A DNA stretch of 64,000 bases, taken from NCBI GenBank assembly GCA_024137785.1, contig JAHRHZ010000217.1, forward strand, positions 9,281,641-9,345,640, in the 5' to 3' direction. The notes below the pieces were generated by a model that did not search any database, had not been told where the DNA came from, and worked only from the letters and a program-made list of their open reading frames with translations. The position numbers and the translations under genes are program-made. This DNA comes from Ginglymostoma cirratum (lineage: Eukaryota). Shown here one piece after another: positions 1 through 64,000 of this stretch. How positions within the stretch are numbered: position 1 is the stretch's first letter; each line of letters opens with the position of its first letter.

Positions 1-3000
1 CAAGGTCAATTGTAAAGGACAGCTAGCTGGCAGAGTTACTTAGAGGCTAGGCAAAGGAACAGGCTCCTCTAAAAGTACACATTCTCAAGGAAATATTCTG
101 AGGGTGGCTACTGATCATACATTGCTAAAGAGCCATTTATGAGGATGGATGGCATTTTAGGGAAGCTCTTCATTCAAGCCTGCCCTTGGTTCCACCACAA
201 CAGATGGGAGAGATTTGGAAAAAAACCAGTAAGACAAAAAACGAGTACAACTGCATGCAGAAGTGTGCCTTATAAAGTGTGCCGTTGTAACATTGCATCG
301 TCACCTGGGTTGAAATGTAACATTGCTTTGGAGCATATTGCAAGGTTGGTGTTCTCCAGCATACTAGCTATATGGAAGAAACAGGACTACAGTAGTCTTG
401 CTGTGCTTTTCCCGTAACACATTTCATATGTGACTTTTCAAAAAAAGAAATATTTGGGAATGCCCAGTTTTGAACAATGTTGATGCAAAGGTAATAGTGG
501 ATTTTTAACTAGAGCAGCAAAAAAAAATGAGAAAATATTCAGGATCAACAAAAATATCAGCATCAGCCTGCAGGGTCAAACAGGGCAAAGGGAAAGGAAT
601 TATCCAGTTCCAGTTCCAATTTGCCTGTGTTCACAACCTGTTATAGATATGGCAGGAGCCTGATGTCTGTTGCAGTCCAACCTGATAAACCCTGTCAGCA
701 GAACAGCAGTAAAAAGAAATTAGCATTTCTGGATATTGCTTGGGGTAATATATTGTATTCCAAGGCAGTAGAATCTGTGAAACCAAAGAGAATAGCCTGT
801 CTCTGGTGAGACAGTGTCCTAATTGTTGCCTGAGCAGAGTGAGAACAATAACTGATCATTCCAAAGTCCTCTTAAGGGTAGCAATTTGTTATTACTGAAA
901 GTTAACTCCAGTATATTCACTTGACAGGCTGTAATTCCATTACATCTGACACTTGCTTTTGATTCTCACTTTTGCCATTGATAGGTAAAACTGAAAAAAA
1001 CACTCTGATGGTGCCTTGCACGCACTGTTTTGACAATGTGTTTGGTCAGGTTCTGTAGTGACTGTAAGTGGCACCAGCAGATTGTATTTGTGTGTTGCCA
1101 ACTCCATACCTGTTTTTCAGGAAGAGATTGAAGATTGTTCCCAGAATCATCAGCTAATATTGGATTGATACTATTTTGCCATGCTGAGCAGTCATGATCA
1201 TTTAAGATTTAATGGCCTTTATGTGTTATTGTTTGAGCTGATTATTGGTGGGAAGCGAAGACCAAAGTATCAGTTAGTGTATTCATACCAAGCTGTGTTG
1301 AAATAATCTCTGCTGCAGAATTCTGTCCTTCAATCTCAGTGGTATTAGAACATGTTCACAGAAGCAGTTTTTAGCAGCTCCTAGCTGTAATGTGTTATTT
1401 TTTAAAAAAAGCTCCTGTTGGCTTTATTAAAACATTAAATAAACTGGATTAATAATTTCAAGAAAGAATTTACATTTGTTGTGGTTATTAAATTGATATT
1501 AAAGTTAGAGAGTTGTTCATATGACAAATCTTTATGAAATTACCTAATTAACATAAAAAACGCTCCACGGTGATCTGATTTGGATTAATCCACAAATTAA
1601 TTGAATGCCTCAGCTGGGTGTAAATTAGACTCTTCAGATGCTGTCCCTTTGCAACATCCAGACACACAATGATGTAATGTTTTACTGTAAGAGACTGACT
1701 CTTTTTGTTAACTGTTAGATCCACTTCTGGGCTTCTACATATCGGGTGAAACACTCTTTGACCTACGAGTCAAAAACAGAGTTCACATAGAAGTATTTTG
1801 GAAGTTTGCTCTGTAATTTTATACATTAATTGCACCTGTATTATGGAGTGCACATAAATGCATGAGGCTCCAAGGCATTGAAAGCTTATTGCCTCAGCAA
1901 TGATTTGATTTATAGAAGCAGAGTGGTAGCTGTTATTTTGTTGTACTGTCTGTAAAGAGCTTTGAAGTAGTTAGCCAGGAATCAATTGCATGTGTGAGTG
2001 TCCCACGCAGGCCACAATCATGGCTGCGTTTGGAGGGTCTGATTTTCATGTACTGAAACAGCAGCTGAGTGTAGTTTTTTGAACCAGCCAACATGGCAAG
2101 TTAGAATTAAAGACAAAAAGATCTCAACTTTCCAAATTTGAAATGTTATTATTTCATTTCTCTGAGAATCAAAGGACAACAGGAGATAAAATAGCAGCAG
2201 ATACTGTCCAGAATTATTTGCGAATTGTTTGGGTCTTACCAAAGTGGGTACCACAAACCAGTGGCAAGAATGTTACTAAGTCAAAAATGGATATGAGACT
2301 AGCCTTCCTTGCTCTCAGTGATCTAGAATGAATAGACTGCGTATACTGCATTGAACACATTCCCAGCTGGTGAAATAACATCAGTAGAGACACGACTATT
2401 AGCCCAAATGCTTCATGGAGTGAACTTGCAACCGCAGTGATTCATTTAATGGTGCAGCAGTCCTCTCAAGCCATTGGGAGATAGGAACGGGAGGTATGCC
2501 TTCAGTTTTTTATTATTTAAACAAAGTTTGTTCCAAATAAAAGGCAATAATGGAGAAAATAAATATACATTTTTGCACAACTTCTCATTAATCGGCAAAG
2601 TTACAATGAAGTGATTCAATTTTCTGGGGTCCGCAGCCACTTCCTGCAATAATTTGTAACAATATAAGTTGTGAAGAAAGAAGTGTACCTGCTTGAATAT
2701 CAAATAGATGTATGTCTAGGTTCTAATTTATTGCCAGTTATTACTTGTCTTTATTCAATGCAAAGAATGCAATGCAAATGCTAGATTGTGAGCAAATAGT
2801 CTTAATCAAATTGTGGGACAGATATAAATGAAAGCAAAAACAAGATAACCAAATTACCAGGAAGCAAATTGTTGGTGAAGGAAATAAGCTATATCTGTCT
2901 GTTTTTGCTATCATTACTCTTTATGGGAAGAGCTGGTAAATATCAACTGAAATAATTGTCCATATTATTCAAGAACTGTCACAATCTGACAATCCCCTTT

Positions 3001-3129
3001 GCAAGGACTAAGCAGTACGTTTGCATAACACTTCAGCTGGCATAAAAAATGCAGTCATGAGATAGTAAAGGTGTGAAAGTGTGTGCATTTTGTCATCTGG
3101 CATGAGTCTGTATTGTGTGGAGAGTTTTC

Positions 3130-3515
3130 TTTTAATCACACTTGATAATGTGATTCCTGTATTTAAAAAGGAGAGTAAAACAAGTCCAGGGAATCATAAA
3201 CAAATAAGTTTCATGACAACGGTAGGAAAAGTTTGCAATTCTCATTCATACGTCTATAAACTGAGAATGTAATAAAGAGTAATCAACATGGATTTCAAAA
3301 GGGAAGCTTGTATTTAATCAAACTTATTGAGTACTCTGAAAAACTAATGGGAAGGCAAGATAAGGATAATGTAGTGGCCCTGATATATTTGGATTTTCAA
3401 AAGGCTTTCAGTAAGTAATAAATAAATCATTACAAGTAATTTATAAGTCATGAAAAAAGACTCATGACTAAGCTCATATCATGTGGAATCAGGAATAAGT
3501 AGCAGATATAAAACG
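3130..3515 (+). mobile_element. CR1 RT fragment
   Basis: VIPVFKK..PGNHKQIS, QHGFQKG and YLDFQKAF remnants. Confidence 0.7.
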
Positions 3516-4989
3516 TAGGGCAGAAAGTACGTAAGTTTGAAAACACAGACCGACGGATTCCAGAACAGCTTCTTCCCTGCTGTTATCAGACTTTTGAACG
3601 GACCTCTTATATGTTAAAGTTGATCCTTCTCTGTACCATCTGTGTGGCTGGTAGCGCACAAAGGTCTTCATGCTCCAGTGGCATCTTGGTCCATAAATGC
3701 CAGCCTTGCCTGCAATGCCCACACCCAATGCACGGATTTTAAAAAAAAGGTCTGAACTGTAGAAATGTTAATAAGGTCCTTCCATTAACATCAGCAAGAT
3801 CAGGAATGGAATCTCACCCTCCTTGTTTGCCAGTAAATTTCGGAGCCGTTACTTCAAATGATATTCTTTAAGAGTATCATTTGCTGTTGACAGCTCAATG
3901 CATGCACTTAACTTTGTAGCTATGCATTATATCACATTTCTCTCACAGTTTGAAGCAAAAGCTCAACTCTTGTGGTTGCTTTGGGAATACAAGGCTACAC
4001 TTTGAAAAACAATTGAGACTTCAAGATGGAAAAGTATCAGGCTTACTGTGGTGATAAAACTGCAGCATCTTTTGGAAAAGGTCTGTAGTTAGCAGAGATT
4101 GAGGAAGTGACAGATATACTAAAGAGGCAGCAAATAATCAATGTTACTTGAAGGAGCAGAATTCAAATGCCACTTGTTTATTTCTGCCCTTAACATTTTT
4201 CAAGTGCTAATTTCCTGTTAAGAGGCATTAATATTCAGGAAACATGTTGAGATGTGCGATTCAGTGCAAATGTGACAGCAAAATGGAACAACATAATGGA
4301 AATGGCACTCATCCTCAGCAAAGTAGAGCCATTGGACTAGAAAATGATCCATCTCCGTCTGCTAAAAATAATGACTTGTGGCAACTAAGCTACATTACAC
4401 GATGACCTGTACTTTGCCATGGTTATATTTTATAAAGAATATTTTGGAGAAATGAATTGAAATTCTGCTGTGATTTGGATTTAACATTGATGCCAAGAAT
4501 TTAGACTATAGAAATTACGTTCTTAGCTCTATCACATTTAACAAGTCCCAGCCTACACTCACCACTACTAAGTATAACTCCATGTTTTTCCACATGGAGG
4601 TTGAAAATTATTTTATATATACATAGTGTTCTTTAGGCAACTTTTTCTCTGCACTCCCCCCATCCCCAGATGCATACACTAGTTAAGCAGGCTTCCTGCT
4701 TTAGATCTATACCAATGCTTCTTGTGCTAAACAGATGCGAGGTGTGTAAGATAAAAAGCTTGCCTTCCACAATATCTTGGGGACCACAGGCACAATGTCA
4801 CATTGTAACGCTCACCATACAAAACGTACCAACTTACATTTTGTTTTATTTTAAACTCTTTTTTTACATTATCATTGACAAGAGTTTTCTACAGGATGCA
4901 GTGAATGTTTTAGAGAGATTAAAAAGAATACCAAAAGCTTTCCCAAAGGCAGCAACATCCATGAAAGAACACAAATTATGTAGTGAAAT

Positions 4990-5120
4990 AAACCAAAGAA
5001 CTGCAGATGCTGGAAATCCGAAACAAAAACAGAAAATGCTGAAGAAACTCAATAGATCTGGCAGCATCTGTGGAGAAAAAACAGAGTAATGTTTTGAGTC
5101 CAATGACCCTTCTTCAGAAT
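4990..5120 (-). mobile_element. Hammerhead-type PLE terminal remnant
   Basis: Minus strand CTGAAGA-A-GGGTCATTGGACTC-AAAAC-ATT (GAAA decayed) plus the shared tail. Confidence 0.65.
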
Positions 5121-5261
5121 TAATAATATCTAGGAAAAGGTGGCATGTATGCTGGAGACAGGGAGTGAGGGTGGGGTGATGGTTGGGGGGTGGGGAAAGA
5201 ATGAACCACTAGGTGAAGATGAAGCCTAGAGAAAGAGGATGCTTAATAAGCACTTAGATGA

Positions 5262-6110
5262 AGGGATTAAAAACCATTTATTCAGATTTGCTGAAAGACA
5301 GGTAAAATTACAAACCATGCCAATTGAAGCATAAAATGACACAGACCGATTAATAGATTAAATAAATGGACAGATCTGTGGCAAAGAATTTCAATGCAGA
5401 CAAACGTGAATTCATCCACTTTGAACCTAAAAAGAATAAAAAAGGGTACTTTCTAAACGATGGAAAGTCAGGAACAGTGAAGGTCCAAAGAGGCTCATGC
5501 ATCCAGATACTTAAATCATTAAAATGTTGTGAACAGATACAGAAAATAATCAAAATGGCTAATCAAAGGCTGAAAAAACCAGGAGTTAGAATTTATGCCT
5601 CAGCTATACGCATCCTCAGTTAGACCACACTTACAGCACAGTGAGCAATTCTGCTGCACATTGGGAATAATGGTGTTGAAGGAAGTATAATATGAAATGG
5701 AATTACAAGGAAAGATTACACAAACTTGACATTAGTATTTAAACAATTAATGAGTGATTCGATTGATGTTTTCAAGATATTAAGGGTAACAAATAAGGTA
5801 GATAGATACTTCTACTGGTTGGAGAGTTCAGGACTAAGGAGCACAGTTTCATATTAGAACCAGACCTTTCAGAAGTCAAATAGGGAACAATTCTACACGC
5901 AAAGGGTGGTAAGAGGATGGAACTGTCTTCCATGAGAGGCAAATGATGTTAGGTTGTTTGTTAACTTTCAATCTAGGATTAATACATTTTAACCGAACAA
6001 ATTAAGTGTTCAGGGCAAACACGAACATTTGGACTGAGGTTAAAGATCAGCTGTGGCCTCATTGAATCGCAACACAGGCTCGAAGAGCTAAAAGCTCAAC
6101 CCCTGTTCCC
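5262..6110 (+). mobile_element. CR1 3' fragment
   Basis: FAED-like remnant, FNADKREFIHF, and the conserved 3' motif CTACACGCAAAGGGTGGT...TGGAAC. Confidence 0.65.
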
Positions 6111-6509
6111 ATGTTGTTACATCATATTGTAGGAAATGCGACAGTCAGTTTGCTGACACGGAGGTCCACAAACAACAATGACATAATGATCAGATTATCT
6201 ATTTTATTACTGTCTGGCCAAAACTCCAGGGAAAACTACTTTGCATTTCTTCAAAGCATTTTAACAGCGCTGCACTCCATTAGTACAAATCTGAGTGTCA
6301 GCTTAGATGATTGTGTTCAAATTTAAGGACTAAAACTTGTACCAAGATCTTTTGAGAATCGGATTGCCATGACTGAGTCACTCTTGACATTAAAACTACG
6401 GAGTGTATTTCTAACATGAACATTCTTATACAGAGCTAGCACTGTTATTCATGTTCATGGTAGAATGTGCTGTTTCACAAATATGAGAAACTATATCATA
6501 TAAAATGGA

Positions 6510-7238
6510 AACCAAAGAACTACAGTGCTGTGAATCAGAGACAAAAATAGAAATTGCAGGAAAAGCTCAGCAGGTCTGGCAGCATCTGTGGAGAGAAATC
6601 AGAGTTGATGTTTCAGGTCGAGTGACCCTTCCTTAGAACTTGCCCAGTTCTNNNNNNNNNNNNNNNNNNNNNNNNNNNNNNNNNNNNNNNNNNNNNNNNN
6701 NNNNNNNNNNNNNNNNNNNNNNNNNNNNNNNNNNNNNNNNNNNNNNNNNNNAGATTTGAAATGCATCAGGGGATATGGAAAGAAAGTGGGAATATGGCAT
6801 TGAGATTGAGGATCAGCCATGATGGTTTTGAATGGTGCAGCAGGGTTGAAGGGCCGAATGGCCTACCCCCGCTCCTAGTTTCTATGATTCAGACCGTGTG
6901 TAGGAGCTAATTACAGCAGCCTTTCAGGTACTGCCTTTCAGATGTTAATAAGCTTCAATGTGAAGATATTTCCTATCAGTCCTTTCTCCTGTCAGAAGCT
7001 CACTGAGGATCACTGCAGCTGACATTCCCAAATAACAGACAGCATGGCCCCCTTCAGAAGCAAGTGTCTATCAGAAATAGAAGCAAACACAGAGATCAAG
7101 TCCCCAAGCAGCAACTTGCCCTAAGCTCAGTCTCCCAGTTCTGAGGAAGGGTCACTCGACCTGAAATGTTAACTCTGATTTCTCTCCACAGATGCTGCCA
7201 GACCGGCTGAGCTTTTCCAGCAATTCTTATTTTTGCCC
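6510..7238. mobile_element. Inverted pair of hammerhead elements around the assembly gap
   Basis: 6541-6640 is the approximate reverse complement of 7136-7236. Plus core CTGAGGA...GAAATGTT at 7141-7170; minus core mutated to CTAAGGA. Confidence 0.7.
6652..6751. other. Assembly gap (100 N)
   Basis: Run of exactly 100 N, probably a placeholder length. Confidence 0.99.
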
Positions 7239-7239
7239 A

Positions 7240-8990
7240 TCATAGAGTCATAGAGATGTACAGCACAGAAACAGACCCTTCAGTCCAACTTGTCCTTGCC
7301 GACCGTATGTCCTACATAAATTTAGTCCCATTAGCCAGCATTTGGCCCATATCCCTCTAAACCCTTCCTATTCATATACTCATTCAGATCCATTTTAATT
7401 GTTGTAATTGTACCAGCCTCCACCACTTCCTCTGGCAGCTCATTCCATACATGCACCACCGTCTGCATGAAAAAGTTGCCCCTTAGGTCCCTTTTAAATC
7501 TTTCCCCTCTCACCTTAAACCTATGCCATCTAGTTTTGGACACCCCCACCCTGGAGAAAAGACCTTGTCTATTTCCCCCTATCCAAGCCCCTCATGATTT
7601 TATAAACCTCTATAAGGTCACCCATCAGGGATATAGCCCCAGCCTATTCAGCCTGTCCCTATAGCTCAAACCCTCCAACCCTGGAAACATTCTTGCAAAT
7701 CTTTTCTGAACCCTTTCAAGTTTCATAACATGCTTCCTTTAGCAGGGATACTAGAATTGCACATAGTATTCCGAAAGTGGCCTAACCAATGTCCTGTACA
7801 GCTGCAACATGACCTCACAACTCTTATATTCAATGCCCTGACCAATAAAGGCAAGCGTACCAAATAGAGATAGTAAGAACTGCCGATACTGGAGTCATAC
7901 CAAACACCTTCTTCACTATCCAATCTACCTGCGACTCCACTTTCAAGGAACCACAAACCCACACTCCAAAAGTGTCTTTGTTCAGCAACACTCCCCAGGA
8001 CCTTACAATTACTTGTACAAGTCCTGCCCTGGTTTACCTTTCCAAAATGCAGGACCTTAATTTATCTAAATTAAACTCCATCTGCCACACCTGGGCCAGT
8101 TGGCCCACTTGATCAAGGTTCCATTGTACTCTGAGATAACTTCCGTTGCTGCCCACTACACCTCCAATTTTGGTGTCATATGCAAACTTACAAATCATAC
8201 CTCCTATGTTCCCATCTAAATCATTTATATAAATGACGAAAAGCAGTGGACCCAGCACTGATCCTTGTGGCACACCGCTGGTCACAGACCCCCAGTCTGA
8301 AAAGCCACCCTCCACCAACATCCTCTAACTTCTACCTTCAACCCAGTTCTGTATCCAGACGGCTAGTTCTCCCTGTTTTCCATGTGACCTAACCTTGATA
8401 ACCAGTCTACCATGAGGAAACTTATTGAACACCTTACTGAAGTCAATATAGATCACATCCACTGCTGTGCCCTCATCAACCCCCTTCATTACTTCTTCAA
8501 AAAACTGAATCAAGTTAGTGAGACACAATTTCTCACACACAAAACCATGTTGACTATCTCTAATCGGTCATTGCCTTTCCAAAGACATGCAAATTCTGTC
8601 CCTCAGGGTTCCCCCCAGCAACTTGCCCAACAGCGACGTCAGCCTCACCAGTCTATCATTCCCTGGCTTTTCCTTACCACTTTTCTTAAATGGTGGCATC
8701 ACATTAGCCAACCTCCAGTCTTCTAATCACTCCCCTGTGGCTATCAACGATACAAATATCTCTGCAAAGGGCCCAGCAATCATTTCCCAACTTCCCATAG
8801 AGTTCTAGGGTACACTTGTTCAGATCCCAGGGATTTATCCACCTTTATGACTTCCAGCACCACCTCTGCCGTAATATGGACAATTTTCGAGATGTCGCTA
8901 CTTATTTCCCCACATTCTCTGTCTTCCATCTCCTTCTCCACAGTAAACACTGGTGCAAAATGCTCATTTAGTATCTATCCCATCTCCTGC
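7240..8990 (-). mobile_element. CR1-clade (HER1-like) LINE, 3' about 1.75 kb, degraded
   Basis: Minus ORFs CLTNLIQFFEEV..VDVIYIDFSKVF, SGVPQGSVLGPLLFVIYINDL, KFAYDTKIGG, WNELPEEVVEA; CTCTATGA-type tandem tail at about 7241-7255. Confidence 0.92.
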
Positions 8991-11532
8991 TGTTCCACAC
9001 AACGGTGGCCTTGCTGATCATATAAAATTGATTGTGGGAATATTCCCTATTAAGTCTAGATGCTTTGGCGAACAGATGAATTTGGAGACAGCTTTCCACC
9101 ACAACTTGCTTTCTTGCCTCATGTTTAGGCCTGCTGTCGACTAATAGAGACAAGAATTGTTTGCATGGCTAGCCAACAATTTGATTTTTTTTAATGTGTT
9201 TACCTGGCTGATCAAGGGTGAATGAGGTTGACTTTGGTATGACCTTGGTCTTTTTTATTTGATTCATGAAACCAACTGCATGTAGGATGTCTGTTTGCAT
9301 TTGGTCATTGAAGATGCAGGATACACTTGAGTAATTCAGTTCTATGGAGCCAGCTGGAATACAACAGTCATGAATTCTGTAAAGTTAACAGCAATCATGC
9401 CCCAAAGGCCTATCCTGTGGAGTCGAAGCAATATATTAAAAAAAACACTTGCTTGTCAGAAGCAGACATAGTTTTAACCTCCATCTGTTAATTTATAAGA
9501 ATGCAAAAAATAAGATCCTTTAGTCCTTTCCACCATCCAATAAGACCATGTAGATCTTCTACTTCAACACCATTTCCTACATTTTCCCTCCATAAGGCCA
9601 TAAGAAATAGGAACGGAAGTAGGGTCATGGCTGATCGGACTTCCCTATGCTGTCCACAAAACCTTTGATTCTTCTACTGATCAAGAACCATCTAGCTCAT
9701 CCTTAAATACGTATATATATATTATCTGCCTCCACAGCTCTACATCCCTTGATGTTTTTAATATGTAGAAATATATCGATCTGAGTCTTAAATAGATTTG
9801 GTTAGATTTAGATTAGATTTATATTGTCACTTTTACCTGAGTACAAGAGTGCAGCGAAAGGTGTACAGAGTCGGCACTTTCCAGCGCCATCTTGGAATAC
9901 AATCGTTAGAATTAAAACTAAAACCCAAAATTAAAGAAATAGAAACAAAAGGAAAAGGAAATGCCTAGAAGGTCCTCAACGCTGCCAAGAATCTTGAGCT
10001 GGGTTCACCAATGCTGAATGCACCGTAACCACCGACTTCGAAGTCACCACACTGTAGCACCGTCAGTCACTGCTGGGCCCACCTCGCCTGTGGCTACCAT
10101 CTTGGAATCAGTTGTCCTCAACCAGAGTCCTCAACCTTCCTGAACAAATGCAGGAGTGTAACCCTCTGGATCAGCGCTGACATCAGAGCAGCCATTGATG
10201 CTGGCGCCGCCTTGAGCCCTGCATTCAACAACGCAATGACCGAGCCGGGCCTGGCCTCTTGGACAGAGAATTCCAAATACTCACCCTTGAGTGAAGAAAT
10301 TCCTCTTCAGCTCTTGTCCTAAATAGCTTTCCCCCTATTCTGAGACTGTGTCCCCAGGTCCTAATGACCCCATTTAATAATGATTTCCCTTTCAGAAATC
10401 CATGTTGACTCTGCTCAATTTTACTATTATTTTCTTAGTGTTCTGACATCACATCCTTTATTGCAGGGTTGTAGCGTTTTTTAATATCATGGATACTAGG
10501 TTAAAAGGCCAATTTTTTTCTCCCTTCCCTCCTTTCTTTAATAGTGGCATTACGTTTGCCACCTTGCAATCTGCAGGTGCTGTTCCAGAGTCCATTTATG
10601 TATAAAGTCAAAAAAATACACAGAATATGGAGACAGTTCAGATCATCTTAATTCATCCAGAAAGACTCGACAATTTTCACATTTCATTTTTGTTTTATTT
10701 GCACAGATATTACAAGGAATAAAAGATTTATGTTTGTTATTCAATTAACTGCTGAACATGAGGGTTGATAGTGGGAATGTCAGTGCACTGGTAATCTCCA
10801 AGTCCTTGTGAGAGAGCTGAGGGTCACAGGGTATCATCTCAGAGCATGTGGCTCACCAGTGAGGAGAGAAATGAAGGAGGAATTTTATCTCTCAGAGGTC
10901 ATGGATCCATAGAAGTCTTCATCAAAAAGGACTGTAGCGGCTGGGTTGTTAAGTATATTCAAGGCTAAGAAAGACCGACTTTTCAACAGTGAGGGAATCA
11001 ATGGCTGTGGGGTAAAGGTAGAAAGGTGAAATTGAGAACTATGAGATGAGCCATGATCACGTTGAAAGATGGAGTAGACTCGATGGGCCAGATGGCTCAC
11101 TCCTGCTCCTACATCTTATCATCATATATAGTGAATGTTTTAGGAATATGGATTCATATTTTTCCAAGTCAGTTGTGAAATTTCAGTTCAGTTAATAAAG
11201 TTGGAATTGAAAACGAGCAGTGGTGACCATGATATATGTCTGTCATTGATTGTTTTAGATATCCATCTGATTCATTAATATCCTTTGGAAGGTTAATGTG
11301 CTGTCCCTACCTGGACTGGCCTACATGTGACGGCAGACTCTTAACTGCCCTGTTAAGTGGCCTAGCACCCCCACTCTGTACAAGGGCAATTAGGGATGGG
11401 AAACAATTGCTGGCTTGCAAGTGATGTCACAAATTATAAAGTAGAAAATACCGTTACTATTTAGGACAGTTATAGTTCCCAGTAAACTACCTTGAAGCTG
11501 GATGATATTTAAATGAAGAACAGTACTTTGAA

Positions 11533-11883
11533 CGGCACAGTAGCTCAGTGGTTAGCACGGCTGTGTCAGTGTGCCAGGGACCCGGGTTTGATTCCATCTT
11601 CGGGTGACTGTGTGGAGTTTGCACATTCTCCCCATGCCTGTGTGGGTGTCTCTGGGTGCTCTGCTTTCTTCCCACAGTCCAAAGGTGTGCAGGTTAGGTG
11701 GATTGGCCGTGCTAAATTGCCCCTAGTGATCAGGGATGTGTAGGCTAGGTAGGTTAGCCACGAGACGTGGACTTACAGGGACAGGGTGGCGGGGGGGAGG
11801 GTGGGCCTGGGTGGAATTCTCTTCAGTGGGTCAGTGTGGGCTTGATGAGCCAAATAGCCTGCTTTGCAATTTAGGGATTCTAG
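11533..11883 (+). mobile_element. HE1/V-SINE-like SINE
   Basis: Same A/B boxes and V-domain as the 45354 copy. Confidence 0.85.
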
Positions 11884-14747
11884 TTGAACTTTACTGGTAG
11901 GTACTGAAATGCTGAAAGCAAAGTAGCCTAATTCAAAGGCCTAATAACGATGACATCTGCTTGAAAATATGATAAATAAGATTTAAAAACTCCTAACCAC
12001 AGAAATCATATAAAATACCTTGGCATTGCAAGTCCACATCCAAATACTACTACAATTTTATGAGGGTTTCTGCCTCTACATCCTTACAGGCAGTAAGTTC
12101 CAGAGTTCCACCAACCAATGGGAGAATTTTTTTTTTGCTGATGTTCCCTCTGAACCTCCTGCCCTTATCTTAAATTAATTTACAACAGATAATTCCCAAG
12201 AATAATTACTTTGTCCATTTTGCAGCCCTCTATAATATTTCCAGTCGGTTGTCGCAACTTCACCAGGCTCCATTGTTAATCTGTCAAATGGACCTTGGTT
12301 CCACACATTTGAAGTCTTGTTTTACTTCACTTTTCTCTATGGTTAACATATTCTTAAAAACGAGGACAGGAAAACCTCATAACCTAACTCCTGGCATTCA
12401 ATAATCTCTTGCATAGATTGCAACATTCTCTGAAACAATATTGCGAGCTGTGTTAATGTCAAAGATCAGTAGTTTGCCTCACAGATGATATTTTTTAATA
12501 ACTAATTCCCACCTGATGTTTCCAATGCTTAACCTGTTCCTCTTGCTTGCTTACTCGTAACCACTTCAAATCCTGTTTCCTTGGATTGCTGCTCATTGGT
12601 GTGCTTTTTTTGTATTCATTCATGGGATGAGGGCATTGCTGGCTGGACCAGCATTTATTGCCAATGTCTAACTGCCCATACATTGCTATGGGTCTGGAGT
12701 CACATGTAGACCAGACCAGGATGGCAGTTTCCTTCCCTAAAGGAAATTAGTGAACCAGATGGGCTTTTTCCGACAATTGGCAATGGGTTCATGGTCATCA
12801 TTAGACTCTTAATTCCACCTTTTTGTTTTAATTGCTGAACTTAAATTCCACCATCTGCCATAGCGGGTTTCGATCGTGGGCCCTCAGAACATTACCTGGG
12901 TCTCTCCATTAGCAGTCTAGTGATAATACCACTAGGCCATTGCTATACATAGCCATCCTTGGCCTTGGTGGACTGCCTAAAAGGAAGAGAAGATTATACT
13001 GTAGCTGCAAGGTCTGTGGAGTTTGGGCTTATCTCATGTTAGCACAGTGTTAATTGGTGCCAAGAATTTTGGGAGGGAAGTTTTCAAGCAGGGTGATAAA
13101 CAACAGCGAGAGTGACAAGAGACAGGAAGATAGAACTCATCAAAATAACACTGATGGAAGTTGGTTGGTAAAAGAATTTGAAACCAAAATGCCAGCAGAG
13201 TATCCATGCTGAAGTGTATTATTTGTTCAATGGATCTTGGAGGCAGGGAGATGGTAGCAGAGCGGATCCCAAATGCAAAACTAGTGAGAAAATCTCTTAA
13301 TATAGCTACTGTAGGGTGGAGGAGAAAATCTCAGAACTACCAGTGTCTGCAAAAGAACAGACAAACAAGAGAAAACTGAAGTAAAACTGAACTGTAATAA
13401 TTCCTCTATCCCCTCCCATGAGAAATTTCAACTTTACTTGCTGAGTCTCCAATACCTGTTTGCTTTCTGGTAGAACCTTGACTTGGTCTTATTCCTACAG
13501 ATCATTGTTCACCTGCTGCAGTCTGACATTGTCATGGTGTGACTAGCGTTCCAGCTGTATGGAATTTCTAGCTCACACTCACTGTGTGTCCCTTGTCAGG
13601 TCTGAAATGCTTTTTACCAATGTCTGTAGATATCGCTATGTAGAATCATGCCTTGAATTTCTCCTCTGCAAGGATCTTGAAGGTTTAGCTTTATCACCTG
13701 CTACTCTGTGATTGCCAGCAGCCTTTCCTAAAGCCCCATCTGAAGGGTCTTCAGACCTCCACCACTTCCTGTCTGCGTATAAGATGAAACAATGCCCAAT
13801 GCTTGGCATCATGTTGCATGATGGATCCTCATCACAATTCATCTTGGTGGAAGTTATGTCTAGTACATTTGCTGCCACCATCCTCTTTCCTGGTCAGCAT
13901 CTAAAGAATCTGTTGGTCTAGTTAGGGATAGAGGACACCCAGTAGGTGGCCTAACAAGAAAAGGCTCCCATCTTAAACAAGATGCTGTTTATTGCATTAT
14001 AGAAACTAGCTACAAGTTACATTGATATGTTGGACATTGTCACTGAGACAGAGAGATTTCTCAATGTTAGGCTTTACTCCTTTGAAATCTGAAAGTATAC
14101 AACTTCACCATATTGAATGATAGTTAATTCACAATTTCAGTATTAATCCTTTTAGACTGTTATACCTTGTACAAAACTGGGAGCCAGAGACATGAGCTGG
14201 TGGAGGTGGGCCATGATGATGGGGTTGGGGGCGGGTGTATAAACAATTACTGCTTGTAGAGTAGACAGGAAATCGAGAACATTTTTATGATAAAATTTTT
14301 CATGTTAAGAACATGTTCAGACCATGTGTACACAGAAGCAAAGCATTCATCTGCTCTCCCTGTTTGCTGAGTTCCACCTGTGCTTACGAAGCCTATTATT
14401 TGGCATTTAAAAATCCATTCAGATTGCACACAGAAAAGCCAAATTTCCACAGTGATGTCTCCTGCTGCAAAATGACAGGACCATCCTTCAGGCATACCCT
14501 AAACTTCCAGGTTTTACATTGAATCAATTCCCACTGCAGACCTCAACAGCAGCAAACGTCTCAGCTTTTGCTGTTGTTGGGGAAGGAAATTTCAGCCAAA
14601 ATATTATTTGTTGGGCTTCGTTTAATGGGGTATGGGTGTAATTGTATATTTTACCTGATTTAACACAGTTTCACCCCATGAATTTGGACTAAGGTGCATT
14701 CTATGTGCATTTTCACTACAGTGAGCAGTCCCCATGAACTGTGTCAC

Positions 14748-15115
14748 CTTAGCTCAATTGATGGCATTGCCCTCTGGGTTCAGAGATTTGTGAGTTCAGA
14801 ACTTTAGTGTGATACTGAGCGATTGCTCCATTGTCAGGAATGCTGTTTCCCTTCCTGAAGTCTTTTTTTAAAAAAATCGTCAACTTCTGGTTCAAAAATC
14901 CGGAGCAATTCCACAGAATTGTTTTGGATAGGCATTCCTCATCCAGCAAGCCCGAATAGTTTAACTTTTTATCTCACTTGCTGTATTTGCGACATTACTG
15001 TTAACACACTAGTGAGCAGGTTTTCCTATGAGACATCAATGACACTTCCAAAGTAACTCATTGGCTGTGGAACACTTCAGCATATCCTGAAAGCATGTCA
15101 GGTATTATTTAAATG
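14748..15115 (+). mobile_element. Ancient Deu-domain (SacSINE/AmnSINE-like) SINE remnant; another at about 6100-6385 (-)
   Basis: Decayed tRNA head TAGCTCAATTG..GAGTTCAG, GTGTGATACTGAG..TGCTCCATTGTCAG core and CTTCCAAAGTAACTCATTGGCTGTG tail. Confidence 0.5.
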
Positions 15116-15118
15116 AAG

Positions 15119-15274
15119 GAGCAAATGACTGCAGATGCTGGAATCTGTACAGAAGACAAAAGAATGCTAGAAATCACAGCAGGTCTGGCAGCATCCATGG
15201 AGAGAGAGCAAGCTAATGTTTTGAGTCTTGAAATGCTACCTGACCTGCTGTGATTTCCAGCATTTTTTGTTTTC
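15119..15274. mobile_element. Fold-back element of the same family with the hammerhead mostly deleted
   Basis: Arms ATGCTAGAAATCACAGCAGGTC / GACCTGCTGTGATTTCCAGCAT; degenerate TSD ATTATTTAAATGAAG (15104-18) vs ATTATGTAAATGATG (15275-89). Confidence 0.65.
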
Positions 15275-17030
15275 ATTATGTAAATGATGCTGTTCCTTCA
15301 TAAGGACGCTCCAGTTTTTATGGTGACTACCTGGTAATTATTTAAGAAATGATTGCTGGCTCAGAAAATCTATACTTTCCTTTGCTGGAACTTAAAATTT
15401 TTTTTTTTATTTTGTTCACAGGATGTGGGGCAACACTGAGTGGTACAGTATTTATCACCTATTCCTAATTGCTTATGGGGCATTTAAGAGACAACCACAT
15501 CGCTGTGGGTCTGGAGTCATGTATAGGCCAGACCAGATAAGGATAGCAGATTTCCTTCCCATTCGTGAACCAGAACTTTTTTTCCTCAAATGACAATTGA
15601 CACTGGTTACATGGCTATTGTTAATCATTTTTATTCCAGATTTTTTTATTGAATACAAATTTCACTTTCTGCCCCAGTGGCATTTGAACCGTTGGCCGGG
15701 TCATACAGGATTGTTAGATTAATGACACTATTGCCTCCCCATTTGTTAATTTGAACAAATAAGTTTTGTGGTTTAAAATTTTCAATCCGTATCCAGTTTT
15801 AATCCAGCAGAAATTGTGACCAGTGATGTAGTGTGTGGTAACGGGTAAAATTGTCCCTTCCAAAAATAAGAAAATACTTTTTTCTAATGACACTGGTTTC
15901 AGGCAGGATGTTGCTTAAATATGAACATATGTACAAGTGCATATAGACACTTAGGTCGGTGTTCTTGTGCGTATGTATGCATGTGTTCAATCTGGTATGT
16001 ATATATACATGTGTCAATGAATAAAACAATATGAGTGAAAAAAAATTGTAAAAAGTGAGCCTGAAAGAACTAAAAACAAGATGGCAAGATCACTGTGATA
16101 GATGGACTAATTTCCTTGAAATCAGATTGTTGATACTGTCTTTAAAAACTTGCAAAATGTATCTAAGAATTACCTGTCAATGCAGCTCTAATTTAAAGAC
16201 CTTGTTCTGACCAGTTATGAATAATCACCCTTTTTTTTAATACACTTTAGCTGCGACAAAAGAATATAAATTATTTTTAGCATGTCGCTAAATACACTTC
16301 CATTTAAAATATAGTTCAAATTGCAAAATTAATGAGCTAATTGCAAGGTTTTCTCCAGTGGAAGAAGGAGGAATTTTTATTACGTACTAACCCCAGAACA
16401 AAGAATAAAATATGATATTAAACCCAAACATACACAAAGTTTAAAAAGTGTGATGTACCTAGTACAGGCTGGAAGGTAAAACAATATGTATTTAAAAATC
16501 CTTAAAGTTATTCAAGTATTGATTTCAGCCAGGGACCACGATTGCTTAATGTATGACTCTTATCCTCAGCAGTTGGTAAATATTACAGAAGTCTTCGAGT
16601 TCTCATTGAATAGATATTTCTGCAATTTGATTCATCACCATGTGTTACATTGCAAGAGACTGAGAGAAAGCTGAGAGTGAGGCACCCTTCCAGCTCTGCT
16701 ATTGCAAGTCCAGTTTTCTCACTCTCTCTCTCTCTATCTACTCTGCCTGAAAACAGTTGCTTGAAATACAGCTCATTTGTGTATATCCAAGTTCAGGCTT
16801 CATTGTTCCTCCTCCCACTGTATAATCTGCAGGAAGTGAAATTTCATTTCCAGAAATGAAATTTCCAGGAAATGAAATTTACCCAGAAAGATATAACTCA
16901 AACAGCAGATACATATTTGCATGACAATGCCTTTTTATAATGATGTTAATTCCTGCTCTGACTGATTTTTTTTCTTCCTGATAATTTCATGAATTGGCTC
17001 AAGCTGTGGTCAGGTAATCTTAAATCAGTG

Positions 17031-18834
17031 GACGTCCAGTCCCTATACACCTGTATTCCCCATGCAGATGGCCTAAAGGCCCTCTGCTTCTTCCTGTCCT
17101 GCAGAACTGACCAATCCCCCTCCACTGACACCCTCATCCGCTTAGCCGAACTCGTCCTCACCCTCAACAACTTCTCTTTCAATTCCTCCCACTTCCTACA
17201 GACAAAGGGGGTGGCCATGGGTACCCGCATGGGCCCAAGCCATGCCTGCCTCTTTGTAGGTTACGTGGAACAATCCCTCTTCCGTACCTACACTGGCCCT
17301 AAACCCCACCTCTTCCTCCATTACATTGATGACTGTATCGGCGCCGACTCGTGCTCCCACAAGGAGCTGGAACAGTTCATCCACTTCACCAACACCTTCC
17401 ACCCCAACCTGAAGTTCACCTGGACCATCTCCAACACTTCTCTCTCCTTCCTGGACCTCTCTGTCTCCATCTCAGGAAACCACCTAGAAACCGATGTCCA
17501 TTTCAAGCCCACTGATTCCCACAGCTACCTGGAATACACCTCCTCCCACCCACCTTCCTGCAAAAATGCCATCCCCTATTCCCAATTCCTTCGCCTCCAC
17601 CGCATCTGCTCCCAGGATGAGGCATTCCACTCCCGCACATCTCAAATGTCCTCATTCTTCAAGGCCCGCAACTTCCCCCCACAGTGGTCGAGAACACCCT
17701 CAACCGTGTCTCCCGCGTTTCCCGCAACTCATCCCTCACACCCCGTCCCCGCAATAACAACCAAAAAAGAATCCCCCTCGTCCTCACGTACCACCCCACC
17801 AACCTCCGCATCCAACGCATCATCTTCCGACACTTCCGCCATCTGCAATCCGACCCCACCACCAAAGACATTTTTCCCTCCCCACCCTTGTCTGCTTTCC
17901 AGAGGGACCACTCCCTCTGTGACTCCCTTGTCCGCTCCACACTCCCCTCCAGCCCCACCACACCCGGCACTTTTCCCTGCAACCACAGGAAGTGCTACAC
18001 CTGCCCCCACACCTCCACCCTCACCCCAATCCCAGGCCCCAAGAAGACCTTCCACATCAAGCAGATGTTCACCTGCACATCTGCCAATGTGGTATACTGC
18101 ATCTGCCGTACCCGTTGTGGCCTCTACATTGGGGAAACCAAGCGGAGGCTTGGGGACCGCTTTGCAGAACACCTGCGCTCAGTTCACAACAAACAACTGC
18201 ACCTCCCAGTCGCGAACCATTTCAACTCCCCCTCCCATTCCTCAGATGACATGTCCATCCTGGGCCTCCTGCAATGCCAGAGTGATGCCACCCGAAGGCT
18301 GCAGGAACAGCAAATCATATTCAGCCTGGGAACCCTGCAGCCCAATGGTATCAACGTGGATTTCACAAGCTTCAAAATCTCCCCTCCCCCAACCGCATCC
18401 CAAAACCAGCCCAGCTCGTCCCCGCCTCCCTAACCTGTTTTTCCTCTCACCTATCCCCTCCTCCCACCTCATGCCCTACCCCCATCTCCTATCTACTAAC
18501 CTCATCCCGCCCCCTTGACCTGTCCGTCCTCCCTGGACTGACCTATCTCCTCCCTACCCCCCCCACCTACACTCACCTTTACTGGCTCTATCCCCGTCTC
18601 TTTGACCTGTCTGTCTCCTCACCACCTATCCTCTCCTCTATCCATCCGCTGTCCGCCTCCCCCTCTCTCCCTATTTATTTCAGAACCCTCTTCCCTTCCC
18701 CCATTTCTGATGAAGGGTCTAGGCCCGAAACGTCAAGCTTTCCTGCTCCTATGATGCTGCTTGGCCTGCTGTGTTCATCCAGCCCCACACCTTGTTATCT
18801 CGGATTCTCTAGCATCTGCAGTACCTATTATCTC
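17031..18834 (+). mobile_element. Penelope-like retroelement (Neptune-like), 5'-truncated: RT + Cys linker + GIY-YIG endonuclease + 3' hammerhead
   Basis: RT motifs DVQSLYT, QTKGVAMG, YIDD, FLDL; linker CNHRKCYTC; VVYC...LYIGETKRRLGDRFAEH GIY-YIG. One -1 frameshift near 17680. Perfect 16-bp TSD TAATCTTAAATCAGTG at 17015-17030 and 18835-18850. Confidence 0.93.
18704..18737 (+). ncRNA. Minimal type-I hammerhead ribozyme motif in the PLE 3' end
   Basis: CTGATGA (18707-13), A, stem II GGGT-CTAG-GCCC, GAAAC, GTC with predicted cut after 18734. Stem III is reduced to the palindrome ACGT; stem I (TTT/AAG) is weak. Confidence 0.7.
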
Positions 18835-20297
18835 TAATCTTAAATCAGTGTTTTTTTCTGTCTTTGAAACTATTTTACTCCATGAGGGGTTTCAGGTATT
18901 GAAATCAGATGGTGGAAGTTAAAAATTGGAAGTCCATATTTTGCTACCAATGTAACAATGGTATAACTTACCTTCAGTAAACTTTAGTCACTACAGTGGT
19001 AAACTAACATTCATTGTAATGCAAGTTACCTCTTTGCAGTTCAGACAAATTATTTACTACTACAAGTCTCTTACGGTTTTTAGATTTGATTGAATAGCCT
19101 CGTACATTGTAGAAATATTTTCTATACAGTAAGTAAAATGGTGTTTAATGTTAGCATTTTTCATTTACTAGTTTATAACTGCTGTGTGCCTTTGTGAGAT
19201 CATTATTGGTGCTTTGTCACTTGATCACTTTATCACATGATTTCTGTGATTCACATTTAGTCTCGGATGTTTGATATCTGTTGAGCACATTAAATGCAAA
19301 TTATTTTGGCACCTAATGTTCTTGCTTTAATCAATAGCTGTAGTCATACTACTTCAAACAATATTTCATCTAACATTCTACAGTTTCCTGTAAAAGGCAG
19401 TAATAGGCCTCTTCTTTTGTTCTGCAAAAAACACTAGCTTGGGCAGAATTGAGCAATAAGACACAGCCCTGAAAAATACTGCTCTGAATTAGGCCTTAAG
19501 GCAAGGATGTCATTTCACCTTGAGTCTTAAAGTGCTGGGCACTGGCAGGTGAGCCAGTCTGCAATGGTCATTTTGGTATAGACGGGATGGGAGAAAGAGC
19601 AAATCAGTTGAGAGGAGGCGGGGGTGGATTTTCTTTTGTGCTTCAGTGTCGCCCTCTTGCAAGAAGCTCTCCCCTTCATTCCTCCCGACTGCAGCTCCAC
19701 CAAGCTCAAACCCTTGACCCCTATCTCTGTACTCCCTAGACCTCCAAATCACTCTCCACCGTAAAAGCCGAATGGTGGTGATTTCCTTTCCACAGTCACT
19801 GGTTACTTGCCTGTCTCTGCTCGGCGTTGCTTTTATTCCCTTGCACCTGCTGGGATGTCCACTATTGAGTTCTGACACTGCAGTAAAACAATTACGTGGG
19901 TGGTCTAGTCAGTGGTGGCCCATTTGGGTTATTGATGTTTAAGTCCTGGCGATGGCAACGCTTCTGATTGTCAAGGGAAAGGGATTAGGCATTCTCTTAT
20001 TGCTGAGGGTATTGGCTGGCACTTATATAACTTGTGCCACTTATCAGTTCAAGTCTGAAATGCTGCATTAATAATGCTCTATTACTATCTGAGGTTTAAT
20101 GTGAATGGAGTACAACATATGTGAACATCAGTGAACAGCCCCATTTCTGACCTTATGATGGAGCAGTTGGAAATAGTCGAGCCAGGATGCTGTGTCAGTG
20201 CTTTGGCTTGAAGTGATACATATGATGATGTAATGAATTACAAAGTTGACTTTTCTTTCCACTTTGTCTTGAATGTGTTCACTCCAGGGTCCAAGCG

Positions 20298-20357
20298 ATG
20301 GAGCTGATGAGAGGATATTCCACAGGCTGTGAAATGTTGACAGTTAGGAAATATTGA
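20298..20357 (+). promoter_or_regulatory. Upstream ORF (19 aa, MELMRGYSTGCEMLTVRKY*) in the putative 5'UTR
   Basis: gcgATGg strong Kozak context at 20298, two more in-frame ATGs, TGA at 20355-20357, which is 39 nt before the main ATG. Depends on the 20287 acceptor being used. Confidence 0.5.
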
Positions 20358-20390
20358 TTCCACCTTCACAGTGTGCAGAAGAACTGCTGA

Positions 20391-20594
<204 letters not shown>

Positions 20595-22539
20595 TGATAC
20601 ATAATGGAAATCTGTGAACTTTGAGAGCAATTTATTAATATCGCCTCTATTCCATCAATCCATATAACCTATACAGGATTTCAGAGTCCTTGCTATTTTT
20701 TGGTTGAAGTCAAGTTATTTGTAAATTATACTATATCATTGTTTAAATCAATAAAATTCATTTCCATCTCTCCCTTAGCGACCACATGAAGCAAAATATG
20801 CGTTTTCACCTGTTTGCAAGAGTTTGCAAATTGGATGTGGGTTGTGCTGAGTCACAATGGCCTAGGCAGGTCAGTCCTCTTCACCTTGGGGATGTTTCCC
20901 AGACACCCATTTCCCAGCATTTCCCCAAAGTCGCAACTCAAGATCCAACTGCTGAGGTGCTGATTTGAGATGGACCAGGTGACAGGAAGCAGAATCTGGG
21001 ATTCAAACGCTATTGCATATATTCCTATATATGGCTGGAATGATGCAATAAACACACAGCTATAGCAGCTAGTTTATGGCAGTATGTAAGGAAAGCAATT
21101 CTAGTAATTCCAATATGTTGAATCAAAGACAGCGCGAGACAGACTCAAAACATTCTAGTGGTGTCAACCAGAGAAATTGATAAGTCTGCAATTTCCTACA
21201 CTATTTTCATCATAAAATGAAAACGCTTTTTTTTTAATAAATGCAGTGGAAAATTTTACTTTCCACATTTTCAGCTCAAAAAGAATGGCTGTCTACAAAT
21301 TCACTGGTCATTTATTGACTTGTTACTGCTAACCAATAGTTGAACTTGAATAAAAGTTGCATGTTGCCCAGTACAAACCTATGGTTTGGTGTGGTCCAAC
21401 TGGCAGAGCTCCAATGAGGTAAGATGTGGGAGCAGTGTGGCGCTGATGCAGAATATGTTTAAAGAGCAACGAAGATGCAGAATCTCCAACTACTTTACAT
21501 TGTCATGGGATTTCAGAGGGAGGGCAGGTAAGTGACTGCACCTGCAACAGGTCCACATAAAGGATTGCTGTGTAAATAATGAGGGGTCTTTCCTGCCACC
21601 TTATCATGTTTTCCAGAGACAGAAAGGCCTGGAGAAGCAGTGACACCCCTTTACACCTCGCTGTCTCAGGATTACTGTGAGGGACAAGCAACAAGGTGAA
21701 AAGTAACCCAAAAAGATTACAAGTACATTTTGTTTTTTGCAGATATCCATTGGATGCTCAGGGCTAAAGAGTTTCTGCCTAGTCTTTTCACGCAACAATT
21801 GTACAATGCTTTGGTCAGCAGCCTTCACTGCTTCTGCGGGCCTCTTGGGGCCGTCTGTCTGGGATTCTGGGAGCAAATATTGTCAAGAAACAGGCTTATA
21901 CTGGGGGCATATCAGATCAATGTCAACAATCTGAACTGACAAATTGAATTAGGAACAATGTAGCATGGGTACATCATACTTAATTTAGAGAGACTGAATG
22001 ATGACCGCTGTGAGCTTTTAGTTGATTTTCTTCTGTTTAGTGAATACTTTTCCAAACTGGGCATAATATATCTACATATGAGATTATTCTGTTGATTAAA
22101 AAAAAATTCAATTTAGTCATCAGGCTGTACTAAGTTATCTCTTATTCTGCAGAAAATAGGTTTTTCTGATGGGAGAATATATTTTTGTAAATCTGTAAGG
22201 GCTCATAATATTGAGTTGAAACTTCAGTCAGCAGAATTTTCATTGTGCAATGTGTCATGGGGAATGTGTGTGAGGAGACTAAAACTGTTCAACGGGGTAA
22301 TAATGGGAATACCAGAAAGCTGGTAATTGCAGTAAAATTCCTCTCTCATTGTCTTTAAAGTTTACTAGACCCAACAGAAGCTCTTGCCTCAATCAAATTC
22401 GGCTCAAGTAGCAGCAAAGTATGTTTAATGATTTAAAAACGTCTGATTTTTCTGTATGGCAAACTTAAACTGTGTGGGAGGATTGACAACTATTGAAAGT
22501 GGATAATCAAACTGCTGGGAGCTAAGATGATTTTTTTTT

Positions 22540-22858
22540 TCCATTTATTCATTCACGGGATCACTGACCAGGCAGCATTTATTGCCCGTCGCTAATTGCC
22601 CAGAGGGCACTTTTTAGAGTCAACCAACATTGCTGTGGGTCTGGAGTCAAATGTAGGCCAGACCAGGTAAGGATGGCAGTTTCCTTCCGTAAAGGGCACT
22701 AGTGAACGAGATGGGTTTTCCCAACAATCGACAATGGATTCACGGTCATCGTTAGATTCTTAATTCCAGATATTTTATTGAATTCAGATTCCACCATCTG
22801 CCGTGGGGTCTCTGGATTAACAGTCCAGCGATAATACCACTACGCCATTGCCTCCCCT
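22540..22858 (-). mobile_element. Second tRNA-derived SINE family (also about 12610-12942 -, 15410-15740 -, 11130-11435 +)
   Basis: Minus strand begins GGCAATGGCGTAGTGG (A box); shared core TGGGTCTGGAGTCA.ATGTAGGCCAGACCAG; tail GGGCAATAAATGCTG...GAATGAAT. Confidence 0.75.
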
Positions 22859-23033
22859 ATTGCATCAATATCGTGTGTGAATGAGTTTGCAAGTACACCT
22901 TCTTGAACTGAAAAGAGAGACAACCGTCTTGCATCAAAAGATGGAACCTGAAAATCAAATCCAAACCCACTGGAGTCTGAGCAAAATTGCAGTGCATAGG
23001 CCAGAAAATGGGAAAGACTCCAATTCAGCCGAT

Positions 23034-23356
23034 TGTAGAGTCTTTTCAGTGCAGAAGCAGTCCATTGAGTCCACACTGACCCTCTGAAGAGCATCCCACC
23101 CAGATTCACCCCTTACCTTATCTCTGTAACCCTACATTTCCCATGACTAACCCCCCTAACCCACACATCCCTAGATACTACGGGCAATTTAGCATGGCCA
23201 ACCCACTTAATCTACATATCTTCGGACTGTGGGAGGAAACTGGAGCAAACCCACACAGACACGGGGAGAAAGTGCAAACTCCACACAGACCGTCACCCGA
23301 GGGTGGAATTGAACCCTGAGACAGCAGCGCCAACCACTGAGCCGCCATGCTGCCCC
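23034..23356 (-). mobile_element. HE1/V-SINE-like SINE
   Basis: Reverse complement of the 45354 family. Confidence 0.85.
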
Positions 23357-24891
23357 ATGGTTTCCACCCATGCTTTCAAGTTAGCTATTTTTTAGGTGTG
23401 TGAGGTGGGAGTTGTGAAATAAAAGCATATCTTACTCCTTTAGTTATTATCTCTCTAAATGAAAAGATTTGCTAGAAACATTCAAAATTATGATGGGCTG
23501 AATGGATTTTGGTGCCGTTATAAGCCAAGACTGTACAAGGAAACAGGAAGATGGAATTTTCCATTAAAGTTGACATCCTGTCACTGGGTCTGAAATCAGC
23601 AGCTGACACCACTTTTGGTGACAGAGGGACTTTGGAAAGCATTTTGTAGGTAGCTTGACCCTCCCAAAGCACTGCTGACCTATTCAGAGGGCAAGCAACA
23701 ATTGCAGTTCCAAAGAGAGAGGGAGGCTCTAAGAGAGTTGAGCTGGTCTGTGGGATGCCGAGTCCTGGCTCGGAGACGTGTGCCATTGAGCAATGGCATT
23801 GTTGCAGGTTATGGAGTGTCCATCACAGAGGAGCCCTGACTGAGCCCAGCTGGCAGTCTCACCATCTTGTGATGGACCCTTTCAATGAAGGGAGAATGCC
23901 AGTGGAGGTGAGAAATGGTTCTTAGTTAACTGTTTAAGTGGCAGGCAGTCAAGCTGCCAACTTTTCCAGCATTGGCATTATGATGTGATGACGCAAAAGC
24001 AGAAAGATGCCAAACCTCTTGCTCAATACCTACCCTGCCTCCAACTCCACAACCTAATTTGCTGGTTCCAGGATCTACGATTAATCTTCTTAAATTTATT
24101 GGGAGGCCTTGGATGAACAGCTGGATTCCGAAGACATTTGGGAGCTTCCTGAATAAATCTGTCATTATGCAATACCATTCTTTTCGTAGTTGATTTGTTG
24201 CTGCCTTCTCATCAATATGACTTCTTCAGTTTCAAGTTCTGAAAGTGCCAGTGATTCCCTGGAGCCACTTGAGGCAAGAAAACACAGCCCACTATTTCTG
24301 CAAGTTCATTAGTTAGTAGTGATAGGACATGAGTTTAAAGTAATCACCAAAATTACAGGAGGTGAAGTTATGACGCCTATTTAAGACAAGTTAGTTGTAA
24401 ATTGATGTAACTTTTTAAGAAAAAAAAACCTCAATTTTTACCATTTTACTCGAGTTAGACTGAGGGCTTGGTAACGCAGTGGACGTGGAAATAACACGCT
24501 GAATAAACCTGACTAGAATAATAAATCTCCATGATGTTCTGGAGCTCTTGTATGTGCTGAAGGTTGATATGTTATTTCAAAACTTAGTTTCTAAAATAGA
24601 CAGAGTCACGTGTAGCTTTAAGGTTGATTTTTACTCCTGCGTTGTGTGTTCGAAATGAAGGACATAGTTTTAGTTTCATGTTAGATGAGATTTGTGAGTG
24701 GTTAAGAGCCGTCTAGATATGTTTACATGCATTCAAGTGGGGCTTCAATAAAAACCTCTTGAAGTGAGTAGTTCAGTGCTTCAGTAAACAAGTAGAAGAA
24801 AGAAAAAATGAGTTGTTGCCTAGCAACAATGTGTCTAATGGCACAATGACAGGAAGAGGTTTTAAGACTATACGATGTAGGAGCAGAATTA

Positions 24892-25238
24892 GGCTGCCCA
24901 TGCTGGCTCAGTGGTTAGCACTGCTATCTAACAGTGCTAGGGACCCATGTTTGATTCCACCCTTGGGCACTGTGTGGAGTTTGCACATTCTCCCCATGTC
25001 TGCATGGGTTTTCTCTGGATGCTCCAGTTTTCTCTCACAGTCCAAAGATTTTCAAGTTAGATGAATTGGCCGTGCTAAATTGCCCCATAGCATCCAAGAT
25101 ATACAGGCTAGGTGGATTAGCCATAGGAAAAGCAGGGTTATGGTGATAGGGTGGGGTTCCGTGTGGGATGCTGTTTGGAGGGTCGGTGTGGACTCGATGT
25201 GCCAAATGGCCTGCTTCCACACTGTGGGCGTTCTATAA
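24892..25238 (+). mobile_element. HE1/V-SINE-like SINE
   Basis: Same family; abuts a minus-strand CR1 tail-to-tail. Confidence 0.85.
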
Positions 25239-25240
25239 CT

Positions 25241-26760
25241 CATTTGGCCCATCAAGTCTGCTCTGCCATTCAATAATGGCTAATGTATTTCTTAACTGTA
25301 TTCTCCTGTCTTCTCCCATACCTTTGATTCACTTGCTAATCAAGAACCTATCTATATCTGCCTGATATACACTCAATGACTTGGCCTTCACTTGGCCTGT
25401 GACAATTAGTGCTACAGGTTCACCATACTCTGGCTGAAGAAGTTCCTCCTCATCTTAGTTCTAAAGGGTTGACCCTTAGCTCTGAGGCTATTCACTTGGG
25501 ACCTAGTCTCTCCTACTGGTGGAAATGTCTTTCCGATGTCCTCTCGATCTAGATCTTTCCGTATTCTGTGTGATTTAATGAGATTCCCCCCTCATCCTTC
25601 TAAACTCCATTGAATACAAACCCAGAAACCTCAACTGCTCTTCATGTGACAAGCCTTTCATTCTCACATCATTCTTGTGAACCGCCTCCAAGGCCTGGAC
25701 ATCCTTCCTGAGATATGGGGACTAAAACTTCCCACAACATTCCAAACGCAGTCTGACCAAAGATTTATACAGCCTCAGTGGTACACCCCCGGTTTTCATA
25801 TTTTAGCCTCTTGAATTGCCTTTCTAACTGCCAACTCAACCTGCATGTTAACCTTAAGAGAATCCTGAACTAGGAATCCTAAGTCCCTTTGTGATTCAGA
25901 CTTCTGAAAACTTTCCCATTTAGAAAACAGTCTACCCTTCTATTCTTTCTACCAACATGTATAACCTCATCCTTTCCCACACTGTATTCCATCTGTCACT
26001 TCTTTGCCAGTCTCCTAGACTGTCCAAGTATCTGTTCCATTGACATTTCTTTGTTCCCCATTACAACCTCTCTAACCTCATTTTCCAGCAGTCCCATGTC
26101 CACACTTGCCTCTCTCTTACCTTTTATATATCTGAAAAAAACTTTTGCAATTTTATTTAATATTGCTGGCTAGTTTACTTTGATATTTCATCTTTTCCTT
26201 CTTATTGCTTTTTTTGGTTATCATCTGCTAGTTTTTAAAGGCTTCCCAATCCATTTGATTTTCCACTAATCTTTGCCACATTGCATGCTGTTTCTTTTGC
26301 TTTTATGCTGTGCCTGACTTCCCTTGTCAGCCACGATTCCTTGTCGTCCCCTCAGTATGCTTTTCCTTCCTTGGGATGAATTTCTGCTGTGCCTCTTGAA
26401 TTACCCCAGAAACTCCTGCCATTGCTACTCCACTGTCTTCCCTTCTATGTCCCCCTTCCAATCAACTCAGGCCAGCTCCCCCTTCATGTCTTTGCAGTTT
26501 TGCATATCTTTTATACTTGCATACTCATTTATATCTAATTCCAGCTTCTTCCTCTCAAACTGCAGTCTGAATTCTATCATATTATGGTCACTGCCCCATT
26601 GAGGTTCCTTCACTTTAAAGCTCCCTAATCAAGAATGCCTCATTACACATCACCAAATTTTGGGATCTGCTACCAACCTGATTTTCCCAGTCCACCTGCC
26701 TATTGAATCACCCATGATCCTTGTAATAGTGCCTTTCTTACAGGCCTTTTCTATCTCGAC
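25241..26760 (-). mobile_element. CR1-clade LINE, degraded and internally deleted
   Basis: DNA similarity to the 3' region of 39855-41780, followed by more 5' ORF2 remnants. Confidence 0.7.
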
Positions 26761-27781
26761 AGCACAGTGCCCTCCTGTCCCAATACTGATGACAGTACCC
26801 CATGAAACCCCTCTTTCCCACACCACTGCGGTTTATTGACAGGAATTAAGATGGTTCACATATATACAGTGCTGTCTCAGAGTTTTTAGCCCAAGTATCA
26901 GAATTCACCTATCGCTGGTTAGCAAGTGCTCAGTACCTTGTAAATTACAGGACTCATCTAAGATGTTTTAATCAGGTCTTCTAAACAAAACAGAGTATTT
27001 ATTTTCCTCATTATGATTCAGCGAAGACTTCCCCTGCAGCTTGGCTCTGTCTTTTATATCTAAACATGTCTATCTCTCCTATTATCTGCTTTATTTACCC
27101 TTGTTTGATGCATACTGCATTGAGTCACAGTGCAGATGCAGCAGTCAGATAACTGTGTTGAATGCTTATCGCTGTGGGAAGCTACTCACTGTTAACAAGG
27201 GAAAAGAGCAGGGAATGCAATTCATTGAATAGTAGTGCCAAAGAGACAGCACAGACATGACAGGCCAAATGGCCTTTCCCTGTGTTATGAGATTCTACGA
27301 TAAGGGAGAGTGGTTTTCATTGCCCTGATTAATCCTGTTGCTGTAGCTATGAAACCCTATGCAGGACAATTAATATTTAATATAATACACATGAGAGTTA
27401 CAGTTCTGTGCTCACTCCAAATTGGATATGAAATCTTTAACAAGATTGTTCTTTTGGCTACAGGAGACCCATTAAACCCAGTCTGTTCTGTTTGTTATAT
27501 GATAAAATGTTCCAGTCATTTCCCATCCTCAGTTTCAGTTGGAGTTAAAACAGCCACAGTGCAGCAAAGGTTACACCATGTGGAATCTAGTGCTCGCTAA
27601 GGAGGCAAGATAGGAGGCAGGAAGGGCATTTAATTGGGCAGGTGATGACATAACCCGATCCTGATTACTTTTTGCCTCTGCCTGAATTAAGTTCTGGATG
27701 GGAAGGTCCATACTAGTCCATCATGTCCCTATCTCTGGGTCTGGGTTCAAGTCCTACCTGCTCCAGAGCTGTGTAACAATT

Positions 27782-28940
27782 GGGAAGGTAATGGCCTAGT
27801 GGAACTATCGCTAGACTATTAATCCAGAAACTCAGCTAACATTCTGGTGACCTGGGTTCAAATCCTGCCACAGTAGATGGTGGAATTTGAGTTCAATTAA
27901 AATTATCTGGAATTAAGAATCTACTGGTGATCATGAAACCATTGTCCATTGTTGTAAAAACCTATCTGGTTCAATAATATCCTTCAGGGAGGGAAATCTA
28001 CCATCCTTGCCTGGGCTGACCTACATGTGACTCCACTCCCACAGAAATATGGTTGAGTCTTAACTGCCTTCTGATATGTAAGCCCTCCTTACTAACATCT
28101 GCTGGCTAGTGCCAAAATTGGGAGAGCTGTCGCACAGACTAGTCAAACAACAGTCTGTAATACTCATGGAATCAAACCTTGCAGGCAATGTCCTAGAGAC
28201 AACTATCACCGTCGCTGGATATGTCCCGTCTCACAGGCAGAGGTGGCGGCACAGTGGTATACAGTCGGGAGGGAGTTACCATGGGAGCTCTCAACATTGA
28301 CTTCAACCCCATGAAGTGTCGTGACTTCAGGTTAAAAGTGGGCAAGGAAAGCTCATACTGATTACCACATACCGTTCTTCCTCGGCTGATGAATCAGTAC
28401 TCCTGCGTGTTGAACAACGCTTGGAGGAAGCACTGAGGGTAGCAAGGGTGCAAAACGTTCTCTGGGTGGGGATGTCAATGTCCATGATTGGCTCGGCAGC
28501 AAGGTGGTTGGTCCCTAAAGGGCATTGCTGTTAGACCAGATGTGCAGCAGGTGGTGAGGGAATAAATGAGAGGGAAAAAAGTACTTGTCCTCATCCTCAC
28601 CAACCTGCCAGGTGCTGATGTTTTGTCCATGACAGTATCGGTAAGAGTGACCACCGCACAGTCCGAGTGGACACTTGGCAAATCAAGAATGGGCATCCAT
28701 GAGATGCAAGTGAAGATACCAAAGAAGACTACTTGCATACCAAACAACATAAGAAACAAGTGGTAGATAGACCTAAGCGATTCTACACCCAGTGGATCAC
28801 ATCCAAGCTCTGCAGCCCTGCATACCCAGTTGTGAATGGTGATGAAGGAGGCAAATATCCCCATTCTCGCTGGTGAAAAAGAGCAGCGCAGCAACACAAA
28901 GAATAAGGTTGAAGTGTTCACAGCAATCCTCAGCCAGAAG
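27782..28940 (+). mobile_element. tRNA-SINE head continuous with decayed LINE endonuclease-like coding sequence
   Basis: TGGCCTAGTGG and GGTTCAAATCC boxes at 27792-27865, then KLGELSHRLVKQQ..VILMES (APE-like) remnants; a matching 3' tail resumes at 31011-31330. Confidence 0.6.
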
Positions 28941-29133
28941 TGAGCTTAAGTGGTATGGTTGGTAAGTTTGCAGATGACACCAAAATTGGTGGTGTAGTGG
29001 ATAGTGAAGAAGGTTACATCAGAATAAAGCAGGACCTTGATCAGATGGGCCAGTGGGCCAAGCAGTGGCAGGTAGAGTTTAATTTAGATAAATGTGAGGT
29101 GCTGCATCTTGGAAAGGCAAATCAGGGCGGGAC
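28941..29133 (+). mobile_element. Short CR1 RT fragment nested in a composite insertion
   Basis: GKFADDTKIGGVVDSEEG..WQVEFNLDKCEVLHLG. Confidence 0.85.
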
Positions 29134-31010
29134 TTGAGGCCAGATGCCAACTCTCTGACATCTCCTACTATCCCCTCGATCATGACCCCACCTCTGTTCA
29201 CCGAGCCATCACCTACCAGACCATCAATAACCTCTTCACCTCTGGAGATCTCCCATTCACAGCCTCCAATCTGATAGTTCCCTAACCCCGGACTGCCCGT
29301 TTCTATCTCCTATCCAAAATCCATAAACCCGCCTTCCCTGGTCGACCCATTGTCTCTGCCTGCTCCTGCTCCACCAAGCTCATCTCCTCGTACCTCAGAT
29401 CCATTCTTTCCCCTTTGGTCCAGGAACTTCCTACCTACATTCATGACACAATCCACACCTACCACCTTTTCCAAAACTTTCTATTCCCAGCCCCCAACTC
29501 CTCATCTTCACCATGGATGTACAGTTCCTGTACACCTGTAACCCCACATGGAGGGATTAAAAGCCCTCTGATTCTTCCTCTCCCTTAGGCCCACCCGGTC
29601 CCCCTCCACTGACATTCTCATTCGCTTGGCTGAACTGGTCCTCACACTCAACAACTTCACCTTCGATTCCTCCCACTTTCAACAAACCAAAGGGGTGGCC
29701 TTGGGCATCCCATCAGCCTGAGCTATGCCTGCCTCTTTATAGAGGATTTGTGGAATAGTCCCTCTTCCGCAACTACACTGGCACCACCGCTCATCTCTTT
29801 CTCCGCTAAACTGATGACTACATTCGGTGCGACCTCGTGCTCCTGCAAGGAGTTTGAACAGTTCATCAACTTCGCCAATACCTTCCATCCCGCTCTCAAA
29901 TTCACCTGGACGATTTCTAACACCTCCATCCCCTTCCTGGATCTCTCCGTTCCCATCTCTGGAAACGGACTCACCATTGACATTTATTTCAAATGCACTG
30001 GCTCCCGCAACTACCTTGACTACACTTCCTCTCACCCACCCTCCTGCAAAAATGCTATCATGTACTCCCAATTCCTCTGTCTCCACTGCATCTGCTCTCA
30101 GGATGAGGTGTTCCATTCCAGGTATCCTCCTAATTTAGGGATCATAATTTCCTCTCCTCTGTAATTAAGGACGCCCTCAACCACATCTCCTCCATTTCCC
30201 ACACTTCAGCCCTTAAACCCCCTTCCCCCAACAACAATAAGGATAGAGTCCCCTTAGTCCTCACGTGCCACCTCACCAGCCTCCGAATACAAAGCATCAT
30301 CGTCCGACATTTCAACCATCTACAATCACACCCCACCACCCAAAAGATATTTCCCTCCCACCCCTGTCCACTTTCCACAGGAACTGTTCATTCTGTGACT
30401 CCTTCGTCAGCTTTACCGTCCCCACCAATTCCTCCACCACAACTAGTACCTTTGGCGGAGCATCTGCGCCCTGCACGCAACAGCAACCCGACCTTCCAGT
30501 TGCCATCCATTTTATTTTCCCCTCCCACTCCCCTGATGACACGCCCATCCTTGGCTTCCTCCACTGTCAGATGAGGTCAAATGTAAACTGAACGAACAAC
30601 ATGTGATATTTCGCCTCAGAAGCTTACAGCCCTCTGGCTATAACATTGACTTCACCAGCTTCAAAATCCCTCCACCCGCAGCCTTATCCGATGTTGAGCC
30701 TTCCCCCTCCTCCTCGCCTCCCTGACCTGACCTAACCTGTCCATCTTCCAACTCACCCTTCCCATTTACTAATCACAATAACCCCCTACCTGCATCCACC
30801 TATCTCCAACTCTCCTACCATTTTCCAGTGCGCCACCCCATTCCCTCTATGCATTTCTGGGCTCCCCTGCTCCTCCCCAGTCCTGAAGTAGGGTTTTGGC
30901 CTGAAACGTTGACTTACCTGCCCCTTGGATGCTGTCTGGCCTGCTAAACTTTTCCAGCATCACACCGATGGACCCTGGCTTCCAGCATCTGCCGTCCTTA
31001 TTGTCTTCTT
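29134..31010 (+). mobile_element. Older, degraded Penelope-like element (RT, internally deleted endonuclease, 3' hammerhead remnant)
   Basis: EARCQLSD..DHDPT, RFYLLSKIHKP/PGRPIVS and FINFANTFHPALKFTW..FLDLSV are homologous to the 17031 copy, with many stops and frameshifts. Hammerhead-like motif at 30879-30914. Confidence 0.88.
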
Positions 31011-32816
31011 TGTATTATCATTGACCAGAAACTCAACTGGACTCATTGCATAAACCAGTGGTCACAGGAGTGAGTTTAAGAATACATCGGCGAGTAACTC
31101 ACCTCCTGACTCCCCACGTTCTACAAGTTACTCGTCAAGCTATGTACCAGCCTGACTTGGAAGTGTATCACCCATTTCTTCTTTGTCGCTGAGTCAAACC
31201 CCTGCCCTAACAGCAATGTGTGAGTACCTGCACCGCACAGAGTGTAGCAGTTCCATAAAGTGGCTCACCACCACCTTCAGGCCTGATAAGGATTGGTAAT
31301 AAATTCTGTGAATTCATAAATAAAAACAAAAGTTTAATTGTTGGAATTAAGTTGCCTTCAAATATGGTGTAAATGCAGATTAAATATTTGCTGCAGTCAA
31401 ATTGTTATTTATGGTTCAGGAAGTAACATCATTGTTCTGTTTAAGTAAGTTATCTTATTTCAAACCTGTGTCTGAAAGATGGGTAAATATGCCTTCTATC
31501 TAATTACTCAGATCAAACTAATAATGACAAAGGTACGAATGAATTGGTGCCAGAGCAAGGTCTACTAATAGACTTACGCTATATATTGTTTGAAAACACT
31601 TTGTGATCTGCCACTGTTCATAAGAATTTACCTGTTTTTTGCGCATGTTTGTTATTTTTAAACAGCGTTATATTTTAGGACTTACCAGTAGCACTTTATT
31701 GATAATAGACTTTGTGCTTTGAATGCCCCTCATTATAGAGTGGTGTTGTGCAGCAATGACAGATGGTAGCTGGATGGTGTAGTTCACAGTCTGTTTCATC
31801 CAGTTAAGGTGACTGTGACCTTTGGCAAATATTTGAGGTTCAGCATTAATGCAGTGACAGCACTACCGCGATGAATTCAATGTAAGAATCCTGTCAAGCT
31901 GTCCTGCATAATTGGTTTGTACAGTAAAAGACTTACCAGGATGTATGCTGATAATATCTTTCTCTTGTCATTCCCAAATAAAATATAATACACTGTGAAA
32001 TATGCTCAGTGCTGTATTTGGTGCATATGAACAGAAGAGACTGATGGGTGTCATCCAAAGGACTATTACAGGATAGCAATATAATCTTTACTATTTCTGT
32101 TCCCTCCTGCTTGTTTACTTTTTTTGTGAACTTCTTATTTCACATATAGTAACACATTTTTACATTCTCCTCGACTATCGAAGGAATCTGTCACAAAGCA
32201 TAATGGTCCATCATTTGCTAGTGAAGTTACAAGTTTTCCCTGAATGTAATGGCCCCATAATGAACAATGACAACATGCAGAGCTATGGTGTGCATTGGGG
32301 AATGAAGAGCAGTGACTAAGAGGGTTCTACTAGACAATGCGGCTGGGAATGGCTCCTCTGTGTGGCCTGGTGCTTACACTATGATGAGTGAAGGACTGTG
32401 CTGTTGAATGTGCAAGAACGTTCAGCAGTGCCATCAATATGTCATGAGAGGCCTTGGTTTTAACAGCTGTGCCACTATATTGACAGCGAAGGGTAACTCT
32501 GTACTGTTAACACTTGGCTAAGTGCATTGCTAGGGGTCAAAGATGGAGCCAGCACCAGGGATACCAGAAAATCCCCTGATATCTCAGCAGTGGCAACTAC
32601 TTCTGGCGATGGCAAGTAGGTAAATAGAAGAAAAGGGCTAAGATGCACACCAGAGGGGTGTGGTAAGTAGTTAATGAAGCAGGTTTGGGATGATCACATG
32701 AGAAAACACACTTGACCATGCAGAGAGAAATTCTTCATGAAATTCAGTGGAAATAACACTTAGTTAACCTAAGGAGAGATTTGGCCCAAAGTCTTTTCAC
32801 TACTGAACGTGGAAGA

Positions 32817-33166
32817 TAGAATCCCTACAGTACAGAAGGAGGCCATTTGGCCTGTTGAATCCACACCAATTCTCCGAAGAGCATCCCAACCAGAACCAGC
32901 CCCCTATCATATTCTGTAACACCACATTTACCATGGTTAATCTACCTAGCCTACATCCCTGAATACTATGGGATAATTTAGCATGGCCAACCCACCTAAC
33001 CTGTACGTCTTTGGACAATGGGAGGAAACCAGTATATCCAGAGGAAACCCATACATACAAGGGGAGAATGTGCAGACTCCACACAGACAGTCACCCAAGA
33101 GTGGAATCAAACCCAGGTCTTTGGGGCTGTGAGGCAAAAGTGTTAACCATTGAGTCACCATGCCCC
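32817..33166 (-). mobile_element. HE1/V-SINE-like SINE
   Basis: Reverse complement of the 45354 family. Confidence 0.85.
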
Positions 33167-35651
33167 CCTGCCTAAAGTAGTTTCATGGGTGATGTACAGG
33201 CCAGAAGAGTTAGATAACTAGAGAAAGACATTGGTAGTGGTATGAATATGGAAGTTCATGGGCAAGACAAGAGGTGAGGGCCCTAGATTGTCAAAAGGGA
33301 GAAGACAAATGGAGAAAAAGAAAACTAAGCTCAAATTTAAAAAATGATTCAAGAGGTACGGCCAGGTGAAGAAAAAGATTGCATACAGTGGAAAGGACCT
33401 TCAGTAGGCAGACTGACAGGAGTACTGTGGAGAGACTTCAACGAAATAGGGGAGGTTACAGCCTGAGGCCCTGTCAATCAGACTGACTGTCAAGCCGGAA
33501 ATTTGGAGAAGATATTCAAATACTCTTTGAAGAAAACTTATTTTTGGATTTCCTGCCAGCTGTTGGAATCTAAATTCAACAAATAAAACCTAGAATTGAA
33601 AGCTCCTGTTAGTCGTAGTGACTCTGAAGCTATCATTGATTGTTGTAAACTTATTGAGCAAGTAACACCTCTCAAGGGCAACTGGGGATAGGCAACAAAT
33701 GTTGACCTTACCTAAACCCCATGAGATAAGAAATAAAATTAGAAATCACCCATTTGTGGCTTGACTCAAAGGGTAGTCTGAAGTCTTCACAGTACCAGGG
33801 ACAGAGGTGGAAGCAGCTCGGGCAGTCTAGGGACTTTGGGATGCCTCAAAATGGTGCTGTAGTAATGTTTCAAAAGGAAACCAAGAGTAGATGGGTAACC
33901 CCTCTGAAGAGATTGTAGGAGCTACTGGTGCTGTCTTTCTTGATCATTGCCCGGTCTTTTGGTCTATGGAGCCTCAGTCTCTGATGTTCCCCTGAGTCAC
34001 CACAGAGAGGCTACCTCTCAATAACAGGGGGCCATAATTGTAGAAGGTTTAGTGGGGATTTCATGAAATTTTTTCTCACTCAAAGGGTGGTGGAGGTCTG
34101 GAATGCAATGCCTGGGAGTATTGAGGCGGAAAACCTCACAACTTTTCAGAAGTGCTTGAATGAGCACTTGAGGTGTCATAACATTCAAGGCTATGGGCCT
34201 AGTGCGGAAAAAAAGGGATCAGTATAGGTGATAGCATATTTTTGACAATCCAGATTCGATGGGCCAATAGGTCTCTTCTATATTGTATGATTCTACATGG
34301 CAGCAATTGTCAAGTCACCAGTAAAATGCTGGTGGCATGCAAAATGTTGTGAATAATGACAAAATGTTGCAGGAAATTTGGGAAATCAGCTACATAATTT
34401 AATGCATCCTCTGTTACAAGGTTGTATGAGGTTTAGAACATTGGTTGTGTTGTTTCTGTATCACTAATTCAAAAAGAAACAACACTGCAACAGTAGTGAA
34501 TCACTATAAAGGCAAAAGTAATTGTACATATCATAGATGTTATTGAATTTGAGAAAATAATACAAATTCAGTCTTCAAATAAACATGAGCTGTTCTCATA
34601 GTTTTATTTAAATCTAATGATTTCATTATTGCTTTGAAATATATATTTTGCTTCTATCTGATCGGTTTGGAGATTGTGGGCTGGATTTTCATGGAGTCAG
34701 CCTGACTTAACAAGCCTGTAAATGCAGCAGTTATAATACCGGGATTTTGGCCTCCATTTCTGGCATCAGTAATTTTTGCTTATGACCATTTGGCTGAGCT
34801 CCAAATTCACTTGTGTGGCTAAGTTCAGCAATGATCTGTATAGAGAAGATTGTGCAGAATGTTGTAGATTTACTCCATCCAGGTTTATTGGGCACTGTCA
34901 TCATTAAGAGCATGCACCTCTGCAGAACCTCCTTAGCCTGGGGCATGAGTCCCCAGAGTCACCTTCATAGAACATACAGCATAGAACAGTACAGCACAGT
35001 CCAGGCCCTTCGGCCCACAATGTTATGCCGACCTATTATCCTGCTAAGATCAAACTACCCTGCATACCCTACATTATATTATCATCCATATGCATACCCT
35101 ACATTATACTATCATTCATCTCACCACCTCAGTTCAGTGTAAGATCAGTTCTGGTTAATTAGTCTCCCAGAAACTGAACCAGAGTTAGTCGCTTTATATC
35201 ACTATCCCTGCTATTAATTTAGCTTTCAATTTTCCTGCCTTTCAACTGTTCCACATAAACACCTCTCCACAGCCTACCTGTACTGCTCTACTGATAAAAG
35301 CTCAGCCCTGACAACCCTGGGCTTTTCTTTTGAATTAAATTGCTTTCCGTTTTCAAAGCAACATGAGATCAGAAACTGATTTTCTGGAAACTTGATCTCA
35401 CAGCCAAAAATTTAAGGCCTCTCCCAAAAAAATCTGAAGTTTTAGTTTCCCTTTCAGTTGGGGACTTCCTTGAAAAACACAGTCTCTGGAACCAAAGTCA
35501 GTGTACCCACCAAAGCATTCAATAAGCCATTGGTGTAGCCAATTAATTGCACATGCTTCCACCTGATCCTGAAAGCTGCATCATATGGAATGGAAATACT
35601 TTCATGGCTCCAGCTGTCATCAGGACGATGGTGGGAGCGGAGTCAGGGACC

Positions 35652-35955
35652 CTTGGTTGCAGTAGGCCCAGAGTGGGGTCTCCTGGTTATTGGTGTGGCG
35701 GTGGTGGCAGTTCCTAGTTGTGGTAGGCCCTGAGCAGGGTCTCCTGGTTATTGGTGTGGCGGTGGTGGCAGCTCCTAGTTGTGGTAGGCCCAGAGCGGGG
35801 TCTCCTGGTTATTGGTGTGGTGGTGGTGGAAGCCCCTAGGTGTGGTAGGCCCAGAGCAGGGCCTCCTGGTTATTAGCGTGGTGTCAGCTCCTGGTTGTGG
35901 TAGGCCCAGAACCAGGGTTTCCTGGTTATCAGTGAGGCGGTGGCAGCAGAGCTAT
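35652..35955. repeat. GC-rich minisatellite, about 5 copies of a 61-bp unit
   Basis: GGTAGGCCC.GAG..GGG.CTCCTGGTTATTGGTGTGG.GGTGGTGG.AG.TCCTAGTTGT recurs at 61-nt spacing, with later units degenerate. Confidence 0.9.
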
Positions 35956-37337
35956 GGGCTCCTAGCTGCAGGACGAGTGTGGGTCCAGCACAGAATCAGG
36001 CATCGGCAGCTGGTCGGTGAGGTTGGCCCAGTGACAAAGAGATGGCAGCTGAAGAGTGGTGACTCAGATAATGGTGCGTCCAGCGCAGGCGGTGGTGGGG
36101 GTATCGTTGTTTGGCTGGCTCAGGGCTTGGGACTCGTGGTGGAGATGACAAAGTGAAGGCGGACTTTCTTTTGGCCCTTATCTTTTTATTCTTAAAATAT
36201 TGAAATGGTGGCAGATTGTGGAGACAGCTGAAACTTTTCATTGTATTTTGCTGTGTTATTCATTGTAGACTACAAGTGACATTAAATCATTATTCATTCA
36301 AATGCCTCAAGAAAAATAGGGATCTACAAAAATAATAACATGGATTTAAATTGGTCAGTGGAATTAGAGGCAATGTTGAGGATATGGTTGATGTTTGAGG
36401 TGACAAGAACAGACTGATTTAATTTATTTTTCTCCTTTAAGTGCTGTGTTAATGCTGCTGACTATTATTTGATACCATAAACGTTGGCTGTCTTACATGT
36501 AATTTGTCCAGGTTTAGACTTTGCTGGTAATTTGTGACACAGCCTCCCAAAGACATCTCACTATAGATTGTGTGACAGCACGAGCCTCACCCATGGTCCC
36601 CTAGGTATTATTGAGAAGTTTTCAACAACGTGTCAACGCAGCATCCTTCAGGGATAGAACTGCTTAACGAATTCCACTCTGAATGAGACTGGTCAATGCC
36701 AGTGTCAGATGTGGCCCATTTCTTCCAAAGAATAAGAACTTGAAAATAAGCAAAGTGTGTGCTTTTACATCATGCTTCATAAACAAGGAGAGATGCATTC
36801 AGTGCACCAATGTGAGATTGAGTGGTTGACCTCAATCTGCTTGTGTTGAAGGAGAAAAAAGCCCAGTCAGTCTCCTCTCTAAATTGCTTGGTGATCATAA
36901 GCAATGTATTTTTCTTTGTTTCAATCTTTATCCCCATCTTTATCTGTTTTGAAAAAATTATATCTGTTTTTGTAGCCATTGGTCCTGCTCTCGGTGGGGA
37001 GCAGGATTTATGTGGAATGTGCATTGAAGTCAAACGTGCAAAATTACTGTATTGGTTGGCCTTTTAAGAATGGCTGTCCTGCTGGGAATGAGTATCTTCT
37101 GTTTGGATATGCTTCCAATTGATTTATCACTTTCAGAGATCTGACAGGTCATCTTCACAGTTGCTCCAGTGTAATAGAGAGGCATGTAAATGTCTTCATT
37201 AATTTCCAGTTTGTGCTTTGAACTAGTTTGAAAGCTGATTATCTCACATTCAATGAGAATTCTTAAGCTGACCTTCTCCAGATGGCATCGAAACCTAAAG
37301 TTGTGAAACCGTTCTCAGGCAGAATATGATAAAGTCA

Positions 37338-37445
37338 ATTCTAAAAACAGAGTCATATTGGACCCGAAACATTAACTCTGTCTCTATTTCCACAGATGCT
37401 GCTGGATCTGCTGAGTTTCTCCAGCATGTTCTGCTTTTATTTAAA
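37338..37445 (+). mobile_element. Decayed hammerhead-type terminal remnant
   Basis: GAGTC-ATATTG-GACCC-GAAAC-ATT-AACT and the shared tail; CTGANGA box is destroyed. Confidence 0.6.
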
Positions 37446-38215
37446 ATCAATGTTGTTCCAACTCTGTTAGATTTCCAACAAAACATTTCACCCTTGAACA
37501 TGAGAAGATTTAACAGTGTAGATTTACCACACTGTGTGCTGCTGTTCTGTTTTCATTAGTATTTTCCAGGATTAAAGTTTAATTTTTGTTTTTTGCTAGA
37601 AGCTACTGCTTTCCTGGAAGTGTAGGCATTTAGACTATTTGCTAGAACGTTACTGCAGGTACAGTGTTTCAAATCTGTTTATCTGATACCTAAAAGCCAG
37701 ACATTTTTTAGGCTGCCAAACACCAATTTTAATTATCATTAGATGAGTGAAATAAGTTATTGTTCGTTTGGCTAGTTGTTAGATTTATGGGGTGCTGTGC
37801 TAATTTGTTATCAGCTTTGTGTGTCTACCTTTTCCCATGCTAAATGGTTTGGGTGACTCTTGGCCTAACCAACCTGGCCCAAACCGGAAAACCATCAAGA
37901 TCCTAAATCTAGCCGAGACTCAGTCCTGGGATTGCTAGTTTGAGACACTATGTCCTAACTAAATTTGTGTCCCTCAGTAACAGTGATGGGGCCAAATGAA
38001 TTCATTCAATTATGAACTAGACTGGCCACTATAGTTATCAGTATCTCATTCTAAGGCATGCAGTCTTAACATTGCCCATCCACATCTTGCTCGTGTTTGG
38101 TTTCCTGTTCCATGTAACTTTGTGTGCAGGGCCCCAGAAGTTATTCTACCTCTTCCCATTTTTGAAAGATCCCGAGGCAGTCACAGTTGACTTTGACTTG
38201 AATATCTAGTTATAA

Positions 38216-39134
<919 letters not shown>

Positions 39135-39854
39135 GCGGTAATATAATGAGGTTTGTAATGAAGAGATCACTGGACATAAGTCCAAGTATGATTCTTTGTA
39201 GTCAGGTTACATTACCAGATTTTTTGTTAGATTTCTAACAATGTATATATATTTTATATGCATCTAACTATATTGTTTATATTGTTTACATTCGGCTCTT
39301 TGAGCCTGCTCTGCCATTCATTACAATCATGATCATCCAATTCAATTGCCTGCTCCTGCTTTTCCTTCCTATCCTTTGATCCCTTTAGCCCCAAGTGGTA
39401 TATCCAACTCCTTCTTGAAATTGTACAATCATCTGCCTCTTGCCCTATCCTCCCCAGAAGGAAAAGCCAGTAAAACTTGCAGATGATGCATACTGGTTTG
39501 GCTTGTCTTGTATACCTCAGTAAAATGCTTCAGTAGAACTAGCACAGTCATTTCTAAGTACTTACTGTGTTTTCTGTCTGGAGATGTGGGCTGGGTCGAT
39601 GCAAATTTGTTCACTGTTCCAGATGGTTTTGTATTTTAATCTCTAACACAGACCCAAAAAGGTTTTTAAGATTCAGTAAGCATAACTCTGATATGCTTAT
39701 TAATGAGCATTGTATTAATCTGTCATGGGTAAATTTATGCAAATGTACCAAAAGTCCATATATTCAGAGAAAGATTAGCATACAAAGATTTGCAATCTTA
39801 AATAAAATTCAAAGCCAGAACCTTCTCTAGGTTATCTTCCTCTACTTGTTTAAT

Positions 39855-41780
39855 GTAAGAACATAAGAACCAGGAGCAGGAGTTGGCCATCTGGCCCTTC
39901 GAGCCTGCTCCACCATTCAATAAGGACATGGCTAATCTTTTTGTGGCCTAAACTCCACTTATCCATCCTCTCGCCATAACCCTTAATTCCTTTACTGTTC
40001 AAAAATTATCCACCTTAGCTTCAAAAACATTCAATGAGCAAACCTCAACCAATTCACCGGGCAGGGAATTCCACAGATTCACAACCCTTTTGTTGAAGAA
40101 GTTCTTCCTCAATTCAGTCCTAAACCAGCTCCCCATAATTTTGAGGCTCTGCCCTCTTGTTCTAGTTTCAGCTGCCAGTGGACACATCTCCCTGCTTCTA
40201 TCTCATCTATTTCCTTCATAATTTTATATGTTTCTATAAGATCCCCCCTCATTCTTCTAAATTCCAATGAATGTAATCCCAATCTACTCAGTCTGTCCTC
40301 ATAAACTAACCCTCTCAACTCCAGAATCAACCTAGTGAATCTCCTGTGCACCCCCCTCCAGTCTCAAGTAAGGCAACAAATACTGCACGTAGTGGACCAG
40401 GTGTGGTCTCATCAGCACCCTATGCAGCTGTAACATAACGTTCATGCTTTTAAACTTAATCCCTCTAGCAATGAAGGACACAGTTCCATTTGCCGTCTTA
40501 ATTACCTGTTGCACCTGCAAACCAACCTCTGTGATTCATGTACAAGGACACCCAGATCCCTCTGCACAGCAGCTTGCTGCAGTTTTTTTTAACCATCCAA
40601 ATAATAGTCCGTTTTACTGTTATTCCTACCAAAATGGATGGCTTCTCATTTATCAGCAATGTATTCCATCTGCCAGACCTTTGCCCACGCACTTAACCAA
40701 TCTATATCCCTCTGCAATCTTTCAGAGTCTTCTGCACACTTTGCTATACAATTCATCTTAGTGTATTTGGCAAACTTTGACACATTACATGTGGTCTTCA
40801 ACTCCAAATCTGTGTATATTGTAAACAATTGCGGTCCCAGCACTTTTCCCTGAGGCACACCACGAGTCGCTGATTGCCAACCAGAAAAGCACTCATTTAT
40901 CCCACTCTTTGCTTCCTGTTAGTTAACCAATCCTCTGTCCATGATAATACATTACTCGAAATGCTGTGCACCTTTGTCTTATGCAGCAGCCTTTTGTGCA
41001 GCACCTTGTCAAACGCTTTTTGGAAATCTAGGTACACCACATCTACTGGGTCCCTGTTGTCCATGGCACTTGTAGAGTCTTCATAGAATTCTAGTAAATT
41101 AGCTAAGCATGACCTACCCTTCATGAACCCATGCTGCATCTGCCCAATGGAACAATTTCTATCTAGATGTCTTGCTATTTCTTCCTTGCTGACAGATTCA
41201 AGCATTTGCCCCTCTACTGAAGTTAAAATAACTGGCTTATAATTCCTCATCTTTTGTCTACCTCCATTTTTTAAATAGTGACATCATTTTTGCTGTTTTC
41301 CAATCTGCTGGAACAGCCCCAAAGTCTAGCAAATTTGGAAAATTACCGCGAGCACACTTGCTATTTCTCCTGCCACCTCTTTGAGTACCCTAGGATGCAT
41401 TCCATCAGGGCCAGGAGACTTGTCTACCTTTAGCTCCACGAACTTGCTCAACACTACCTGTTTCACGATAATGATCGTTTCTCGGTCCTCACCTACCTTA
41501 GTCTCCTTGTCATCAATTACTGGCAAGTTATTCGTGTCCTCCACTGTGAAGACCAACACAAAATACTTGTTCAATGTCTCAGCTATTTCCTCATTTCCTG
41601 TTATTAAATCCCCCTTCTCATCCTGTAAAGGACCAATGTTTACCTTAGCCACTCTTTTTCATTTTATATGTTTGTAGAAACTTTTGCTATCTGTCTTTAT
41701 ATTCTGAGCTACTTTACTCTCATACTCTATCTTATTTTCCTTATACCTCTTTTTGTGGTTTTCTATTGACCTTTAAAGTA
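39855..41780 (-). mobile_element. CR1-clade LINE, 3' about 1.9 kb
   Basis: KSPGPDGMHPRVLKE, QHGFMKGRSCLANLLEFYE, YLDFQKAFDKV, PQGKVLGP, WNSLP; GTTCTTAT-type tail. Confidence 0.92.
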
Positions 41781-42288
41781 ATGGCCATGCATTCTATGAA
41801 GATGAAAGTCAGTAATTATTTTCTTCCTAAACTGTTCCTAATTTATATAGTAGTAACTAGGAATAGATGAATTTGTAGATTGTATACTGCAGTGTAAGGG
41901 AAAATAGGTCCCTGCCTCTGTAAGGACAGTTACATTTTGATATAATTATTGTTGAAAACTTAGTTAAGAAGTGACCTTTAGATTATCATAGATGTAGCTT
42001 AGTTAAGAAGTGGCACATTCATTTACTGAAAACCCTTTCACAGTACCAGCTGTTGCCTACAACAATTTGTACTTATATAGGGACCTTAATGTGACAAAAC
42101 ATGCCCAGGGTGCTTCATAACACCAGTTACTAAACTGAACATAATGCCAAGCCATACAAGATAATATTCAGGCAAATAACCAAAAACTTGACCAACAGAG
42201 TGTCTTAAGTAAGGAAAGGCAGAGAAGTTGAGGAGCTTAGAATTTTGGAGTTTAGGACCGGGGTAACTGAAATGACACCTGTCAATTG

Positions 42289-42752
42289 TCATAGAGTCAT
42301 AGAGCTGTACAACACGGAAATAGACCCTTCAATCTGACTCATGCATGCCGACCAGATATCCTAAATTAATCTAGTTCCATTTGCCAGCATTTGACACATA
42401 TCTCTGTAAACCCCTCCAATTCATATACCCATCCAGATGCCTTTTAAATGTTGAAACTGTACCAGCCTCCACCACTTCCTCCAGCAGCTCATTCCACACA
42501 TGCACCACCCTCTGCATGAAAAGGTTAGCCCTTAGGTCACTTTTAAATCTTTCCCATTTCACTTTAAACCAATGCCCTCTAGTTTTGGACTCCCCTACCC
42601 TGGGGAAAAGACCTTGTCAGTTCACCCTATCCATGCCCTTCATGATATATAAACCTCTGCAAGATCACCCCTCTGCCTCCAGTGCTCCAGGGAAAATAGC
42701 CCCAGCCTATTCAGCCTCTCCCTTTAGCTCAAATCCTCCAACCCTGGCAACA
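42289..42752 (-). mobile_element. CR1 LINE 3' fragment, same subfamily as 7240
   Basis: Close match to 7241-7690, including the CATAGAGTCATAGAG tail. Confidence 0.88.
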
Positions 42753-45353
42753 TGATGTGGTTCAATGGTTAAATTACTGGAACTGGAAGCATTGGGCAAA
42801 AGGCAAGGATGAAATCAGAACTGAGAGACCATTATCAGAAAAGGCTGGAGATCTTTTCTGTGGAAAGGAAAAGTCTGAGAGGTGACCTGAAGGGGATCTT
42901 TAAAATTCTGAAAGGGGGTGATGGGGTGGACATAGAGATATTTCCATTTGTCATTTGTGGAGAGTTCAAAATTAGGTGATGTGAAAGAAGTGTCGTGCAT
43001 AGCATAATTACCAGCAGAAATCTGTTGTGACATTATTCCTGTTTTGAAGTTGTAAAATTTAATGTAGTTCTCTGTAACTTTTAAGTGTTGGTGTGCTGTT
43101 ATAAAATTCCAGCTGCATTTTACGGCAGACACGAGGTCTCCAGGATGCAATAGAAAAATGAATTGAGTTTTCTATGCTGGAGGGAATGAATCATTGTGAT
43201 CTTTTGACACAATTTAAATAATTTGATATAGTCTGGCTAATAAAGTGCTCAGTCAGAGGAAAAATATATAGGTTGGCAGCCATATAGGTTGGAAATATAG
43301 GCAGCAAATATAGGTTGGAAAGATCTCCCCAAAGCTGGGGAGAGCACATTATCAAGATATCTCTTCTTCAGTCATATAGGTAAGTTCAACCCTTACTCAC
43401 ACCTCAGGACAGAACCTGCAGCAAACCAAAGAAAAATAACTGAAAACAAACAGTATTGCTGACAGGCAGTACGGTATAGCTGCTCAAAAGGAATTCCAGA
43501 GAGAAAATCAGCCAAAGTTCAAATATGTGTATAGTTTCCAAGAATACACGTTATAGAAATATTTACGAGTACTACAGGAGCCATTCCAAACAGATCAAAG
43601 CAAAGCCATGCAGCTTTGGTTGAAAGAGACTATCTGCTTATTGTAGTAGAAGGAGGCAAAGGTTCTGAGAAACCGAAATAAAAGAATTACTTATTCTCTT
43701 GTTACCTTTGAATGGTGGGAGATGTTTGTCATGAGATTATTACTCGGTGGCCTCCTGAGATGCCAAATAGAGTGACGTGTTCCATGAAGCAAAGTGTTCC
43801 ATGGGTCAGGGATTCATGGCAAGCAACTTTCAAAGATGAATAGGCTAATTAAATGGTCAGATGAAAGGCAGATGGAATTTAATATAGAGTTTTCTAAGGT
43901 GATGCATTTTGGCAATAGAGATAGAGAAAGGCAATGTCAACTTAACGGCACATTTCTTTAAAAAACGTGCAGGAATTTGCGGATACATATGCATGATCTT
44001 TGAAAATGGCAGGATACATTGACAGAGTGGTGAGCAAAACACATGGGATGTTATGTTTCTTAAATAGAGATATTGAGTAAGAAAGCAGGGAGGTTATGTC
44101 ATCAAGATCCATACTGCACAAATTTTGAATCATCCAAAATTCGACTGCATAAATCCTGCCGGCACTTGACTTCCTCACTGCCCTCCTTTATCTCTTCATT
44201 CCTCAATGTGTTGATTCCAAAATCTTCATCTTTGTTTACAAATCCCTCCACTCTCCCATCACAATCCAGCAACTTCATGTAACTATGTCTTTTAACTTTC
44301 TGATTCTGGCCTCCAATATATTCTGCCTTCCCTCTGCTTGCAGCGTTGGTGGCAGACCTTTGAAGCTTTCTTTGTTTACTGTCTATTGCTGCCTTCCTAA
44401 ACTGTCCGTGGTACTTCTTTCTTTGTCTTTAAAAGCATCCATAAATGATACATACCTTGAACTGTTTCATTATTTACCCTGTATCAATTTCCATATGGGG
44501 CATGACAAAATCTTCATTGTCTAAAGTTGTTGCAATAGAAAATGGCAGCCTTGCATATGACATTATTTTCTATGTGGTTATACTCAGCCACTGAGAGAAG
44601 GTCATGAGTGATAGCCTCCGAGCCAGCGGGTTCAAGTGCACCCTCAGGACTTGATGGCCGCAAAAGGTGTGTTGTAATGTGGCCGAGTGACTTAATAAAT
44701 CTGTAAATTCTTCCAATATGCCTTGGCAGGGAGTAACAGTGGGAAGGATTCCTGGTCAGCACAGAACCAGATGGTGGCTATGGCGCAACAGCCTCGTGAC
44801 ATTAAAAGATTTCCCGCACAGGTTCATGCCATAAGCAAGTGCCACCTTTGTTCCAAGGGACTTTGGTAAGCCACCACTGGCACATAGTAGCTCTCAAATC
44901 GTTGTACAGTAACAAAAACAACACATATCTCTGTTCTTGCAGTGCCAGCTGTAACTGACTGAGCTAGTGATTAACATCAACCACTCCAACCTGAATCTTT
45001 ACCCAGTCGCAAATGTCCTTCCTCCTCAGGGCATGAGGGAATTTTTAAATTTAGGATTGCGATTCCCACAAAAGTTTATATTTAAATATAGAAATGGAAG
45101 AGTCAGGATTCAGTGTGTGAATGCTAAATACTGAAGCCAAGCGTTGTATTTCAGTTAAGAAAGCAGTTATTTTGCTGTCCAACTGGACTTTTATGATGTT
45201 TAATACTTCATTCAGTAGCACCAAACAGGATCGATCCATCACAACTTATCACCAATGAGAAAATGTGAATTCAAATCACTTCTCAAGGCTTCACTTCAAA
45301 ATTCCTCGACATGCAATTACTACAGAAGTAAATAATCGTGTTTGAACAAACAC

Positions 45354-45682
45354 GGTGGCACGGTGGCTCAGTGGTTGGCACTGCAGCCTCACAGCGCTAG
45401 GGTCCTAGGTTTGATTCCAGCCCCAGGTGACTGTCTGTGTGGAGTTTGCACATTCTCCCTGTGTCTGCGTGGGTTTCCTCCAGGTGCTCCGGTTTCCTCC
45501 CACAGTCCAAAGATGTGCAGGCTAGGTGGATTGGCCATGCTAAATTGCCCATAGTGTTCAGGGGTGTGTGGGTTATAGGGGGATGGGTCTGGGTGGGATG
45601 TTCCAAGGGTCAGTGTGTACTTGTTGGGCCGAAGGGGCTGTTTCCACACTGTAGGGATTCTAATTCTTAAAAAAAAAAAAAA
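45354..45682 (+). mobile_element. HE1/V-SINE-like tRNA-derived SINE
   Basis: A box TGGCTCAGTGG, B box GGTTTGATTCC, V-domain GTGTGGAGTTTGCACATTCTCCC...TTCCTCCCACAGTCCAAAGA, CR1-like tail, then an A-run. Confidence 0.88.
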
Positions 45683-46734
45683 TTTTGCTCTTACTTGAGG
45701 AAGATCCAAATGTTGCTGCTTCAAATCATCATGTTGCCTGGCAGTGTTTTGTTGCCAGGCACCGTGGAGGAAATTTGCACAGGAAGGCCTATATCCATTG
45801 CCTTAATGACTGAGGTTTGACTTCTTCACTCAAGCAGAGAAGATTGCTGGATGCCTGTCCACACTCCTTGTGTAAATGATGCCATTCAGGTGGAGCGAAG
45901 GAATTAGCCACAAATCCAGCAATGATAGGAGGATGGTGACAGGACCTGTGTAAGGAGAGCACTGTAAAGTATTAAGTAATTTTATACAGGTTTATATGCC
46001 AGAAGAGCTCTTTCCACTCCTTTTGGTCTAACCCCATTGTGCTTCCAACTTTTTTTTCTTCCTACTTATCAGCTTCCCCTTAAGCACACCTATGTAGTGT
46101 GGCTCAACTACTCTTTGTGAAAGTGTTTGACTTTCTAGATGCCATCTGGGTAAAAATGTTCCTCCTGACTTCCTTATTAGATTTTTTAGTGACCAACGTA
46201 TATTAATGGTCCCCAGTTCTGGTCCCAACTGCAAGTGGAACTATCATGTGCATATTACCCTACCTAAACCCCTTGATAATCTTGAAAATTCCTAGCAGTT
46301 CTACCTTTCATCTATTTTCTCCAAGGAACATGTAAGGAGAAGTGGTCCAAGAGGGCAACTCACTTCTATTTTAAGTATACTTTTAGTGGTCCTATGCTTC
46401 ACAGAAAACCTTCTTCTAATTCTTAAAAACATTTTTTTGCAACTTGTCTTGCCATGTTTATCAGTCTTCATGCTCCTGATGCTGTAGCACTGCTTGTATT
46501 TCCTTCTACAGCAGTGGTAGGTTCTCCTGGCACATGATGTCCTCTCTCCCTCCCTTATAGGTAATGGTTGGCAGCCTAGGTATATGAGTAGACCAATGGA
46601 TAGAAGCTCTATACTGAAGTCCCCCAGCCCCTCCACAATAAGGATAAGATCAACCTAGGATCATATCCCTCTTCCTAAGCAATTATAGTGTCAGTATTAG
46701 GGTTGTGCCAATTGAAAGGTTGATAAAAGTCTTC

Positions 46735-47065
46735 TTCTTAGGCAGCACCTGGGATCATGAATGACATATTCTACTCTGGCTTTGATAGATGACTGACAAG
46801 TCCAATGAGTGATCTGCAGACTCTGCCACATTTGGGGAAGGTGGTGCTTGAAAGTTCGGAAAGAGTTGTTTGAAGGTTTGTTCACTTTCTCTGATTCCTC
46901 GACTGCCTCTTCATTCTCCTGACAAAGTCTCTCTCTCAATGTGTTTAGTACCTTCCCAAATGAACTTTGACCATTGTAGTCTGTTGCAAGCCGGGGATTC
47001 CCACAAGCCGGCTGGGACGCTTGGTCTTTTCAGGCATGCTTTGAAGACGTCCCTAAAGCCATTTC
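46735..47065 (-). mobile_element. RTE-clade LINE 3' fragment
   Basis: Minus strand gives FRDVFKACLK and PKCGRVCRSLIGLVSHL, the RTE C-terminal Cys/His motif. Confidence 0.65.
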
Positions 47066-48714
47066 TTGAGAAGTAATAAATGCCATTTTTTAACTAGGCC
47101 GGTCAATAGAGTTGGCTGTCAGAACGATACACTCAACAATAACTCGAATGTATTTTTACTGCTATTAATAGGAAATATATGCCAAGATCCTTTACATATA
47201 AATGCAAGAACACACCTATTTGCCTATGCAACAATGACTGCACCTCACAAGTCATATATTTGTGCCGTACTTTTCGTTACAAAATACTAATTAAATGCAG
47301 GTTCGCTGATATCCTAACATTCTTCCACAGTAGTGGGGCGTTTTTCCTGGGCTCAGTCAGCTCAGGTGATTCAGAGTCACAAAACATCGAATGAACTCAC
47401 GATTTCGATCCACAAACTTGCTCACAACTTTGGAGCGAACTGAACAGGCGATATTCCATGCAGTGTACATAATCTATTACTTCCCTCGATCTGCTAATTG
47501 TCTGATGACTGCTACAATGCAATGATTTCAAGGCCAGGATCAGTTGAAAGCTTATTTGATGGGAGAGTGTAAAGAGCGATTATTTCGTCTCAGTGCTCCC
47601 AGTGCTCTCCGGGAGTACATTACAGGAAAAACCCCTGATTTTCTGTCTACAAAAATTAATTTCCATACACTCACTTCCAGTGATTGGTGCGTGAAGCAGA
47701 AATCTCCCTGAGGGTTCTGCAGCACATTAGTGACAGTAAAATTAAAAATACAGCACTGATGTGTTGACTAAAAAGATGCAAGTTAAAAAGATACTTTTAC
47801 ACGCTTCTTTTCACTATGACCTCTATTAGCTTTGTTCTCTTCTTTTTCTGGTACTTGCACTCACATTTTTCAATAGTGTTCAATGTTGTCAGTTCTAACC
47901 TTTTCTGAAAACTGAAGAGGAGTTCTCAGAAGTACTTTTGTGAAAACAGCCTTATTTTTAACCTCTTGTAGTTCTGCTCAAGTCTTGTAGATGATGCATT
48001 AAGTTTAATGACTTTCTGATGACATTACAGTATGTGTTGTTTTTGAGAGATTTTAACTAAACGTGTCATTGAGTAAATTACAATTACAAAATAATTCCTA
48101 AACTAACCATAGTTAATATTCAAAAAAAAAAGCAAAAGTCCTGTAAATATAGCAACAAGAAATCCAAACCCTGTCTCCCTGTAAGAGGATGCTTCATTTT
48201 GCATTCATTTATAGTCACTTTGTGTGGAATCTAAGTGTAAGAGCTGAAGCAGCTCTTATTCATTATCAAAAATTGTATGTATGTATTCTGGAGCCCTTAG
48301 TGAGGCAAATTATCATCCTTTCAGCACCATGGTAATTTGTAAACTTAAATGGATCCTTAGGGCAAGATATCATTTTAACGTTAATAAAATTACAAATTAG
48401 AAGTAAATTCTTAGATGTTGGTTCCTTTCTCATTTAGTTATGGTGTTTCCTTCAAATGTCGAGGCATAATAGGCTATGGACCAAGTGCAGGCAACTGAGA
48501 TTACTACAGTTTGGTGTTTCTTGGTTGGCATAGATATGGTGGGCCAAAGGGCCTGTTTTTCTGCTATATGCCTCTAAATAGGGCACCATGGAATTTGCTG
48601 GATATCTCTGTCTTTCCTGTTTAGTTCCTTCTTTTTTCACAGCATTTTCGTATTATGGCTCCCACCATTTCAGACATCTATTGATATCTTATTTTATTTA
48701 CTGACCTTACTAAC

Positions 48715-49197
48715 CATAGTTGATTGATTGATTGCCGTGTATACCAAAATATAGTGAAAAGCTTTGTTTGCGAGCAGTACAGTCAGATCCACGGCAGCGA
48801 GCCGCGTAAATAGAGACCGTGGATGGAATGTTGACTTCCGTGATGGTCTGGGCTGTGCACACCCCCTTCTGTAGTTCTTACGGACCTGGGCAGAGCAATT
48901 GCCATACCAGGCGTTATGCACCCGGACAGTATGCTTTCAATGGCGCATCTGTAGAAGTCGGTGAGGGATCTTACGGACATGCCACATTTCCTGAGCTGCC
49001 TGAGGAAGAAGAAGCTTTGTTGTGTCCTTTTGACCGTCGTATTTATGTGGGACAGGATAGGTCATAGGTTATCGTCGCTCCAAGGAAATTGATGCTCATC
49101 ACTCTCTCAACTTCAGTCCTGTTGAAATAGATGGGGGTGTGTTCTCCTTCTTTCTTTCTCAAGCCGATGATTAGTTCTTTAGTTTTGATGACGTTGT
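48715..49197 (-). mobile_element. Rex1/Babar-type LINE 3' fragment
   Basis: KTKELIIGLRKK..PIYFN.TEVERV..FLG.TI..DLS and FYRCAIESILSGCIT.WYGNC are typical Rex RT C-terminal motifs. Confidence 0.75.
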
Positions 49198-50151
49198 TAT
49201 ATGGTATTATATAGTATATGACACCAAGTGGGTAAGAAGTGCAAAAGAGCGCATGAGACATGTAGGAAATTTTAAGGCTGCTGAGCCCAGATTTAAAAAT
49301 CTGTAAACCTTAAGAGAGTAGAAATGACTACGTGAGTGATAACATACATAATCTGAGGTGCTGGAGGGATTGAGCTCATGTTGCAGATGATGCAGTGGTC
49401 AGTTCAGTGATATTTAGCAAATTCTAGGAGAACAGAGACGGTGGGTGTTTTTTTTAGCAGACAAAATGCTGTAAACACTTCAGGTGTATGACAGTAACTG
49501 ATGAAAATGGTAACACTGTGATGCCTGCTTCATGTCCTTGGGTTTTCAAAGATCCAAGACATTATAATGCTCATAAAACACGTACCAAAACATCTTGCTC
49601 AACAGTCAAGTGAGTAACCTTTGCACACGAGCTTCGCATTGTAGTTTAGGTATCTAGGTGTTCTGTAAAATCTAATCTTATTAATTCTCCATGCAGGTTT
49701 TTTCTCAAATCAATTGGGATATGTGTAAGTCTCTTTTCCTCCTATTTAAAGAGGGCACTTAAATATTCTAAAATACATAGGATTATTTGTTTGTTCTTGT
49801 ATTCTGCATTTTCCACTGTTTGTGTGATGGTGTCCATCCCATCATAAGCATTTTAGGAGAATGGGACCTCTCTTCGGGATTTTACACAGATCTCTTGCCA
49901 GGAGACTATATTGTTTGGAGTCAACTGTGTTGATGTTGCTCATGTGAAGTTTCACTTATCTGGGACCTTAATGTAGAAAATGCATCAATGAGCACCAGGA
50001 GGAACAATAAAACAAAAAGTGGGCTTGTTTCACCTGCGTTGAAATGTTTGTCCAATTGTGAATGTTTACGAATAAATATTAGAATCAATAACTGGCTTTA
50101 ATGCATTTATGAGGGATTTCAAGCCAGAATAAAGACCCACTTGGATCCTTA

Positions 50152-50328
50152 GATAACACAGCGTGGAGCTGGATGAACACAGTAGGCCAGGCAGCATCAG
50201 AGGAGCAGGAAAGCTGACGTTTCGCGTCTGGACCCTTCTTCAGAAATCCTGCTCCTCTGGTGCTGCCTGGCCTGCTGTGTTCATCCAGTTCCACACCTCA
50301 TTATCTCAGACTCCAGTAGTTCCTCCTA
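50152..50328. mobile_element. 177-bp fold-back PLE-derived mini-element with a minus-strand hammerhead in the loop
   Basis: Inverted arms at about 50151-50210 and 50247-50308. Minus strand reads CTGAAGA-A-GGGTCCAGACGC-GAAAC-GTC (50216-50243). 15-bp TSD CCACTTGGATCCTTA at 50137-50151 and 50329-50343. Confidence 0.85.
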
Positions 50329-50659
50329 CCACTTGGATCCTTAATCTCTAACCTTCCCCACTATCCAGGGTCAGAGGTGGGGGCTGGGGAGGTGGTGGGG
50401 ACAGTGTTTATTGTTGCCTGTATCCCGCTGGTGAACACTTACATCACTTGGGATGCATCCCCAGGGTCAAAATGACCTGCAATGTGCTGTTCTGTGCCCC
50501 GTTAAAAAGTTGCACCCCAGAAGCTCAGAAGGTATCCGCATTTCAGTAATAAGGTGATTGCAATTTTGTACTTTTTAATAGGATGTCAGGGTGCAGTGAG
50601 CAGGTCCTAGAGTCAGAGAAGTGGACAGTCTTAATGGGGAGGCTAAGATGTTATGCGAT

Positions 50660-51480
50660 CAAAACAGAAAGTGCTCTAGAACCTCATTAGGTTCAGCAGC
50701 ATCTATGGAAAGAGAAACAGAGTTAGTGCTTTTCATCTGGTGTGGCGTTATCAGAACTGAAAGTGGTTAGAAAAGGTGTGTTATTTATGTTAGACAGAAG
50801 GGGAGCGAGACCAAATGGAATATATTGGAAGGCTGCACAGAGCCAAAGACGAAGGCAGAAGTCACATGACACCCGGTTATAGCTTTTGGAGCACAGCCCC
50901 TTTGTTAGGTACAGTGTGAGAGGAGAGCATGCAGACACAGAGTTTATAGGCAGAGAGATCAAGGGCGGAGAGATCAGAAAATTGTTCGACTGGTGTAAGT
51001 GGAGTGTCAGCTAATAGCTCTCTGAAGGCGACCAAGAGTGTTAGATGGTGAGTAAAGTCTTTGTAAAGTCGATGTCAGTCCCGTGCTGTCATGTCAATCA
51101 GGCAGAGCGATAGGAATATACAAAAGATGACATTTTAGGTCAGATACTGAACTGTAGGACTTTGCTGAATAAGGTAAACAAGACACAAACAGGACACGTG
51201 TGTGTTTGGCCAGGGTAGTAAGGGCTAAGGGGGAGGAGGGATGGTTTGAAGAATGTAAGAAAAATTGAAGTTACAGAGATCATGCTGTGAAGTTGTAGGA
51301 TTCAATATTGAGCCCTAGATGCTGTAAAATGCCGAGGTGGAACATGGTTAGCTGTCCCTCCAGCTGGCATTGTGCTTCAATGGAACAATGTAGTTGGCCC
51401 AGTACAGAAATTTTGCAGGTGAGCATGATGGTTTATTGAAATGGCAAGCAACCCTGGAAGATAGGGGTCATTCCCACAGA
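50660..51480 (-). mobile_element. Decayed 3' fragment of a second Penelope family
   Basis: Minus strand near 51290-51346 reads MFHLGILQHLGLNIESYNF, matching the PLE C-terminus IIFSLGTLQPNGINVDFTSF. It ends in the same tail and decayed hammerhead at about 50660-50760. Confidence 0.6.
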
Positions 51481-51964
51481 GAAAAATCAATTAGTCTCAA
51501 AACTCTGTTTCTCTGTCCGCAAGAATTTCTCTGGCATTTTCTATGTTTATTTCAGATTTTCTGCATTGACAGTATTTTGCTTTTTGTGAGATTTTTTACT
51601 GCTAGAAAAGTTTACAGACTCATAGGAAGGGACAAATTTGACCAGAATAATTTAGTTTAATTGCTTATCACATGGACCATGAAATGTTTGTGTTGGAACT
51701 TATATGATTTATAGCCGAGATGAACCAACAGCAAAATAATTAAGGATATTGATTGAGAAGCGGCACCTAGATCTTTGCGTTGTCTTTAAAACAACCATGG
51801 CCTGCAATCATTAGAATCCAATTTTGTCATTCAAAATGTATTTACTTAACACCTACAGACTGCTATTGAAGGATTGTTTATAAAAAAGTTGCACTTTTTA
51901 ATATCGTAAGTGATTTTCTTTTCCAGTGTCAGACATTATCTTCTGAACATGAACTCAACAAATA

Positions 51965-52150
51965 ACAGAAATAGAAACAGAAGTTGCTGGAAAAGCTCAG
52001 CAGGTCTGAGAACAGTTCTGAGGAAGGGTCACCGGAACCGAAACATTAACTCTAAATTTTTCTTCACCCATGCTGCCAGACCTGCTGAGCTTTTCCAGTG
52101 ACTACTGTTTTTGTTCCTGATTTACAGCATCTGCAGTTCTTTCCGTTTTT
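51965..52150 (+). mobile_element. Partial fold-back hammerhead element
   Basis: Inverted arm at 51975-52008, then AGTT-CTGAGGA-A-GGGTCACCGGAACC-GAAAC-ATT-AACT (core from 52018) and the shared tail. Confidence 0.75.
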
Positions 52151-52984
52151 AAATATTTGAAATACTGGCGCAATCTGCTTCTTTTTAATCCATGATCCTT
52201 GCTTAAACAATTACAAGTTGCATTCTAAGAAATTGTACGAGTGTAATGATTTGCCAAAAGTGCCGGTGAAGGTAACAACATCTGTGCAATTTTTTTCATC
52301 AGTGACCAGCCAGTTTCACCAAAACAATGCAGCTGTAATAAGTCCCTATGTCTGAGCCTGGAGGACTGGATTCAAGTCCCACCTGCTCCAGAGGTGTGTA
52401 ATAAGGGTTGATTAGAAATATCTGGAGATGAAACCGGTAAGAAATAGTGCAACACATGAAGGTTGAGCAATGACGATCTCCAATGAGTGAGAATGTAACA
52501 CCTCCCTTGACATTCATGACGTCACCATCACTGAATCCACTAGCATCAATGTCCTGGGCTTCACCCTCGACCAGGATGCTGCAACTACTAAAGCAGGCCA
52601 GAGGCTGGGAATTCTGCAGCAAGCGCCTAATCTCCCGATTCCCCAAAGCCTGTTGACCACCTACAAGCTGTGAGTCGGGAGAGTGTTGGAATTCTCTTCA
52701 TTGCTTAATTGAGAATGGTTCCAACAACACTCAGAAATAATCTTAAGACAGCCCAACCTGCGTAATCAGTACTTTCACCACATGGGCTGCAATAGTTCAT
52801 AAAGAGCCACCACCAATCTCTCTAGGGCACCTAGAGGTGGGTAATAAATGCTGGCCTAGCCAGTGATGCCTATATCTCCAGAGTGAATGCAGTACAGATG
52901 AGAAGAGCCAGAGGAGAAAGAAAACAAGCAAGCCAACAGATAGAAGGAAATAGTAGTGGAATGAACCTTAGTGTTTTTTCAATA

Positions 52985-53250
52985 ATAAAAGCAAAATACT
53001 GCAGATGCTGGAAATCTGAAACAAACACAGAAAATTCTGGTGAGATTTAGCAGGTCTGGCAGTATCTATGGAGGGAGAAACAAGAGTTAACGTTTTGAGT
53101 CCGATATGACTGTTTTTCAGAACTGAGTTCTTATTCTTCCGAAGCAGTTCCGAAGAAGAGTCATGTCAGGCTCAAAACCTTAACTTTGTTCTTTTTCCAA
53201 TTGTTGCTGCCAGGCCTGCTTCCTCCAACATTTTCTGTGTTTGTATCTGA
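52985..53250. mobile_element. Fold-back element with two back-to-back decayed hammerheads
   Basis: Left arm with a minus-strand motif at about 53085-53124, about 20-nt spacer, plus-strand motif at about 53146-53185, then a mirror-image tail. Confidence 0.7.
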
Positions 53251-53379
53251 CTTTGTTTTCCTGCTCACTTCCTAAACAAGAATCCCCAGCATTTTTGGAA
53301 GGCATTTTCTTTGATATTGATAGAAAATGGGTCTTTCCCTAGGATTCTTGAATGAGCTACTAACCTAATCCTCATGTCA

Positions 53380-53830
53380 TCTTAAAGTCCTCTGATTTTC
53401 TCCTCTGTAACATTGCTTGCCTTGGCCCCTGTATCAATTCATCTGCTGTTGAAGCCCTCTCCCATGCCCTTGTTACCCCTAGCTTTGACTTTTCCAATGC
53501 ATTCCTAACTGATTTCCCAAAGTCTAACCTTTGTAAGCTTGAGGTCATCCTAAACCCTGCTGCCCATGTTGTAATTCTACTAAGAGCCTTGTGCTCACAG
53601 ACCTACCTTGGGTCTTGGCCAAGCAACACCTTGATGTGTGCTCTTTATTTTCTAGTCTCTCTGTTAGACTTGCCCCTTCTGACCTCTACAATTTCTTCAA
53701 TCCCACAACCCTTCAAGACATCCCGTGCTCTTCTAATTCTGTCCACGTGTGTATTCCCAATCCTAATTGCCCACCTCTGGCGGCTGTCCTTTCAGCTGCC
53801 TGGGTCACTGCCCTAGAATCTTTTCACTAC
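53380..53830 (+). mobile_element. L2-clade LINE 3' fragment (similar remnants at about 44110-44520 and 55880-56340)
   Basis: Decayed version of the L2 motif AAETLIHAFVTSRLDYSNALL..LP..L.KL..IQN.AA. Confidence 0.55.
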
Positions 53831-53864
53831 ATTACTGCATCTTTCTGTGTCAACTTCTACTTTA

Positions 53865-54272
53865 ACATGGAGTTTAATCCAATCAAATGCGAGTTGATGC
53901 ATTTGGATGAACTCATGCATAAGGGAAGTATACGGTAAATGGCAGAACTTTTCCTAGCATCAGACTGAGGGATCTAGGCGTACAAGTCTACAGTTCCCCG
54001 AATGTGGCAAAACAAATAAAAAAGTGGTCAAGAGGGCATATAGCATGCTTGCTTCCATTGGTTGGGGCATGGAGTACAAAAATTGACAAGTCATGTCACA
54101 GCTGTGTAGAAGTTCAGTTAGGCATTTGGAGAAATACATGGATAGGAAAGGTTTAGAAGGATATGGGCCAAGCGCAGGGAAATGGGGTTGACGTGGATGG
54201 ATATTTGGTCAGCATGGGCCCGTTTGGGGTGCAGGGCCTGTCTTTGTGCGGTAGGACACTATGACTCTGACT
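53865..54272 (+). mobile_element. CR1 3' fragment, internally deleted
   Basis: MEFNPIKCELMH and a CTATGACTCT tail. Confidence 0.7.
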
Positions 54273-57142
54273 CCTTATGTGGCTCAGTGTTCAACTTTGT
54301 TTCATAGTACACATGTGAAGCACTTTGGAGTGTTTCAATATGTTAAAGGTGCTATGTAAATCTAGGTTGTTATTGTTGATTTTCCATCAGTTTCTATGAT
54401 GCACTGTCTGAATTTGCCTCAGTACTGCTTTTCTGTGCCTTGTAGGCTCAAAAAAGGCAGAGTTATTCTCCCTAATGCATCAGGGGCAGGAGAGTGAGTG
54501 ATCAAGTTGGACAGATAAGAAGTGTTTCAAGATTCACAACCGATTGTGCACAGTTAGTCACTAAGTCCAGGTTGTTATTATATCTACATAGATCTGACTC
54601 AGAAATCTATTTTGATGTCTGTGGGATGCCTTCATGTGTGGACATTGGATGGGCACTGGAGTCTGAGACACACCCTAAACTTAAAATAAAGCTTGCATTT
54701 TCTATTGTGCTGTATGATAGAGAAGGTAACCAAGGAGAAATAATCCTAACTCTGCAAATCGCATGTTGTCTGCAAACCCAAAAGAATTTTTGTGCTCTTG
54801 AGGACGCTTCTTCAGCCAGAAGGTGAGATATGTTACTTTTTATGGCCTAAACATCACACTTAATATTTATTTCATAGTACCCAAGGGGATAAATTCAATA
54901 GAAGAGAATCACAAGTTTAATCCACTTTGCCGAGAGGACAAGCTTGTAATGATTTCTATATTATAACACCAGTAATCCTTGTTGTCAAACTCACTGACTT
55001 CATGAACAGAAGATTGAGGTTTATGGGAGGAGATTAGTGTACAGTAGTGAAAGGTATTCAGTCAAGCTCATTCAAGATTTAAGCCAAAGGCAGTTGTTGT
55101 CCAGAGGATATAGGTCAGGGTCTGATGGTTTACACAGGTAAAACAGTTCAGTTATCCCAGCAGTGGTAGGAAATGGTTTATTACCTATAAATGGAAATTT
55201 GCAATTTTTTTCCACCTTTGCAGTAGTTCTACCACCCCGAGGAACATGAAAATTACTTTTGGGTAAATGCAGGAAGCAATAACAATTTGATACCAATTTA
55301 GATAAGGATGTTTTAAGAATGCAAAACTTGTGTAGTGGAGTGCAGACCACATTGACTTTTACTTATACACAAAAAGGAGATTTTACACCTCTAAGTCTTA
55401 GCTTTGGGGTTGACAATGAAATGAAATAAATAGCAAATAGACTTTTAATGGACCAATTTAATAGTTCTAAAATTTTTGCAATGAGAATTTATCAATATCT
55501 ACGGTGATTCATTTGATGTACTTCTAAGAAATGTGTATATTATCTTGTTATGTTCCCATATTACCACCATTATCCAAACCATGGTTTGAAATGCTTATTT
55601 TCCTGGTGGATTAGTTGCCGTGCATGTCGCTGGTTTTGTGTTGCCTATATCCCTCTCACTCCCAGTTCTTTTGTGACTTTGTCCTTCAAGGGAAAGCTGA
55701 GGAGAAAAACTTTCCACTCAAAACATCTTTCCCAATTCTGGATGATAGGAATCATATGTTATTAATTCTTATTCAAAAGTGAACACCATTTTATGTTTTC
55801 TTCGTTTATTCTAGATCGGTGATGATTGGTCATTAAATCTAGACCTGATGATTACAATTTGTAGCATAGATGATGGTTTTCTCTATGACTTGAGATGTTT
55901 TTGCCTCAGCTGCCTTCTGCTGAAACCGTCATTCATGTCTTTGTCACCTGCGGAACAACTATCACAGTAGTTTTCCAACCAGATTTTGCTCTAATAAACT
56001 TCAGTTCATCCAAAGCTGTATCCTGAATCCTATCCTGCATCTCATCCCATTCTCCAATCAATTCTATTTCCACTCACTTCTTTTAATTGCCAGACCAGCA
56101 ATACCTCCAACCTAAAATTCCCATCCTTCTTTAAATCCTGTCATTAATACCCTTTCCCTCTTGCTGTAACTATTTCTATGTCTATAACCTATGTACCTAG
56201 TGCAGAATTTTCTGTTTCTGGTCCATTTGTGCATCTCTTAATCTTTGCCCCATGATTTGAGTACTTCCAACCATCTCATCCCCATGCTTTAGAATTTCCT
56301 CCCTAAGTCCCTCCACTTCCTCTCTTGGGTTGGTGAAGCCCAATAGTTCTCTTAAGAGATGATCAACATGATAGAGATGCTCCATTGTTTCACTTTCACA
56401 GCACTGCAAGTTGTATCTCTCGGCAGCCTAGTTAATTACAGCAGTTCTGGACAACTCCCTCTATCTCCATGTTGGTGATCAGATGATGCTTCTGAAACCT
56501 CTGCTCCCAATGGATGCTCACAGCAAGATTGTTGAACAGTTTGAAAATTGAAACTGGCTGCTATTCCCAGATTGTTGAATCATGCTTCCACATTGGGTAT
56601 TGGGTTAGCCTTGATCTAGATCACAAACCCACTGTTGCCTTTAGTTGAGGTAATTGACTTATTAACTTTCTCAGATATTAACTTGGATGGCTGTCATTCT
56701 GTCAGGTTTATGGTGAGGTAGGAAGAGTTATTAACCCAACCCCACTCCATCCCTGAGAAGTAATGTCATTGGGTTTCTGTTTACTCTCATTGAGTTTCAA
56801 AAATTCCCTTCTGATTTAATGCACAGTACTATATTCATTTAAAGACAGATTAGTTTTCTTTACAAAATAGATAATACATACGGGTGATTCAGGGAAAGAG
56901 AAGGGAAATTAGACTATCTTAATTAGTCTTGCACAGAGACTGCACATACTCAATGGGTTAAATGGCTTCCTTTTACGCTGTAACTATTTTATAATTCATT
57001 TCATGGTTCTTAACATGCTCTTTAAAAGTACCTATGGAATCTAGTTTTTGGTTCTTCATTAATATCTCTTCTTTTAAATCAGAATTCATTTCGATTTCTT
57101 ATTGTGTTTGTGAAATGCCTTGGTTAGGGGAATGGTGGTTTA

Positions 57143-57760
57143 AGACCATGTGACATAGGGCAGAAGTAGGCCATTCAGCCCATCAAGTCTGCTCAGCCAT
57201 TCAGTGAGATCATGGCTAATCTGAATCATTCATAACTCCATTTTCCTGCCTTTTCCCCAGACTCCTTGTTTCCCTTACCCAATTGAAAATCAGTCTACCT
57301 CAGCCTTGAATATACTTAATGGCCTAATCTCTGCAGCCCTCTGCCATAAAGAATTCCACAGATTCACTGCCCTTTGGGAGAGGAAATTCCTCCTCGTCTT
57401 TGTTCTAACTGGGCAATCTCTTTCAAGGGGAAATAACCTCTCCCCATCTACCTTGTTAAGTCCCCTAAGAATACTATATGTTTCTGTAAGGAAAGCCTCT
57501 CGTACTTCTAAACTTCAGTGGGTACAGGCCCAACCTGCTCAACCTTGCTTCATAAAAAAAAAATTTCCATGCCAGGGATCAACCTAATGCACCTTCTCTG
57601 AACTGCCCCCAGTGCTAGTATATCTTTCTTTAGGGGACCAAAAATGTTCATAGTGTTCTAGCTGTGGCCTGACTAGTGCCTTGTATGGTTTTGTCAAGAT
57701 CCCCCTATTTTGACACTCCACCCCCTTCGAAGTAAAGGCCAGCATTCCATTTGCTATCGT
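57143..57760 (-). mobile_element. CR1 3' fragment
   Basis: ANGMLAF..YKALVRPQLEH..FWSP on the minus strand, plus the CR1 3' UTR. Confidence 0.75.
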
Positions 57761-59457
57761 CACTGAAATTATTTTAGGTAAAGGTGCTGCATAAATACAA
57801 TTTCTTGTAATCAACAATAGATGAGTGATGGATAAAAATGGAATAAGGTACGTACAGTGTTATAAATAGGAAATGTGACTGGGAAACATCATCTAATTTA
57901 TCAGGTCCTTCCATGATACATTTCAGGTAAACCCTACTAGCATAGGTCATTAGGAAGAAAGAATAATTTCTTCAGACATGTCCAATAGTCACTAGACTCA
58001 AGGTAAATAATGGCAACACAAGAACATTTATTTAATATCATTTGACATGTTACACATCCTTACTCTGGCATGTTTATAATCCTGGGCAACATTGAATCAT
58101 ATCTACCACACTTAAACCCTCTTAACATGTTCTCCTCCAAGTATTCATCCAACTTTTCTTTAATGGTTCACATTAACACAATATTAATGTTTTCAGTAGT
58201 TTCATTTACTCACTTCACATGGGAAAAAAAGCTTTCTCGGTCCCCAAGTCTGAGATTCATTAATTTTATCATCTACATCTTCAGTAACATTCAAACATTA
58301 CCTTAGAGTAAGGAACTAATGATATCCCCAAACCAGAAGTGTTGGGACAAAACCCTGAAAGCATTACTTGAAGCTGAGCACATTTAAGCTCAGATACACG
58401 ATAACTCCAGGAAGAAGCTATCAACATTTTGCATTTACAAGTTAGAGTCACAATTGTCTTAAGCGTATCAAGGTGTTAGAAAAAAAAATTCCTGGTGTGA
58501 GCACTGAACAAGAGGTGCTTTTGGGTACTGTACAATGGGCGTTACTTTTGTTTGGGATTTGTAAAGGAATTAATGGGATTATGCTTTTACCATGTGGTTA
58601 AAAAAAACTTCATATTGTTGCTACAAATAAATAGTTTGGTTTTTTTTGTTAAAAACTTCTGTTTTATTGTTAACACAAATTCTACAATGTTGTGTGGGTA
58701 TAGGTCAGTGAGAGACAAACTCATTGAAGCTAAAGTAAAACATGGTCTATCAGGCCAGATTTCAGTCCAAGATTTGACTTCTCCAGTGTTAAATTCATGG
58801 GATAATAGCAATGCAAAGACTGTGGCCTCAACAGGTCAGAGGTTAGGAATCCTGAGGTGAGTAACTCATCTTTTGACTCCACAAAAGCCCGTCTACCATC
58901 TACAAGGCACAAGACAGGGATGTGATGGAGTACTCGACTCCATCTTGTATATTGCCTTTGCGGTCAAAGGTATCACTTTTGCTTTTTATTCAAGTTCAGG
59001 GAGCTAGTTTGGGATATAGAGAAGTTGGGATAGGCTGAATGAAGAGACAATGACATGCCAGAAAGCTAATAAAGAGGGATTCCAGTGGTTTTTGAACACT
59101 AATATTAGATCACCATTGACTGCAGAAGCAAGTTATCATTACAGATCTACTTTAGAAGCAAGAAACTATCCTGAGAAACATGGTACGGGAGACATTTCAA
59201 GTGATCAGACTCTCACTTCAACTCCTAAGCTTTCTTCCTTACATACTGGTGGTTTCTGAATTAAAAGTATATGTGCAGCAGTTGGCATAGAAACTCAGTC
59301 CCGTGTTGGTCGTTGTCAAAGTTGAGGTACGTTTCAGGCTATCAAAATACTGAAAAGATAACAACAAAAGCATGATTAATTTCTTTAAGTGATGGGTTTT
59401 ATCATAGATTTTCAGGGTAAATTTTACGAACTAGCAGTCCAAGTGCTAAACTTTATT

Positions 59458-59580
59458 TCTGATTTCTGATTTCTGATTCGGATTTCTGATGAAGGGTCTA
59501 GGCCCGAAACGTCAAGCTTTCCTGCTCCTATGATGCTGCTTGACCTGCTGTGTTCATCCAGCCCAACACCTTGTTATCTC
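59458..59580 (+). mobile_element. 123-bp solo PLE terminal fragment with intact hammerhead core
   Basis: Nearly identical to 18703-18801; hammerhead at 59486-59513; 14-bp TSD TGCTAAACTTTATT at 59444-59457 and 59581-59594. Confidence 0.85.
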
Positions 59581-60574
59581 TGCTAAACTTTATTGGTGGG
59601 AATAAAGCTGATATAATCAATGCATCTGATTCACAACTCCTACCAACTTTGCAGTTGGTAACTTAAGCAGTTTTAAAATTGAGAAAGGTTACAAGCACAA
59701 CTTTCTGATCTCCCTGCAGTTGAGAGAACATCAGCATCAGGAGAGATAATTTGTAAAGTTTGCCCTTAAATAGAAACATTCAGATAATCACAAATCACTG
59801 CACAATGAACGTAATTTTTAAAAAAGGGATTATGATTCAAAAGTAGAACACAAGTACATTTATGTTATAAAACTTCAGTTTTTGAGGGAGTGGAAGGTAC
59901 AGAATTAACCAAATACTGAAAATGAAACAAGACAGCAGACGTTATAACAAACATCTCTCTAACATGGCAAGCACGACTGTACAAATGATAGCTTAAATTT
60001 TATCTTTTACATTTACATCGAGTGAATGCTGGATTTGTCTCTGTTGTGCGTGTGAGACTGGACATGTGTCAAGTTAGCTCTGAGGGCTACGTTTTCATAA
60101 AGTGTTCAATTTGGCTTGCTTTCCTGCTATTCATTGCTCAAAAAGAGTCAGAAGTGCAAGGTATGAACAAGCGTAATGACTCTGTCTCCCTGCTATGCGT
60201 GATCATCAGAATTAAGTCTAGCAGTAGGCTATTCGGCCCATCAATTCTGCTGTGCCATTCAATAAGATCATAGCTGACTTGATTGCGGCCTGAACTCTTG
60301 CCTCTTTTCTGTAAATCTTAATTATCTTATTGGCTAGAAGTCTGTTGAACTTATTCTTCAATGTATTCAGCGTCCTAGCCCCTTTTGCTGCCTGTGAGGA
60401 GAAAATTCCAGAGACTAATGACACTCTGAGCGAAGAAATTCTTCCTCGTCTCCATTTTAAATGGGAGACCATTTGTTTTGAAACTGGGCACCTAATTTTT
60501 GACTCTCCCACAACTAGAAGAATCAGTCATCACCCACCCTGTCAGGATCTCTATGTTTCAAAGAGATCATCTTT

Positions 60575-60735
60575 CATATTTCAAGTCCAGTGTGACTTCT
60601 TCAGAATTCCCTTAGAGTCTTCTTCTGAACCAGTTTTGAAGAGGAACCGTGTTGGACTCTCAATGTTAACTCTGCTTCTCTCTCTACAGAAGCTGCCAGA
60701 CTAGCTGAGTTTCTCCAGGATTCTCTGTGTTTGTT
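60575..60735. mobile_element. Decayed hammerhead-type remnant, partly inverted
   Basis: AAGTCCAGTGTGACTTCTTCAGAA (minus) followed by a plus-strand decayed motif and a GCTGCCAGACTAGCTGAG tail. Confidence 0.5.
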
Positions 60736-60833
60736 GTGAAAAATTAGCAGAATATACTTTCCTTATTATTAATATAGTATTCTGTTGTGAAACATTAGTA
60801 GCAAAATTATCAACGCAAGGCCACACAGCAGTT

Positions 60834-60968
60834 GTTCTGAGGAAGGGTCACCGGACCCGAAACATTAACTCTGTTTTCTCCTTCACAGATGCTGCCAGAC
60901 CTGCTGAGTTTTTCCAGCAACTTTGTTTTTATTCCTGACTTACAGCATCCACGGTTCTTTCGGTTTTT
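60834..60968 (+). mobile_element. Hammerhead-bearing short element (second subfamily)
   Basis: GTT-CTGAGGA-A-GGGTC-ACCG-GACCC-GAAAC-ATT-AAC: perfect 5-bp stem II and stem I GTT/AAC, followed by the shared GATGCTGCCAGACCTGCTGAG tail. Confidence 0.75.
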
Positions 60969-62822
60969 ACGCCACAGTTACATAACTCTGCCCATGAGCC
61001 CTTCCCTGACAAATGGTTAAGAAATTGCCTGTGTCACCTTCTTTCATCAAGAATTTGGCCATTTCCTGCTGCCATTGGTCTCTTTCCTCTTCCTCCATTC
61101 ATCATTAGCTCGTCATGAATAGCAGCATACAAGAAACAACATGATAATAGAATCCTGACTCTATATGTACTGTACTGAATGGGAGCGCTTTTCCCAGACT
61201 CGTTCTGCAAAAAAGAGAATTAAGGTTGAGGCCTACAGCAGACTGGTCACATGTTGTTCAGTGTCAAGTGCACAAGGTCAGAAAGCCTTGGCAGAAGTTG
61301 GCAATGGGCTCGTAAAGCCCGGCCTTCAATATAAGTGACGCAACTGTACAACTACCCATTTGCAATGTATGCCACAATCCAAATTTGAAAAAAGAAAATG
61401 GAAAACATCTATGCTTCAACATGATGTAGCTCTCTCCCAGCAATTGCCTAAAAATGGTGTAAGTGGCTAGTCACTCGACTGGAAAGATGGTAGCTCAGAT
61501 CATTGAATGTGTGTAAAATGGAGGAATGTCATGTTGGCCTTTTGTCCAATTGTTTCAAGCCTCCGCAGTAATGGTTTGCCCACACAAGATGTCACACGAG
61601 TACCCACACACGAAAGAAGATTCGCACCACCTTGTGGTAGAGCAGCGCTGCTGTGTCATTTTCACTACAGCACTTTGCACTATGGCTATTTCAGATTCTT
61701 TTCAAATCTGTCTTTGTTTGAAACACGGGGTCTTTTTATTCTTGTGATGCCTGAAGAGAATACCAATATAAATTGATTTCCTAGTGGTAACCATAGAAAC
61801 ATCATTTTCGTTATGCAGTCAAGGCTTTTTCAAATACATACAAGAAAAGGAGATTCCTGATGGCGTATTGTGTAAGTAATTTCACTTGAAACGTGCCCTT
61901 TTATCACATGACAGCAGGAAACTAGGATTTGTGCCACAGGGGCTCATTTCAAGCTGACAGGCCAGAACAAGGGATAAGTGATAACAGAGAGGATTGGCAC
62001 CACAGCTCTGAGCAAATGGTGCACACTGACTGGTAGTGACATGCCAGGGTTTTGGACTCCTGTGGGCTGCTTCTATTGGTTGCTTGTGTTAACCCTGCCA
62101 ATTTGTAAATAGAAATTACTTGGCCAGTTTGAGGAAAAGATCCAACCACCTGTGTCCTGAGACAGAAATACTTCACGAACGAATGCCCACATGTATGGTA
62201 TTGCCTTTAATAGTTAATGAGCACATCAGGATACCTAACTTTTACAAGTTCCTTGTAATGTAGTTGCGATAGTTTTAAAAGAAAACAGATGTCTCAAACC
62301 AATTTGCATCCCACAAGGTCTCATTTTTAAATATAATCACTTTTTAAGGTAGGAAGTGTAGTAGCAAGCTTGTTCCCAGCAAGCTCCCTAACAAAGTGCA
62401 TACCGCATTTTCCCTGCTGAGAATACAGTAAACATGAGATTGCACTTCTGTTGTTAGCTACTGCAATAAGGAATTTCATTTCCAGCTTTTCTCCAAGTTA
62501 TTGCCTATTGCTGTCATTTGTGCTTCTAACTCAATACTGGCTATCTGTTTTTGAAGATAATTTGTTAAATTTATGAATTTAAAGTACAGAGCAATGAGCA
62601 ACTAATAGAAATGGATAAAATATACACTGATGAAATGATCCCACAATTTAAACAACACCCTGTAGTTCCAGAAACCAAAATCACTTCACTAACAACCTTT
62701 TTTTGCCCTCTAACCATTTAAACTTTCTATTCTTTACACACAGTCTTCATTGAAGTAAGCTGCCTCTTCAGTTATCAGGAAATCTCATTCACTTGTTGGT
62801 GATGGGTGTAATAAATGATCTA

Positions 62823-64000
62823 CCCACTGACTCCCACAGCTACCTGGAATACACCTCCTCCCATCCACCTTCCTGCAAAAATGCCATCCCCTATTCCCAA
62901 TTCCTTTGCCTCCGCCGCATCTGCTCCCAGGATGAGACATTCCACTCCCGTACATCTCAAATGTCCTCATTCTTCAAGGACCGCAACTTCCCCCCACAGT
63001 GGTTGAGAATGCCCTCGACCGTGTCTCCCGCATTTCCCGTAACTCAGCCCTCATGCCCCGTCCCCGCAATAATAACCAAAAAAGAATCCCCCTCGTCCTC
63101 ACGTACCACCCCACCAACCTCCAGATCCAACGCATCATCCTCCGACACTTCTGCCATCTGCAATCAGACCCCACCACCAAAGACATTTTTCCCTCCCCAC
63201 CCTTATCTGCCTTCCGGAGGGACCACTCCCTCCGCGACTCCCTTGTCCGCTCCACACTCCCCTCCAGCCCCACCACACCCGGCACTTTTCCCTGCAACCG
63301 CAGGAAGTGCTACACCTGTCCCCACACCTCCTCCCTCACCCCAATCCCAGGCCCCAAGAAGACTTTCCACATCAGGCAGATGTTCACCTGCACATCTGCC
63401 TGATGTGGTATACTGCATCCGCTGTACCCGTTGTGGCTTCCTCTACATTGGGGAAACCAAGCGGAGGCTTGGGGACAGCTTTGCAGAACACCTGCGCTCA
63501 GTTCGCAACAAACAACTGCACCTCCCAGTCGCGAACCATTCCAACTCCCCCTCCCATTCCTCAGACGACATGTCCATCCTGGGCCTCCTGCAATGCCACA
63601 ATGATGCCATCCGAAGGCTACAGGAACAGCAAATCATATTCAGCCTGGGAACCCTGCAGCCCAATGGTATCAATGTGGATTTCACAAGCTTCAAAATCTC
63701 CCCTCCCCCAACCGCATCCCAAAACCAGCCCAGCTCATCTCCACCTCCCTAACCTGTTTTTCCTCTCACCTACCCCTCCTCCCACCTCAAGCCCCACCCC
63801 CATCTCCTATCTACTAACATCATCCCGCCCCCTTGACCTGTCCGTCCTCCCTGTACTGACCTATCTCCTCCCTACCCCCCTACCTACACTCACCGTTACT
63901 GGCTCCATCCCCGCCTCTTCGACTTGTCTGCCTCCTCTCCACCTATCCTCTCCTCTATCCATCCTCTATCCGCCTCCCCCTCTCTCCCTATTTATTTCAG
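62823..64000 (+). mobile_element. Penelope-like element, same family as 17031-18834, 5'-truncated, runs off the window end
   Basis: Near-identical DNA to about 17508-18683; DSHSYLEYTSSHP, CNRRKCYTC, CTRCGFLYIGETKRRL; two compensating frameshifts. Confidence 0.93.

Follow-up and report, generated by a model that had tools for sequence, protein, structure and literature searches.

The replication cycle of Penelope-like elements (PLEs) is poorly known. Dispersed minimal hammerhead ribozymes have been described that, like the motifs analyzed here, have a bulged base before stem II, a G10.1-C11.1 pair, palindromic positions 15.2/16.2 and no loop 3, and that are mostly single motifs ascribed to truncated PLEs. 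The counts published for them under a strict descriptor are in the thousands (4,000 in coelacanth, 9,000 in Xenopus), whereas in the shark Ginglymostoma cirratum one exact 41-mer of the repeated unit alone is present in 28,568 copies genome-wide; the accessible portion of that account includes neither a shark nor a fixed start. In the Poseidon element PAc of Anolis carolinensis (Frangieh et al. 2024, PMC11167929), as in the shark, a hammerhead lies at the junction between the pseudo-LTR (pLTR) and the ORF. PAc has also been found in vitro to use two internal reverse transcriptase (RT) start sites that define an optional tail, to nick and extend both target strands, and to copy uncleaved RNA, all features that the shark copies appear to share. 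However, the PAc ORF begins in stem II, whereas the long shark ORF appears to begin about 45 nt behind the unit, and the shark linker carries a Neptune-type cysteine motif, unlike that of PAc; run-off insertions and a start site are not reported in the available part of that study.

The insertions of endonuclease-bearing (EN+) PLEs (PMC8557442, PMC3846280) resemble those in the shark in their partial tandems, adjacent inverted copies, 30-40 bp tails at one end and target duplications, and the rotifer pLTR described in the same sources has TATA and Inr-like words; in contrast to these insertions, as far as the sources cover them, a large share of the shark insertions shrink to the unit alone. 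Head-to-head inversions have been attributed to self-priming on antisense RNA (PMC3846280), whereas the shark ends fit priming of sense RNA at two sites. Metazoan non-LTR retrozymes (bioRxiv 10.64898/2026.07.22.740005; PMC7229834) likewise combine a type-I hammerhead, pLTR origin, a chondrichthyan host and many monomers, but are defined by tandem arrays in which every unit has its own ribozyme. A PLE expansion has been reported in a shark (10.1101/443036), and Schostak et al. 2008 (PMC2377424) saw no obvious mechanism that regenerates the pseudo-LTR.

We analyzed a window of 64,000 nucleotides from the shark genome (the whole stretch under study), for which a preliminary description had reported dispersed hammerhead motifs, mostly in short non-coding units, and had suggested that they may be a very high-copy class mobilized by PLEs. 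The motifs are real, and so is their abundance: all 16 listed window positions carry the unit or part of it, and an HMM built from 15 window copies gave 18 matches in the window and 173 in random genome DNA (558 kb readable), with none once that DNA was reversed. The random samples contain about one insertion per 3.9 kb, although the sample of random copies may be biased because 39 of the 97 stretches were unreadable. The Rfam scan of the window returned no hammerhead at E<=1, and 5 weak unrelated matches.

The assignment of the motifs to the minimal type-I hammerheads of PLEs also holds, as does their placement mostly in short non-coding pieces inserted by the PLE machinery. The unit, 100 or 135 nt long, is the ribozyme-plus-tail (pLTR) end segment of autonomous PLEs that encode an RT followed by a GIY-YIG endonuclease at the C-terminus: it forms the 3' end of long RT-GIY-YIG copies (at 18703 and 30879 in the window, and in the copies L010/L111 and L027) and lies directly before the ORF in full-length copies. 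As in EN+ PLEs, the RT precedes GIY-YIG in frameshifted pieces at 16962-18433, and a minimal hammerhead is located in the pLTR. The RT domain matched RVT_1 with an E of 5.8e-4, below the Pfam cut-off; the endonuclease was not called in the Pfam and NCBIfam searches, and was recognized in an Atlas feature search through GIY-YIG clusters at score 0.96. A CxxxxCxxC motif lies ahead of the endonuclease in 17621-18433 and in 62936-63403. A zinc-finger-like motif between RT and EN is, in the part of the source available, a mark of the Neptune clade (PMC8557442), and judging by this linker motif the element appears to be Neptune-type; an early label, Poseidon, was given up in favor of this assignment. 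Among 30 copies reaching the N-terminus of the ORF, the unit, whole or in part, precedes the ORF in 12: 3 of these start at the ribozyme edge, 5 run on for another 250-370 nt, 2 start within the unit, and 2-3 have unreadable flanks. The partial tandem (pseudo-LTRs) of EN+ PLEs is seen in 5 of the 30 near-full-length copies, where the ORF is preceded by 250-370 nt of 3' sequence and the unit.

The window contains both long and short copies. A 5'-truncated family-B PLE (17029..18836, +), with frameshifted RT, CxxxxCxxC linker, GIY-YIG and a 3' pLTR with a TATTTAT box, ends in an intact minimal hammerhead (18703-18741, +; predicted cut after 18734) and a tail; an older 5'-truncated PLE (29514..31006, +) ends in the unit at 30879, in which A9 is mutated, and a family-B remnant (62823..64000, +) is 94% identical to 17508-18683, its hammerhead unit lying 20 nt past the window end. 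Parental upstream sequence is present in 4 of the 15 window copies tested (5121, 18703, 30879, 50758), two of which end RT-GIY-YIG remnants of 1.5-1.8 kb; the other two are an old tailed unit with about 65 nt of upstream pLTR and a decayed core (4990..5186, -) and an old untailed unit with about 50 nt of upstream sequence and an ATAAATA box at -30 (50655..50809, -). Family-A units that begin at the ribozyme 5' edge are found at 6508..6640 (-; tailed, G5 mutated, the 5' flank mostly unreadable) and 7137..7237 (+; short and untailed). A young tailed family-A unit at 60834..60969 (+) has copies of 93-96% identity genome-wide, and an old short untailed unit with a decayed core lies at 37337..37442 (+). 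Several insertions are folded back: 15121..15277 (-) joins a tailed unit without the 5' half of its core (15121-15241, -) to a short inverted arm (15231-15277, +), 50140..50318 (-) joins a family-B unit with intact core bases and one stem II mismatch (50140-50247, -) to an inverted arm (50246-50318, +), and 51966..52152 (+) joins a tailed family-A unit (52014-52152, +) to a short inverted arm (51966-52010, -). The head-to-head pair 52987..53252 consists of a tailed (52987-53124, -) and an untailed unit (53146-53252, +), both beginning at the ribozyme 5' edge, and the old pair 60579..60736 of a ribozyme-only arm (60579-60608, -) and a unit (60632-60736, +). The short family-B insertion 59444..59594 (+), with an intact minimal hammerhead from 59482, is bounded by a 14-bp target duplication (59444-59457 / 59581-59594) and ends at the first initiation site. 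At 59455-59490 it carries tandem ATTTCTG, the first seven bases of the unit re-copied several times, which may exemplify slip-back re-copying by a telomerase-related RT.

The 5' ends were mapped in 109 young random copies, which remained of the 173 HMM matches once 45 with less than 82% identity to a known parent, 18 with unreadable or cut flanks and 1 without an alignment had been dropped. Forty-four of these copies begin at positions -7..0 of the core (5.5 per nt), against a background of 0.39 per nt further upstream (-30..-8) and 0.5 per nt near the cleavage site, where ends do not pile up; 36 begin further inside the unit. With references that partly included inverted arms, 48 of 110 copies began at -6..0, the figures for clean parents being those given above. 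The start site coincides with an Inr-like word (TCAGTTC, CCATTTC) about 30 nt downstream of an AT box that the short copies lack but that long copies possess in both family A and family B, as do older variants; by their match to consensus words, we take the two to be putative promoter elements, Inr and TATA. A splice acceptor at the unit start, an idea taken from the D. virilis intron, was discarded, given that family B lacks an AG at this position and that no upstream exon is common to the short copies.

The junctions at this start carry letters that the parent does not have. In one subfamily, exact genome-wide counts gave 17,383 copies with the parental CCCCC before ATTT, 1,424 with G and 1,065 with A or T, such that G accounts for 57% of the non-parental bases as opposed to the expected 26%; in the same subfamily, 2,845 copies have an extra T (A+TTTT). 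The parental flank was seen in none of 30 G loci and none of 30 extra-T loci, and TCTG precedes 7 of 81 non-parental starts, a set partly selected for G. All three marks (non-parental G, extra T, re-copied first bases) are restricted to copies with the fixed start. The G may come from the cap or from a 1-nt template slip, and in a few G loci it sits in the target duplication or the inverted arm. In two raw RNA runs, identified by species label only, there was no start pile and reads were equal on both strands, swamped by read-through from other copies, so that these runs are no evidence either way on the start site.

The 3' ends are bimodal, falling at two sites about 36 nt apart (about +98 and +134). 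An inverted arm is present in 41 of 110 young copies, and 36 of the 41 arms end at +89..101 or +125..135; together with the optional 30-40 bp tail, the inverted adjacent copy is again what is seen in EN+ PLEs. Sixteen of 23 pairs combine one tailed and one untailed arm and none has two tails. A target duplication of length at least 8 accompanies 18 of the 23 (null expectation 4%) and only 7 of 26 solo short copies. The junctions of head-to-head pairs vary between insertions, and downstream flanks common to random tailed copies were limited to one local duplicate pair.

Truncated PLEs with minimal hammerheads are known already, as are the inverted copies and the tails; for the fixed start with its G or extra-T signature, we found no published statement in the literature searched, which excluded most subscription papers, Repbase and Dfam. 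Extra non-parental letters at one fixed start suggest that the copies run off the 5' end of the element RNA and do not form a separate mini-element. The motifs are PLE end segments, and we consider it likely that the short copies are dead run-off cDNAs templated by the 5' end of uncleaved RNA from the element itself. Under this model, Pol II would start at the A of the Inr-like word, 30 nt behind the AT box, so that the RNA would begin with stem I of the ribozyme; the RT-endonuclease would nick the target and prime in the leader at +98 or +134, much as at the two sites of PAc. The RT would then run off the RNA end, leaving a cap- or slip-derived G or an extra T, or re-copying the last few bases, and priming by both target strands, one per site, would yield a head-to-head hairpin with one tail. 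Long copies would arise when a read-through RNA is primed in its second unit, the 3' one, or when priming takes place on a circle. If so, the junction marks would predict the RNA start, indicate that the template in vivo is uncleaved RNA, and offer a model, open to testing, of how the tail comes to be one-sided and the inversion head-to-head. More tentatively, with somewhat less than an even chance in our estimate, the roughly one million shark insertions may record hitherto unseen steps of the Penelope cycle: an RNA start exactly at the ribozyme, two primings in the leader, copying to the capped end and telomerase-like slip-back re-copying. On this reading, clean junctions between promoter and unit in the long copies would mean a continuous template, either read-through or ribozyme-circularized.

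The preliminary description had proposed a separate retrozyme-like mini-element class, and a related possibility is that the short units form a non-autonomous family resembling SINEs or retrozymes, in which some copies retain an internal promoter, undergo transcription and serve the PLE protein as templates again. The sharp common start, the target duplications and the density of the insertions would fit such a family; moreover, because the D. virilis Penelope promoter is internal and TATA-less (PMC2377424), short copies might still be transcribed, and tandem pLTR-derived retrozymes are described, in the part of the report available, for one chondrichthyan (bioRxiv 10.64898/2026.07.22.740005). 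We nevertheless regard this reading as unlikely. The unit fully matches PLE pLTRs, namely those in this genome, an outcome that the preliminary description itself had named as removing the novelty; the window contains no tandem arrays of units each with a hammerhead, genome lists show only scattered head-to-tail neighbors, and head-to-head junctions vary. When 90 loci were classed as short or long by reading the printed flanks, long copies were found in each of the three subfamilies sampled (10/30, 9/30 and 14/30), and a variant seemingly private to short copies was ruled out as such, since 10 of its 30 loci hold long copies. One haplotype is the most frequent among both the short (49 of 79) and the long copies (7 of 19), and the haplotype test detected neither variants significantly enriched in short copies nor mutations private to them, with small long-copy samples of 19 and 10. 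The short/long ratio does differ between clusters (3:8 and 17:9), which favors an independent family. Taken together, the haplotype common to short and long copies, the neutral decay of the cores described below and the mere 3 of 16 intact window cores leave an independent retrozyme unsupported.

The fixed start could also reflect 5' truncation, or a stop near the ribozyme hairpin, instead of an RNA 5' end, which we find no less doubtful. Heavy 5' truncation is described as typical of PLEs in the available part of one source (PMC8557442), the anole endonuclease is reported, in the portion seen, to prefer ATT, which family B has at its start (PMC11167929), and the 36 copies beginning further inside the unit are compatible with truncation. 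However, the stop is just past the hairpin and not at its base, family A has AGTT instead of ATT, the AT box at -30 occurs in unrelated families, and the extra and re-copied bases are confined to copies with the fixed start. That the units were copied from monomers cut by the ribozyme, or are dispersed ribozymes selected for a host function, is very improbable even though core bases are preserved from family to family and there is covariation in a few stems. The 5'-end map largely refutes the former: only 4 of 109 copies start at +25..+32, compared to the 44 at -7..0, and of the predicted cut sites +28 accounts for 2 starts and +30 for none. Intact cores are found in only 23 of 105 random genome copies and in 3 of 16 window motifs (18703, 50247, 59482), which keep all core bases, G10.1-C11.1 and the ACGU-H palindrome.

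The ribozyme core shows no excess conservation and decays neutrally, non-CpG sites being altered alike in core and non-core (4.2 vs 5.0% and 2.7 vs 3.2%). When 4 natural copies were folded by minimum energy, neither the monomers nor the dimers adopted an active fold; the ribozyme would act in the parent RNA only, probably as a dimer or with protein help. The covariation of the stems put forward previously turned out to be modest. The AGTC/GACT stem I at 30879/30911 is present and, among 15 distinct aligned rows, is the sole one with C-G at that pair; stem II GAGTC-ATATTG-GACCC at 37341, cited as paired, has an A.C mismatch, although a compensatory A-U occurs in 3 other rows. Two-sided changes affect 3 of 9 pairs (107 of 500 shuffles reach the same), and the covariation score of 0.294 was reached by 2 of 500 shuffles, which ignore relatedness. 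The statement that most decay is CpG-type was too strong, CpG substitutions making up 16 of 62 in family A and 22 of 116 in family B; nevertheless, CpG sites do mutate about 4-5 times faster per site, and the stem III palindrome of the 60834 motif was lost through a CpG-type change.

At every motif position listed in the preliminary description, the window holds a single unit of 100–135 nt that opens with a minimal type-I hammerhead, and the very high copy number claimed for this unit was borne out in random stretches of the genome. An HMM of the unit built from 15 window copies yielded 18 matches in the window and 173 matches (142 insertion events) in a random sample of 97 arbitrary 10-kb stretches with 558 kb of readable DNA, and no match in reversed control DNA. 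The density in the random sample is one insertion event per 3.9 kb, or 3% of the readable DNA. Scaling to the whole 4.36-Gb assembly gives roughly 0.7–1.1 million events, a total to be taken as approximate, given that 39 of the stretches could not be read and that 6 exact matches underlie the calibration; the exact whole-genome counts of three subfamily words of 35–41 nt (28,568, 3,806 and 2,659) are a firmer measure. A decayed 3′ piece of the unit, additional to the listed motifs, lies at 51536–51584 (+).

The unit is genuine and very abundant, but it belongs to a known kind of feature and is not the new retrozyme class that had been suggested, because it forms the end of EN+ Penelope-like elements (PLEs) and long copies, in which parental upstream sequence accompanies it, are present in all three sampled subfamilies (10/30, 9/30 and 14/30). 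Three window segments, each ending in the unit, encode the RT, the CxxxxCxxC linker and the GIY-YIG domain in disrupted reading frames. Outside the window, long copies also terminate in the family-A unit seen at 60834 (L010, L027 and L005). Family B was followed up to the N-terminus of the ORF, directly 5′ of which the unit sits; among 30 copies reaching this point, 5 are partial tandems with 250–370 nt of extra upstream sequence and 3 start at the ribozyme edge. This layout is that of a canonical EN+ PLE, and by the linker the element appears to be of Neptune type (PMC8557442).

In B1, a subfamily of B, the commonest haplotype of the short copies, which consist of the unit alone (49/79), is also the commonest long haplotype (7/19), and no variant was significantly enriched in short copies in either B1 (79 short, 19 long) or family A (27 short, 10 long). 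Short and long copies are intermixed within clusters, at ratios that vary between clusters. A minority of short copies may act as secondary masters, because an internal promoter of the kind described for D. virilis Penelope (PMC2377424) is conceivable. As ends of PLEs, the units are of modest interest, in that their junctions record how these elements copy their RNA.

The 3′ ends of the units fall mainly at two points, near +98 and +134 counted from C3, in agreement with the pair of RT start sites by which the tail of the anole element is delimited (PMC11167929). Among 109 young random copies, the 5′ end falls beyond −30 in 20, at −30 to −8 in 9, at −7 to 0 in 44 and within the unit in 36, with only 4 of the 109 at +25 to +32, where cleavage would place them. 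The pile at −7 to 0 coincides with an Inr-like word, and long copies carry an AT box about 30 nt upstream of it (TATAAA in family A, TATTTAT in B and CATAAAT in older variants); we take the consensus names TATA and Inr to apply to these words. When the reads of two raw RNA runs, together with a single set of contigs, were compared with a full-length junction, coverage of the unit was deep and alike on both strands, and no start site emerged. Family-A units (for example, window 60862–60890) may hold a splice acceptor on the sense strand, where a branch-point-like word and a pyrimidine tract lead to CAG with ATG directly after it; family B has no counterpart.

The parental context precedes the B1 unit at 17,383 occurrences (exact genome count). 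Where this context is lacking, the base 5′ of ATTT is G in 1,424 cases versus A or T in 1,065, with 26% G expected from genome composition; T accounts for 29 of 100 A/T rows (an eye count of the first 100 among the matches listed), and a form carrying one additional T occurs 2,845 times. None of the 30 G loci and none of the 30 extra-T loci examined had a parental flank. The window copy 59482 (family B) shows several repeats of its first seven bases, within a target duplication of 14 bp, and a partial repeat of the first bases was found in 7 of 81 non-parental starts, a set partly selected for G. The non-parental G could arise if the RT copied the cap or, alternatively, if it slipped back a short way after run-off; both would account for the G, and either requires an RNA ending at this site. 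All three marks, namely the G, the extra T and the re-copied bases, are absent from long copies, which suggests that the latter were made from a template running unbroken through the junction.

Inverted arms, that is, fold-back copies of the unit adjoining its 5′ end, accompany 41 of 110 young copies, and 36 of the 41 end at either of the two RT start sites. One arm is tailed and the other untailed in 16 of 23 paired rows (three insertions contribute two rows each, and local duplication accounts for two rows), two tails occur in none, and target duplications of 8 or more are present in 18, versus 4% in shuffles. This arrangement fits a reading in which each nicked strand supplies a single primer and the two primers use different start sites, which would generate a pair with a single tail. 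Inverted copies with one-sided tails have already been published for PLEs (PMC8557442, PMC3846280). Many head-to-head pairs at pattern-selected loci have unreadable bases between the arms, as expected if hairpins are hard to assemble, and such pairs may be undercounted.

Of the covarying stems that had been described, the change on both sides stands for three of nine pairs, but the covariation is modest and lies between families; base pairing is kept in 88.9% of cells across 15 distinct aligned hammerhead copies. Within young families, divergence at core sites matches that at the remaining non-CpG sites (family A, 5/120 versus 41/812, p 0.82; family B, 10/370 versus 84/2613, p 0.75), and CpG sites diverge about 4–5 times faster. 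The core is complete in no more than 3 of the 16 copies in the window and in 23 of the 105 from the random sample. Minimum-energy folds of the hammerhead copies contained no active conformation, and in family B the core is predicted to pair with the cleavage-site strand. In the predicted monomer fold of family-B units such as window 18703–18742, the catalytic UGAUG pairs with the cleavage-site CGUCA, possibly a built-in off state. Published minimal hammerheads cleave weakly or require the element's protein (PMC4209133, PMC11167929). At G000:C8:13624952-13625062 (−), a ribozyme-only mini-array of three exact family-A hammerhead words, head to tail and 38 bp apart, could fold as a dimer.

Elsewhere in the window, an open frame at 38216–39016 (+) encodes a coiled coil of about 170 aa with only generic coiled-coil matches in the Atlas (JAKMIP1 at 0.86) and a resemblance to the JAKMIP family; it is likely a host exon, and the window is probably intronic to the gene that holds it. 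Five copies of a 200–350-nt repeat with a tRNA-like head, at 11534, 24897, 32816–33170 (−), 45357 and 23063–23350 (−), are presumably a shark HE1-type SINE. An RT-like frame and repeated segments at 40897–41283, 7240–7690 and 42289–42753 are probably CR1/L2-type LINE remnants, and a 61-bp tandem repeat occupies 35662–35943 (4.7 copies, 83% matches).
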